Of a stretch of DNA of 37,756 bases, positions 1 through 37,756 are shown one piece after another; position 1 is the first letter of the stretch; each line of letters begins with the position of its first letter. The translations under genes were made by a program, and so were the position numbers. The notes beneath the pieces were generated by a model. The model did no database searches, was not told the DNA's origin, and saw only the letters and a program-made list of their open reading frames with translations. The stretch lies in the NCBI GenBank assembly GCA_900617105.1, contig UYFQ01000206.1, positions 1 through 37,756 on the forward strand. The letters run 5' to 3'. Source of the stretch: Hydrurus foetidus. Its lineage: Eukaryota.

Positions 1-1783
1 ATTCAAGTTCCTGCAGGGCCATACGCCATCTGCCGACCATCTCGTTTTTATCCTTTTCTAGGAACGTAAGATTTTTGTGGTCTGTTAGGATTGTGAATTT
101 ACGGTCTCGCAGCAGTGCGTCGAGATAAGTACAGCAATAATATAGCGCGAAGGCTTCTTTTTGTATTACTGACCATTTCAGTTGAGTCTTGGTAAGAGAC
201 TTGCTTACGAGAGCGACGAGTTGTTTTTCTCCGTCGACTTCTTGATACAAATAGCCGCCGATCCCGTAGTCTGACGCATCGGTCATGAGGGTAATGGGCG
301 CTGTATCGTGTATGAAATATAATAAAGGACTCTTTGCAATTAGATCTTTTATCTTTTGAAAAGAATTTGCGGCGTCATCTGTCCAGATTAGCATTGATTG
401 CTTTTTCGCGGCGTGATCTATAATTTTGTGCAGTGGTGCTACCACGTTGGAGTGATTTGGTACATGATCCCGAAAATAATTGGTGAGTCCGAGGAACGAT
501 CTAAGTTCAGTCGTCTTTCGTGGCATAGGAAAGTCGGTCACACCTCTTATCTTTTTGGAACTCATAGTTATACCTTCTTTAGATATTTGTCTACCGACAT
601 ATTCAACTATTCGCACATTTAGCTTTAGCTTTGCGGCTTTTAGTGAAATGTTTTTGTTTTCTAGGCGTTGAAAAAGGATTTCTAATCGCTCGCAGAATTG
701 ATCAAATCCATTACCATAAACGATGATGTCGTCGAGGTATACTTCACAGATTTGGTATATTAGTCCTAAAAGAACTATTGAGGCCATCATTTCTTGGAAA
801 TATGAGGGGGCTCTTTTGGGTCCGAAAGGTAGTCGGGTAAAGTGGTAGATGCCCATAAATGTTATGAAAGCTGTATACACACGTGTACTTAGAGTTAACG
901 GTGCTTGGTGATATCCTGCTGTGAGGTCTATTACACCGAATGTGTCTGCTTTTTGTGATCCTAATCTTGCTAACATTTGTTTAATATTAGGGATTGGCCA
1001 GCTTGCTGATTCCGTTGCGTCGTTGAGGTGACGATAGTCTATACAGAATCGGTATGAACCGTCTGGCTTTGCCGCGAGTGTTACTTGCGAATAGTATGAT
1101 GCCTCTGATTTGACTATTATACCCTGTTCAAGCATAGTTTCAACTTGTTTTCGGATTTCGACTTGTTTTCGTGTAGACGTTGGTCGTGGTGCTACGCGGT
1201 TTTTGAAAACTTTCCACTCTGGATCCCGTACGGGTAGTCCAAAGGGGGGAATTCGCGCGGGCTCTGGTCCGAGTTTGTTGTTGAATAGCTTTATGTGTTT
1301 GACACAAATTGCTCTAATTTTTGCTTGTTGTTCAGGGGTACCATCGATTTGTATGAGATCGATGAGGTACATTTTGTCCTCTGTTGGATTGTCTTGGAAA
1401 GGAGCGAAGGTATCCTTCGACTTGTAGTCAATCTCTTCGGGTCCGAAGGGTTGAACCTCTGGGAGTTCTTCACGCTCCCGGAGTAGAGCAGCAACTAAAC
1501 CACGTGTTTGGGCTGGTGCCTTGGATGAGGGAGTAGGAGTAGCTAATTCCGGACTCCTGTCGGTTGTTACACCTAAATCATTTTGTCGGGGAGGTGACAA
1601 CAAAACTGCTGCCTCGACCGTAGAGTGCAAAATGAACTCATCAGAATCTAGCCTAGCCGCTGCCGCAGCTAAGCTAGTGGGACACCCACATGAAGGAGTG
1701 CATGTCTTGCTTGTACAAGCACCTCGAGCCACCAGGTCGTCTTGCCATCGACTGTCTGTGTCTGAGGGTTTTATCCCCTCCGG
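1..1783 (-). CDS. pol: Gypsy pol: reverse transcriptase and RNase H (frame runs off window start)
   Basis: Manual translation gives DTFAPF, YRFCIDYR, DLTAGYHQAPL, RLPFGPK, YLDDIIVYG (~713-739), TDASDYGIGG and RWRMALQEL, collinear with ORF 22552-25809. Not in the ORF track, presumably because it lacks a stop inside the window. Confidence 0.92.
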
Positions 1784-4691
1784 CTAGTTATAACCGGAGG
1801 TAAGGTTGGAATTGTAATACTCGTAACTGTGTCCGACTCTGCTTCTAGCATGAGTGGAACGTCCACGTGGTTTAATACCATGTTTGTGGATTGATTCAGT
1901 TTTTGTAATGAGTGAATTTTTTCATTTTGGATATTTTCCGGAGATTGGAAGAATTCCGGAATAATTTTAACCAAATTTAGTTTTTATAGTCTCCAATCCT
2001 AAGATTAAGTCGACTTTGGAATCTTCTGCAATTCGCACCGGAAGAGAAAAAGTGTATTTTAAACCGTTTTTGTTAAATGATACAACAATATCAAGCACAG
2101 CAGTGGATTCAATACATTGATTGTTTAGACCCGAACACATCCATATGGGAGAGTCGGTGGTGCGGAGTTGGGGTTCACCACGTAGGCCCCGAAGGACTCT
2201 ACGATTGATTACGTCCCCAACCTGACATCCGGTGTCGATTTGGGCTAAGGCGGCCATGCCGTTATTTTGGTCCATAGCTGGAGGAGGATTTGGGTGGGGA
2301 CCGGTCTCGATCGCGGCGATCTTTGTCTTTGTCCTTTTCCGCTTGGCGCGAGTCGTCTTTGCGGTTGGAGTCGCGGTCGCGGCTGTCAACTCGGTCGCCA
2401 AAGCGGTAGCCGGGGATTGGGTCTGAGGAAGATATATTTGTACTTGTAAGTAATCATCAATCTCGTTAGGTATGATTGTTGATAAAAGCATTTGCATGTT
2501 TGGCAAAATACGATTTTCTGAGATATTTTCCGCATACGGAATTTTGGACTCACGTTTTCCTTTGTACCCGCGGTCTTTGATGTCGCGAGTATCGCGATTT
2601 TCGTTGCGATCGGTGTCGCGATTGTCTTTGCGGTCGTTGTCGCGGTTGGACCGGTCGTTGTTGCGGTTGTTGTTGTTGTTGTTGTTGTTGTTTTGGCTTT
2701 GTTGTTGTTCTTGTTGTTGTTGTTGTTCTTGCGAGGGTCGTCTTTTGCAGCGGGACCCATGTCATTTTCGACGTCGTCTGTTGGGTAGACGTATGTTGCC
2801 GCGCCAGGATTGTTGGTTGTCCTGGTCATTTCGCCATTGAGTAGGACGTTTGGGACGAAATGGTCGTGGCCAATTCTCCTGAACTCTGTTGCCATCGTGG
2901 ATTGGCTCCACGTGCAGCACGTGTTGTTGCAATGAGGGTTCATGAAATTGCGACAATCGTAGCGATTGTGTCCTTGGCGACCGCAGGTGTGGCAATTATC
3001 GACTGTTTTGCTCAGACCTGGGTAGGCGTCGGATTCGCGTTTGGGTATCGTGCGGTAGGAGGCGGAGAGCTGCGTGATGTTGCTGGACGACAATGTGTCG
3101 GGAGTGATTTTGGTCTCGAAGTCGTAACGAAGACCACCCATGTTGGACGCGTTGATAACTGTTTGCCGAGCTTCACTGAGGCAGAGATTCATTCGGCACA
3201 ACATGTTTGGGATGGAATCCTTTTTGTTGTTTCTTGTTTTGTCCTTTGTAATGTTCATGAAGTTTTCAGTGAACTTATTATCAAGAGGGAGCTTTTTGTA
3301 GATGATCTTACAGATCTCATGTTGGCGGTCTGCAGGTATATTGTCGTAGCTGCCGTAGTATCCGAAGAGGATGTCTCGGAGTCGTGCAATTGCCGCCAAC
3401 TCTACGTTTGGGTTTTGCCATTTGATCTTCATTTGCCAGTTTTTCAGGGCAAGGTCCAAGTCATAGGTAGACTCTGTGGCGCGATCACTGAAGAAGAGTT
3501 TCTTGAGATCGGTTGCCATGTCGCGAATGGACAGGAGTTTGTCGTCGATGATGGGCCAGGTTTGACACATTTTGATTGTGTATCCGAGAGTCTTTCGATT
3601 TTGAAGCAGACTGTCTCGGATCACATGGACAGCTTCGTCTTCGATGAGATCCTTCCAAGGTGCATTAAACTGAGGGCGGTGCGCCTGTGTATAGAACTTT
3701 CGGGCTGTGCCGTCCATGTCCTTCAGTAATGTCTCACGTGTTACATAGAACACTTCCTTCATGTTGATGAGGGAGGTTGTGAGTGCTTGGGGTGTTCGTT
3801 GTTGTTCGAAGGTTGTGTCTGCCTCTTCGGTTTTGCGCTTGCGGTTTGAAGTGGCAGCCGCTTTCGTGGAAGCTGTCGCTGACTTCTTTGCAGCTGCTAC
3901 CGTTGCTTTGGACGTTTTGGATCTGGTAGCACGCGTGGGTTTGTCTTCAGATTGGACGGCAGAGAGTGGTTTTGCCTCCCTTGTTTTGGCAAGGGGTTTG
4001 ATTGGCATAGCCTTTTTCTTTTTCGGTTTTGGTGAAGGAGGAGTTGACGCTTCCGACTCACTTTGATCTTCCTCGTCTGATTTAGACTTTGCATCGTCGG
4101 GGTTGTTGCCTTCCTCTTCTTCCTCGTCATTGGGTTGTTCTTCTTCCGCCTCTTCCGAGGCGTTGTCAGACACCGAGATGTTATCATCGTCGGATAGGAT
4201 TTCCTTCGGAGATGTTTTGGTATCGATTTTGTCGTCGCCCTCTTCCGTTTGAGAAGGATTGATATCCTCTTCTTCTTCGGTTTGGGGTCGGATTGGAGAG
4301 CGCTCCTCATCTGACTGTGTAAGTCATTTGTCTCTTGCATCCAGGCTGACAAGTCTTTTAGTTCTTGATCTTCGAGATCAGATCTGTTGTCAGCCTGTTC
4401 TTGCAGCACTTCAAGTCGCATGCGGTTGCGTTTACGTTCTTGTTGTAGCTCCAGGAAGCGTGCTTCATTTGCCGCCTATTCGTCGGATATGCGCTTATGG
4501 GTGCTCGAGGCTTTGATAGCCGATTTGCCCAGCGTCTTCATAAAGTTGGCTATATTGTCTTCTCGAGCGAGACGCTCGAGTTTAGCCTTCTCTTTATCCG
4601 ATAGTAAGAGGATATTTTGGGGTTTGGAGCGTTTGGAATATGAGCTAGCGTCGCTAGAGCTCTCTTTCTTTGGTTTTTGGGCCTTAACCAT
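1784..4691 (-). pseudogene. gag: Gypsy gag-protease, broken by a stop and several 1-bp frameshifts
   Basis: ATG at 4691 (MVKAQKPKK), stop at 4476-4478. ORF pieces 3897-4421, 2386-4173 (CHTCGRQGHNRYDC knuckle) and 1967-2506 (aspartic protease IDTG...DLILG). At least two frameshifts fall in A-runs (~2690, ~1985). Confidence 0.85.
2655..2730 (-). repeat. (AAC)n trinucleotide repeat, poly-Asn tract in gag C-terminus
   Basis: Runs of (gtt)n on the plus strand. Confidence 0.9.
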
Positions 4692-5230
4692 CTTGAAAAC
4701 TTGACCTCGGACATATCGCTGGAACTCTGCGTCTTGGACAGCGACGGAACTCGGACGCGGTGATTCAGGGAAAAGAGGAGTAGGTTGGTAAGTTGTGGGG
4801 ACTGGTAGGTAAAGGATGTGGTAGTAGAAGTCAGGGGGATTGGAATGGTTTGGTGCGATTTCGGGATGAAATCGCACCAAAATTTGGACGTGGACGGTGG
4901 CTTCGTAAGGTACGAAGCTGGGCGTGGGCGCGTTAGATTTCGTTTATGAACGAGTTTGGGAGGTGTTACTTGCTTGCAAGTTCCTTTCCTTCGTAAGCCT
5001 TCGAGTAGAAGAGCTGCACGATATTTTGGGAATAAATCACCAATATTTGGGGTCGTTAACGACTACGATTCAGAGGCTGTCGCGTTGACGAGACCTTTGT
5101 AGTAGCGTTTTGGGTGGTTTTCACTCTTAGAGAACTCAACTTGTTTGCTCAGACTGTTTTACGGTCGTTGCGGGATTTTTGGTTGGGTCGTTTGGGCAAC
5201 TTGGATCTTAGAGATCGCTAGTTGGTTCCA

Positions 5231-5242
5231 AATAGATCTATT
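5231..5242. other. Perfect 12-bp palindrome AATAGATCTATT at PBS position of Gypsy 1
   Basis: Read directly. Overlaps the last LTR base. No TGG tRNA-complementary start. Confidence 0.85.
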
Positions 5243-5457
5243 GTGGCCTCACTAGGATCTGGGCACTGGGAGCGGGACGGCTGGGAGCTGGGGCAAGGGA
5301 AAGTGGGCTACGGGAGCTATCGCTATGAAACAATGTGGTTAGCTTACAGATAAACACAGCAGGTATCATGGCAATGAATCGGATGGATCGGATCGAGGAC
5401 GATCCGATCCGAACGTACGCCTGTACCCGTACAGCCCGTACGGGTGTGCGGGTCACA
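5242..5457 (-). repeat. 5' LTR of Gypsy 1 (216 bp)
   Basis: TGTGGCC...GGTCACA imperfect inverted termini, upstream of gag, interrupts Gypsy 2 gag. Partner LTR not in window. Confidence 0.8.
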
Positions 5458-7500
5458 CCATAAGTGAATCCTTCCATTCCAGATGGAGCTCATTGTTGGC
5501 ATCTGTATAAAACAGGACTGGACAGGCCGCTACTTTGTGTGTAGTATGGCTGCATGAACGACATGGAGGTAGGGGAATCATCGCGATTGGACCCTTCAAA
5601 AGAGCACGCTTTGTTACTCCAGCCGATATTAAGGGCTGGGATTGTGTATTAGGAATACCAGCTTGTTTTTCATAAACTGAAGCTGCGAAGGATCGTTGAT
5701 GAATCAACGGCACCAAAGGCATCATCACATTGTGTGTGGATTTGACAACTGAGTAATCAGAGGACCTCAGAGCAAGTTCATTGTCTGAGGTAATACTGCT
5801 ATATCGTGCAATATGCTCGTTTAGTTCGCGAACGGACGCAATGCACGCTACAAAGCGTGTGTAAGCATCCTCCCAAGTTTCACCATGAGTAGGATTTGCT
5901 TTCTTTCTCTCGAAATAATCAGTTCTCAATTGACTATCCGGTTTTAACTTTTTCTCAATCGTAACTATTAACGCAGCATGCTGCGCCTGAGTGATTGGTT
6001 CAACGATGGAGTAATCGTGTGTTAACGATTTCATCGCGATAAATGTTTGTCTTTCAAGTGCTCGATCAGAGAAGTTGAATCTAATAGGAATTTGTGAAAA
6101 ATTCTCTACTAGTGTTCTAGCAATGTCGGGTTTAGCACCAAAGTACTTTGTAACGATTTGGGCAGCCTGAGCGACTGTAACGTGTTCAAGCCACGTCGCA
6201 AATTTATCTTTCGTAAGAAACACTTGCAAAAGCAAGTCAATTGGGATCACTTGCAAAAGCAAATTGTATGATCTCAGTTGCAGGATAAACTATTAATTGA
6301 CTTAAAGTAAAGTTATTTGCAAAAGCATTCGCATTTCAAGGCTAATTCACCCGAAATTTTGAATGAATCGAGTACAACAAGTGCACTATTTAAGTTAATA
6401 CCACCAGACATGCGTGTATTAAAAAGGTTCTCAAGTTGTTGTGCTCTAGTAATAGTAGGCACAGGTGCAACTTGGGTTGTCACATCAGTTATAGCACTTA
6501 AAAGTGCTATTTGTGATGGATTTTTCTCCGATGATTGCTGTAAAGCACCGGGCTCGGCGAGAAATTCGTCAACGAGTTCGTTGTCACAGAGTTCAGCATA
6601 GTTAGAATCAACTATCTCACCTAACTCTTCGCCAAAGTCACCAGGACTGGAGTCAAACTGGTCAACTATGTCTTCCATGATGGAGGGTGATTTTGTCGCC
6701 AATTTCAAATTGGGTTTCAAGACTTTTGGCCCGGTCAAGGATGTTCTCCCTGCTGAGAGCGGAGTCGCTGCAGCACGCAGGAGGGCAATCTTCGACTTTC
6801 TCCTTGTCAAAGGAGCAATTCTATCGAGATTTCCTACTCGTAATGTAGGATTTCTGTTCGGAGCTTTTTCGAAAGGAAAAATGTCTTCCGGCACCTCGTT
6901 AGAAGCGGGAGTTGCTTCAACAGGACATAATCCCCGGATGTTTTTATCGCTAGGCTGAGAGCTTAGGCTTAAATTGGAGTTTAACTCCGAACTAAAGTGC
7001 GAGTTTTTTCTCGGCGCAGTTTCTGAAACTGAAACTGGGAATTCTATCAGGAAATCGTTGTCCAGCAACAAATTCCGCAAGGTTTGAGTTGCAAACCCTG
7101 TTTCACTGCTGACTAAAGTCGCAGGAGGCCCTGGGAAGGGTGTTCTCGATTTGGAAGTCGGTCTCCTAGGCTTAAAAGTTGCAGTCGCCGAATTGAATCG
7201 GGGTTGTGTTTGGCGTGTGGAAGGAGTGGAATGGAGATTAGAGGTGGCAAATCGCGATGAACTCGCGTCTTCCCGAAGGAGCACAGGTCTTACGACTCTG
7301 GAACGACTTCTCGGTTAAGGAATCGAAGTTTCAACGATAGTTGGGAGATTTTGGCCCGTCGAACCGACTGCTGCCTCTCCTTCTACGGGAGTTGTATCTC
7401 TCCGAAACTGGAGTTCTTCGTTGATAAGACGAAGCTCTTCAAGATAAAGACGACCTCTGAGGAGAGGAACTTTCTGGAAGTCCTCCACGGCGGGATTCGA
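5458..7500 (-). pseudogene. gag: Gypsy 2 gag, interrupted
   Basis: ORFs 6313-7284 and 5453-6262. CRSCSHTTHKVAAC..DANNELHLEWKDS parallels Gypsy 1 CHTCGRQGHNRYDC..HCNNTCCTWSQS. Cut at 5458 by the Gypsy 1 LTR. Confidence 0.7.
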
Positions 7501-7576
7501 GCACTTATCTCAAGGAGATGGAAATGACAAAAAGGGTAGGGTTATAGAAGACGAAAAGAGGGAATTTAAACGGCTG

Positions 7577-7588
7577 AGTGACGTCACT
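7577..7588. other. Perfect 12-bp palindrome AGTGACGTCACT at PBS position of Gypsy 2
   Basis: Read directly. Same register relative to the LTR terminus TGTGGCC as in Gypsy 1. Confidence 0.8.
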
Positions 7589-7782
7589 GTGGCCTAGAAG
7601 GAATCTAGGCTAAAGATGGTGCGAGGGAGAATGCTGGTTAGCTTACCACGAAACTGAGTGGAGAATGTGTAGGATTAGTGTATGTGGCTAACCTAGATGC
7701 CTACCCAGAGTCCTACCCAGAGGTCTACGGAATCTGGGTAGTCTAGGTCGGAACTGGGACCAAGGTCCCCCAGACGACGACA
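7588..7782 (-). repeat. 5' LTR of Gypsy 2 (~195 bp)
   Basis: Plus strand TGTGGCC...CGACA. Shares the TGTGGCCT terminus and the 12-mer TGGTTAGCTTAC with the Gypsy 1 LTR. Sharp drop in GC after 7782. Outer boundary less certain. Confidence 0.65.
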
Positions 7783-7869
7783 GTTGAATCTTTATTTTCT
7801 GTTTTGCATAATTATTTCTAATTAATAGAAAACCTTCGAATGATTTTACTGAGTGAAATTAAGTTTGAA

Positions 7870-8012
7870 GGAAAAAGCATTCGAAAATTTTTAGAAATCA
7901 TTTTCAAATGGTCGAGCATTCGAGGGAAATTATTGGAAATCATTTGTAAATGCTTTATTATTCGAGGAAAATTTATCCTGACCCATTTGTGAAGGTAACA
8001 TCATTCGAAGGT
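7870..8012. repeat. Degenerate ~42-bp tandem repeat (about 4 units)
   Basis: (C/T)ATTCGA recurs at ~7878, 7917, 7959 and 8002, with similar CATTT-containing spacers. Confidence 0.5.
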
Positions 8013-8117
8013 TTCAGAAGAACATTCCTTCATATAACGTATAGTCCGGATGCTTCATTTGCCGCTATCTTCATAATCGGTGTTTTTTTATGAGGGTATC
8101 CGGTTCTCACTGGCTGA

Positions 8118-9449
8118 GGCCACGATTCACCGTGTCGATAGATTTTGACGATAGAATTTGACGATAGAATATTTCACGGTTTACAATTAATTCTATCGAG
8201 TTTCGTTTTCGGCAGCCCTTTTTTTCAGGTAGATTCCGGTTTCTATCGAAAAAAAAGGGCTGCCGAAAACGAAACTCGATAGAATTAATTGAAAACCGTG
8301 AAATAATCTATCGTCAAATTCTATTGTCAAAATCTATCGACTCGGTGAATTCTTGGTCCATAACACCTCGATAAATTTCTGCCAATCACAAAATACGGAA
8401 ACGGTCACTTCCCACATAAGTCTTCCAGTATTCTTCAATCCAATGCTATCGCAGTTCGCTAGATAAGTCGAGATATCATCGCACAATTTCTTCTGGGCTA
8501 TACATCAAGCCAACTTTTTGTCGAGCTGGTTAGCATTAGTGGGGCTGCGTTGTCTAGAGGTAATCTGGTGGATTCAAAAATTATATCGGATTTCTCTCTC
8601 AACGTCCTCGCAATCATGTTTTTTGCCAGCCATATCATACAGAAGCAATCTCAGCTAGCGGAGTCTCGTCGAATCTTTTCTTAACCTATAATAAAAGCAT
8701 ATTTTTGTTGCTCCACTAGCTGGCATCCTTTGTGTAAACATACATGAGCTAATCTGATTGAAAACCATTGAGGAGAAGTCATCATGCAACATGAAAATCA
8801 AAGGTGCAGGGAATCAAACGCATTTCCTAGACTCCGGCACGAGAAAAAGTCAACCAATTCTTAAGGAAAAAATATGGCACTTGAATGTTTACTGAAAGAT
8901 GAGCTCACCATCAACAGGAAGACTACCGACGGCTCCAGATGACCTGAGGTGCGCTCGCACTTTTTCCTGATTCTCGGGTAACAGAAAGAATCACAAAAGG
9001 GTCAGCAAGGTTTTGAAAATCATCAACATAAGTCGCTGCAAAAACAAAATTCAGTTGTAGTCCAGAACAACATTTGAGTATCGAACCTGGTAAAGTTGGG
9101 CTTCTGAAGAAGGCCAAGCTACTCAGAAGCTCCACCGCTAGAGAAATGGTGGAGCTCTGGTATCAGCTAGAATTATGCGCAGAGACGAACATACTGGATG
9201 ACAGTTGGGAATACTTCCAAACTTTGGGTATATTTTCACGGTTCTCACATCCGTAACAGGAAGAATTTAAAATACTGACGTTTAGTGCCCTATTATCATC
9301 AATAAATTTTTGTATTCAATTTCCTTCTACCAAATCACTAATTATTACATGGTCTACAACATGCGCTATTCAGAAGTCAATAACTCGATCATTGAAAATA
9401 GTTGTGGGTGAAAGGCTGAAAAGGTGTTATGGACCAAGGAATTGTGGCC
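8118..9449. mobile_element. PIF/Harbinger-type foldback MITE (~240 bp proper) with a nested insertion in its right TIR
   Basis: ~110-bp arms 8118-8226 and 8248-8351 plus 9444-9449. Termini GGCCAC...GTGGCC. 3-bp TSD TGA (8115-8117, 9450-9452). Confidence 0.85.
8352..9438. mobile_element. Non-autonomous TIR element, 1087 bp, superfamily unassigned
   Basis: Perfect 17-bp TIR CTTGGTCCATAACACCT (8352-8368, 9422-9438). 5-bp TSD GAATT (8347-8351, 9439-9443). Removing it restores the host MITE TIR. Confidence 0.85.
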
Positions 9450-9476
9450 TGATTTCAAAAAGAAGATTTTTAGGTA

Positions 9477-9809
9477 TTACGACCGCAGAATAAAAAATAA
9501 AATGTCCTCTCCAAGGGAGGTTTTATGAACTTACGCAAGGGGGGTACACCCATTTGAGCTCGTAGGGGAAGAAATATTTATTCCGGAGGAGTTTCGGAAA
9601 CGACAGGAAACCGTCAAATGGAGCCTGGGATTTGACACCTTCAGTGTGGGGGGAAAAAAATGAAAAATGGGGAATGTTCCCCGACCCCCACACAGAAGAT
9701 TTCAAATCCCAGCTCCATTTAGCGGTTTCCTGTCGTTTCCAAAGTATTTGAGCACCCCCTTTGATTTCATTTTGAGCGTCGGACCGGACATTTTATTCTG
9801 CGGTCGTAA
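9477..9809. mobile_element. MITE with TA flanks (Tc1/mariner-like), ~333 bp
   Basis: TIR TTACGACCGCAGAATAAAA / TTTTATTCTGCGGTCGTAA flanked by TA. Second internal inverted pair GGAAACGACAGGAAACCG..AAATGGAGC..TGGGATTTGA at ~9596-9635 and ~9702-9740. Confidence 0.75.
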
Positions 9810-9913
9810 TACAACGAAATACACATTTTCCGGAGAATACGGCTATACGTTTTGGTCTTTTCCTTCACAAAGAAATATTTCCGGATAAAAAAACCTTCAC
9901 GAACCCTTCACCT

Positions 9914-10243
9914 TGTTGACGGATCTTCGGTTCAGCCGACACGTACGTGGGTGAGTGTACAGCGGTTGAAGAACGCTCGGTCAAGGCTCGTGAAATAAGC
10001 TTTGGGTTGTCAGTAATCACTTGTTAATTGACTGTGCTTCATCCCTGCTGAAGTCCCCGAGTCCCTTTCAACGCAACAACAAAAGACATCCTACACTACT
10101 TCTTGAAGTACCGAGCCGAAGCACGGGTCCACACATCGTCGTCACGCATGCACGCACACACACACACACACTAATCCGTACGTCCGTACGAATGCATAAG
10201 TACACAGATTGTGTTCGTGTCATAAACTAAGATATCTCCAACA
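9914..10243 (-). repeat. Copia 3' LTR
   Basis: TGTTGACGG...CTCCAACA, direct repeat of 15175-15504. Preceded on the minus strand by a short purine-rich tract GGCATAGGGGTG (10244-10255). Confidence 0.95.
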
Positions 10244-10309
10244 CACCCCTATGCCACATCACAATCATCACTGTTCACGCATCACGCATAATTCTTCACA
10301 AGATAATGT

Positions 10310-11953
10310 CTAAACTACTGCCTCATCGTCCCAGCCCGTGAGCCCCTGTCTCTCGCACTTGAATTGTGTCCCCTGCAGCGGCTTCGTCAGAAGATTCGCG
10401 TACATTTCCTTGGTCCCGAGGTGCCTCACTCTCGCTTCCCCTTGATCTACTCTCTCCTTAAGCCAGAAGTACTTGATGGCTATGTGCCGGGTGCGCTCCG
10501 CCGCCGACCGTCCTCTTTCGATGAGCGACATGCATGACATGTTATCTTGGTACACGGTGACCGGACCGCACGCGTGTCCTTGCCCTATGATAAAATGTCT
10601 GACGTGTAATGCTTGGTTAGTGGAGTCAGATAGTGCCACCAGCTCCGCCTCCGTGCTCGACTTGGTCACGATCTGCTGCTTGGCTGACTTGCTATGCACC
10701 GCACCACGCTCTCCGATTACCACACAGCTCCCGGTGTGCGACTTCCCGTCTGCATGCACCCCATACGCTGCATCGATAAGTACACTCACTACGATCCCCT
10801 TACTCCCAGCTGCGAACACTAGCCCCCTGTCCCTCGTCGCGCTCACATACTTGAGCAGTCTGTCCAGCTTCACGAGGTCGTCTGATGTGCACCGAGTTAC
10901 CCGAGTCGCCAAATATGCCACCGCCGTCAGACAGTCCGGTCTTGCACGCTTCGCGAGGTACAGCATCTTCGCCACTAGGCGATGGAACTTGATACGCTGC
11001 TCCTCGGTGGCCATCTCTGCGTCCTCTCTCACTTCGAACAGTCCCTCTGTCGCCGGCGTCCTCGCACCCCCCTTCGCCTCGCTTTCCTTGAGCATGTCCT
11101 CCACGTAGCCGGTCATCGACACGCGTGCAACACCTGTGGTGGTAAGGTCGAACACCATGCCTAGGTAGTTTACTACAGGTCCATCCTTCCTAGTGATATC
11201 GCCGTACCTTCTTTTCAGCCCACTAGCCACTGACTCAATCATCGCACCATTCTTGCTAGTCACCAGTAGGTCATCCACATGTACGGCGATGGTGCACTGC
11301 ACCCCGTATTCGTCATGTTTGTTAAACACGCATATGTCGTGCGCATTCGGCACATACCCTAGTTCCGATAGGCTTACCCTCAGATTCTCGTACCATAGCG
11401 CCGCCGACTCCACACACCCGTACAGCGCTTTATCTAGTCGCACCACCACGCATCCTTTGTGGTCTGTGAACCGCGAGTATCCCGGTGACAGTCTGATCAT
11501 GATGTTCGACATGTTTCTGTCCAACCTCATATGTACAGGTAGTCCTGTTGTCATATCTGCGTTCAGGAAAGCACCGCTGATATCAATCACAGTGATGCTT
11601 CTCGTCTCGTGTGCTGCTATGCTTAGCAGAGTGAACACTGAACACGTCGCAACAGTAGGCGCGGATAGGTCATCATACAGGTCACGATCCTGCTGATCGC
11701 CTCCCGCGACGAGGCGTGCCTTCAGCTTCTCGAACTCACCACTCGCGAGGAACTTCTCCTTAAGGAACATACTCGACCTGATGATACGCCGCTTCTCGTC
11801 CGACGATAGCTCTTTCACGTCGACCGGTTCCCACACCTTTTTGTCAACCATTTGTCGTAACTCTTTCTCTATCACACTCACTGCAGCATCACCCCTTGTG
11901 CGCAGCGCTTCGTTCACCGAGATATTGAGCACGTAGTCGCCCCAGTCCGTACC
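10310..11953 (-). CDS. pol: Copia reverse transcriptase + RNase H
   Basis: KARLVAGG, DISGAFL, LDKALYG, VHVDDLL; RNase H IDAAYG, SSTEAE, YQDN, NLLTKPL. Confidence 0.95.
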   Translation of the reverse strand, partial: GTDWGDYVLNISVNEALRTRGDAAVSVIEKELRQMVDKKVWEPVDVKELSSDEKRRIIRSSMFLKEKFLASGEFEKLKARLVAGGDQQDRDLYDDLSAPTVATCSVFTLLSIAAHETRSITVIDISGAFLNADMTTGLPVHMRLDRNMSNIMIRLSPGYSRFTDHKGCVVVRLDKALYGCVESAALWYENLRVSLSELGYVPNAHDICVFNKHDEYGVQCTIAVHVDDLLVTSKNGAMIESVASGLKRRYGDITRKDGPVVNYLGMVFDLTTTGVARVSMTGYVEDMLKESEAKGGARTPATEGLFEVREDAEMATEEQRIKFHRLVAKMLYLAKRARPDCLTAVAYLATRVTRCTSDDLVKLDRLLKYVSATRDRGLVFAAGSKGIVVSVLIDAAYGVHADGKSHTGSCVVIGERGAVHSKSAKQQIVTKSSTEAELVALSDSTNQALHVRHFIIGQGHACGPVTVYQDNMSCMSLIERGRSAAERTRHIAIKYFWLKERVDQGEARVRHLGTKEMYANLLTKPLQGTQFKCERQGLTGWDDEAVV

Positions 11954-12183
11954 ACACAAATGAATCTGGAATTGTCGATGAGAGAGGAGTACCGGTAGAC
12001 TATGCAGCGGCAAGCGGCGAGTGGGACGACCACACTGATTCGAGGGATGCACTGAGTGGTGCGAATGAGTCACAACCGGCGTATGCGAGTCCTCAACGGT
12101 ACGGACTGAATAAGCATGCAGTGATAGATTTCTTCAGGAACGGAAAAGGGACAGCGCTGCTGACGCGCAACTACGACGGAGAC
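11954..12183 (+). other. 230-bp inverted segment of Copia pol (IN-RT linker)
   Basis: Flipping it yields a stop-free in-frame join SMNG-HTNESGIVDE...ALLTRNYDGD-GTDWGDYVLN and removes the TGA at 12134-12136. Confidence 0.85.
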
Positions 12184-14015
12184 GGCCGTTCATGCTGGCT
12201 ATCAGGTCGTCCATTGCGTGGTCGGACTCAGTATCGTGTGCATGATGTGTTGGTTCACTATGATGCTCGCTTATGTCTAGCTGATTCGGCTCGTACAGTG
12301 TCTCACCGCTATCGTACTGCTGATCCCGGTAGTCACCCCCGTTTTCAACCGGTTCACCCCCACTGTCCGGTCTCTCGTCTATCGCTTCCCCATGCTCATC
12401 TCCGTCTAGCGGTAATATGGATGGGTCTACACCGTCGTTCACCGTAGGCTCGATCGTGTCTGGTAGATTCCCCCTAGAGTCTCCGTCCTGTTTGTACGAC
12501 AACGGTCGCTCGTACAGCTCACCTTTACCTTTCACACGCCCGTCTGCTAGCGCAAGTTCGTTAAGCCTCTTGATTACCGATTCTGGCATCGGTAATATTC
12601 TAAATTGGTCTCTATTCACCAGTCGTCCAGTACTCAGAGAGAGCATTCTCACGGACCCTGTACGGTTGCCAAGCGGGAGCATCACCACGCAGTCTTCTGT
12701 GCGACTCCCTAGTCCTGCATCTGTGTTTGGTACGGTACACTGCGCGTAGTCGCCAAACGAACAACGAAAATCTCGCTTACCATCCGGCTTCCTTCCTATA
12801 AATGCCTCGCGGGGACTTGGGCCGTATCCCCGTAAACCGGCCGGTTCGTAGTTCAGCCTAGATATACAGTACAGTACACACATGGCTATACCCACGGTCG
12901 ACAGGGTGAACGGCAGGTGGTACGCTACGTGAGCCCGTACCCTTTCTTTAATAACTCTTATTCTTCTCTCGATTCTAGCCACGTGACCCCCAGCTCCGCT
13001 CACGTCGACTTCAACTCCGAGTTTTCCCAACTCGTCGACAAGGCTGGTGACCGCCCCCTCTCCGTCGCTCATGATGATGGACGTCCGAAAGTTTTGAGAC
13101 GCGAGGACACCGAGGAAATGGTTGATGCCGATCTTGACTTGCCCTGCTGTCCTCGCCGGCTTCTTTAGATCAGCTGTGTTAAGACTGTATGCGATAGTTA
13201 GTCCTAACGGAGTAGCCACCCCAACTAGAATAGCTAATTTCTCTATAAACATAATGTCAATCGATAACACCTGATCCCGTTGTAAGATTTTTGTGCTCAC
13301 GGTTATATCGGCGACGGCTGTAGCTCTCTTCGTTGTTTTACCCTTCAGCGATGCGATGTCCTTCCCCCATATCGCGTCTGCGATCTGGAAGTCTCTTGCT
13401 GTCACGTCAAAATTGCTCCCGCTATTGACGATTGACATCGCCTGTTCTACCGTCGGGAATCCCATTCTGGCCAGTAGCTCGCGGGCACGCCTGCCCTGCT
13501 CTATTTCGCGTTTCGTAAATGCCTTTAAATTCTCGACTACTGTCGTGACAAGTGCGCTCCCGCACTCCATCTCTCTCCAATCACAGGAATAGAATCTTCC
13601 CTCGCTCCCAACGACACGCTTTCTTCCGAAGCGATAGATCCTCGTGCTTCCCTTCGGCTGGAGAGTGAAGCAGTCGCTCAGGTGGTCGTACCGAATCGAC
13701 GCCCCTGAGTCGACTTGGGAAGCAAATGACAGAATATTTGCTGAGGCTGAACCGCTGTAGTACACCGTCCCAAATTCGCCGAACTCTCCTTCCCGATCGA
13801 CTGACACTCCCGCTCCCTGTTGAATTCCGCTCACTTTTATTGTTCTCTCGGACTTTCTAACGTCGGTAAGCAAATCAGGATTGCTGAATATATTTAGTGA
13901 CGCCTCGTTGTCTAGTAGCACGTCAAATCGCGAGAAGCAGCACACTTCGTCTGCAGCCACAAGTGCTACTCCCCACTCGCTCGATTCACCTTCGTACTCC
14001 TCGTCCGACTCCCCG
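12184..14015 (-). CDS. pol: Copia protease + integrase
   Basis: VLLDNEASLNIF protease motif; DDE core SIDIMF / SDGEG / IERRIR; SPREAF..KPD..FG motif. Confidence 0.9.
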
Positions 14016-15150
14016 TCGTGACGTGGACTTTTTCCGATGACGATTTCTTTTGTGGGCAATCCCTTGCGTAGTGCCCTTTAGTTTCACACTTGTAACACTC
14101 CACATCCGCTATTGATTTCTTACTGCCCCCTCCGGCTTTCCCCGCTTTCTTCTCGGCCGGGTCCTTGGTCATAGTGACATGTGCACCTTCGGCAACGTAC
14201 GCCGCGTTCGCACCCGCAGGTGTCGGAGTGGGTGTATGGACGGGCACTCGGTCATTCCACTCTGACGAGATGTGGAATGCTAGGGCGAGCGTGGTGGGGA
14301 ACGCACCCGGTTTGCGCCGTAGCGCGTCGTGCTTCATATCGTCCAACATGACCTTGTACCGACGGGTGTCGAGTTTCCCTAGGAAGTCCAATGCTCGCTT
14401 TGACTCCGACACTGCGGCGATCCCCACGGCTGCGTTCGCTGTTACCTGTTCATCAAATCTGTTCTTGAAGGTGACGATATGTTCCCTCTCACCTTGCCTC
14501 ATTGACCCGTACTTACTCTCCTGTTCGTGTTGGTTGTACTCTTGCAGTGACTCGTCTCCACCGTACATGTGTGTGAGGTGGGTTCTTCTGATGAGTGTCC
14601 ACAGCAGAACACAATCCAGGGTGTCATACGCGGTCTTGAACTCTTCCTCCTCCCTCACCCTACTCTGCGATAGTAGCGACATACGCTTCCACATCATGGG
14701 GTACATTGTACGTTCGTTCTCACGTTGCGTTTTGACATCTCTCTTCCTCTGAATATAATCATCCTCCTTAAACTTCGCTCTCGAACGTTCCGACGCTTTT
14801 CGTCTTCTCTCGTTTCTCGCCAGTCTGGCGGCGACACGAGCAGGTTTCGCAGCAGCGTACGCTACGGCCTCTGGGTCAGGTGCTGGCTGTGGTTGATCGT
14901 CGCCCCCGTCGTCGTCGTCCTCATCCGAGCTGGAGCTCTCCGACGACGAATCCGCAGGGTAATCCCTGTATGAAATTCTCGGGAGCTCATATCTCACGTT
15001 GGTGGAGAAGAACATGCCCACTATCCCGTATAGCTCGGTTACTACCGTCTGCATGTGTTCTCTCCATCTTATGATGTTGTTGTGTTTGCCGTATTGAAGC
15101 GTACACTCCTCTGTACTTTTGAAAGCTTCTGCGGCGCGTTTGGGAGGCAT
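13966..15150 (-). CDS. gag: Copia gag with CCHC zinc knuckle
   Basis: ATG at 15150 (MPPKRAAE), MRQGERE motif, CYKCETKGHYARDC. One base out of frame with pol near 14012. Confidence 0.9.
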   Translation of the reverse strand: MPPKRAAEAFKSTEECTLQYGKHNNIIRWREHMQTVVTELYGIVGMFFSTNVRYELPRISYRDYPADSSSESSSSDEDDDDGGDDQPQPAPDPEAVAYAAAKPARVAARLARNERRRKASERSRAKFKEDDYIQRKRDVKTQRENERTMYPMMWKRMSLLSQSRVREEEEFKTAYDTLDCVLLWTLIRRTHLTHMYGGDESLQEYNQHEQESKYGSMRQGEREHIVTFKNRFDEQVTANAAVGIAAVSESKRALDFLGKLDTRRYKVMLDDMKHDALRRKPGAFPTTLALAFHISSEWNDRVPVHTPTPTPAGANAAYVAEGAHVTMTKDPAEKKAGKAGGGSKKSIADVECYKCETKGHYARDCPQKKSSSEKVHVTTGSRTRSTKVNRASGE

Positions 15151-15174
15151 TGGAATGCCTGCTCCAGTCAATTA

Positions 15175-15504
15175 TGTTGACGGATCTTCGGTTCAGCCGA
15201 CACGTACGTGGGTGAGTGTACAGCGGTTGAAGAACGCTCGGTCAAGGCTCGTGAAATAAGCTTTGGGTTGTCAGTAATCACTTGTTAATTGACTGTGCTT
15301 CATCCCTGCTGAAGTCCCCGAGTCCCTTTCAATGCAACAACAAAAGACATCCTACACTACTTCTTGAAGTACCGAGCCGAAGCACGGGTCCACACATCGT
15401 CGTCACGCATGCACGCACACACACACACACACTAATCCGTACGTCCGTACGAATGCATAAGTACACAGATTGTGTTCGTGTCATAAACTAAGATATCTCC
15501 AACA
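15175..15504 (-). repeat. Copia 5' LTR
   Basis: Direct repeat of 9914-10243, followed by TSD CACCT. Confidence 0.95.
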
Positions 15505-15768
15505 CACCTTCCCTTCGTTCTGCCTGTGGAAACTTCACAGAATTTGAAAAATCGATTGATTCAAAGAGTCCCAACTCTGAGCTGTGAAGAGTTCTTTCAA
15601 ACTGGAGAAACGAGATCGATCGGAGAAGAACCCATCATAAAGTGATCACGAAGTCGATAGCGTATACCAGTGCAAATGTTGTTTTCGGGTGGGAGTGTTT
15701 TGGAATGCAAATTTTGACGGAGTTACAATTATCAAGTGAGATCATGATATTTTGATCTTTTCTGCACG

Positions 15769-17685
15769 ATGCAAAGTAGCCTCACTGGCGCAGAGCATTT
15801 CGGAGATGACAATGATATGGAGTCGTACGATGATGAGACAGAAATGACTGAGGACGAGTATCAGCAGCAATTATTCAGGAGAGAGGACATGACGATCGCT
15901 GACTTGCCAGATAGTGAGAGAGAAAAAGTCTCCCGTCTCGTTGATAAGCTTGTATCTCTAGGTAGAGAGCACGAAGGGCTTCTCGCCGATCTCGCCTACG
16001 AGCGGTCAAAGTGCACTGAAGAGGCGATGAGCTACACTCGAAAGCTGCAGAAGAGCTCTCAAGATTTCGAGCTGGAGAAACAGCTGATGAGAGAACAAAT
16101 GACTGAGCTGCAAAGTAAGCACCGATCAGGACTCAGATTGCTGCACCTCTACCAAGTCTCATTGGAAAACTTCCTGAGGGATAACTGTGCCCTGAAGGAT
16201 GCCCTCCTTGCGAGAACGAAGAACACCAACGGAGATTCCGACTCGGCCGATGTGAATAACACCAGAGAACTAGACAGTGCGAAGGCACTTGAGATGAAAT
16301 CTGCGATTGAAAGATTGGAGGCGCTGTCAAGCAGCCAGCAAGCTATGATGGAAATTGTGCAGTCAGATAATAGGACATTGACCGCTGACCATGAAGGCAT
16401 AAAAGTGGAACTTCAGGCAGCTGTGAACAATTTGAAATTGTCCGATGATATGCTTGTTAATTGCAGAAAACATTTAGAAGCAGCACTTCTCTCACAGTCA
16501 GACAATATTCAGCAGCAGCGAGACGCATCGACAATGGAGGTGGCGTGCGAAGGCATGGCGAGACAATTAGCTGAGATGTTCGTCAGAGCAGAGGAGAGGG
16601 ACAGGGAGATAGAAATGTACAAGCAGAGCAGTCGATCTGGGTCACTGTTGCACTCTAAGATGCATTCGTCAATTGATGGAGGATCATATGTGGCGCCTTA
16701 CTTGCAAAGAGAATCAGATCAATCGGATATTGATGCTTTGAGGAACTCGGATCCAAGATCTTCTCAACACAGTAGAGGCGAAGGAAGAATGATAACATAT
16801 AATTCTCGTGAAGAACATACCGGCAGTCGTGCTTACCCTCAACATGAAAATATGCACATTTGCGGCGACCATGATGACAACAACGAAATGAATGGACCTC
16901 CGCAGGCTATGAACAAAGAGCACCGAAGCAGACAATCACCCCGCACAGACACAAACACAGATAGAGAAACAGACAGAGGCAGGTCGCTTACTGTAAAGAA
17001 TGAAAAGGAGCGAGGGATGGACATGACACCGTTGCAATCCACATCAATAGAGCGCTCATCAGCTATCAGCAACGAGAACAGCAGAGTTGACAGGAGGATG
17101 AACAGAGTTGCTCATGAGGGATACGAAGGGAGAAGGGACAGAGTGACTGCACTAGACAACTCTCTCTCCTCTTCAACAGCCATGTCGGTGCGGTTCAGTC
17201 AGTCCTTGTTGCAGCCACATGATCTTCAGGGAGATCGGAGGGGGGGAGGACAATATGATGATCATGCAAATCATCGAGAAACTTCAACTCCAACCTCACG
17301 TTCGACTTGGGCTGAGAAAAGGCAAACACCTTCTTCTTCTTCAGCTGTGAGGACTTCTCAATCGATGACCCCCAAGACACATTCCCATGACCATCCCTAC
17401 TCCACCTCCTCTACATCGTACAGAAAACCTCTTCCTGTCTACATCGGTTCATCCACCAACGGCTCCGTGCTGACAACAAAGGGAATGACGAACCACACCC
17501 AATCAATCAATGCGACTCGAGGCAGAGCGAAGGAAAAACGGGGACGAAATCAGAGTGTGGAGGAAACGAAGTCGGAGAAGAAGGAAAGAGGTCTGCTCTC
17601 TTTCGACTGTGCGAGGGATGGGTATGACTCTCAATTATTCGACCTGCTGGACAGCATAGAAACGAACGGTCAGGGGAGGCACTGA
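15769..17685 (+). CDS. Coiled-coil protein, hinderin/KIAA1328-like N-terminal region, long low-complexity C-terminus
   Basis: Intact 638-aa ORF. TIADLPDSEREKVSRLVDKL...ELQSKHRSGLRLLHLYQVSL resembles, from memory, the KIAA1328 conserved block (LKDL..EDKRRIANLIKEL...LLSLYQKYL). ORF is confident, family is tentative. Confidence 0.55.
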   Translation: MQSSLTGAEHFGDDNDMESYDDETEMTEDEYQQQLFRREDMTIADLPDSEREKVSRLVDKLVSLGREHEGLLADLAYERSKCTEEAMSYTRKLQKSSQDFELEKQLMREQMTELQSKHRSGLRLLHLYQVSLENFLRDNCALKDALLARTKNTNGDSDSADVNNTRELDSAKALEMKSAIERLEALSSSQQAMMEIVQSDNRTLTADHEGIKVELQAAVNNLKLSDDMLVNCRKHLEAALLSQSDNIQQQRDASTMEVACEGMARQLAEMFVRAEERDREIEMYKQSSRSGSLLHSKMHSSIDGGSYVAPYLQRESDQSDIDALRNSDPRSSQHSRGEGRMITYNSREEHTGSRAYPQHENMHICGDHDDNNEMNGPPQAMNKEHRSRQSPRTDTNTDRETDRGRSLTVKNEKERGMDMTPLQSTSIERSSAISNENSRVDRRMNRVAHEGYEGRRDRVTALDNSLSSSTAMSVRFSQSLLQPHDLQGDRRGGGQYDDHANHRETSTPTSRSTWAEKRQTPSSSSAVRTSQSMTPKTHSHDHPYSTSSTSYRKPLPVYIGSSTNGSVLTTKGMTNHTQSINATRGRAKEKRGRNQSVEETKSEKKERGLLSFDCARDGYDSQLFDLLDSIETNGQGRH

Positions 17686-18172
17686 CTCAGCACTTGATGG
17701 CTCACATAGTGCATTGGACAGATCCAATTTGCCCTACCTCTATTCGACTCCCAGAACTCATCGCAACAACGCTTTGCGTTTCCAGCAGATGCACAGCGCA
17801 AAAGATATACTGTGTCAGCCAAACTCATCACGATTAGGCAGTCTAGTGATTGACTGGCTGGTACAAAACAATACTCATAGGTCGCCTTTTTATGAATTAC
17901 ATGATTAAATAGATCCATACTTGAAGAATTTTCTTTCACGTGTAGTATGCGGTGTATGGCATAAGCTGGTGAGGAGAGAAGGAGATATCTCAGATGTTCC
18001 GACTGAAGAAGCTTAGTAGCTGTCCTCTACTCATTGCATTTCCGGGATCATCCCTTCAAGAGACAGCGTCTTTTTGATCTACTACTTACTTCCGAAACGG
18101 CATTTTTGCAATCTCATTTACCGGAACAAAATGAGGTGAGCTTTCGTCAGCATTATCCGAATCGTCGATTCA

Positions 18173-18472
18173 TCAGCCGTAGCTGCGATCGAACATCCAA
18201 TTAGTATCAGATATATCTTTCTGCAGATCCCGCAGTTTACTTAACGCATTCGCCATCAAAAGGGCATCGGCCTCCCTCTGCACTTCATTTTTCGATAACT
18301 TCGTTTTGGCTGCCATCGACGACCACATGTCAATCTCGTGTTGCAACAGTGCGCTGTTCGCACCGGTACCATTTGAGATATTACTTGCAGAAAGATGATT
18401 TAATTCGCGACGCGGTGGAATGTCTGGTCTTCGGGCTGGAGATGTTGGCATTGGGGGAGTTGTGGAATCCAT
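18173..18472 (-). CDS. Small 99-aa protein, possibly APC/C small subunit (APC16-like C-terminal helix)
   Basis: First ATG at 18472, Pro/Ser-rich N-terminus, then helical LSKLRDLQKDISDTNWMFD. Family assignment is weak. Confidence 0.4.
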   Translation of the reverse strand: MDSTTPPMPTSPARRPDIPPRRELNHLSASNISNGTGANSALLQHEIDMWSSMAAKTKLSKNEVQREADALLMANALSKLRDLQKDISDTNWMFDRSYG

Positions 18473-19148
18473 TGTCGGTTTGACGTCCGCTGTGATTTTA
18501 TTCCAAATTAATTGCCGCTTAATGACAAAATTGCCGAAATGTCTCGTATAATAGAAATCGTCACAACAGCCAGGATAAAACACCGATTCTGAAGACGTAG
18601 AGGATTTCCTTCAAAGACGGATAGTAATCACAAGAAGCAGGCAGCAGGCAGCAGGTCGCAGAGATGGCTTTTGATCGGGCGGGAAGTTTTTTATTAAACG
18701 GATCTATCCGGTTTCGGGAAGGAACCATTGAAGTTTAGTACGATTGTATGTTGTACATATAGGATAAGAATTGGGATTGCTCCACTTTGAAATTTGAAAG
18801 ATTGTGTGAGATGTTTTTATTTTTAATGAATGAGAATCAATGTGTGAATTGTGAGAATCGTGAACGATAAGATATGAAATGAATTGCAATTTGATTGAAC
18901 TATGAATTTCAACTTTGAGCTGCGTCGGATAGGTATCTAAGCTGCGTACGCGTGTATACACTGAAAAGACCGTGGTAGAAGCTGTTCTAGCTTTGAAATG
19001 AATTAGTTGTGCTCGCAGAGGAGATTTCGGAAAGAAAACATTTTATCTGGGAGTAATTACTTCTTCCATGTATCCCACCTTTATCAATATATATTACGGT
19101 TTCCAGCTTCCCGCGAATCGTCATTCCATGAAATCTATGAGCCAGTAA

Positions 19149-19368
19149 GGCGTGTCGGTTGCAAAAATTGCGCGGCGAAGTCCAAAATCCGCAGTGTACA
19201 GTAATCTCGATGGTCGATCACACTCGCGCATCGCACATATCACTCTCAAACTACACCAATATCGCTGCTGCGACAGTAGAAATTTTTGTGCTACAACAAG
19301 GACAGTCTCAGCAAACTGTCGTGATATTTTTCTACTGGACCCCAGCATCGAATCTAGTCAATTTGCCC
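19149..19368 (+). repeat. Left TIR (220 bp)
   Basis: Reverse complement of 29056-29275, about 4 mismatches by eye. Confidence 0.95.
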
Positions 19369-19410
19369 ATCGCCGTGCTGTCTCTCAATACAGCATTGAT
19401 CTGTAAAAGG

Positions 19411-21332
19411 ATGGGCATCAAGGATCTTTCGAAGCAGTTGCGAGTCTCCAACAAAGCCACTTCAAAGTTATCGGATTTGAAGGACCAAATTCTGGGCGTT
19501 GATGCACCTATCTGGCTGAACAGAGCTATTTTCAGCTCTCCCGAAATTTGTCATGGTTTTCATCAGGAACCGAAAGTGAGCCTAGCGTATATTATTGACA
19601 TGTACATGGACTCTCTGCTGTCAATATTCGAAGCAAACAGTATAAAGTTACTTTTTGTACTCGATGGCGCAAGGAATCCTCTGAAAAAGGACACGAATAT
19701 AGCTCGGGAAAAAAAAAACGACGACGCTTACATTGAAATGGAGAATTTGATAAAAACCAACGATACAGAGAATGTAAAAAGAATTAATCAGTTAAAGAAG
19801 CAAGCTCTATATGTAAGAGAAGACATCGTCGCTGGGTTCGTTGCCTGGTGCATCAGAAAGGATCTAAAATTTGTCTGTGCTTTGATGGAAGCCGAATGAG
19901 AGCTATGTAGACTGGAAAGCGACGGAGTTATCGATGGAATTCTGTCTGATGACTCTGATTGCCTAGTCTTAGGCTGCAAACTTGCTGTCCAGCTTCTTGA
20001 GAAGAATGCTGATCCTATGGGATTGAATTGCTCGTTCGTGCAAGGGTCCCGTTGGTACGACTTCGTCAGTAACGAAGTAATCGATCAGCCAACTATACCG
20101 GAGCTATCGGAATTAGCCGTACTTATGGGTTGTGACTATCTTGATAGAGCCTATGGCAATACAATCTTTAAAAAATTAAGACATTTTTTTCTAGATGGAG
20201 GAGCGATCGGGACATAATTCTGGGCGAAATAGAAACCAAAGGGCAAGTTGGAGGGAAAAGAATGCGTGCTGGCTTGGTGGGATACAAACAGAATTTTGAT
20301 TATGCTGCCAACATATTCCAGTTTGCGCCGTGTTTCGTCGTTAGGAGTCGGCATTTAGAGGTCACAGCACGAGATTCTTTCTGGTCGAATAGCTATGACG
20401 TAGTTAGGGGAAATCTAAGATCACTGCCCCCTGATTCCTGTGAGAGGTCTTTGTTTGGATTCGATCCCGACGATCACATACCGAATGACATAATCCAGTG
20501 TGATTTATTTACTGCTACAATTTGGATCAGAACATTATTACCATTCGAGAAACATATCATACCTCCCCCAAGAAATTCCGAGAACCAGATTTTACCCTGG
20601 GGTTGTTATCTAGATTTCGAAAAAGTTCCAGTTCCTATGCAACCGACAAGGGCACTCATCTGCTATTTGAAATGTCGCGGACTATCACCTAGAGCATCTA
20701 ATACAATGCTCTAAATTAATTCTGCTGTCGAAAGAGTGATAAATCAAGGCAATAGGGCTCCAGCAATAATCCCTTCCACAAATGACGAAGCTGCTGGTCA
20801 CTACGTAAATCTATAAGTGCTCACTTGCGGAGAGACGCTTATTTGGCTAAATGCTAGCGAGGATGTGTTTCGGCTGCTGAAAGATTTGACAGTGAAGTTC
20901 AATGATACGTTTATTGACGAAAGTTTTGGTGTAGGGAGAAATGGAGTTAGAGAACGTGCGTGGGGGAGGGTAAATGCAGGTCATTTTGATTTAAGTACTC
21001 CAAGATCATGTGAATGCAAATGTAGAGGTAGAGACGGTATTGTTAATGTTCGTATATTTAGTATACAATGTACTCCATCAATGAAAAAAGATGCCTATAT
21101 CGTGCACTTAATTTTGGCAAAAGACGGTGATACCTTTATGCCTGGACCAGCTAGCCGTTGCAATTGCCCTGTAGGTAGGCTATTTTGCAGTCACCTTTTG
21201 GCTTTCATAGTTTTGATGGGAATGATTCAGATGCTCAATGAGAGTGAAGACTATGATTGGTTTACTAACAATATGCCTGAACTCGTCAAATCTCTACACT
21301 CATCATGCATTCCATTTGCTTATGTTTTTTAA
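19411..21332 (+). pseudogene. EXO1/XPG/FEN1-family 5' nuclease fused to SAP-like and SWIM zinc-finger motifs; premature stops and frameshifts
   Basis: MGIKDL..ILGVDAPIWL (XPG-N), FVLDGARNPLK, ALMEAE*ELCRL..DGILSDDSDCLVLGC (XPG-I), LAVLMGCDYL (H3TH), LICYLKCRGLS (SAP-like), SRCNCPVGRLFCSHLLA (SWIM CxCxnCxH). Confidence 0.88.
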
Positions 21333-21356
21333 TGCGACGACATTATGATTAATACT

Positions 21357-21726
21357 TCATGTTGAATTCAATTTTTGTAATCTCTCGGCTGATTGAAAGG
21401 TTGCATCAAATGCATGCCCCCACTTAATCATTGAATCTAAGATAGAAAAATAATCGTACGGTATAACATCAGTCAAAGCTTCTTGATCTGTTACCCTTGA
21501 AAACACTGCCTCTGATGACCAACGCAATCGACAAGCTACTAAATCTTTACTGATTTCATTTTCTTCGAATTGATCTCGACCTGTTAGGAAATGTAGCGTT
21601 ATTTGTGCATTAACATTCGGGTAACTCGGTGCGTCGAAATAAAATCCCCTGTCGGCCAATACCGCACCCCTTATAGGGATTTTTGCCAGTTTTGTTAGTA
21701 GCATCTCCCCCTGCATCCCCACGTAA
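21357..21726 (-). pseudogene. Transposase C-terminal part (second D and E of DDE)
   Basis: VLADRGF...HFLTGRDQF....RLRWSSEAVFSRV matches the ISL2EU/Harbinger DDE_Tnp_4 pattern (ADRGF..PFL.G..Q...R..VE....R). Confidence 0.85.
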
Positions 21727-21730
21727 GTGT

Positions 21731-21927
21731 TATAGCTCGGGATGGGAAAGGAAGAGGCGGAAGACTAGGAGTGGTAGTTAGTTACAGCTAGGAAGCTAGA
21801 AGCTAGGGTTAACTTCTACGTGGAGGCTGTAAGTGGCTACGACGATACAACAGACTGTAGTGTACGGTGGGTAGTGTACCGTAGTACTATCCGGTAGGAT
21901 CGGGACCTTGGACCCGGAACTACCACA
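21731..21927 (-). repeat. Gypsy 3 3' LTR
   Basis: Direct repeat of 27121-27317; element-sense termini TGTGGT...GCTATA. Confidence 0.95.
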
Positions 21928-21952
21928 CTACCCCCACTTATCCTTCTTTCTC
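21928..21952 (-). other. Polypurine tract
   Basis: GAGAAAGAAGGATAAGTGGGGGTAG immediately 5' of the 3' LTR on the minus strand. Confidence 0.85.
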
Positions 21953-22287
21953 AAAGAAAATCTAAACTACACTAAACTATGGCGAAACCCCCGTTTCTAT
22001 GTTTAAAAATAACAATATTTAACATAAATTATAACGGAAAACGATAACCAAAAAAATATGTACAATATTTTTTAAAAAATGTGAAATTATATACAAAAGA
22101 AATTACAAAGGGGTTTCGGAAATGGTGAGAAAGATAAGGATAAGGGAGTATGTACAAAACAGAATCGTTCTGTTGTACGAGGGTCAAACGTAATTATGTC
22201 AGATTTTTACTGACTAAAAAACCATAAAAATCCCTCGTGAGGGCAAAAATTAGGCCAAAAAATCTTCAAAAGATATTACGTTTGAGC

Positions 22288-22413
22288 TCAAACCTCGGTG
22301 GTTGATCCCTCAATATTCCTGGGAACAAAACGTGACATGTTATTGTTCCTCAGGTATGCATGGAGTGCATCACAGAGCCGGAGATTCTTCCGAGGCTCCC
22401 ATGTATTATGTGA
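22288..22413 (-). pseudogene. C-terminal remnant of integrase chromodomain
   Basis: Manual translation SHNTWEPRKNLRLCDALHAYLRNNNMSRFVP...; NTWEP..NL is the chromodomain signature. Confidence 0.8.
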
Positions 22414-22416
22414 GTG

Positions 22417-22806
22417 TGTTCTTGTTTTACCAAGACATACGACCCTATTGGAAACACTGTCAAACCGGATGTTGACTTCTTGTGTTTTTCATCACATTTA
22501 CGAAGTGAGTCGATTGCTGCATCGAGGACTTTGTCCTGTGTTTCGATTAAATCAGCAATATATGTTGAATTTGATGATGATACCAAAGGATACAACACGG
22601 AAAGGGCCTTTCCATTTAGTGTGTAATCGAGTTGGAGGATGTTCTTGTTTTACCAAGACATACGACCCTATAGGGAGCACTGTCAAACCGGATGTCGACT
22701 CTTTGTGTTTTTCATCACATTTCTGAAGTGAGTCAATTGCTGCATCGAGGACTTTGTCCTGTATCTCGATTAAATCAGCAATGTATGTTGAATTTGAAGA
22801 TGATAC
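22417..22806. repeat. 167-bp direct duplication (22417-22583 / 22640-22806), about 92% identical
   Basis: Offset 223 bp, about 13 substitutions counted by eye. Confidence 0.9.
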
Positions 22807-25800
22807 TATCGGTAACAAATGAGGTGTTAAAATCCCTCTATTCAAATCAAGTTTATCCGCGAATAGGATAGATGCTGGACTTGCACCCGTACGTTTATTA
22901 ACTGAACTATTTATAATTCGTTGTACGAACGGAATGCATTTTGCATAATGGACAAGAGACGGTGTATCGAACACCAGTCCTTTTAAATGTCTATTTATCT
23001 CTTTATTGACTCGTTCAACAATCGCATTCTCTTGAGAGGAGTAAGCTAGAGTGAGGTTATGGGGCGTACCCGTAAGATCTAAGAACTCTTTTATGAGATC
23101 ATTAGCGAAATGGGATCCACGATCCGATCTTATCATGTTTGGCGAACCGAATCGACCAAAATGTGTTAATAAATTCTCCGCTGCAGATTCGGCAGTAGCG
23201 TCCTTACACCAGAACATTTCTGTCCATCTGGAGAAGGTGTCAATTATGACGAGAATATACCCCTTATCGGGAAAAGGACCCACATAATCAATATTCAACG
23301 TATCGAAAATTGCGTGAGTAGAAGTTGAAAAATGGGCTGCATTGATTTTCGCATCAACCGCACTTAGTTTTTGACAACAAGGACAGTTCCGTATGTATGA
23401 ACGTACGTGCTGTTTCATATTTTTCCACACTTGGTTTAGACTGTAAAGTCGAGTGAGGGTTCGGTCGACACCGTTGTGACCCACAATTGCATTGTGGCAC
23501 ATCTGGATATGAAGTATTTGTTCATCTGTGGCCGGTTCGATAACCGTTAAAGCCGCCACACTTGTGGAAGAAGATGAAGATGATGATGAACAACCATCTC
23601 TGACAATTGTCAATGGTAGAGCAATTTCAGTAAGATTTGGACATAAACGTGATAGCGCATCGGCTAATTCGTTATCAGATCCTTTAACAAAATGAACGGT
23701 GAAATCGAGTTCTTGCATTGCAATGAACCACCGTGCTACCATCGAAGTAGGGTTTTGTTTCATATATGTCAAATTCATATGATCAGTATGAATAGTGAAT
23801 TTTCTATCTCGGATAAGGTAATCCAATTGTTGGCAGCAATAAAAGATAGCGTAAGCCTCCTTTTGTATTGTTGACCAATTAATCTGAGATGCAGATAGAG
23901 ATTTGCTAATAAAAGCGATTGGCTTCCATTCGTCATTAATGACTTGGAATAATACACCACCGATTCCATAATCAGATGCATCAGTATATAATCTGATGGG
24001 TGAAGTTTCATCGATGAAATACATCAATGGACAACGAGATACAGCGATCTTTGTCTCATTGAATGCGTTTGTCCCCTCGAGGGTCCAAAAAATTGGAGAG
24101 CGTTTAACCGCCTTTGGGTCCACCATCATGTGAAGTGGTTTTACCATTTCTGAGTGAAAAGGAACGAATTGACGGAAATAATTGGCTAAGCCAAGGAATC
24201 CCCGTAATGCCGTAACTTCTTTTGGAAGTGGAAAGTTGAGTACTGTCTCAATCTTTTCTTTCGACATGGATAAACCATCTTTGTCGATGACTCGTCCGAC
24301 GTATTCGATACGTTTAAGACCGAATCGGCATTTCTTTGCTTTGAGTTTAAGATTTTTAAGTCTAAATCTCTCAAAGACTTTCCTCAAGTTCAAAAGAAAC
24401 TCTGCTTCGCCCCGGCCATATACAATGCAATCGTCGAGATACATCTCGCAACAGCTGTATATGAGACCGTGAAGGACCGTTGTCACCATCTGCTCTTGAA
24501 AGTAAGAGGGGGCACGACAAGGGCCAAAAGGCAATCTTGTGAATTGAAACACCCCCATGAAACATATAAATGCCGTATAGATTCGGTGGGGTGTATATAA
24601 GGGAGCTTGATGGTAACCCGCGGTTAAATCCATCACCCCATAAATATCCGGTTTTCGATTACCGATCCTCTCAAAGAGGTGTTTGATATTTGGTAGTGGA
24701 AAGGAGGCCGGCTCAATGCATTCATTGAGTGCTCGATAATCGATGCAGGTTCGATATGTATCGGCTGTCTTATTTACCATTACAGGATGACTGTAGTATG
24801 CAGCGTTCGACCTCTCGATCACACCATCTTCCAACATCTCTTCGATAGAAGTGCGGAGATAATGTTCCTTTTTAGAGGATTGGGGTCGCACTGGTGCGTG
24901 GTTCGATGGAACCTCCCATTTCTGCCGTGGCAGGTTTATCTCAAACGGCTTGAGGTCAGCAGCTTGCGGAGCTAGCTTATCACTGAATATATCAGCGAAT
25001 TCAGAACAGAGAGTACGGAGATCGTTTTGAAGGCTTTCATCTCCTTCAAAATGAATCTGAGACAAGAAATCATCCGGCCCATTGGGCGGTACATTCCGGC
25101 ACGTCTTGTCACGCAAGAAAGGTGCGAAGGTATCAGTTTTATCATCGTCAATCTCGTCAACGGAGAGTGCGACACCGCTTGGCCATATGGCTTCCGCGTC
25201 ATAGTCTGATGTAACAGTGTCCCCAGAGGTATGTGTGAGGATGGGAATCGAGTCACCATCTAGGTGCGGGGTATCACCCGTACGTTTCGCGAGTACAGTC
25301 GAGACACTGTCCAGTCGCTCACAACCCACATCACCACATGGACTTTGGGTCGCGACTCCCTTGGTACCATCCTGGGTAACGTTACACGTGAACGTTGTAT
25401 GACAACCTGACCCTACGACTTCCTTGGTTAGAGGTGCGTGCAGAATGGCCTTCTTAGGTGTTGGCTTTGGGCAGAGACCGTATGGTTCTTTCCGATCCGA
25501 AAGTCTTGCTTTGGTGATACCCTTTAACATATCGTATGTAGGTGTAATCGACTCTACTTCCGGTTCTTCGGGTATGAAACCCTCAGATATCACACGTCTG
25601 GTGTATTTGTGCCAGTGAAGCGGGTCAAGCTTGGCTATCGCTTCCCTTTCTTCAAACTCGAGCCAACGAGCATCACACTTTCTTTTGTTCTCGGCACTAA
25701 GCTCGGGAGAAATGCCAAAAGCAGAAGGTGTTAATGACATAAAATCATATTTGTTTACAGTTTTACGACTTAACAAAAATTCGATAACCGTGTTCCTATT

Positions 25801-25809
25801 AACTCGCAA
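22552..25809 (-). CDS. pol: Gypsy pol: protease tail, RT, RNase H, integrase (1085 aa, N-truncated)
   Basis: IDYRALN, DLTAGYHQ, YLDDCIV, TDASDYGIG, ADALSR, HHCC (H-NAIVGH...CPCC), DYVGP/SDRGSHF/VERVN, KWKGPF. Confidence 0.97.
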   Translation of the reverse strand: MRVNRNTVIEFLLSRKTVNKYDFMSLTPSAFGISPELSAENKRKCDARWLEFEEREAIAKLDPLHWHKYTRRVISEGFIPEEPEVESITPTYDMLKGITKARLSDRKEPYGLCPKPTPKKAILHAPLTKEVVGSGCHTTFTCNVTQDGTKGVATQSPCGDVGCERLDSVSTVLAKRTGDTPHLDGDSIPILTHTSGDTVTSDYDAEAIWPSGVALSVDEIDDDKTDTFAPFLRDKTCRNVPPNGPDDFLSQIHFEGDESLQNDLRTLCSEFADIFSDKLAPQAADLKPFEINLPRQKWEVPSNHAPVRPQSSKKEHYLRTSIEEMLEDGVIERSNAAYYSHPVMVNKTADTYRTCIDYRALNECIEPASFPLPNIKHLFERIGNRKPDIYGVMDLTAGYHQAPLYTPHRIYTAFICFMGVFQFTRLPFGPCRAPSYFQEQMVTTVLHGLIYSCCEMYLDDCIVYGRGEAEFLLNLRKVFERFRLKNLKLKAKKCRFGLKRIEYVGRVIDKDGLSMSKEKIETVLNFPLPKEVTALRGFLGLANYFRQFVPFHSEMVKPLHMMVDPKAVKRSPIFWTLEGTNAFNETKIAVSRCPLMYFIDETSPIRLYTDASDYGIGGVLFQVINDEWKPIAFISKSLSASQINWSTIQKEAYAIFYCCQQLDYLIRDRKFTIHTDHMNLTYMKQNPTSMVARWFIAMQELDFTVHFVKGSDNELADALSRLCPNLTEIALPLTIVRDGCSSSSSSSSTSVAALTVIEPATDEQILHIQMCHNAIVGHNGVDRTLTRLYSLNQVWKNMKQHVRSYIRNCPCCQKLSAVDAKINAAHFSTSTHAIFDTLNIDYVGPFPDKGYILVIIDTFSRWTEMFWCKDATAESAAENLLTHFGRFGSPNMIRSDRGSHFANDLIKEFLDLTGTPHNLTLAYSSQENAIVERVNKEINRHLKGLVFDTPSLVHYAKCIPFVQRIINSSVNKRTGASPASILFADKLDLNRGILTPHLLPIVSSSNSTYIADLIEIQDKVLDAAIDSLQKCDEKHKESTSGLTVLPIGSYVLVKQEHPPTRLHTKWKGPFRVVSFGIIIKFNIYC

Positions 25810-27109
25810 GGTTAACGGGATAGTATGACATTCGACCTCATAAGAGGTGAATCATATAAATAGGATCGAACGTACGAGAGCCTATTGAATTCAATGTATT
25901 CCCGCGGAATATTGGTTTGTTTCGCTTTAGCACTGAGCTTTAAGCAACATGAAACCAAAGACTGTGAGGCGAAGCCATTCCACTTTTGAGTATTGCCTTG
26001 CAATTTGTTATCAGCATTATACTCGATAAGTACCTTGTTCAGTTTTTTTTTTTTAAAAAAAAAATGTTTGTATGCAATCGTCAATTCTGACGTTGATTTG
26101 ATGAAATTACATTCTGAAGAAGAATCTTTAAATCTGCAAAATGACATCTTATTTTGCAAATATACTAAACGATGACCCACCCCTATCGGGAGTCGAACCC
26201 CGAATATTGTGTGGGTGTAGAATCTGTCAAGATATTATTTTAATTCCTCAAGATATCACTAACGCGCGCGATTCAAGTGTTCTGAATGTGCGATTCATGT
26301 TACCATGACGAAAGTGCATCTAGCGAGAGGTTTTGACCTTATTTAGGTGAAAAACTGATGAAAATCAGTCGCAAACTACGATGTCGCGCTGAGTCCATAA
26401 CTCTGCATGATGATATCGCTTTTATCGAGTAATCGTTGCAAACGATTCTCTAGGATATGAGAGACAATTATGCAGAGGGGCGATCGTGTCCGCCTCCGAT
26501 TTCTCTGTGTATCTGCTGTCAAAAGACAAGCAGAAATCACCTGCTGACACAATGATATATCTCTTCGGAGAAATATGATTGTAACTCATCGAAGACAGAA
26601 GCCCCTCGTCAAAAAAATTTGCGAGAGCTTCGCCTCGTTCGCGTATCGGGTACTTTACGCAAGTAACAGCGAATGAAAGAATTTCAACCCACTCTTGTCG
26701 AGAAAAATTCTATGGCGTGAAAGCCGAATTTTGGGTGATCGAAAATTTTGTGTCCTGTTAAGGATGAAGGAAGAACTTCCTGTCGACCAAAAGACGTCCT
26801 TAGACTAATCTGATGTCGCTAGCAGTGGAACCGGTGTCCAAATTGCTATTGAAGAACTCCTTAATTTCGAGTTGGGAAGCCTCTCGCGACTTCGACCAAA
26901 AACGAACTTTTGAAGACACCTTTCGGAGGGTTTCAAGCAGGAAGCGGCTACGCCAAACTCCTGTAAACTTAAACTAAGTTCTCGGAGCTTCGGGCTCAAC
27001 GAGAAAACGACTCCTCGGAAGTCGTGGAGTGAATCTACTCCTTTGGAAGTCTATCTAAAGTTTGGGACGAGTAGAAAGGTAGAGAAAGAAGCGAAGAAGG
27101 ATGAGCGGG

Positions 27110-27121
27110 AATAGCGCTATT
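27110..27121. other. Perfect 12-bp palindrome AATAGCGCTATT at PBS position of Gypsy 3
   Basis: Read directly. The LTR boundary here is independently fixed by LTR-LTR identity and the TSD. Confidence 0.9.
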
Positions 27122-27317
27122 ATAGCTCGGGATGGGAAAGGAAGAGGCGGAAGACTAGGAGTGGTAGTTAGTTACAGCTAGGAAGCTAGAAGCTAGGGTT
27201 AACTTCTACGTGGAGGCTGTAAGTGGCTACGACGATACAACAGACTGTAGTGTACGGTGGGTAGTGTACCGTAGTACTATCCGGTAGGATCGGGACCTTG
27301 GACCCGGAACTACCACA
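27121..27317 (-). repeat. Gypsy 3 5' LTR
   Basis: Direct repeat of 21731-21927, followed by TSD GTGT. Confidence 0.95.
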
Positions 27318-27321
27318 GTGT

Positions 27322-28997
27322 CTGAACATTTCGTCTCTTAAAGGCTTCTGATGTTTTCCATAGTAAGAAAGTATATAATTGCTCAAAGATTTGTTCTTGT
27401 ATGCTTCATCTAGTTTCTCGTGTATAGTTGACTGCTCCAATTTACAAGTGCTTGATTAATTAGGACCTTGCCTTAAAAGATGATCATTCATTTCTTTTAT
27501 CTGTTTTGCAGAGTATTTCTTGCCTGATTGTGTTCTTATCTCACGATCTCTCATCCTTTGTAAGAAGTCGATTGACCTACTCGCCAGACTTATTGTTTGC
27601 ACACTATCATCTGCATCCGCTTCTGCTTCCTAAAGTGCATCATTTACGTCTTCATTATCAGCGTCTAAAACAATGTCGTCATCAGCACCTCGAGCCTTCT
27701 TCTCTTATCGCAGCTGTTAATATTATACTTCGGTCCTTATAGCTCTTTGTTTTTGTAAATGACATGTTAGGGACATCTATCTCTGGAGCCTTTGTAAGGG
27801 GTACTGTCCCATGATAAGATCCCCACAATGACACTATAGCACTCTCTGTTGCCCTTCCAAGAAATAGAGGACTCACTTCGACAATCAGTCCAGCTGGCGT
27901 AGACCATGTTATCAGTCTACCTGCTGAGTGGTTCACTTTATCCGACCACGTTGCTCGCTTTATAGCACTGTCCTTTTTCGGATCGTTTAACATAAAGTCC
28001 TTTCCATCCACCAAAACTGCGGGAAGTTGTAAGTCGGGAAATAGAATGACGCAGTATATTTTATACTCATTGAAAATCTTGAACCCAAAAAGAGGATTGC
28101 TGAATGATGGGTGAAGAGTATGCCAAGAGTCTGCCAATACGGTGCAGCGCTGTATACCATTCGAGAAGTTCTTGTTTTTTTCTATGTGTTTGTCAATAAT
28201 TGCATCAGATGCGACACGCTCAGCTATCAAAGTATCTTCCACTGTTCGTAGTGATGTAGTAACCTCTGACAATTGTACTTGTAGTTCGGCTATTTTTACC
28301 TTCATCTCTTTCAGCATCGCCTTTAACAGTTTTTCCTGTATTTCCGTAAAAGTGGCACGTACAGCATTATCAGCATCTTGCCTCTCCTGAACTTTCAAGG
28401 CGTTGAGGGTTATGAGCTCCTCCTCCCTAACGCTAGCTTCCGCTGCCATTCTAATCGCAGCCTTAGAACTGCTACTTAATCTAGTCAGCCGAGCCCTGTG
28501 CTATCTTCTCATTCTCTATGATCGTTAGATAGCTCAGTGCTGAATTGTATGTGCAGTTTGGTAGCGCGTAGAAGTTGTTAGATCCAGCTATACGATCGAT
28601 GGCTGTCATTCCTATTTCCAATCCTAATTGACTGTCGATTGCGCTTATAAAATGCTGTTTGGGACCCCTTTTGGCGTTTTCAGACAGCAGTACAGGAGAA
28701 AAGTGACTGAGAGCGACATTCAAATGTTTTTAGGGTCAAATTCATTTATCCTCCAGAAAAGACATGGCGTATGTAACCATTAAGCAACCCAGATTTAAAT
28801 ACAGAGTTCTTTGTCTCTTTTTTTTGACGTAACGCGCGGGATATAAGCATATCCGACCCTGTATGAAATTGAGCCAATGCATTGTCAAAAATATGGACTC
28901 CGAAGAATTGGTTTACATCACATAGATGACCAGAAAAGAAGGATTTTAGTGCAACTAACATATTGGGAGCTCCAGCAGCTTCTGTATGTCTGCGCAT
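27322..28997 (-). pseudogene. Transposase N-terminal and central part (coiled coil, first catalytic D), fragmented
   Basis: ORF 27682-28449 has VLVDGKDF..P..RATWSDKVNH...STPAGLIVEVSPLFLGRATE, matching DDE_Tnp_4 (D..tyS.K....P.G.I..vS....GR.SD). Upstream fragments 28481-28723 and 28746-28997 are on the same strand. Confidence 0.8.
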
Positions 28998-29055
28998 CTA
29001 TCACTATTGAAGCAGCAACATCGCCTACTTGATATTCTCAACGAGATTATGTATC

Positions 29056-29275
29056 GGGAAAATTGACTAGATTCGATGCTGGGGTCCAGTAGAAAAATAT
29101 CACGACAGTTTGCTCAAACTGTCCTTGTTGTAGCACAAAAATTTCTACTGTCGCAGCAGCGATATTGGTGTAGTTTGAGAGTGATATGTGCGATGCTCGA
29201 GTGTGATCGACCATCGAGATTACTGTACACTGCGGATTTTGGACTTCGCCGCGCAATTTTTGCAACCGACACGCC
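29056..29275 (-). repeat. Right TIR (220 bp)
   Basis: Reverse complement of 19149-19368. Confidence 0.95.
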
Positions 29276-29505
29276 TTATTGCGTATGTAAAAGTAACAAT
29301 TGGCTGAAATTATCACGACGAATTCCAAAATCATCTACATCAATTTTGAATACTCATCAAAAACTTTTTACACTTCGTGATTCGGTAATTTTTCTCTGGA
29401 TTCGGTACTGTGTTCTGTCTTCTCACAACAACTTTGACTGCGTTCAGCTTTCAGCCTTTGATCTGTGAATGCAAGCAGCGTTCAATCACAATCACCTCTT
29501 ATTCC

Positions 29506-32500
29506 ATGAGGAATATCTCAGCTATTTTAAGCGAAACTGGGCTTTCAAGGGAGGGTGTGTTACCCGTGCAAAATTTCTGTTTAGATGTTGAAGAACGTTG
29601 TAAGAACAATTCCTGCGATAAACATGAACCAGTACAACTACGGGCCATTCTGCAATCTGAACTCCTGAGTTGTGAGGATGCTTTCGACCTCTTCAAAGTC
29701 ATTTATACTTTAGAAATATTTCTAAACGCTTTCTGTCAAGGCAGATCATTTAAAGAAAGCAATTTAATCGATTGTATTCAATTGGAAATTGACAGCAGAG
29801 TATCAGAAACCCCAGTAGCACACAATGTTGATCCAATATACTTCGACTACGTTGCCACCCTAGACATTATTTATTCTTGGGCGGTCTTCTGCATTAATGT
29901 CGCAACAGTCAGGGAGGAAACTAGGATCAAATCATTTAGTATCTCGGAAGGAGAGCAATTGCGAATTGATAAAGATAGCGTGATAATAGGTGATATAGCT
30001 GTGTGCAGCTTACTTCGGAGCGTTCAGATATGTTTGGCATGTTACTACGACAATGTTGTCGTCATCGAGAACATGAGGAACAGCGACCATGACGGCTGCG
30101 GTGGGAATGATGATTCTGATGATGTTCTCAGACGAACAACAAGTTCAGGCACCGCTGACTATGCTGCACATCCTATCAGAGAAAGCGACTGTGATCATTC
30201 AACATCTACCATCAGCGAGAATCTCGGAATAATGGAAATCAGCACTGCAGACACTGGAAATGTAAACAAGAAAAAAAGCATGAGAAACTTCAAGACGAAG
30301 TTTGAGTCGAGTGAGGGACATGACATGGCAAAGCTGAGAAGAACGCTTCAGTCACTGCTCAGTTTCTGTATGGTGGTTCGAGGTAGTGGAGAGATGATTA
30401 GAATGTCAGTGGAGGAACTCCTATCCGATTCGGAACATGAGACTCTCATCTCTATTCGGCTCGCAACTGCACACACACAGACATTCAAACAGGATGCAGC
30501 TACTATTCCAATCTCTACATCCATATCTCCGTCATTTTTTATGAGTGACATTGTCAGTGATCTTAAGCTTGAAATTGGTTCTGGCAAAATAGATAGTGAA
30601 GAGAAAAAGAAGGCAAGGAGTGAGGACGAAAATGAAAATGACTTCAAATTCATCGCGATTTCTTCACAAGCTCAAAAAGTCGCTGGGCAAATAATTGAAT
30701 TTATAGAATATAGAATATCGCAATGTTCTCAGAAGAACATTCTTAGGAACGAGAAGAAAACAAAGAATGATCTTCGTGACATTTCTGTTGGTAAGGAACC
30801 AACAGCGGTCAGCGATGTGCTGCCCAAGAGTTGCTACGAGAATGAAGAGATTGTAACCATGACGGTCATTTCCCTGTGTCGCCTGTGGAGCACGTGGCGA
30901 GAAGGGGAATGGAATGACAGACTCTCGGTCCACGGTCTGCTCTCCTTCTTCAACCACATGGAATCCAAATTGAAATTGGAATTGAAGACATCAACAGGTG
31001 GGTTGGATATATCATCATATCATACATCTAATAATGTAGCATTTTATCATATTCGAATCATTGTTGTGTGATGATGTCATACAGGGAAATTATATAATAT
31101 TATGATATGATATGTGATGTGATGTTATTTGATATAACGTGGAATCACACATACATCTGAAAATTCCATTTTGCCGTGCACTGATCTGTATTGTATCGCA
31201 CTGTGGAAGACATGATGTAATAGTTCGTACAGTACCGTACTGCGATTCAATCAAGTATGCTTTTCCCCTCTCCTTGTTTCTCCTCCTGTCTTGCCGCACC
31301 CTCCCTTCTCCCCACCCCTCCATCTCTACTTCACATCCCTACCCCTTTCTCAGTTGATGTGCTCAACGAAGTATCGTCTTCCCACCTCCCGTTCACTTCT
31401 AGCTCCCTTGCAATTCAATTCCCTCCCTTCTCCTTGAATTCAGTATTCCTTTCAAGCGCCGCTGTGACAGCCTGCACTCCTCTTGGACTTCAAATGCTAG
31501 ACAGATACCAACAGAAAGACAAACTACTTGGTACGTACGCACGCATGCAAGATACAAGTGTGCAGATTTCGTACTTACTCACGTCATGTACAGCACTTCG
31601 TCTTCGCCACTGATTCGTGCAACAGTAGGGATTCATTTCATCATATTCAAACGGTGCAATGTAGTGGCACACTTTCGTCTGATGAATTTCTTCGTAATCT
31701 GAAACGTTTGATGAAATGTATCTCCCTCATGTGCTACTCACGTACGTACGCACGCACGTACGTACGTCCAATATCTTCCATGGTAATTAATTGATTCACT
31801 CATTCATTAATTCTATTATTTATGAATTCGTTAGTTCGTTCATTAACTTACTGATTGATTAACTGATTTGTTGATCTGTTGATCTGCTCGTTGCAGGTAT
31901 GTTACTGCTTCTGCACGTGGTTAGGAAGTCCCCAGGTGCGATGGTTGCATCTATGAGGTCAGGGAATAAAAAAGGGCTCTCTCTTTTGCTCTCTCCTCTT
32001 TCATACACTCTCTATGTCTCTTCCTGTCTCTCTATTTTTCTTTTTTTCTATTTCTTATCCACCCTCCTCCTCTCTCTCTCTCTCTCTCTGTCTCCTTTCT
32101 CTCTTTTTTCGTTCTATTTTTCCTTTTTTATCCACTCTCCTCATCTCTCTCCACATCTTCTCTCTCGCTCTCTCTGCCTCCCCTCGTGTTGAAGTGAGCC
32201 TCCAGCACTATTCTCTACTGAATATTTATAGCACTGTGCGAAATTTTCATGCTCGGTAATGATGCACCTTTTTTCAATTTTCAGTTCGTGGCTGCTACCA
32301 CTTTTGCTCCAGAAAATCAAGACGGTAACGTACAGTCCTGGTGCAATCGTACTTACGAATAGACTGGTACAGTCTGTCATCATACCGAGCATGGCATCTT
32401 CCACAGGTGTGTCCAAGAAGAGAGATGAGGGGGAGAGAAGGAAGATAGAAGTTGGGATAAGAATGAAGAGAGAAAATAAGATAAGATGTTCGGGACAAGA

Positions 32501-34984
32501 TGGACGAGGAATGATGAGATGCGATTTGACAAGATGAAAGAGGAATGACGAGATGAGATGCGATGCAACGAGAAGAAACAGAAGTGAGGGAAGAGAGAGA
32601 TAAGTTGGGAGAGGAGTGCCGAGATGAGAATGAGAAAATGTCACGAGGAAATTAGGGTTGACTAGGGCGTGTGTGAGGAGAGAGAAAAGTCAAGAGAGAT
32701 AGACAAGTGCACACAGACAGGGAGATAGATAGACAGACATACAATCAGACAGATGGATAGATAGATATACAGACAGATACACAGACAATCAGACAGATTG
32801 ACGTACAGACAGTGATGAGTGCTTCACCATACACTCCATTCTTGCCCCTAAAATCATCTCACATTTCTTACTTCAACTCGGTGCATAGGATTCTATTACT
32901 CGCACCTCTACCTTGAGGGAGTGGCGAAAGAGATTCTGGTGAGCTGCGATCCGTCCAAGGCAATGTCCGTCCTCCTGGCAGGTAGACCGATACTGATGGA
33001 AGCAGTACGATAGAGATATTGTGTGATAGGCACACTGCATCGCACTCTCCTCTAGATGATGTCATCTCATGCCGTGATGTGCAGCACAACAAGATGCTAC
33101 ATGATATTGTATGGTATCTCGTATCAGTTCATTTTACTTTTTGTATTTTTTTAAGATTGTTTTGTGGAGTGCTTCTTATGGTGAAGAAAGGAGAAAGGAT
33201 GGGGTGTCCAGGTTTACAGCACAGCATGATGTAGCATTTTATGAAACGATGTCATATGTAATCTCATCATGTGTGCAGCACAGTATGAGATAACATCATC
33301 TCGAGTAGAGTGCGGTGTAGTGTGTTGTAGCTCTCTATGGGCGTGTGAAGCATTATGGGGATGGAGATAGGCATGGGCATGGAGATGGAGACGGAGATGG
33401 GGATGGAGTTGCTGGTAGCCATTGAAGGCCTTTGACTTTCTTCCGTAACGCACAGCGCAGTACAGTTCCGTACAGTAGAGTACAGCTGTGTGACTTTGCA
33501 TTATGTTTGATACGCGATGCGAGCGTATAACCCTATTGTTCCATTACGTTATGTAGTGCTTGTGCGTAGCCCATTGACTCCGTGCACCTTCTCTTTCCAC
33601 CCATCAGCTGACTTGACTTGACAAGCACCATCGCCCCCCCCCCCTTCCGCCATGTCCATCTTTGTCTTTTCATCACCCTATTTATCTTTATTACTCCTTT
33701 TTCTTCTTGTTCTAGTGCGACCGTTCGTAAGGAACGTTCCTCGGGCTGTTCTGTGCTGTCAGCTATCCCGATTGATAGATGGGCTACTAGCGATGATCAA
33801 TAGATGGCACGTACCTTCTCAGGTCATTGTCGTAGTACTTACACTTCGACACGTATTCTCAGTTCTGTTCTGAATCGTCACGTACTGCACCTAGTCTCTC
33901 ACATGCTAACTTGCACATGCCAACCCTCACATGATTCCGTGATGTGCGGTCCTTCATGCATACTTCCTATTGCATTCCTCTCACATTCCCACGGTCATTC
34001 CTGTCTTATCTTTCCGATTTCCTCTTCGATTTCAATTTTTACTTTTTTCTGTTCCAGATTTAATTTTATTTTCATCTCTTGACAATTGCTGTCAAGTCCT
34101 TTAAGTCAATTTGGTGCATTATCGTGCGGGTTGCTCATTTGGAAGCAACACCCTGTAACTTATAATCCCCTTTATCTTCATCTTTCTTACGAACTTCCTC
34201 CTCTCTGTCTGTCATCATCTTTCCACACTCACACCACCCCTCTCCACTGTCCTCTCTTATCCCTCTCTACTTGTTCCCCTTCCCTTTTTCTCTCTCATGC
34301 TCTCTATTTCGAACAGATATTGTCGTTTCTTTTGATAGAAGATTGCTTCATTTTATGTCCCCAGGGTATGTTAAACTTCAACTTTAAATTGAATTCAATT
34401 GAATTGAATTGAATTGAATTTCATGAATAAAAGTTTCTAGTTTCTCTATCAGACTGTCCATAAGAGTTTTTAATTTTATGTCTGTGTATCTGCGTGTGTG
34501 TGCGTCTGTGTGTGTATCTGTCTGTGTGCATGTCTGTCTGTGTATCAGTCTGACTGTCTGGCTGGCTGTGTGTGTCTGCAAGCATGAGTGTGTGTATGTT
34601 TTTACTCTGTCTGTCTGTCTGAGTATCAGTCTGTCTGTCTGTCTGTCTGTCTGTGTGTCTGTCGGCATATTCATCTATCTATTTCTTACTTTAGCTGTCT
34701 GTATGTACGTATGTATGCTTTTGTGTCTGCCTAGCACTCTGTTTACTTTCATATAATGTTCGATGCCACCCCTTCCGCTATTTGCATGACGATGATTGAC
34801 AGTGTGTTGTGACTCACATGGCAAAGTCGCTGTTGAACTGCTGAGAGCTAGCTCTTTCCTCGATAGCGGTGTGGGGGATTTATCAGGTGAGACTCTCGTA
34901 CCAACATTTGATACTGTGATACCAGTTGCGATGTCGGAGAGTGAGATGATAGTGTTTATTTCAACCGACACACATAATCGCTGA
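29506..34984 (+). CDS. Multi-exon host gene, TTI2 (TELO2-interacting protein 2)-like. Proposed exons 29506-30997, 31354-31530, 31897-31957, 32285-32406, 32889-32981, 33716-33822, 34317-34365, 34803-34984
   Basis: All introns GT-AG with pyrimidine-rich acceptors, and phases join without stops. Spliced PLGLQMLDRYQQKDKLLGMLLLLHVVRKSP resembles, from memory, the TTI2 block P..L...DDY....K.LG...L.H. Confidence 0.6.
32690..32812. repeat. Intronic (GACA/GATA)n degenerate microsatellite
   Basis: Read directly. Confidence 0.8.
34386..34665. repeat. Intronic (AATTG)n and (TGTC/TG)n microsatellites
   Basis: Read directly. Confidence 0.85.
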
Positions 34985-35698
34985 TAAAAATAAAGTGGGT
35001 CACACGACATTTTGCATGTTGTGCTTTCTGTTGGTCTAATGTTTTCTTCGAATAACATCATTGCTATTATTGTCATTATTATCATTATTATCAGTATCTC
35101 TATTTTTATCATTATCATCACAGCATGAATTTCGCCACTTTTTTAATTTTTGATTTTGACATTGTCATCATTTTCTTCAAAATTATTATGATCATTATTT
35201 AATTAGGAGGCTCTGAGAAAAACAAATTGACAGACAGGGAAATATTGCGGAACATTCTTTGCCGCGTAGAAAAGTTGCTTAGAAAAGTGAACAATAATTT
35301 ATTCGACGAAATATTTGAAATATATGGCGAGGTAAATCAATAAATCAAATAAATTGGACTACAGTCCAGTGCGTAGTAAAGTGTTCTACGGATTTACAAA
35401 AACAGACATACGTAAGGACATTCAAAAAAGCTCTGCAGTTGCTGAGAAGACTGTGTGCCGGAAAAGTGAGGGACAGAAATGCATGCGAGGGCGGGTTGTG
35501 TGACCCACCAGAAAGACCACACGATCAGTAACTGACAGCAGCATCTCAGAATTCAAACCACCGTGACATGTCTACTATTATTTATAATGACCCCACAGAT
35601 GAGCCATCCGTGACAAAAGAGAACCGACAGAAAATAAAGTTGACTAAGCTAGGAAATAAATCAGACTAGGAAATTGTGAAATTTTCAGAAACAATTCT

Positions 35699-37632
35699 TC
35701 ACCTCACGGAAAGTTTCAGTCCGGTGAGAGTCTCGAGATGAATCCTGGATTCTTGTACAGGACTGAGTCCAGAGTTTGCCGCATCGCGGCTGAAGTCGCT
35801 CTCGGTGTCGTCGAGGGACTGGTCGGACGCACCAGTGTGTGCAGCTTCATCTCCATCTTCATCTCCCCTCACCAATCCTATGAAGTACTGAACGTAATAC
35901 TCCTCGTCCGCAGATAACCTTATGTCAATGTTCCTGGTACCATCTGCGTTGTCCCCCACGTCCTCGCCCAAGAAAGCAAGCCAATACGCTCCATGCTCTG
36001 CATTTGCCATAATAGTTCGACAGCCCTCAGCGTAGTGGCCATCTCTCTTCTCTTCACTCAAATTGTTCATTTTGAGCTCTTCATCACTGATCGTGTTCTC
36101 GTCGCGAAATTCCTCCACGAAATAATCGATGTACATCCTGCCAAACTTAGCGAGGTAGCACTCGATGAGTATGTCATAAGAGGATACGGCATCGCCCCAG
36201 GGCACTCGGTGCAAATAAAACTCGCCAGATAGAACAGAACGACCTGCAAATAATTAGGAAGTTAAAATGAGATGAAAGAGCACAACAGTTCTTGTATCGA
36301 GCATATCAGGAAGAGTGACTTTATGCAACACACAGCTCTGTAGTCATAGGTTGAATTGTGTTTTTTCTGCGTTTAACCACTTCAAGGAAATGAATGGAGT
36401 GTATCCTGCGAACCTGTTTTGTCCAACATAGCTTCTACGAGATCCGAGAAGAGAGCTGTCACTGCCAGAGCCACCTCTCTCTCATTGTTCTCCTGACACT
36501 TCCGCTTATAGTAAGCCTTGTACTTGGAAAAATGGTCGCTCATGCGATATCTCATGAACTGCAGCTTCACGCTACCGAGGACCATACATTTAGTGAACAC
36601 ATGACCGGAGGATACCGCGAGGTACAAAGAATGCATGCTGACCTGCATGCCAATCAGAAGCAACACGTATGACGCGTAATAGGTGCAATTTCCATATAAG
36701 AAATACCAAGCAACGTACAAAAGAAATACATAGCTGCACCATGATTCGAGCAAGATTAAAGTTTTTAAATGTTTGACGCATTTAAAATTTCCAGCCATCT
36801 CGCACCACTTTGGCGTTCCTATAGTCGCCATAGTGAGAATCGAGCCGATAAATATCGGCAGAGACGATTGTATCAACATGATCAAGAGAAATATGCTGCG
36901 CCTCCATGTGTATTGTGTTAATTCAGCAGGCGTATATCTTCCATGGAAGTAGTCGTTGTGTCTGTAGAAATAGTAATAGGGATAGTAGTAAAAGAATTCA
37001 AAAATAAAACCCAGTGACTGATACAGGGCAGCCTCGTGGGTAAAGATAGAACTTGAGGAAGATGCGTATCTAAATTCATCACTTGAGATTATCCTTGCGA
37101 TCAGACCAAACCACCGAGACCCAAAGTAAGAAGAAATGGCTTCTTTGGAAAAATTGATATTGATCCTACTCATATTGTAGAAGAAAGAGAAGATGTACGT
37201 CGATATAAACCACAAGAATAGAACCTTCAACAACAGCGGAACCACCAGGCTCCTATCCACGATGTTGAATAAGGACGCTAGACCCAGAATGAATGTCGTA
37301 AAATTCATCACTGCCAGGCACAGCACTCTGCGTCTAGTTACAAAGCTCTCAAAGAACTTATTCGATTGAAACCAGTGCCAATACGCCATACTTTTCATCC
37401 TAGCATCCACACCATTTCTCCTGAGAGAAGCAGTTGTCGGAAAAGCCGTAGAGGAAAGAGCTCTGTACCTTTCGTACACGATCAGTAGAACGCAAAAGAG
37501 AATCATGAGGAAACCAATACGATCAAATATATGCGGCTTCAGGATCTTGGAGTCGGCAATTTCAACAATTTTCACCAACATGATATCGCTCATAACTTCT
37601 CTCGTGGACGTGGTGACCAACTCCACGGGCAT
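35699..37632 (-). CDS. Two-exon multi-pass membrane protein of unknown function (exons 37632-36414 and 36243-35699)
   Basis: ORF 36382-37632 has about 6-8 hydrophobic segments. A phase-1 GT..TTTGCAG intron (36413-36244) joins it in frame (DKTG-RSVLSGEFYLHRVPW) to acidic ORF 35699-36214. Confidence 0.7.
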
Positions 37633-37756
37633 GTCACTTCTGAAATTGCGACTTCTACTATGCTCCTGTCGGTAACAATAGTCAATTCCCTCATGATCAC
37701 CGCGTCAACAGACTCTCCTTTCCATCTCCGGCTCCAGTATCAGTCGCCAGTTTTTC

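What the first reader, a model, noticed from the sequence alone, without database searches (positions are those of the whole stretch)
5231..27121. Three different Gypsy elements replace the tRNA primer-binding site with a perfect 12-bp palindrome: candidate tRNA-independent, dimer-based priming system
Seen: directly inside each 5' LTR, overlapping the terminal A and running 11 nt into the leader, lie AATAGATCTATT (5231-5242), AGTGACGTCACT (7577-7588) and AATAGCGCTATT (27110-27121). Length and register are identical, the sequences differ by compensatory changes, and none begins with the TGG that pairs with a tRNA CCA end. A 12-bp palindrome at a fixed position has roughly 1/4096 chance each. 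Known: most LTR elements prime on tRNA, while Tf1/sushi-group chromoviruses self-prime by pairing the transcript 5' end with the PBS followed by RNase H cleavage. Gypsy 3 retains a chromodomain remnant, so this lineage looks chromovirus-like. Inference: selection is on self-complementarity, not sequence. A loopless palindrome is best satisfied between molecules, so two co-packaged genomes could pair PBS-to-PBS, and cleavage of one strand would leave a 3'-OH pointing into U5 of the partner. I know no described LTR lineage working this way, but could not search.
Basis: partly seen in the sequence, partly recalled or inferred. Interest (0 to 1): 0.93.

Follow-up and report, generated by a model that had tools for sequence, protein, structure and literature searches.

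The report
Palindrome replaces retrotransposon tRNA primer site
Three jumping genes in this window, and nearly all relatives where the site could be read, carry a short self-complementary palindrome where such elements normally bind a tRNA to start copying themselves, so two copies of the element's RNA likely pair there and one would likely be cut to prime the other, a step that is untested.

Summary
Observation confirmed. Three chromodomain-type Gypsy elements each carry a perfect 12-bp palindrome starting on the last base of the 5' LTR. For Gypsy 3 the partner LTR and a 4-bp target-site duplication fix that boundary. The feature is lineage-wide: 42 of 45 readable junctions (RT-RNase H 42-57% identical to Gypsy 3) are perfect palindromes of 10-16 bp, with 26 different sequences. 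In 32 LTR-end windows, 28 held a 12-16 bp site against 0.74 expected. The centre is symmetric too (24 of 32 against 14 of 225 in pol). None has a TGG tRNA site, a Tf1-type self-primer in the LTR (0 of 31) or a GalEa second arm (0 of 45). A weak U5-leader stem flanks the palindrome, resembling Tf1's cleavage substrate formed between two RNAs. Best reading (0.5): the site is its own primer, in a genome dimer. Cleavage and priming are inferred only. A palindrome in this register is published for fungal GalEa Copia elements (Donnart 2017), with no mechanism; my ten paper searches found none for Gypsy. This scan noted the same pattern before on other DNA (microsporidia, other protists, Copia elements). 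New variant of a known kind; interest 0.72.

The parts
5231..5242 (-). Gypsy 1 palindrome at the primer-binding position (last LTR base + 11 nt)
   Evidence: contigs in 3 of 4 runs show a family variant with the central GATC replaced by CCGG (loose ends)
5242..5457 (-). Gypsy 1 5' LTR (TG...CA), inserted in the gag region of Gypsy 2
   Evidence: depth step, polypurine-tract loose end after 5457, and Gypsy 2 contigs starting at 5458; inner end inferred
2386..4943 (-). Gypsy 1 gag-like region, interrupted by stop codons
2..1783 (-). Gypsy 1 RT and RNase H, running off the window
7577..7588 (-). Gypsy 2 palindrome at the primer-binding position
7588..7782 (-). Gypsy 2 5' LTR (TG...CA)
   Evidence: contigs end at 7782 or start at 7783, depth step; inner end inferred
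5458..7314 (-). Gypsy 2 gag-like ORFs, cut off by the Gypsy 1 insertion
   Evidence: 49% identity to the N-terminal part of homologue P0012
27110..27121 (-). Gypsy 3 palindrome at the primer-binding position
27121..27317 (-). Gypsy 3 5' LTR (197 bp, TG...TA)
   Evidence: identical partner LTR and target-site duplication
22552..25851 (-). Gypsy 3 pol ORF: RT, RNase H, integrase; most of gag is not recognisable upstream
22309..22428 (-). Gypsy 3 chromodomain remnant, after an internal duplication (22412-22818)
   Evidence: Pfam Chromo E 0.00043, below the curated cut-off; intact in homologues
21928..21952 (-). Gypsy 3 polypurine tract
21731..21927 (-). Gypsy 3 3' LTR
21727..21730 (.). 4-bp target-site duplication GTGT (partner 27318-27321)

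Best explanation
These Gypsy elements carry a palindrome in place of the tRNA site, and it likely serves as its own primer: two packaged RNA genomes are predicted to pair through it, and the element's RNase H would likely cut one of them so that its 3' end primes DNA synthesis on the other. Shown: position, symmetry, sequence turnover, and absence of TGG, of a Tf1 self-primer and of a GalEa second arm. Predicted by folding: a 10-16 bp intermolecular duplex, a small loop at the LTR-end C or T, then a short U5:leader stem on each side. Inferred: a cut just 3' of the palindrome gives a 3'-OH paired to the last LTR base of the partner. A second cut, or some other stop, on the 5' side is needed so that plus-strand strong-stop DNA ends after the palindrome. 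Because the plus-strand copy of the site comes from the primer and the minus-strand copy from the template, a single mutation would be mirrored and then repaired to the old or to a new perfect palindrome, which would explain the fast paired changes.
For: 42 of 45 junctions are perfect palindromes starting on the last LTR base, with 26 distinct sequences and 13 distinct central 4-mers. All 22 of the 27 RT clusters (70% identity) with a readable junction have one. The centre is symmetric in 24 of 32 arm-only matches near LTR ends against 14 of 225 in pol. The edge is sharp: pairing extends to the second-last LTR base in only 9 of 42, about chance. The LTR end was fixed without using the palindrome in four families: Gypsy 3, L005/L006, L031, L075/L077. 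The palindrome alone forms no stable hairpin in 42 of 44 cases but a duplex of -4.4 to -19.3 kcal/mol. The dimer gains a median 12 kcal/mol over two folded monomers. U5 flank with own leader flank: -3.39 kcal/mol against -2.02 +/- 0.23 for swapped partners, beyond all 200 swaps. This geometry matches the Tf1 'pretzel' duplexes (bioRxiv 10.1101/2022.12.06.519325, passages), and Tf1 RNase H cleaves such RNA to make its primer (PMC7175516, passages). Sister pairs: 24 of 26 palindrome differences are mirrored; L028/L029 differ by 0.9% in RT DNA yet by a full pair.
Against: No RNA, cDNA or biochemical data were available; the runs laid were contigs only. Full symmetry is equally required if the primer snaps back in cis, so it does not prove a dimer. 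The model needs an asymmetric outcome from a symmetric duplex and an unexplained stop for plus-strand synthesis. Three junctions are imperfect (L022 and L030 with a terminal mismatch, L077 with a G.U). Several all-A/U duplexes are weak (-4 to -7 kcal/mol). The flanking-stem signal fades with longer flanks (14 nt: own -4.72, best shuffle -4.79). For 14 of the 45 junctions there was no LTR start fixed by the polypurine tract; three of these (L031, L075, L077) had an independent LTR end and the other 11 were located by the palindrome itself. Related elements are not independent. The L028/L029 change could be CpG decay, and quasi-palindrome correction in DNA (recalled) can also give mirrored changes.
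Confidence: 0.5

Rival explanations
1. The palindrome is a dimerisation or packaging signal only, and priming uses some other unknown RNA or a protein.
For: Palindromes drive genome dimerisation in retroviruses (raised by Donnart 2017) and, through tRNA ends, in Ty3 (PMC5371799). The dimer is favoured in folding.
Against: It would not need exact anchoring on the last LTR base with a sharp edge. No other primer site is seen, and an external primer would have to track 26 different sequences.
Confidence: 0.17
2. Snap-back priming in cis: the RNA is cut 3' of the palindrome and the 5' piece folds back to copy its own U5; a second, intact RNA is the template for the rest.
For: Monomer folds often show a 4-bp stem on the U5:leader stem. 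Second-strand transfer would also demand a symmetric centre.
Against: The palindrome hairpin alone is unstable in 42 of 44 cases, and dimer formation is favoured in all 44.
Confidence: 0.13
3. A small RNA made by the host from the element's own transcripts (siRNA-like or a degradation fragment) is the primer; symmetry lets sense fragments work.
For: It explains symmetry and sequence turnover without an RNase H cut.
Against: It does not explain the conserved flanking stem. No small-RNA data were available.
Confidence: 0.1
4. The palindrome is a double-stranded DNA site for a dimeric protein such as a transcription factor.
For: Gypsy 2 contains TGACGTCA, a CRE-type bZIP site (recalled motif). 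Most arms are AATA...TATT.
Against: The central bases vary freely yet stay symmetric, and the length varies from 10 to 16; a sequence-specific protein does not demand that. It leaves priming unexplained.
Confidence: 0.05
5. Conventional priming by a whole or half tRNA, or Tf1-type priming from the transcript 5' end.
For: These are the known modes (PMC6317226). Host tRNAs could not be tested: no genome is held and the window has no tRNA gene.
Against: 0 of 46 tabulated junctions have TGG in the first 8 nt. 0 of 31 LTRs hold a complement of 10 nt or more; mean 5.3 against 5.3 in shuffles. The sequences change between near-identical sisters.
Confidence: 0.05

Closest known systems
Conserved Hairpin Site of fungal GalEa Ty1/copia elements (Donnart et al. 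2017, PMC5445492; passages and first part of the Discussion read; supplements not read)
   Same: No tRNA site; a motif directly after the 5' LTR that is palindromic when the final A of the LTR is included; possible larger stem with a bulge at the LTR junction.
   Different: Copia of fungi against chromodomain Gypsy here. There a 10-bp palindrome with two sequences in 85% of families and a second arm (CHSeq2) 12-41 bp downstream; here 10-16 bp, 26 sequences and no second arm (0 of 45). The paper proposes no priming mechanism.
Tf1/sushi self-priming chromoviruses (Tf1, Tcn1, Maggy, sushi-ichi); read through PMC7175516, PMC6317226 and bioRxiv 10.1101/2022.12.06.519325 (passages); primary papers not held
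   Same: Gypsy with chromodomain, no tRNA site, primer site abutting the LTR, about 11 nt, predicted flanking duplex with U5.
   Different: The Tf1 primer is the first 11 nt of the transcript and its PBS is not palindromic; here no LTR holds such a complement (0 of 31).
Dictyostelid Skipper chromoviruses (PMC5006619, passages)
   Same: Protist chromodomain Gypsy without TGG and without an LTR self-primer; novel priming suspected.
   Different: A polypyrimidine stretch, not a palindrome; the word does not occur in the main text.
Retroviral dimer initiation sites and Ty3 tRNA-mediated dimerisation (PMC5371799 passages; DIS as discussed in PMC5445492)
   Same: A palindrome joins two RNA genomes.
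   Different: There it exists in addition to a tRNA site and elsewhere in the RNA; here it occupies the primer site itself.

Membership tests
Ty3/Gypsy LTR retrotransposon | LTRs, target-site duplication, polypurine tract, domain order RT-RNase H-integrase | tested here: met
   Gypsy 3; best solved relative is Ty3 RT
Chromovirus (structural sense) | Chromodomain after the integrase | tested here: met
   Remnant in Gypsy 3 below the Pfam cut-off; above the cut-off in 3 of 3 homologues scanned
Chromovirus (phylogenetic sense) | RT groups with named chromovirus clades | not testable with these tools
   No named reference RTs were returned as usable sequences; the tree holds only this lineage
tRNA-primed LTR elements | TGG within 0-5 nt of the LTR end | tested here: not met
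   0 of 46
Half-tRNA-primed elements | PBS complementary to an internal tRNA segment of the host | not testable with these tools
   No host genome, no tRNA gene in the window
Tf1/sushi self-primers | 10 nt or more in the 5' LTR complementary to the PBS (criterion of PMC6317226) | tested here: not met
   0 of 31 full LTRs; longest 8 nt
Tf1/sushi self-primers | Duplexes flanking the primer:PBS helix ('pretzel') | tested here: inconclusive
   A U5:leader stem is enriched over swapped controls, but it forms with the leader, not with an LTR segment
Tf1/sushi self-primers | RNase H cleavage of an RNA duplex makes the primer | not testable with these tools
   Needs biochemistry
GalEa Conserved Hairpin Site | Palindrome that includes the final A of the 5' LTR | tested here: met
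   42 of 45
GalEa Conserved Hairpin Site | Second arm (CHSeq2) 12-41 bp downstream | tested here: not met
   0 of 45, 1.41 expected by chance
GalEa Conserved Hairpin Site | Ty1/copia GalEa clade | tested here: not met
   RVT_1 with integrase after RNase H

The most novel reading that the evidence does not exclude
A fourth way to start LTR reverse transcription, after whole tRNA, half tRNA and Tf1 self-priming: one packaged genome is sacrificed to yield a palindromic primer for the other, through a Tf1-like cleavage substrate built from two RNAs. The primer site then rewrites itself symmetrically each cycle, which makes families recognise their own RNA, and the same device would have arisen or persisted in both Gypsy and Copia across many eukaryotes.
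Probability: 0.45. Interest if true: 0.9.

Novelty: new variant of a known kind. Interest (0 to 1): 0.72.

Why it matters
How tRNA-less elements such as fungal GalEa start reverse transcription has been open since 2017. This lineage supplies many natural paired variants, a defined register and a predicted structure, so the question becomes directly testable with short RNAs and RT. If dimer priming holds, genome dimerisation and priming are one event, the element needs no host primer, and PBS-based annotation misses a widespread class.

Tried and rejected
No whole genome is held, so host tRNAs and other copies could not be examined. Viral contigs gave 0 loci with the single protein and 1 with the alignment. 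Read-level variation inside the Gypsy 1 palindrome, and its inner LTR end, remain open beyond. L039 was first tabulated and then dropped, because its LTR end aligns with relatives upstream of a probably chance 10-mer; it remains among the 32 windows of the shuffle test, counting only in the 10-bp class. L004, L038 and the downstream copies in L031 and L075 were treated as 3' LTR plus flank and left out of that test; they show no anchored palindrome and no gag hit. Counting all four as misses gives 28 of 36. L066 (3.1 kb upstream of RT, no candidate site) is undetermined. Near-duplicate loci were represented once. No two-LTR junction retaining a primer was found. The tree is the quick version; the careful search did not finish. 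Host identification failed; 'stramenopile or chrysophyte-like alga' is my recalled impression only. Primary Tf1 papers were not held. Goodwin and Poulter 2001, cited as proposing novel priming for Tcn2-5, was not seen and may bear on novelty.
Full report
Observation. The three 12-mers are present and are perfect palindromes. All three elements are on the minus strand. Gypsy 3 is bounded by identical 197-bp LTRs (21731-21927, 27121-27317; TG...TA) and a 4-bp target-site duplication, so its palindrome begins on the last LTR base. It encodes RT, RNase H and integrase, has a chromodomain remnant and lacks a recognisable gag over most of the upstream region. Gypsy 1 (LTR 5242-5457) sits inside the gag region of Gypsy 2 (LTR 7588-7782). 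Contig ends, depth steps and a polypurine-tract loose end support their outer ends; the inner ends are inferred. The window has 22 perfect palindromes of 12 bp or more, so the anchoring is what needs testing. The host is an unidentified eukaryote; runs holding Gypsy 3 are listed as biofilm, sediment, freshwater and glacier metagenomes and one coded organism.

Relatives. A protein search gave 1472 hits, nearly all of the 120 listed carrying a chromodomain. An alignment of 38 of these sequences retrieved 79 loci, with RT-RNase H 42-57% identical to Gypsy 3. I located LTR starts by the polypurine tract followed by TG and followed them into the leader. Of 46 tabulated junctions one, L039, was dropped. 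Of the 45 left, 42 are perfect palindromes starting on the last LTR base: 35 of 12 bp, 4 of 14, 2 of 10 and 1 of 16, with 26 distinct sequences. Three are imperfect. In 32 windows 120-450 nt after an LTR start, 28 hold an anchored 12-16 bp palindrome against 0.74 in shuffles. Four further stretches judged to be 3' LTR plus flank were left out and have none. All 22 of 27 clusters at 70% identity with a readable junction carry a perfect site; the other five are too short or undetermined. In four families the LTR end was fixed by a 3' LTR running into flank, and it agrees with the register.

What is selected. If only hairpin arms or a protein site mattered, the central four bases would be free. 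They are symmetric in 24 of 32 arm-only matches near LTR ends against 14 of 225 in pol, while taking 13 different sequences. Pairing extends one base further into the LTR in only 9 of 42, so the edge is sharp. Sister elements on the tree (quick method) swap palindromes by mirrored changes. Over 16 hand-picked, overlapping pairs, 26 of 190 palindrome positions differ, 24 of them in mirrored pairs, against 161 of 708 in the adjoining U5 (summed). L028 and L029 differ by 8 of 900 nt in RT yet by a full pair. In the Gypsy 1 family itself, contigs from 3 of the 4 runs laid show the central GATC replaced by CCGG.

Known modes tested. No junction has TGG in its first 8 nt (0 of 46). No full LTR has a Tf1-type complement of 10 nt or more (0 of 31; mean 5.3 against 5.3 shuffled), and no GalEa-type second arm is found (0 of 45). 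Half-tRNA priming could not be tested without host tRNAs, but the rapid symmetric turnover argues against any fixed external primer.

Structure. The palindrome alone gives no stable hairpin in 42 of 44 cases and a duplex of -4.4 to -19.3 kcal/mol. The 10 nt before it pair with the 10 nt after it better than with swapped or shuffled partners (-3.39 against -2.02 and -2.14 kcal/mol); the effect weakens with longer flanks. The strongest paired positions are U5 -5/-6 with leader +2/+3, and position -2 is unpaired in 35 of 44 predicted dimers. A dimer thus has a central helix, a small loop and a short stem on each side. In Tf1 the primer:PBS helix is likewise flanked by duplexes, one of which pairs the sequence downstream of the primer with a PBS-adjacent sequence (bioRxiv 10.1101/2022.12.06.519325, passages), and RNase H cuts between bases 11 and 12 (PMC7175516, passages). 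The dimer here would present the same local geometry in trans; this is inference.

Mechanism. Most likely (0.5) the site is its own primer in a genome dimer. Shown: anatomy, symmetry, turnover and the failed membership tests. Predicted: the duplex. Inferred: cleavage, priming and self-rewriting. Weak points: a symmetric duplex must yield one intact template, and plus-strand strong-stop synthesis needs a stop that tRNA modification or Tf1's natural 5' end provides elsewhere (recalled). Rivals: dimer signal only (0.17), snap-back in cis (0.13), host-made small RNA (0.10), DNA protein site (0.05), tRNA or Tf1 mode (0.05).

Comparison and novelty. Donnart et al. 2017 (PMC5445492; passages and first part of the Discussion; supplements not read) describe the same register in fungal GalEa Copia elements, with a second arm, note the likeness to dimer initiation sites, and state that no model fits. 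Bivalve TRIMs have loosely similar hairpins (PMC6934838, passages). Skipper has a polypyrimidine stretch instead (PMC5006619, passages). Plant surveys list tRNA, half-tRNA, self-priming and 6% undetected (PMC6317226, passages). Ten searches found no palindromic primer site in Gypsy elements and no dimer-priming model, but the library lacks most subscription papers, including the primary Tf1 work and Goodwin and Poulter 2001. Earlier notes of this scan report the pattern in microsporidia, other protists and Copia elements; they are unchecked, and none matched this genome or homologue P0001. Verdict: a real, lineage-wide feature; a new variant of a known kind, with a possibly new priming mechanism; interest 0.72.

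Noticed in passing
window 9914-15504 (minus): Copia element with near-identical 330-bp LTRs (9914-10243, 15175-15504) and a 5-bp duplication CACCT. Its leader has no TGG at the LTR end and no anchored palindrome, only a 5-bp stem across the LTR end, so its primer is also unexplained.
   Followed up: partly
window LTRs and many of L005-L079: A TGTAA-type motif lies about 40-110 nt before the LTR end in 19 of 32 LTRs; possibly a polyadenylation signal (UGUAA in some algae, recalled).
   Followed up: partly
window 21731 / 27121 and relatives: LTRs end in TA rather than CA in 11 of 46 junctions, including Gypsy 3, which also has a 4-bp target-site duplication.
   Followed up: partly
window 19143-19368 and 29056-29281: Inverted 98% copy of 226 bp; the first overlaps an ORF with an XPG N-terminal domain followed by further ORF pieces, possibly a DNA transposon.
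   Followed up: no
L001, L044, L045, L047, L048, L050, L055, L060, L063: Many relatives assemble as circles or tandem units sharing one LTR; these may be one-LTR cDNA circles or collapsed repeats.
   Followed up: no
window 4900-5457: The Gypsy 1 family has roughly a hundredfold higher summed contig depth than Gypsy 2 in all four runs laid, suggesting a very large family; depth is no copy number.
   Followed up: no
window 8130-8350: Long inverted-repeat sequence resembling a miniature DNA transposon, with raised depth.
   Followed up: no

Follow-up and report, generated by a model that had tools for sequence, protein, structure and literature searches.

Organization of the Copia-type element

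The window analysed here is a stretch of 37,756 nucleotides, corresponding to positions 1 to 37,756 of contig UYFQ01000206.1 in the Hydrurus foetidus assembly GCA_900617105.1. An LTR retrotransposon lies on its minus strand (Table 1). The two 330-bp LTRs of this element differ by a single A/G mismatch, located at LTR position 172. They have TG...CA termini, the 5′ LTR ending in ...CCGTCAACA at position 15175, and the whole element is flanked by a 5-bp target-site duplication that was read directly. From its sequence, the purine-rich tract ATAGGGGTG is likely to be the plus-strand primer site. The junction at the start of the 3′ LTR, GGGGTG/TGTTG or AGGTG/TGTTG (here and below, a slash marks an LTR boundary), is common to three of the related loci described below, L001, L004 and L003.

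The gag and pol reading frames differ. In the window copy, the frame is broken between gag and pol near 14011-14017, a break that is not found in single-ORF relatives, and pol carries an in-frame stop at 12134-12136. Because of the frame break and of the stop, the window copy is defective. Judged by its sequence, the element is a young but defective LTR retrotransposon of the Ty1/Copia type. The RVT_2 match of its reverse transcriptase was also obtained with the relatives P0177 and P0184 and with the ORF of locus L003. At the position of the putative protease (about 13900-13870, minus strand), pol reads LLDNEAS, and relatives read DNQAS in the alignment. Other Copia elements have DSG or DTG at the protease active-site motif. 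A Pfam search of the pol region between gag and the reverse transcriptase gave no protease match. No further copies or fragments of the element were found elsewhere in the window.

Table 1. Features of the Copia-type element and of its paired arms (window coordinates)
Feature	Position	Strand	Remarks
Target-site duplication AGGTG, 5′ side	15505..15509	-	read directly
5′ LTR	15175..15504	-	330 bp, TGTTGG...GTCAACA; direct repeat of 9914-10243
LTR-internal arm CAGTCAATTA	15286..15295	-	predicted self-primer and putative start of R
Primer-binding arm TAATTGACTG	15165..15174	-	from the first base after the LTR onward, no spacer
Palindrome AGGCATTCCAATGCCT over the gag start codon	15145..15160	-	predicted 6-bp hairpin
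gag	13966..15150	-	one CCHC zinc knuckle; ORF and domain search
pol reading frame	10310..14059	-	protease-like, integrase, reverse transcriptase, RNase H; frame differs from gag
Integrase region	12380..13558	-	invariant D, D, E; retroviral-integrase fold
Reverse transcriptase	11078..11767	-	Pfam RVT_2 (PF07727), Ty1/Copia type, E 5.7e-25
Purine-rich tract ATAGGGGTG	10244..10252	-	directly before the 3′ LTR
LTR-internal arm CAGTCAATTA, 3′ LTR copy	10025..10034	-	same 10-mer
3′ LTR	9914..10243	-	direct repeat of the 5′ LTR
Target-site duplication AGGTG, 3′ side	9909..9913	-	5-bp partner of 15505-15509

The integrase of the lineage

Neither the integrase region of the window copy nor that of three relatives gave an rve match in Pfam, and the stretch between gag and the reverse transcriptase had no match in the PDB by sequence. 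An alignment of 100 sequences was used to build an AlphaFold model, which reached a pLDDT of 88.7; an earlier model from a 5-sequence alignment (pLDDT 35.7) was discarded. Foldseek placed the model with the RSV, PFV, MVV and HIV integrases, with E values of about 1e-9 and a probability of 1.00. The residues D, D and E are invariant in the 100 aligned sequences, with spacings of 64 and 32 residues. An integrase fold with its D, D, E residues is thus encoded upstream of the reverse transcriptase, which is the Copia arrangement. The N-terminal helical part of the window integrase contains no His or Cys, so that the usual zinc-binding HHCC motif is missing.

The reverse transcriptase region had 1009 relatives, the protease-integrase region 4310 and gag 56. 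Among the best 120 of the 1009 reverse transcriptase relatives, identity ranged from 51 to 94%, and these 120 carried generic labels (hypothetical protein, reverse transcriptase) or none at all. The same holds for the labels of the listed gag relatives.

Pairing of the post-LTR bases with the LTR

A preliminary description of the locus, made from the sequence alone, had drawn attention to the ten bases that follow the 5′ LTR and to an exact complement of these bases inside the LTR. This complementarity was borne out: positions 15174-15165 pair with 15295-15286. The duplex is exactly 10 bp long, and the flanking base on either side adds nothing to it. The complement had been placed about 120 nt from the LTR 3′ end, and it indeed occupies LTR nucleotides 210-219, 121 nt from that end. 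The estimate that such a match would arise by chance less than once in 1000 holds as well, since shuffling the LTR 20,000 times with its dinucleotides preserved produced a match of at least 10 nt at offset 0 in only 6 cases. When offsets 0-8 were allowed, the count was 19 of 20,000. Within the window, CAGTCAATTA was seen 4 times as compared to 0.15 expected, and 3 of the 4 occurrences belong to the Copia-type element. The fourth, at 28634-28625, was taken as a chance occurrence: its surroundings are unrelated and the ORF downstream is not gag-like.

Other statements about the LTR-gag junction fared less uniformly. The absence of TGG after the LTR is not strictly true, as a TGG is found at 15166-15164, 8 nt past the LTR and overlapping the 3′ end of the 10-mer. 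A local stem spanning the junction had also been proposed; its two halves, GTCAA (15181-15177) and TTGAC (15171-15167), are present, but the stem is missing from both the minimum-energy and the centroid folds. Absent from the predicted folds, and with its register lost in L003, this stem was not counted as a feature. In contrast, the palindrome covering the gag start codon (AGGCATT and AATGCCT around a CC) was recovered as described, with the ATG at 15150-15148, 24 nt past the LTR. A sister family keeps GGCAT..ATGCC at the gag start with a different loop, as read at a loose contig end at 15150.

In the predicted folds of the window element and of loci L001, L004 and L005, a stem between the two arms closes the R-U5 region, in the minimum-energy as well as in the centroid structure. 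Reading the sequence by eye upstream of 15295 revealed no TATA-like motif. No tRNA gene was found within the window, and an Rfam search returned only two sub-threshold matches attributable to chance.

Variation within the family

Variation within the window's own family was studied using contigs from public runs, derived from one organism and from sediment, freshwater and air metagenomes; none of the 22 runs retrieved was an RNA run. In run X1 the family is multi-copy, with a summed contig depth of about 123 on the flank and of about 20,000 in gag, which gives a rough gag to flank ratio of about 160x. No substitution was observed in either 10-mer among the 40 variant rows with the best support, out of 71. 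Immediately beyond the primer-binding arm, positions 15161-15164 vary in 34%, 58%, 49% and 37% of the summed depth in X1. Conservation therefore stops where complementarity stops. The variable positions include a G of the TGG, so the TGG is not maintained among copies. A tRNA 3′-end site starting at this TGG is unlikely.

The sister family gave further information on the arms. Its primer-site arm reads TAATTTGACTG and is followed by a different leader (3 contigs, X9). LTR variants of the sister form read CAGTCAAATTA, which contains one extra base (insertion rows at 15288; 4 contigs, X12). The one-base insertions in the two sister arms match each other, these arms being carried by separate, unlinked contigs.

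Depth is uneven along the LTR. In every run examined, two LTR blocks, 15276-15339 and 15436-15499, show 10-20x the summed depth of U5, the primer site and gag. The former consists of the LTR-internal arm and the upstream 40 nt, and its summed depth, the highest along the LTR, reaches 390,000-490,000 in X1; the latter corresponds to the first 60 nt of the LTR. It seems that only these two blocks are shared by a much larger set of LTR variants, solo LTRs or non-autonomous relatives.

Pairing in distant relatives

More distant relatives were sought with an integrase profile built from 5 sequences, which was run against JGI metagenome contigs. Ten loci were retrieved, with 23-33% identity over the best segment. 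The LTR-gag junction could be read in five of them, L001 to L005, which represent three further families. The other five, L006-L010, contain no ORF of at least 250 aa in the standard code, except for a 305-aa ORF in L009. Scans of viral contigs with the gag-start 23-mer, and of genome and viral contigs with a 20-mer of the LTR core, gave 0 matches, and integrase-profile scans of viral and genome contigs yielded no confirmed relative.

Whether relatives keep the complementarity had been named as a check on the preliminary description, and they do: all five readable junctions pair, through an arm of 11-14 nt at offset 0 and with different letters. When the 70 nt preceding the ATG were compared for inverted matches, the longest one was, in every readable locus, the arm that begins right after the CA of the LTR. 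The LTR-internal partner lies 77-174 nt upstream, and the arm sequences are unrelated between families. In L001 and L004, the junction reads ...CCAACA/TTTTAAAATTAAAG, followed by G and the ATG, and the partner CTTTAATTTTAAAA is found 108 nt upstream. This pairing amounts to 14 bp and was equalled in 0 of 1000 shuffles for each locus. The junction of L005 and L002 reads ...TCTACA/CAATTAGATTAT, with the partner ATAATCTAATTG 77 nt upstream; its 12 bp were equalled in 3 of 1000 shuffles for L005 and in 0 of 1000 for L002. In L003, the junction ...TCAACA/TAATTTAGTTG pairs over 11 bp with CAACTAAATTA in the 3′ LTR, at a distance of 174 nt from the start of the arm to the LTR end. Only 7 of the 11 nt of this partner are retained in the 5′ LTR copy of L003, so full pairing is obtained with the 3′ LTR copy alone. 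The pairing in L003 was identified by visual comparison with the 3′ LTR; the script, applied to the disrupted 5′ copy only, had found nothing. The LTR ends of L001, L002, L004 and L005 were inferred from one LTR copy and from shared end motifs. Including the window, the comparison set is small, with 6 junctions from 4 families. An arm starting at offset 0 was seen in 6 of 6 junctions, in L003 by reading.

L003 shares with the window the landmarks GGTG/TGTTG, GATGAAG, AATTAACAAG and TCAACA/TAATT. As compared to the sister form CAGTCAAATTA, it shows three transitions per arm, all of which are compensatory, and no pair is broken.

A Tc1/mariner element occupies positions 25-1647 of L003, with a DDE_3 transposase ORF at 313-1440, inverted-repeat arms of 41 nt (25-65 and 1607-1647) and flanking TA. 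It sits at a TA inside the self-primer arm of the 5′ LTR copy, and the 25 nt beyond it are neither U3 nor other LTR sequence. Given a Tc1/mariner element at the breakpoint and a far flank other than U3, it is ambiguous how the truncation in L003 arose. The start of this 5′ LTR copy 4-5 nt into the arm was considered as a hint of the RNA start and was rejected.

A model for self-priming and its alternatives

To our knowledge, self-priming has been demonstrated experimentally only in Tf1-type (Gypsy) elements. We consider it likely that the window element likewise primes minus-strand DNA synthesis with the 5′ end of its own RNA. According to this model, transcription of the full-length RNA would begin at 15295 or no more than one or two bases away, so that the RNA would carry CAGUCAAUUA at its 5′ terminus. 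By looping back across the 111 nt of R-U5, the terminus would anneal to UAAUUGACUG. The RNase H of the element would then, as in Tf1, cleave behind this duplex and expose a 3′-OH, whose extension through U5 and R would produce the minus-strand strong-stop DNA. With no spacer between the arm and U5, the right end of the LTR would be set by the primer junction. Should the primer be copied in plus-strand synthesis, as happens with tRNA primers, each cycle would regenerate the primer-binding site from the primer, and the joint change of the two arms would be accounted for. The arm architecture of the four families fits what Tf1-type self-priming requires, as far as can be judged from sequences.

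Could the arms instead make up a long-range RNA stem that is conserved for a different function, for example packaging, dimerisation, control of gag translation or masking of the primer site, priming being left to a different primer? Retroelement leaders carry functional stems around the primer site, and Tf1 reportedly has a U5-IR-like stem-loop. The folds predict the stem and are silent on its role, and the start and the cleavage of the RNA are themselves predictions. However, no alternative primer site is visible. In L001, the gap between the LTR and the ATG is 15 nt long and 14 of these belong to the arm, so that a tRNA site of its own could not be accommodated. In addition, the bases past the window arm vary among copies. 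Finally, the strict start at offset 0 is needed by a primer site but not by a mere structural stem. A purely structural role of the arms thus appears unlikely to us.

Priming by a host tRNA would make the LTR match incidental. The tRNA could act either through its 3′ end, at TGGAGCAGGCAT (8 nt past the LTR), or through an internal half-tRNA fragment, a mode of priming known from copia and Ty5. The TGG of the window and a TGG at the end of the arm in L003 speak for such a primer, as does the typical use of half-tRNA primers by several Copia lineages (PMC6317226). Nevertheless, variation at the end of the window TGG and at the three bases after it amounts to 34-58% of the X1 summed depth whereas the 10-mer is constant, the sister family reads TGT at the position of the TGG, and TGG is absent between the LTR and the ATG in L001/L004 and in L005/L002. 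Above all, a single conserved tRNA cannot account for four unrelated arms, each of which abuts U5 and is matched by the LTR of its own element. We therefore hold tRNA priming to be quite improbable. As for a chance inverted repeat, a single 10-mer is short and many features had been scanned in the preliminary description; against this stand the shuffling results in the window and the fact that three further families show the pairing in the same place (0-3 of 1000 shuffles each). Coincidence is accordingly given hardly any credit.

The self-priming model may be extended beyond the window element. In this broader and more tentative version, which we regard as possible without favouring it, a whole, deeply diverged Copia lineage would have abandoned tRNA primers and would self-prime, with an origin separate from those of the plant TAR lineage and of Tf1/sushi, and its arms would drift together through the rewriting of the primer-binding site in each cycle, resulting in arms of 10-14 nt that are unrelated in sequence between sister families. 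The same tentative version would also take in the abundance of the lineage in freshwater and sediment and its Pfam-invisible integrase devoid of the N-terminal zinc-binding residues.

Comparison with known systems

In Tf1 and Tf2 of Schizosaccharomyces pombe, and more generally in Tf1/sushi elements, the primer-binding site after the LTR pairs with the element's own R and not with a tRNA, an arrangement paralleled in the window, where the paired LTR site is the predicted start of R. The arms in the window lineage are 10-14 nt long. Tf1/sushi elements are Ty3/gypsy chromoviruses with the order reverse transcriptase, RNase H, integrase and with a chromodomain, whereas the window element has its integrase before the reverse transcriptase, an RVT_2 domain and no chromodomain match. 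On sequence grounds, the window element is one that would work like Tf1 and yet is not a member of the Tf1/sushi clade.

Within Ty1/copia, self-priming has been predicted for 89% of 203 elements of the plant TAR lineage, as stated in the part of Neumann 2019 (PMC6317226) used here. The criterion given there requires complementarity to the 5′ LTR over 10 bp or more, beginning 0-5 bp after this LTR. The same source cites a self-priming proposal for the TAR elements Houba and Osr-1. Self-priming in Copia is thus already in print and is not new for this group. The window element, with 10 bp starting directly after the LTR, falls under the published operational definition; the likeness to TAR is at the level of this criterion. 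TAR is a plant lineage, whereas the relatives of the window element come from freshwater, sediment and air metagenomes and have an integrase without Pfam rve match.

Fungal GalEa elements are also of the Copia type and also have a conserved pairing where a tRNA site would be. The portion of PMC5445492 used here describes a Conserved Hairpin Site in place of a tRNA-type primer site: the first 9 nt are palindromic with the last A of the LTR, the partner lies 12-41 bp downstream, and no complement was found in the LTR. In contrast, ATAATTGACT of the window is not palindromic, and its partner is 121 nt upstream, inside the LTR. Osser, Bryco, Gymco-II and Bianca are Copia lineages primed by half-tRNAs, with primer sites that do not start with TGG, again as given in the part of PMC6317226 used here. 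In these lineages, the site matches internal tRNA-Met or tRNA-Ile sequences and is conserved across families, according to the same part of that source, whereas the site of the window lineage differs between families and co-varies with the LTR. The CoDi elements of diatoms, compared by description only, are, like the window element, Copia elements of aquatic protists with TG/CA LTRs; LTR lengths of 153-844 bp and element lengths of 5.2-8.1 kb are given in the part of Maumus 2009 (PMC2806351) used here. In the main text of that article, tRNA, priming and primer-binding sites all go unmentioned. A full-text literature search found no description of self-priming in a non-plant Copia lineage.

In Copia, self-priming has so far been a sequence-based prediction for one plant lineage. 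The data presented here point to a second, environmentally abundant Copia lineage with the same architecture, in which the two arms have changed in a paired manner across four families. This evidence adds weight to the idea that tRNA primers were abandoned on repeated occasions. In practice, annotation pipelines that require a tRNA-type primer site would miss or misjudge such elements, and the post-LTR bases should be tested against the LTR instead.

Other features of the window

A second LTR element, of the Ty3/Gypsy type, is found at 21730-27317 on the minus strand. It has RVT_1, RNase H and integrase domains, the latter with H2C2, and an ORF at 25809-22552. Its direct repeats of about 198 bp end in ...CTATAA rather than CA and are followed by TAGCGCTATTCC, without TGG. 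The same test as for the Copia-type element showed no LTR complement of at least 5 nt at offsets 0-8 in this Gypsy element. Another Gypsy-type ORF, with reverse transcriptase and RNase H, runs off the start of the window (1-1732, minus strand). Long ORFs without Pfam match are located at 2386-4173, 5453-7284, 15769-17685, 29410-31071 and 36382-37632. The assembly is considered mixed because two other pieces of it are Brevundimonas-like. On the plus strand of the window, an ORF at 19159-19896 carries an XPG_N nuclease domain (FEN1/asteroid-like) and is probably a host gene fragment.

Follow-up and report, generated by a model that had tools for sequence, protein, structure and literature searches.

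Positions 19143-29281 of the window (37,756 nucleotides of Hydrurus foetidus contig UYFQ01000206.1) are probably best explained as a decayed 4.5-kb two-gene transposon of the PHIS (PIF/Harbinger-ISL2EU-Spy) superfamily, split by a Ty3/gypsy retrotransposon, whose EXO1-like nuclease would have aided processing of 5' strands. We have high confidence in the identity of the element and in its two-gene nature. A direct involvement of the nuclease in transposition chemistry is suggested by analogy, and here we are close to evenly divided, if slightly on the doubtful side.

Structure and state of the element

The features are as follows.

19143-29281 (10,139 bases): the element (window copy), TIR-bounded, two genes
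19143..19368: left TIR; sequence shared between copies begins at 19146 (TAAGGCGTGTCGG...)
19411..21332, plus strand: EXO1-like nuclease pseudogene, about 640 codons, no intron
19411..20217, plus strand: XPG_N and XPG_I catalytic core, all acidic motifs retained, TGA and frameshift inside
20646..20738, plus strand: SAP-like helix-extension-helix motif, TRALICYLKCRGLSPRASNTML*INSAVERV
20880..21263, plus strand: SWIM-type domain, CxCx6CxH motif CNCPVGRLFCSH at 21159-21194
21333..21367: spacer between the convergent stop codons, 35 bp
21368..21729, minus strand: transposase pseudogene, 3' part, frameshift near 21400
codon 21510-21512, minus strand: catalytic E of the transposase (RWSSEAVF)
codon 21651-21653, minus strand: second catalytic D of the transposase (ADRGF)
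21730..27317, minus strand: Ty3/gypsy LTR retrotransposon with LTRs, pol ORF and TSD
21730-21927 and 27120-27317: LTRs of this insertion, 100% identical
22552-25851: its pol ORF, with RT, RNase H and integrase domains
about 28997 to 27318, minus strand: transposase pseudogene, 5' part, with N-terminal region, coiled coil, acidic linker and conserved helical motif
codon 28006-28008, minus strand: first catalytic D of the transposase (VLVDGKDF)
29056..29281: right TIR; TA at 29277-29278

The TIRs are 226 nt long and 98% identical in inverted orientation (blastn), and are the only such pair within 18000-30500. They enclose the nuclease and transposase genes, which converge tail to tail. The first-pass annotation had described this arrangement with 220-bp TIRs and a nuclease ATG about 40 bp inside the left one; we measure 43 bp from the inner edge of the TIR to the ATG at 19411, which is also the exact point where homology begins in diverged copies. 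In four independent termini homology starts at the equivalent of 19146 (TAAGGCG...). The TA at 19146-19147 may be a target-site duplication of 2 bp or may already belong to the element, as its first two bases; the flanks of the window copy form no 3- or 4-bp direct repeat.

The Ty3/gypsy element, which the first-pass annotation missed, lies within the transposase gene, accounts for 5,588 of the 10,139 bases, is flanked on either side by GTG (a 3-bp TSD) and is younger than the transposon that it splits. Without it the element measures 4,548 bp. The transposase pieces are colinear with an intact relative (P0018), and when 21730-27320 was removed in silico, P0018 residues 446-612 aligned unbroken over the junction. 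About 85 residues of P0018, making up the HTH region, are missing from the window transposase. The direct Pfam hit on the window piece was no better than E 0.075; aligning the transposase family to P0296, a protein above the Pfam cut-offs for both DDE_Tnp_4 and HTH_Tnp_4, gave a probability of 99.96% and E 8e-39 (hhalign). Judged by these profiles, the transposase is a DDE_Tnp_4 family member of the PHIS superfamily. A THAP domain was found in none of the nine transposases of this family that were scanned.

The window copy is dead, both genes being pseudogenes. The nuclease carries (i) a TGA in frame at 19897-19899, where relatives have W, (ii) a frameshift within the run of A at 20170-20175, (iii) a TAA at 20712-20714 (Q in relatives) within the SAP-like motif and (iv) a TAA at 20814-20816 (E in relatives) upstream of the SWIM motif. 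The transposase has further frameshifts near 28486, near 27700 and in the N-terminal 250 bp. Since it is as decayed as the nuclease, decay is a property of the whole dead element.

The nuclease and its relatives

The nuclease pseudogene, whose stop codon is at 21330-21332, is colinear with intact relatives of 638-651 aa and shares 85% and 81% identity with one of them (P0002) over two aligned segments. It scores above the Pfam cut-offs for XPG_N (35.7 against 22 bits) and XPG_I (31.6 against 24.9 bits) and keeps the GVD, LDG, EAE, DDSD and GCDY motifs, as expected from the earlier observation that acidic motifs persist despite the stops. Its relatives form 16 clusters at 52-88% identity; intact members of about 638 aa exist, and among the 119 member sequences listed 46 are 633-701 aa long. 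There are 180 invariant columns, including G.D, DG, NPLK, MEAEW, DSDC, DYL and CNCPVGR.FCSH.

The first-pass assignment to the EXO1/XPG family was borne out. Human EXO1 (PDB 3qe9, 5v04 and others) is the best match by both sequence profile (4e-19, against 2.5e-11 for FEN1 and about 1e-10 for Rad2/XPG) and fold (Foldseek E 2e-15, TM by target 0.77-0.83), and the alignment extends beyond the catalytic core, up to residue 287. Equivalents of D30, D78, E150, D152 (E here), D171, D173 and D225 are conserved, all seven acidic active-site residues being invariant across the family, as are the equivalents of the helical-arch residues K85 and R92. The core is thus EXO1-like in sequence and fold, with an invariant active site. 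It differs from human EXO1 in being transposon-borne, in sharing only about 17% identity and in having a SAP-like and SWIM tail in place of the EXO1 C-terminal region.

The tail, too, had been called correctly: it has a SWIM fold (ZSWIM8, Z 8.8) preceded by a domain that matches SAP/LEM domains (Z 3.3-5.1), those of SLX4, FAN1 and Ku70 among them. Both domains are conserved as strongly as the nuclease core, and in a set of 51 highly diverse relatives, where few columns are invariant or nearly so, the SWIM ligands are among those that are. The SAP-SWIM tail recurs in 242 representative clusters at E <= 1e-3. The first-pass annotation further proposed that the nuclease had replaced a YqaJ exonuclease on the same SWIM scaffold in ISL2EU elements. 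This is unsupported, since none of the 150 tail relatives among the matches listed carries YqaJ (44 carry XPG domains); moreover, SWIM goes unmentioned in the three PHIS papers searched by term, PMC4482050 included.

Linkage of the nuclease to the transposase

The check that had been proposed, co-occurrence of the two genes elsewhere, came out positive. Comparing 115 nuclease with 94 transposase records, we found 29 coincidences of exactly equal contig size, against 1-2 expected by chance (estimated from near misses), and 25 of these coincidences fall within six one-to-one pairs of nuclease and transposase clusters. The identity matrices of the two proteins are correlated (r = 0.75, reached by 4 of 720 permutations). 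Within the close family the linkage is indirect, read from contig sizes; by these measures the two genes occur together and diverge in step in six or more lineages. No length-matched transposase record was found for 24 of the 47 nuclease contigs of at least 4 kb, among them the entire P0011 cluster, whose protein is 701 aa long and whose contigs reach 21 kb.

In four distant gene models (P0240, P0322, P0340 and P0296) the nuclease module and DDE_Tnp_4 occur in a single protein, although these models were produced by public gene callers and might fuse genes that are only neighbours. In P0340, P0240, P0232, P0322 and P0297 the helical motif of the transposase insertion follows the nuclease C-terminus (E 8e-16 to 7e-4, versus 0.83 for the best of 100 shuffles). 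The sequence comparisons support the view that the nuclease, with its EXO1/XPG-type core and its SAP-like and SWIM domains, belongs to the element as a conserved and integral component.

Relationship to known transposons

The earlier label, ISL2EU/Harbinger-type, stands at the level of the PHIS superfamily; the features that define its groups (a YqaJ or Myb second ORF, THAP, an AT or TWA TSD) were not found, and the element is not assigned to ISL2EU, Harbinger or Spy. According to Han et al. (2014, PMC4122938, and 2015, PMC4482050), ISL2EU elements have TIRs of 6-259 bp and a YqaJ partner ORF, and so resemble the present element as two-ORF cut-and-paste transposons pairing a DDE_Tnp_4-type transposase with a 5'-3' nuclease; both also have long TIRs that carry GG close to the tip, and both insert at a very short, AT-rich target. 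They differ in the type of nuclease, in the lack of THAP here and in their flanks, which are AA|TA (AA|TT if there is no TSD) here versus A|AT|T in ISL2EU. In addition, ISL2EU is reported from animals (PMC9179366), whereas the nuclease-bearing family appears to come from microbial eukaryotes.

PIF/Harbinger elements share the DDE_Tnp_4 plus HTH_Tnp_4 type of transposase, the two ORFs and the AT-rich target, but the Myb/SANT partner is missing here and the flanks read TAA...TTA with no 3-bp direct repeat; each of the four termini, taken in TIR orientation, reads TAA, a pattern that a TWA duplication could not produce. Our element, which may have no TSD, would in that case resemble Spy in this respect and in a palindromic A/T site split midway (AAA|TTT in Spy, AA|TT here), but Spy elements have the transposase ORF alone (PMC4122938).

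A possible role for the nuclease

A DDE transposase would cut and transfer the 3' ends only. We suggest that a 5' nuclease, reaching the transposon ends via its own SAP/SWIM tail or via the transposase, would cleave or resect the other strand as a structure-specific enzyme acting on a flap or recessed end. In Tn7, the 3' ends are the task of TnsB, a DDE protein, and TnsA cuts the 5' strands, so that transposition is cut-and-paste rather than nick-and-join. The likeness, a DDE protein with a separate nuclease, is a functional analogy; TnsA is a bacterial protein of restriction-endonuclease fold with no homology to the nuclease described here. The unrelated YqaJ exonuclease of ISL2EU may do the same job. 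It is this analogy, together with the fact that related transposons repeatedly carry 5'-3' nucleases, that makes 5' end or flap processing as part of transposition plausible.

A somewhat unlikely alternative is that the nuclease, as a gene of the element, acts after excision by resecting the donor-site break, as cellular EXO1 would, such that homologous recombination with the sister copy restores the old site while the new copy sits elsewhere, so that copy number rises. The closest solved relative, in sequence and fold, is indeed a resection enzyme, the alignment to it passes the catalytic core, SAP domains are known as well from nucleases and scaffolds of DNA repair (the SLX4, FAN1 and Ku70 matches), and YqaJ, which ISL2EU carries as its partner (PMC4482050), is a recombination enzyme of the lambda-exonuclease type. 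However, host cells already have EXO1, making the benefit of an own copy doubtful, and the relatives whose nuclease is joined in one chain to the latter half of the transposase suggest a component of the transposition machinery more than a repair factor acting on its own. We think it quite improbable that the second protein is mainly a DNA-binding recruiter, bringing the transposase to the TIRs through SAP and SWIM with the nuclease domain secondary or kept for another purpose. The Myb-like protein is Harbinger's DNA-binding recruiter. Such a partner is required there (PMC4122938), and the strong conservation of the tail and its SWIM ligands would fit a role of this kind; the transposase, however, has an HTH region of its own, and the family-wide invariance of the acidic and helical-arch residues argues for selection on catalysis.

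It is also unlikely that the architecture is already catalogued, as AcademX or as an ISL2EU, Harbinger or 'ISL2PR' entry of Repbase or Dfam, in which case only the window copy itself would be new. Kojima is said to have described in 2020 an XPG-type AcademX nuclease in one protein with the transposase, a fusion resembling the composite P0240, P0322 and P0296. PMC10045372 names 'ISL2PR' as a PHIS lineage (source paper PMC7187635) and describes AcademX as encoding a nuclease, with 3-4 bp TSDs; it also treats Academ as a separate superfamily, and our element, with its DDE_Tnp_4/HTH_Tnp_4-type transposase and no such repeat, is set apart by that description. The pairing had been flagged as possibly undescribed, and we found no description of an EXO1/XPG nuclease with a Harbinger/ISL2EU-type transposase in the literature searched (Repbase, Dfam and the AcademX paper lie outside it); the same search returned nothing for XPG nucleases with Harbinger transposases, Academ or ISL2EU and, judged by title, no relevant text combining XPG, SWIM and transposons, and XPG is never mentioned in a PHIS survey covering 380 families. 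Finally, the three stops and the frameshift in the window nuclease might suggest a host EXO1 fragment captured once and decaying neutrally, but this has a negligible probability: it is refuted by the intact relatives in 16 clusters, by their linkage to and co-divergence with matching transposase clusters and by the 242 tail clusters, and the window transposase is just as decayed.

Structure and decay of the element

The interval 19143-29281 is a real transposable element, present here as a dead copy. The sole long inverted repeat between 18000 and 30500 pairs 19143-19368 with 29056-29281 (226 nt, 98% complementary), in agreement with blastn over the whole window. Between these terminal inverted repeats (TIRs) lie a nuclease gene on the plus strand and a transposase gene on the minus strand, and since their stop codons are separated by 35 bp the two genes are arranged tail to tail. 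The first-pass annotation, made from the sequence alone, had proposed this layout of TIRs and genes, and it was borne out in full by the inverted-repeat search, by Pfam and by colinearity with P0018, an intact transposase relative. A Ty3/gypsy retrotransposon nested within the element, which makes up more than half of the interval, had gone unrecognised.

Features of the element (window positions)
19411 (ATG) to 21330-21332 (stop), plus strand: nuclease pseudogene, frame interrupted; the ATG is 43 bp inside the inner edge of the left TIR
19897-19899, plus strand: nuclease lesion, in-frame TGA; W in relatives
20170-20175, plus strand: nuclease lesion, frameshift in an A-run
20712-20714, plus strand: nuclease lesion, TAA; Q in relatives
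20814-20816, plus strand: nuclease lesion, TAA; E in relatives
About 28997 to 27318 and 21729 to 21368, minus strand: transposase pseudogene pieces, colinear with the intact 697-aa P0018
21730-21927 and 27120-27317: direct repeats (LTRs) of the nested retrotransposon, 198 nt each, 100% identical, with GTG flanking both sides

The nested retrotransposon has an ORF of 1099 codons on the minus strand with RVT_1, RNase H, integrase zinc-binding and rve domains (Pfam). When 21730-27320 is excised in silico, residues 446-612 of P0018 align unbroken over the junction, leaving a host element of 4,548 bp. Summed contig depth over 21730-27317 in sequencing run X1 is 10^5-10^6, versus about 10^2 for unique flanks, and on account of this depth the nested element looks like a member of a very abundant, recently active family. 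At the 3' end of its pol region, 22412-22595 and 22635-22818 form a 184-nt direct duplication (89% identity, starts 223 nt apart) in which the final portion of the integrase coding region recurs.

The nuclease is 85% and 81% identical, over two aligned segments, to its closest intact relative, P0002. Its stops and frameshift are matched by damage to the transposase, which has frameshifts near 28486, 27700 and 21400 and more within its first 250 bp, has lost about 85 residues corresponding to the helix-turn-helix region of relatives, and is interrupted by the retrotransposon. Hence both genes are dead. Decay is a property of the whole element and not of the nuclease alone. An intron at 20715-20816 of the nuclease was considered and ruled out, as the stretch is colinear with relatives and merely carries two stop mutations.

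The nuclease is a Rad2/XPG family enzyme

The first pieces of the window nuclease match both XPG_N (35.7 bits, cut-off 22) and XPG_I (31.6 bits, cut-off 24.9). A search against longer proteins with its N-terminal part, the stop read as X, returned 16 clusters of relatives at 52-88% identity, mostly of 634-651 aa and with XPG_N and XPG_I; 46 of 119 member sequences (members being listed for 15 of the 16 clusters) are 633-701 aa long. When 18 full-length members are aligned, 180 columns are invariant, with motifs that include G.D, V.DG.R, NPLK, MEAEW, DSDC, G.DYL, LE.RGLS and CNCPVGR.FCSH, and the seven acidic metal ligands and the arch K/R of the Rad2/XPG superfamily are invariant in all 18. 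The nuclease is a member of the Rad2/XPG (FEN1/EXO1) 5' nuclease superfamily.

The best match of the nuclease profile among solved structures is human EXO1 (E 4e-19, positions 1-306), followed more weakly by FEN1 (2.5e-11), Rad2/XPG (about 1e-10) and GEN1 (7e-5). Equivalents of EXO1 D30, D78, K85, R92, E150, D152, D171, D173 and D225, numbered as in the profile alignment, are all present; the functional roles that we presume for them are taken over from EXO1 itself and from mutant names in PDB titles. An AlphaFold model of the nuclease (pLDDT 71) also matches EXO1 crystal structures (Foldseek E 2e-15, TM by target 0.77-0.83). The assignment to the EXO1/XPG family made in the first-pass annotation thus stands, with XPG_N and XPG_I above cut-off and EXO1 the best match by both profile and fold. 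That annotation had also raised the possibility that the nuclease is a one-off, decaying capture of a host fragment, and this fails in view of the 16 clusters of relatives and of the decay of both window genes.

A 701-aa variant of the nuclease (P0011 and P0140-P0147) differs in its C-terminus and in the SAP-like motif, and carries about 50 extra residues behind the core. Its contigs are long (up to 21 kb), with no transposase record of equal contig size. The variant may be host-domesticated, or may belong to a lineage in which the transposase escaped retrieval. As a lead, the atlas indicates diatoms for the close family.

A SAP-like and SWIM tail

In the close family, the C-terminal 370 residues of the nuclease match no Pfam family above cut-off. 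When the tail of the window's own copy, with two stops read as X, was searched against 1.84 billion representatives, 242 proteins were found at E <= 1e-3 and 133 at E <= 1e-10. Among the 150 matches listed, Pfam detects XPG_I and/or XPG_N in 41 of the 50 that are at least 500 aa long and YqaJ in none of these; the other 100 show XPG in 3, weak SWIM in 9 (one above cut-off) and weak Ish1/HeH in 2, and again no YqaJ, giving 0 of 150.

A predicted model of the tail, built from 51 diverse relatives (pLDDT 87, pTM 0.77), places residues 97-224 on the SWIM region of ZSWIM8 (Z 8.8, rmsd 2.7, 100 aligned), far ahead of the next match, and ZSWIM8 is the sole Foldseek match of the tail alone (E 0.019). 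Pfam SWIM scores in relatives are mostly just under cut-off, with one relative over it. The SWIM ligands are among the few invariant or near-invariant tail columns in the 51 relatives: C192 and C199 are invariant, and C190 and H201 are at least 90% conserved. A SWIM zinc finger (CxCxnCxH in a beta-sheet and helix domain) is present in the tail.

Tail residues 1-56 resemble more than 10 SAP or LEM domains at Z 3.3-5.1, values that are low, as expected for 45 residues. The SAP-type motif L..L...GL....K..L is conserved, LE.RGLS is invariant, and the SAP-like helices are predicted at 19-27 and 39-51 (pLDDT 87-95). Pfam SAP gives no match in the 150 tail relatives listed, where weak Ish1/HeH in 4 is the only signal of this kind. 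Taken with the ZSWIM8 match, these similarities, low as the SAP/LEM scores are, agree with the SAP-like and SWIM motifs read by eye in the first-pass annotation. Its further suggestion, that the tail is the same SWIM scaffold as that of the YqaJ protein of ISL2EU elements, finds no support among the 150 listed tail relatives, none of which has YqaJ. SWIM has no mention in the text reached by our term search of papers on the PIF/Harbinger-ISL2EU-Spy (PHIS) superfamily, PMC4482050 included.

The transposase belongs to the PHIS superfamily

On its own, the window transposase piece matches DDE_Tnp_4 (PF13359) at E 0.075. Seven of nine family transposases match at E <= 1, two of the nine lying just over the 24.8-bit cut-off, and the match is divided between profile positions 1-61 and 71-150, with about 200 residues between; THAP has no match at E <= 1 in the nine. 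P0296, a distant relative reached through the nuclease tail, carries a transposase of normal spacing with DDE_Tnp_4 and HTH_Tnp_4 both above cut-off (28.3 bits each). The window family aligns with it by hhalign (probability 99.96%, E 8e-39) from end to end, interrupted only where the window's family has about 180 extra residues.

A PHIS signature, D..K..D..D..P..R(3)E, is set out in the available text of PMC4122938. In the family alignment VDGKD, WSDK, GRATE (where E replaces D), ADRGF, SYP and RWSSE are all invariant, and one spacing is outside the published range, with the insertion of about 180 aa falling between the third and fourth positions; the spacing in P0296 is normal. Because of the P0296 alignment, the Pfam scores of P0296 above cut-off and the invariant signature residues, we regard it as settled, on sequence grounds, that the transposase is a DDE_Tnp_4-type member of PHIS. 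As leads, its atlas neighbours are all DDE_Tnp_4/HTH_Tnp_4 clusters, and one neighbour has THAP (score 0.90). No sequence relative of the transposase alignment was found among solved structures.

Indications that the two genes travel together

Linkage of the two genes elsewhere was assessed indirectly, by comparing the recorded contig sizes of 115 nuclease and 94 transposase records. Exact coincidences number 29, versus 1-2 predicted from the density of near misses, and 25 of them fall in six one-to-one cluster pairs (6, 5, 5, 3, 3 and 3). Many of the coinciding contigs are 4.3-5.1 kb, the size of the window element without its retrotransposon. Pairs of intact genes include those with contigs of 4,511, 4,683 and 5,068 bp (P0103, P0107 and P0102 with P0018, P0072 and P0060) and of 4,671 and 4,302 bp (P0148 and P0149 with P0200 and P0201). 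Over the six pairs the identity matrices of nuclease and transposase are correlated (r = 0.75, a value reached in 4 of 720 permutations), the nuclease being the more conserved of the two. Against linkage, about half of the nuclease contigs of at least 4 kb (24 of 47), including the whole cluster of the 701-aa P0011, have no size-matched transposase record; some missed partners are expected, as the transposase search listed only 18 clusters longer than 476 aa, but this does not account for them.

Four gene models of distant relatives link the two proteins directly. In P0240, P0322 and P0340 the nuclease C-terminus is followed by an acidic linker and the transposase half that holds the second D and the E, and in P0296 the nuclease tail leads into a complete transposase. 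A profile of a helical motif in the 180-residue insertion matches just after the nuclease in P0340, P0240, P0232, P0322 and P0297 (E 8e-16 to 7e-4; best of 100 shuffles, E 0.83). A by-eye match of the motif in P0296 was dropped, as the profile gives none there. These five models are without the HTH and the first D; the motif comes after the nuclease C-terminus, and the second D and E are present in three. The catalytic domain could be split in these models, or the gene calling could be at fault. Composite models may be mis-joined neighbours, and in that case too the nuclease and transposase genes are adjacent. The co-occurrence that the first-pass annotation proposed to look for in other species is thus seen indirectly, in the 29 coincidences and the correlation, and in four composite gene models.

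Searches of metagenome contigs yielded no confirmed match to the nuclease-alignment profile and, for the transposase alignment, one irrelevant contig with a Rab GTPase gene (L001, a weak 64-residue match). Viral contigs and genome contigs gave no match. A predicted complex of P0018 with residues 360-651 of P0002, run without use of alignments, scored 0.03, which speaks neither for nor against binding of the nuclease tail to the transposase.

Ends, target site and derivatives

Four termini were compared, the two ends of the window copy and two from contigs of two sediment-metagenome runs. All four start TAAGGCGTGTCGG in TIR orientation, and AA precedes three of them. At the same locus, a metagenome contig of run X5 has A, not G, at 19145, one base outside the terminus, making that flank AA like the others. 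A 3-bp TWA duplication is excluded, as it would give TAA at one end and TTA at the other, but all four termini have TAA. Read on the same strand, the window copy has TAA on the left and TTA on the right, which is not a direct repeat. If the tip is placed at 19148, the flanks read GTA/TAT (3 bp) and AGTA/TATT (4 bp); if it is placed at 19149, they read TAA/TTA (3 bp). AT, 3-bp and 4-bp direct repeats are all absent from the flanks of this one copy. The remaining options are a TA duplication in AA|TA|TT, or none at AA|TT as in Spy. GG is at terminus positions 2-3 under the TA model and at 4-5 under the model without a target-site duplication (TSD).

In run X1, summed contig depth (depth, not copy number) is 128 on unique flank, 1,500-3,000 on the outer 50 bp of the TIR and about 280-520 on the interior. 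Relative to unique flank, the outermost 50 bp or so (19140-19200) stand at 12-24x and the element interior at 2-4x. High depth on the outer TIR and lower depth on the interior suggest few full copies and more short derivatives. Joints at 19190->19420 (X1 and X2) and 19440->28530 (X1, short side 23 nt) may both mark short or internally deleted derivatives; the joints listed include none that excises the LTR element or the whole transposon, nor did an empty site turn up. The homology of diverged copies to the window starts right at the ATG of the nuclease. About 6% of RNA run X21 gave 38 matching reads, too few to bear on expression: 0 in nuclease bins, a few on the transposase and most on the nested retrotransposon.

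Comparison with known transposon groups

The first-pass annotation called the element ISL2EU/Harbinger-type. At the level of the PHIS superfamily this holds, whereas the features of either group (YqaJ, THAP and an AT TSD; Myb/SANT and a TWA TSD) were not found. The second ORF of ISL2EU has YqaJ, while that of the window element has XPG_N and XPG_I; ISL2EU transposases have THAP, which the nine family transposases lack at E <= 1; the ISL2EU TSD is AT in A|AT|T, whereas our termini fit TA or none; and ISL2EU TIRs start with GG, which here lies at 2-3 or 4-5 depending on the TSD model. PIF/Harbinger elements have a Myb/SANT second ORF, to which neither the window ORFs nor family members show a match, and a 3-bp TWA TSD, in place of which the window has TAA/TTA flanks without a direct repeat. 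Spy makes no TSD and inserts within AAATTT, and the window flanks fit AA|TT without a TSD equally with AA|TA|TT with a TA TSD; Spy elements have a single ORF, for the transposase, and our element has two genes.

The nuclease of AcademX is said to be XPG-type and fused to the transposase (Kojima reportedly described it so in 2020), and in the former respect the window ORF, with XPG_N and XPG_I, is alike. AcademX encodes a nuclease and makes 3-4 bp TSDs, according to the available text of PMC10045372, whereas the one window copy has none of that length. AcademX would have an Academ-type transposase; the one here is of DDE_Tnp_4 type. A survey of 380 PHIS families names Myb/SANT or YqaJ partners, with XPG never mentioned in its available text (PMC4482050). 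Our literature search, which covered papers and left Repbase, Dfam and the source of 'ISL2PR' outside, found no relevant paper on XPG with transposase and Harbinger, with Academ, with ISL2EU, or with SWIM and transposon. As far as can be told from print, the accessory nuclease sets the element apart as a new PHIS variant.

A possible role for the nuclease in transposition

We lean, tentatively and at a little under even chances, toward the possibility that the EXO1-like nuclease works with the transposase at the element ends: the 3' ends would fall to the DDE protein, and the nuclease would cut or resect the 5' strand, much as TnsA does for TnsB in Tn7. Our reasons are that: (i) the active site has been under selection; (ii) ISL2EU carries an unrelated 5'-3' exonuclease and (iii) in some relatives the nuclease is joined to half of a DDE domain. 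The main rival, which we consider rather unlikely, is that the nuclease resects the donor break and so favors homologous repair. The SAP-SWIM tail may act as a recruiter, a role compatible with either reading.

A broader proposal, which we hold with more doubt, is that the element represents a widespread, undescribed PHIS clade of microbial eukaryotes in which an EXO1-like structure-specific 5' nuclease is an obligatory transposition subunit, in some lineages on one polypeptide with the second-D and E half of the DDE domain. It would be a eukaryotic counterpart of TnsA/TnsB of Tn7, independent of the YqaJ of ISL2EU and the XPG of AcademX. Unrelated or separately recruited 5'-3' nucleases beside eukaryotic DDE transposases now number three (YqaJ, the reported XPG of AcademX and the EXO1-like protein here), and we therefore argue that processing of the 5' strand is a recurring requirement. 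Two open questions are touched on here: the reason that certain cut-and-paste transposons depend on a second protein, and the way in which the 5' strand is handled by PHIS transposases. The enzyme type of the partner (EXO1/FEN1) is well understood, and its substrates are clear and testable. The family has intact members of about 4.5 kb, and such a compact system of two proteins, with its defined AT-rich target, could become a tool for gene transfer in algae. The specialist interest lies in the family rather than in the window copy.

Surroundings of the element

Directly outside the right TIR, 29389-31071 is an open frame of 560 codons with no Pfam match, possibly a host gene beside the insertion. 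Transposable elements are densely packed throughout the window. At 9914-15508 lies a second LTR retrotransposon, of copia type (RVT_2, zf-CCHC), with 334-nt LTRs that are 99.7% identical and a GC content of 51-55% versus 40-47% in most of its surroundings, and a gypsy-type pol fragment (RVT_1, RNase H) at 2-1783 runs off the window start. At 8125-8350 there is a long palindrome of 226 nt that is its own reverse complement at 92%.
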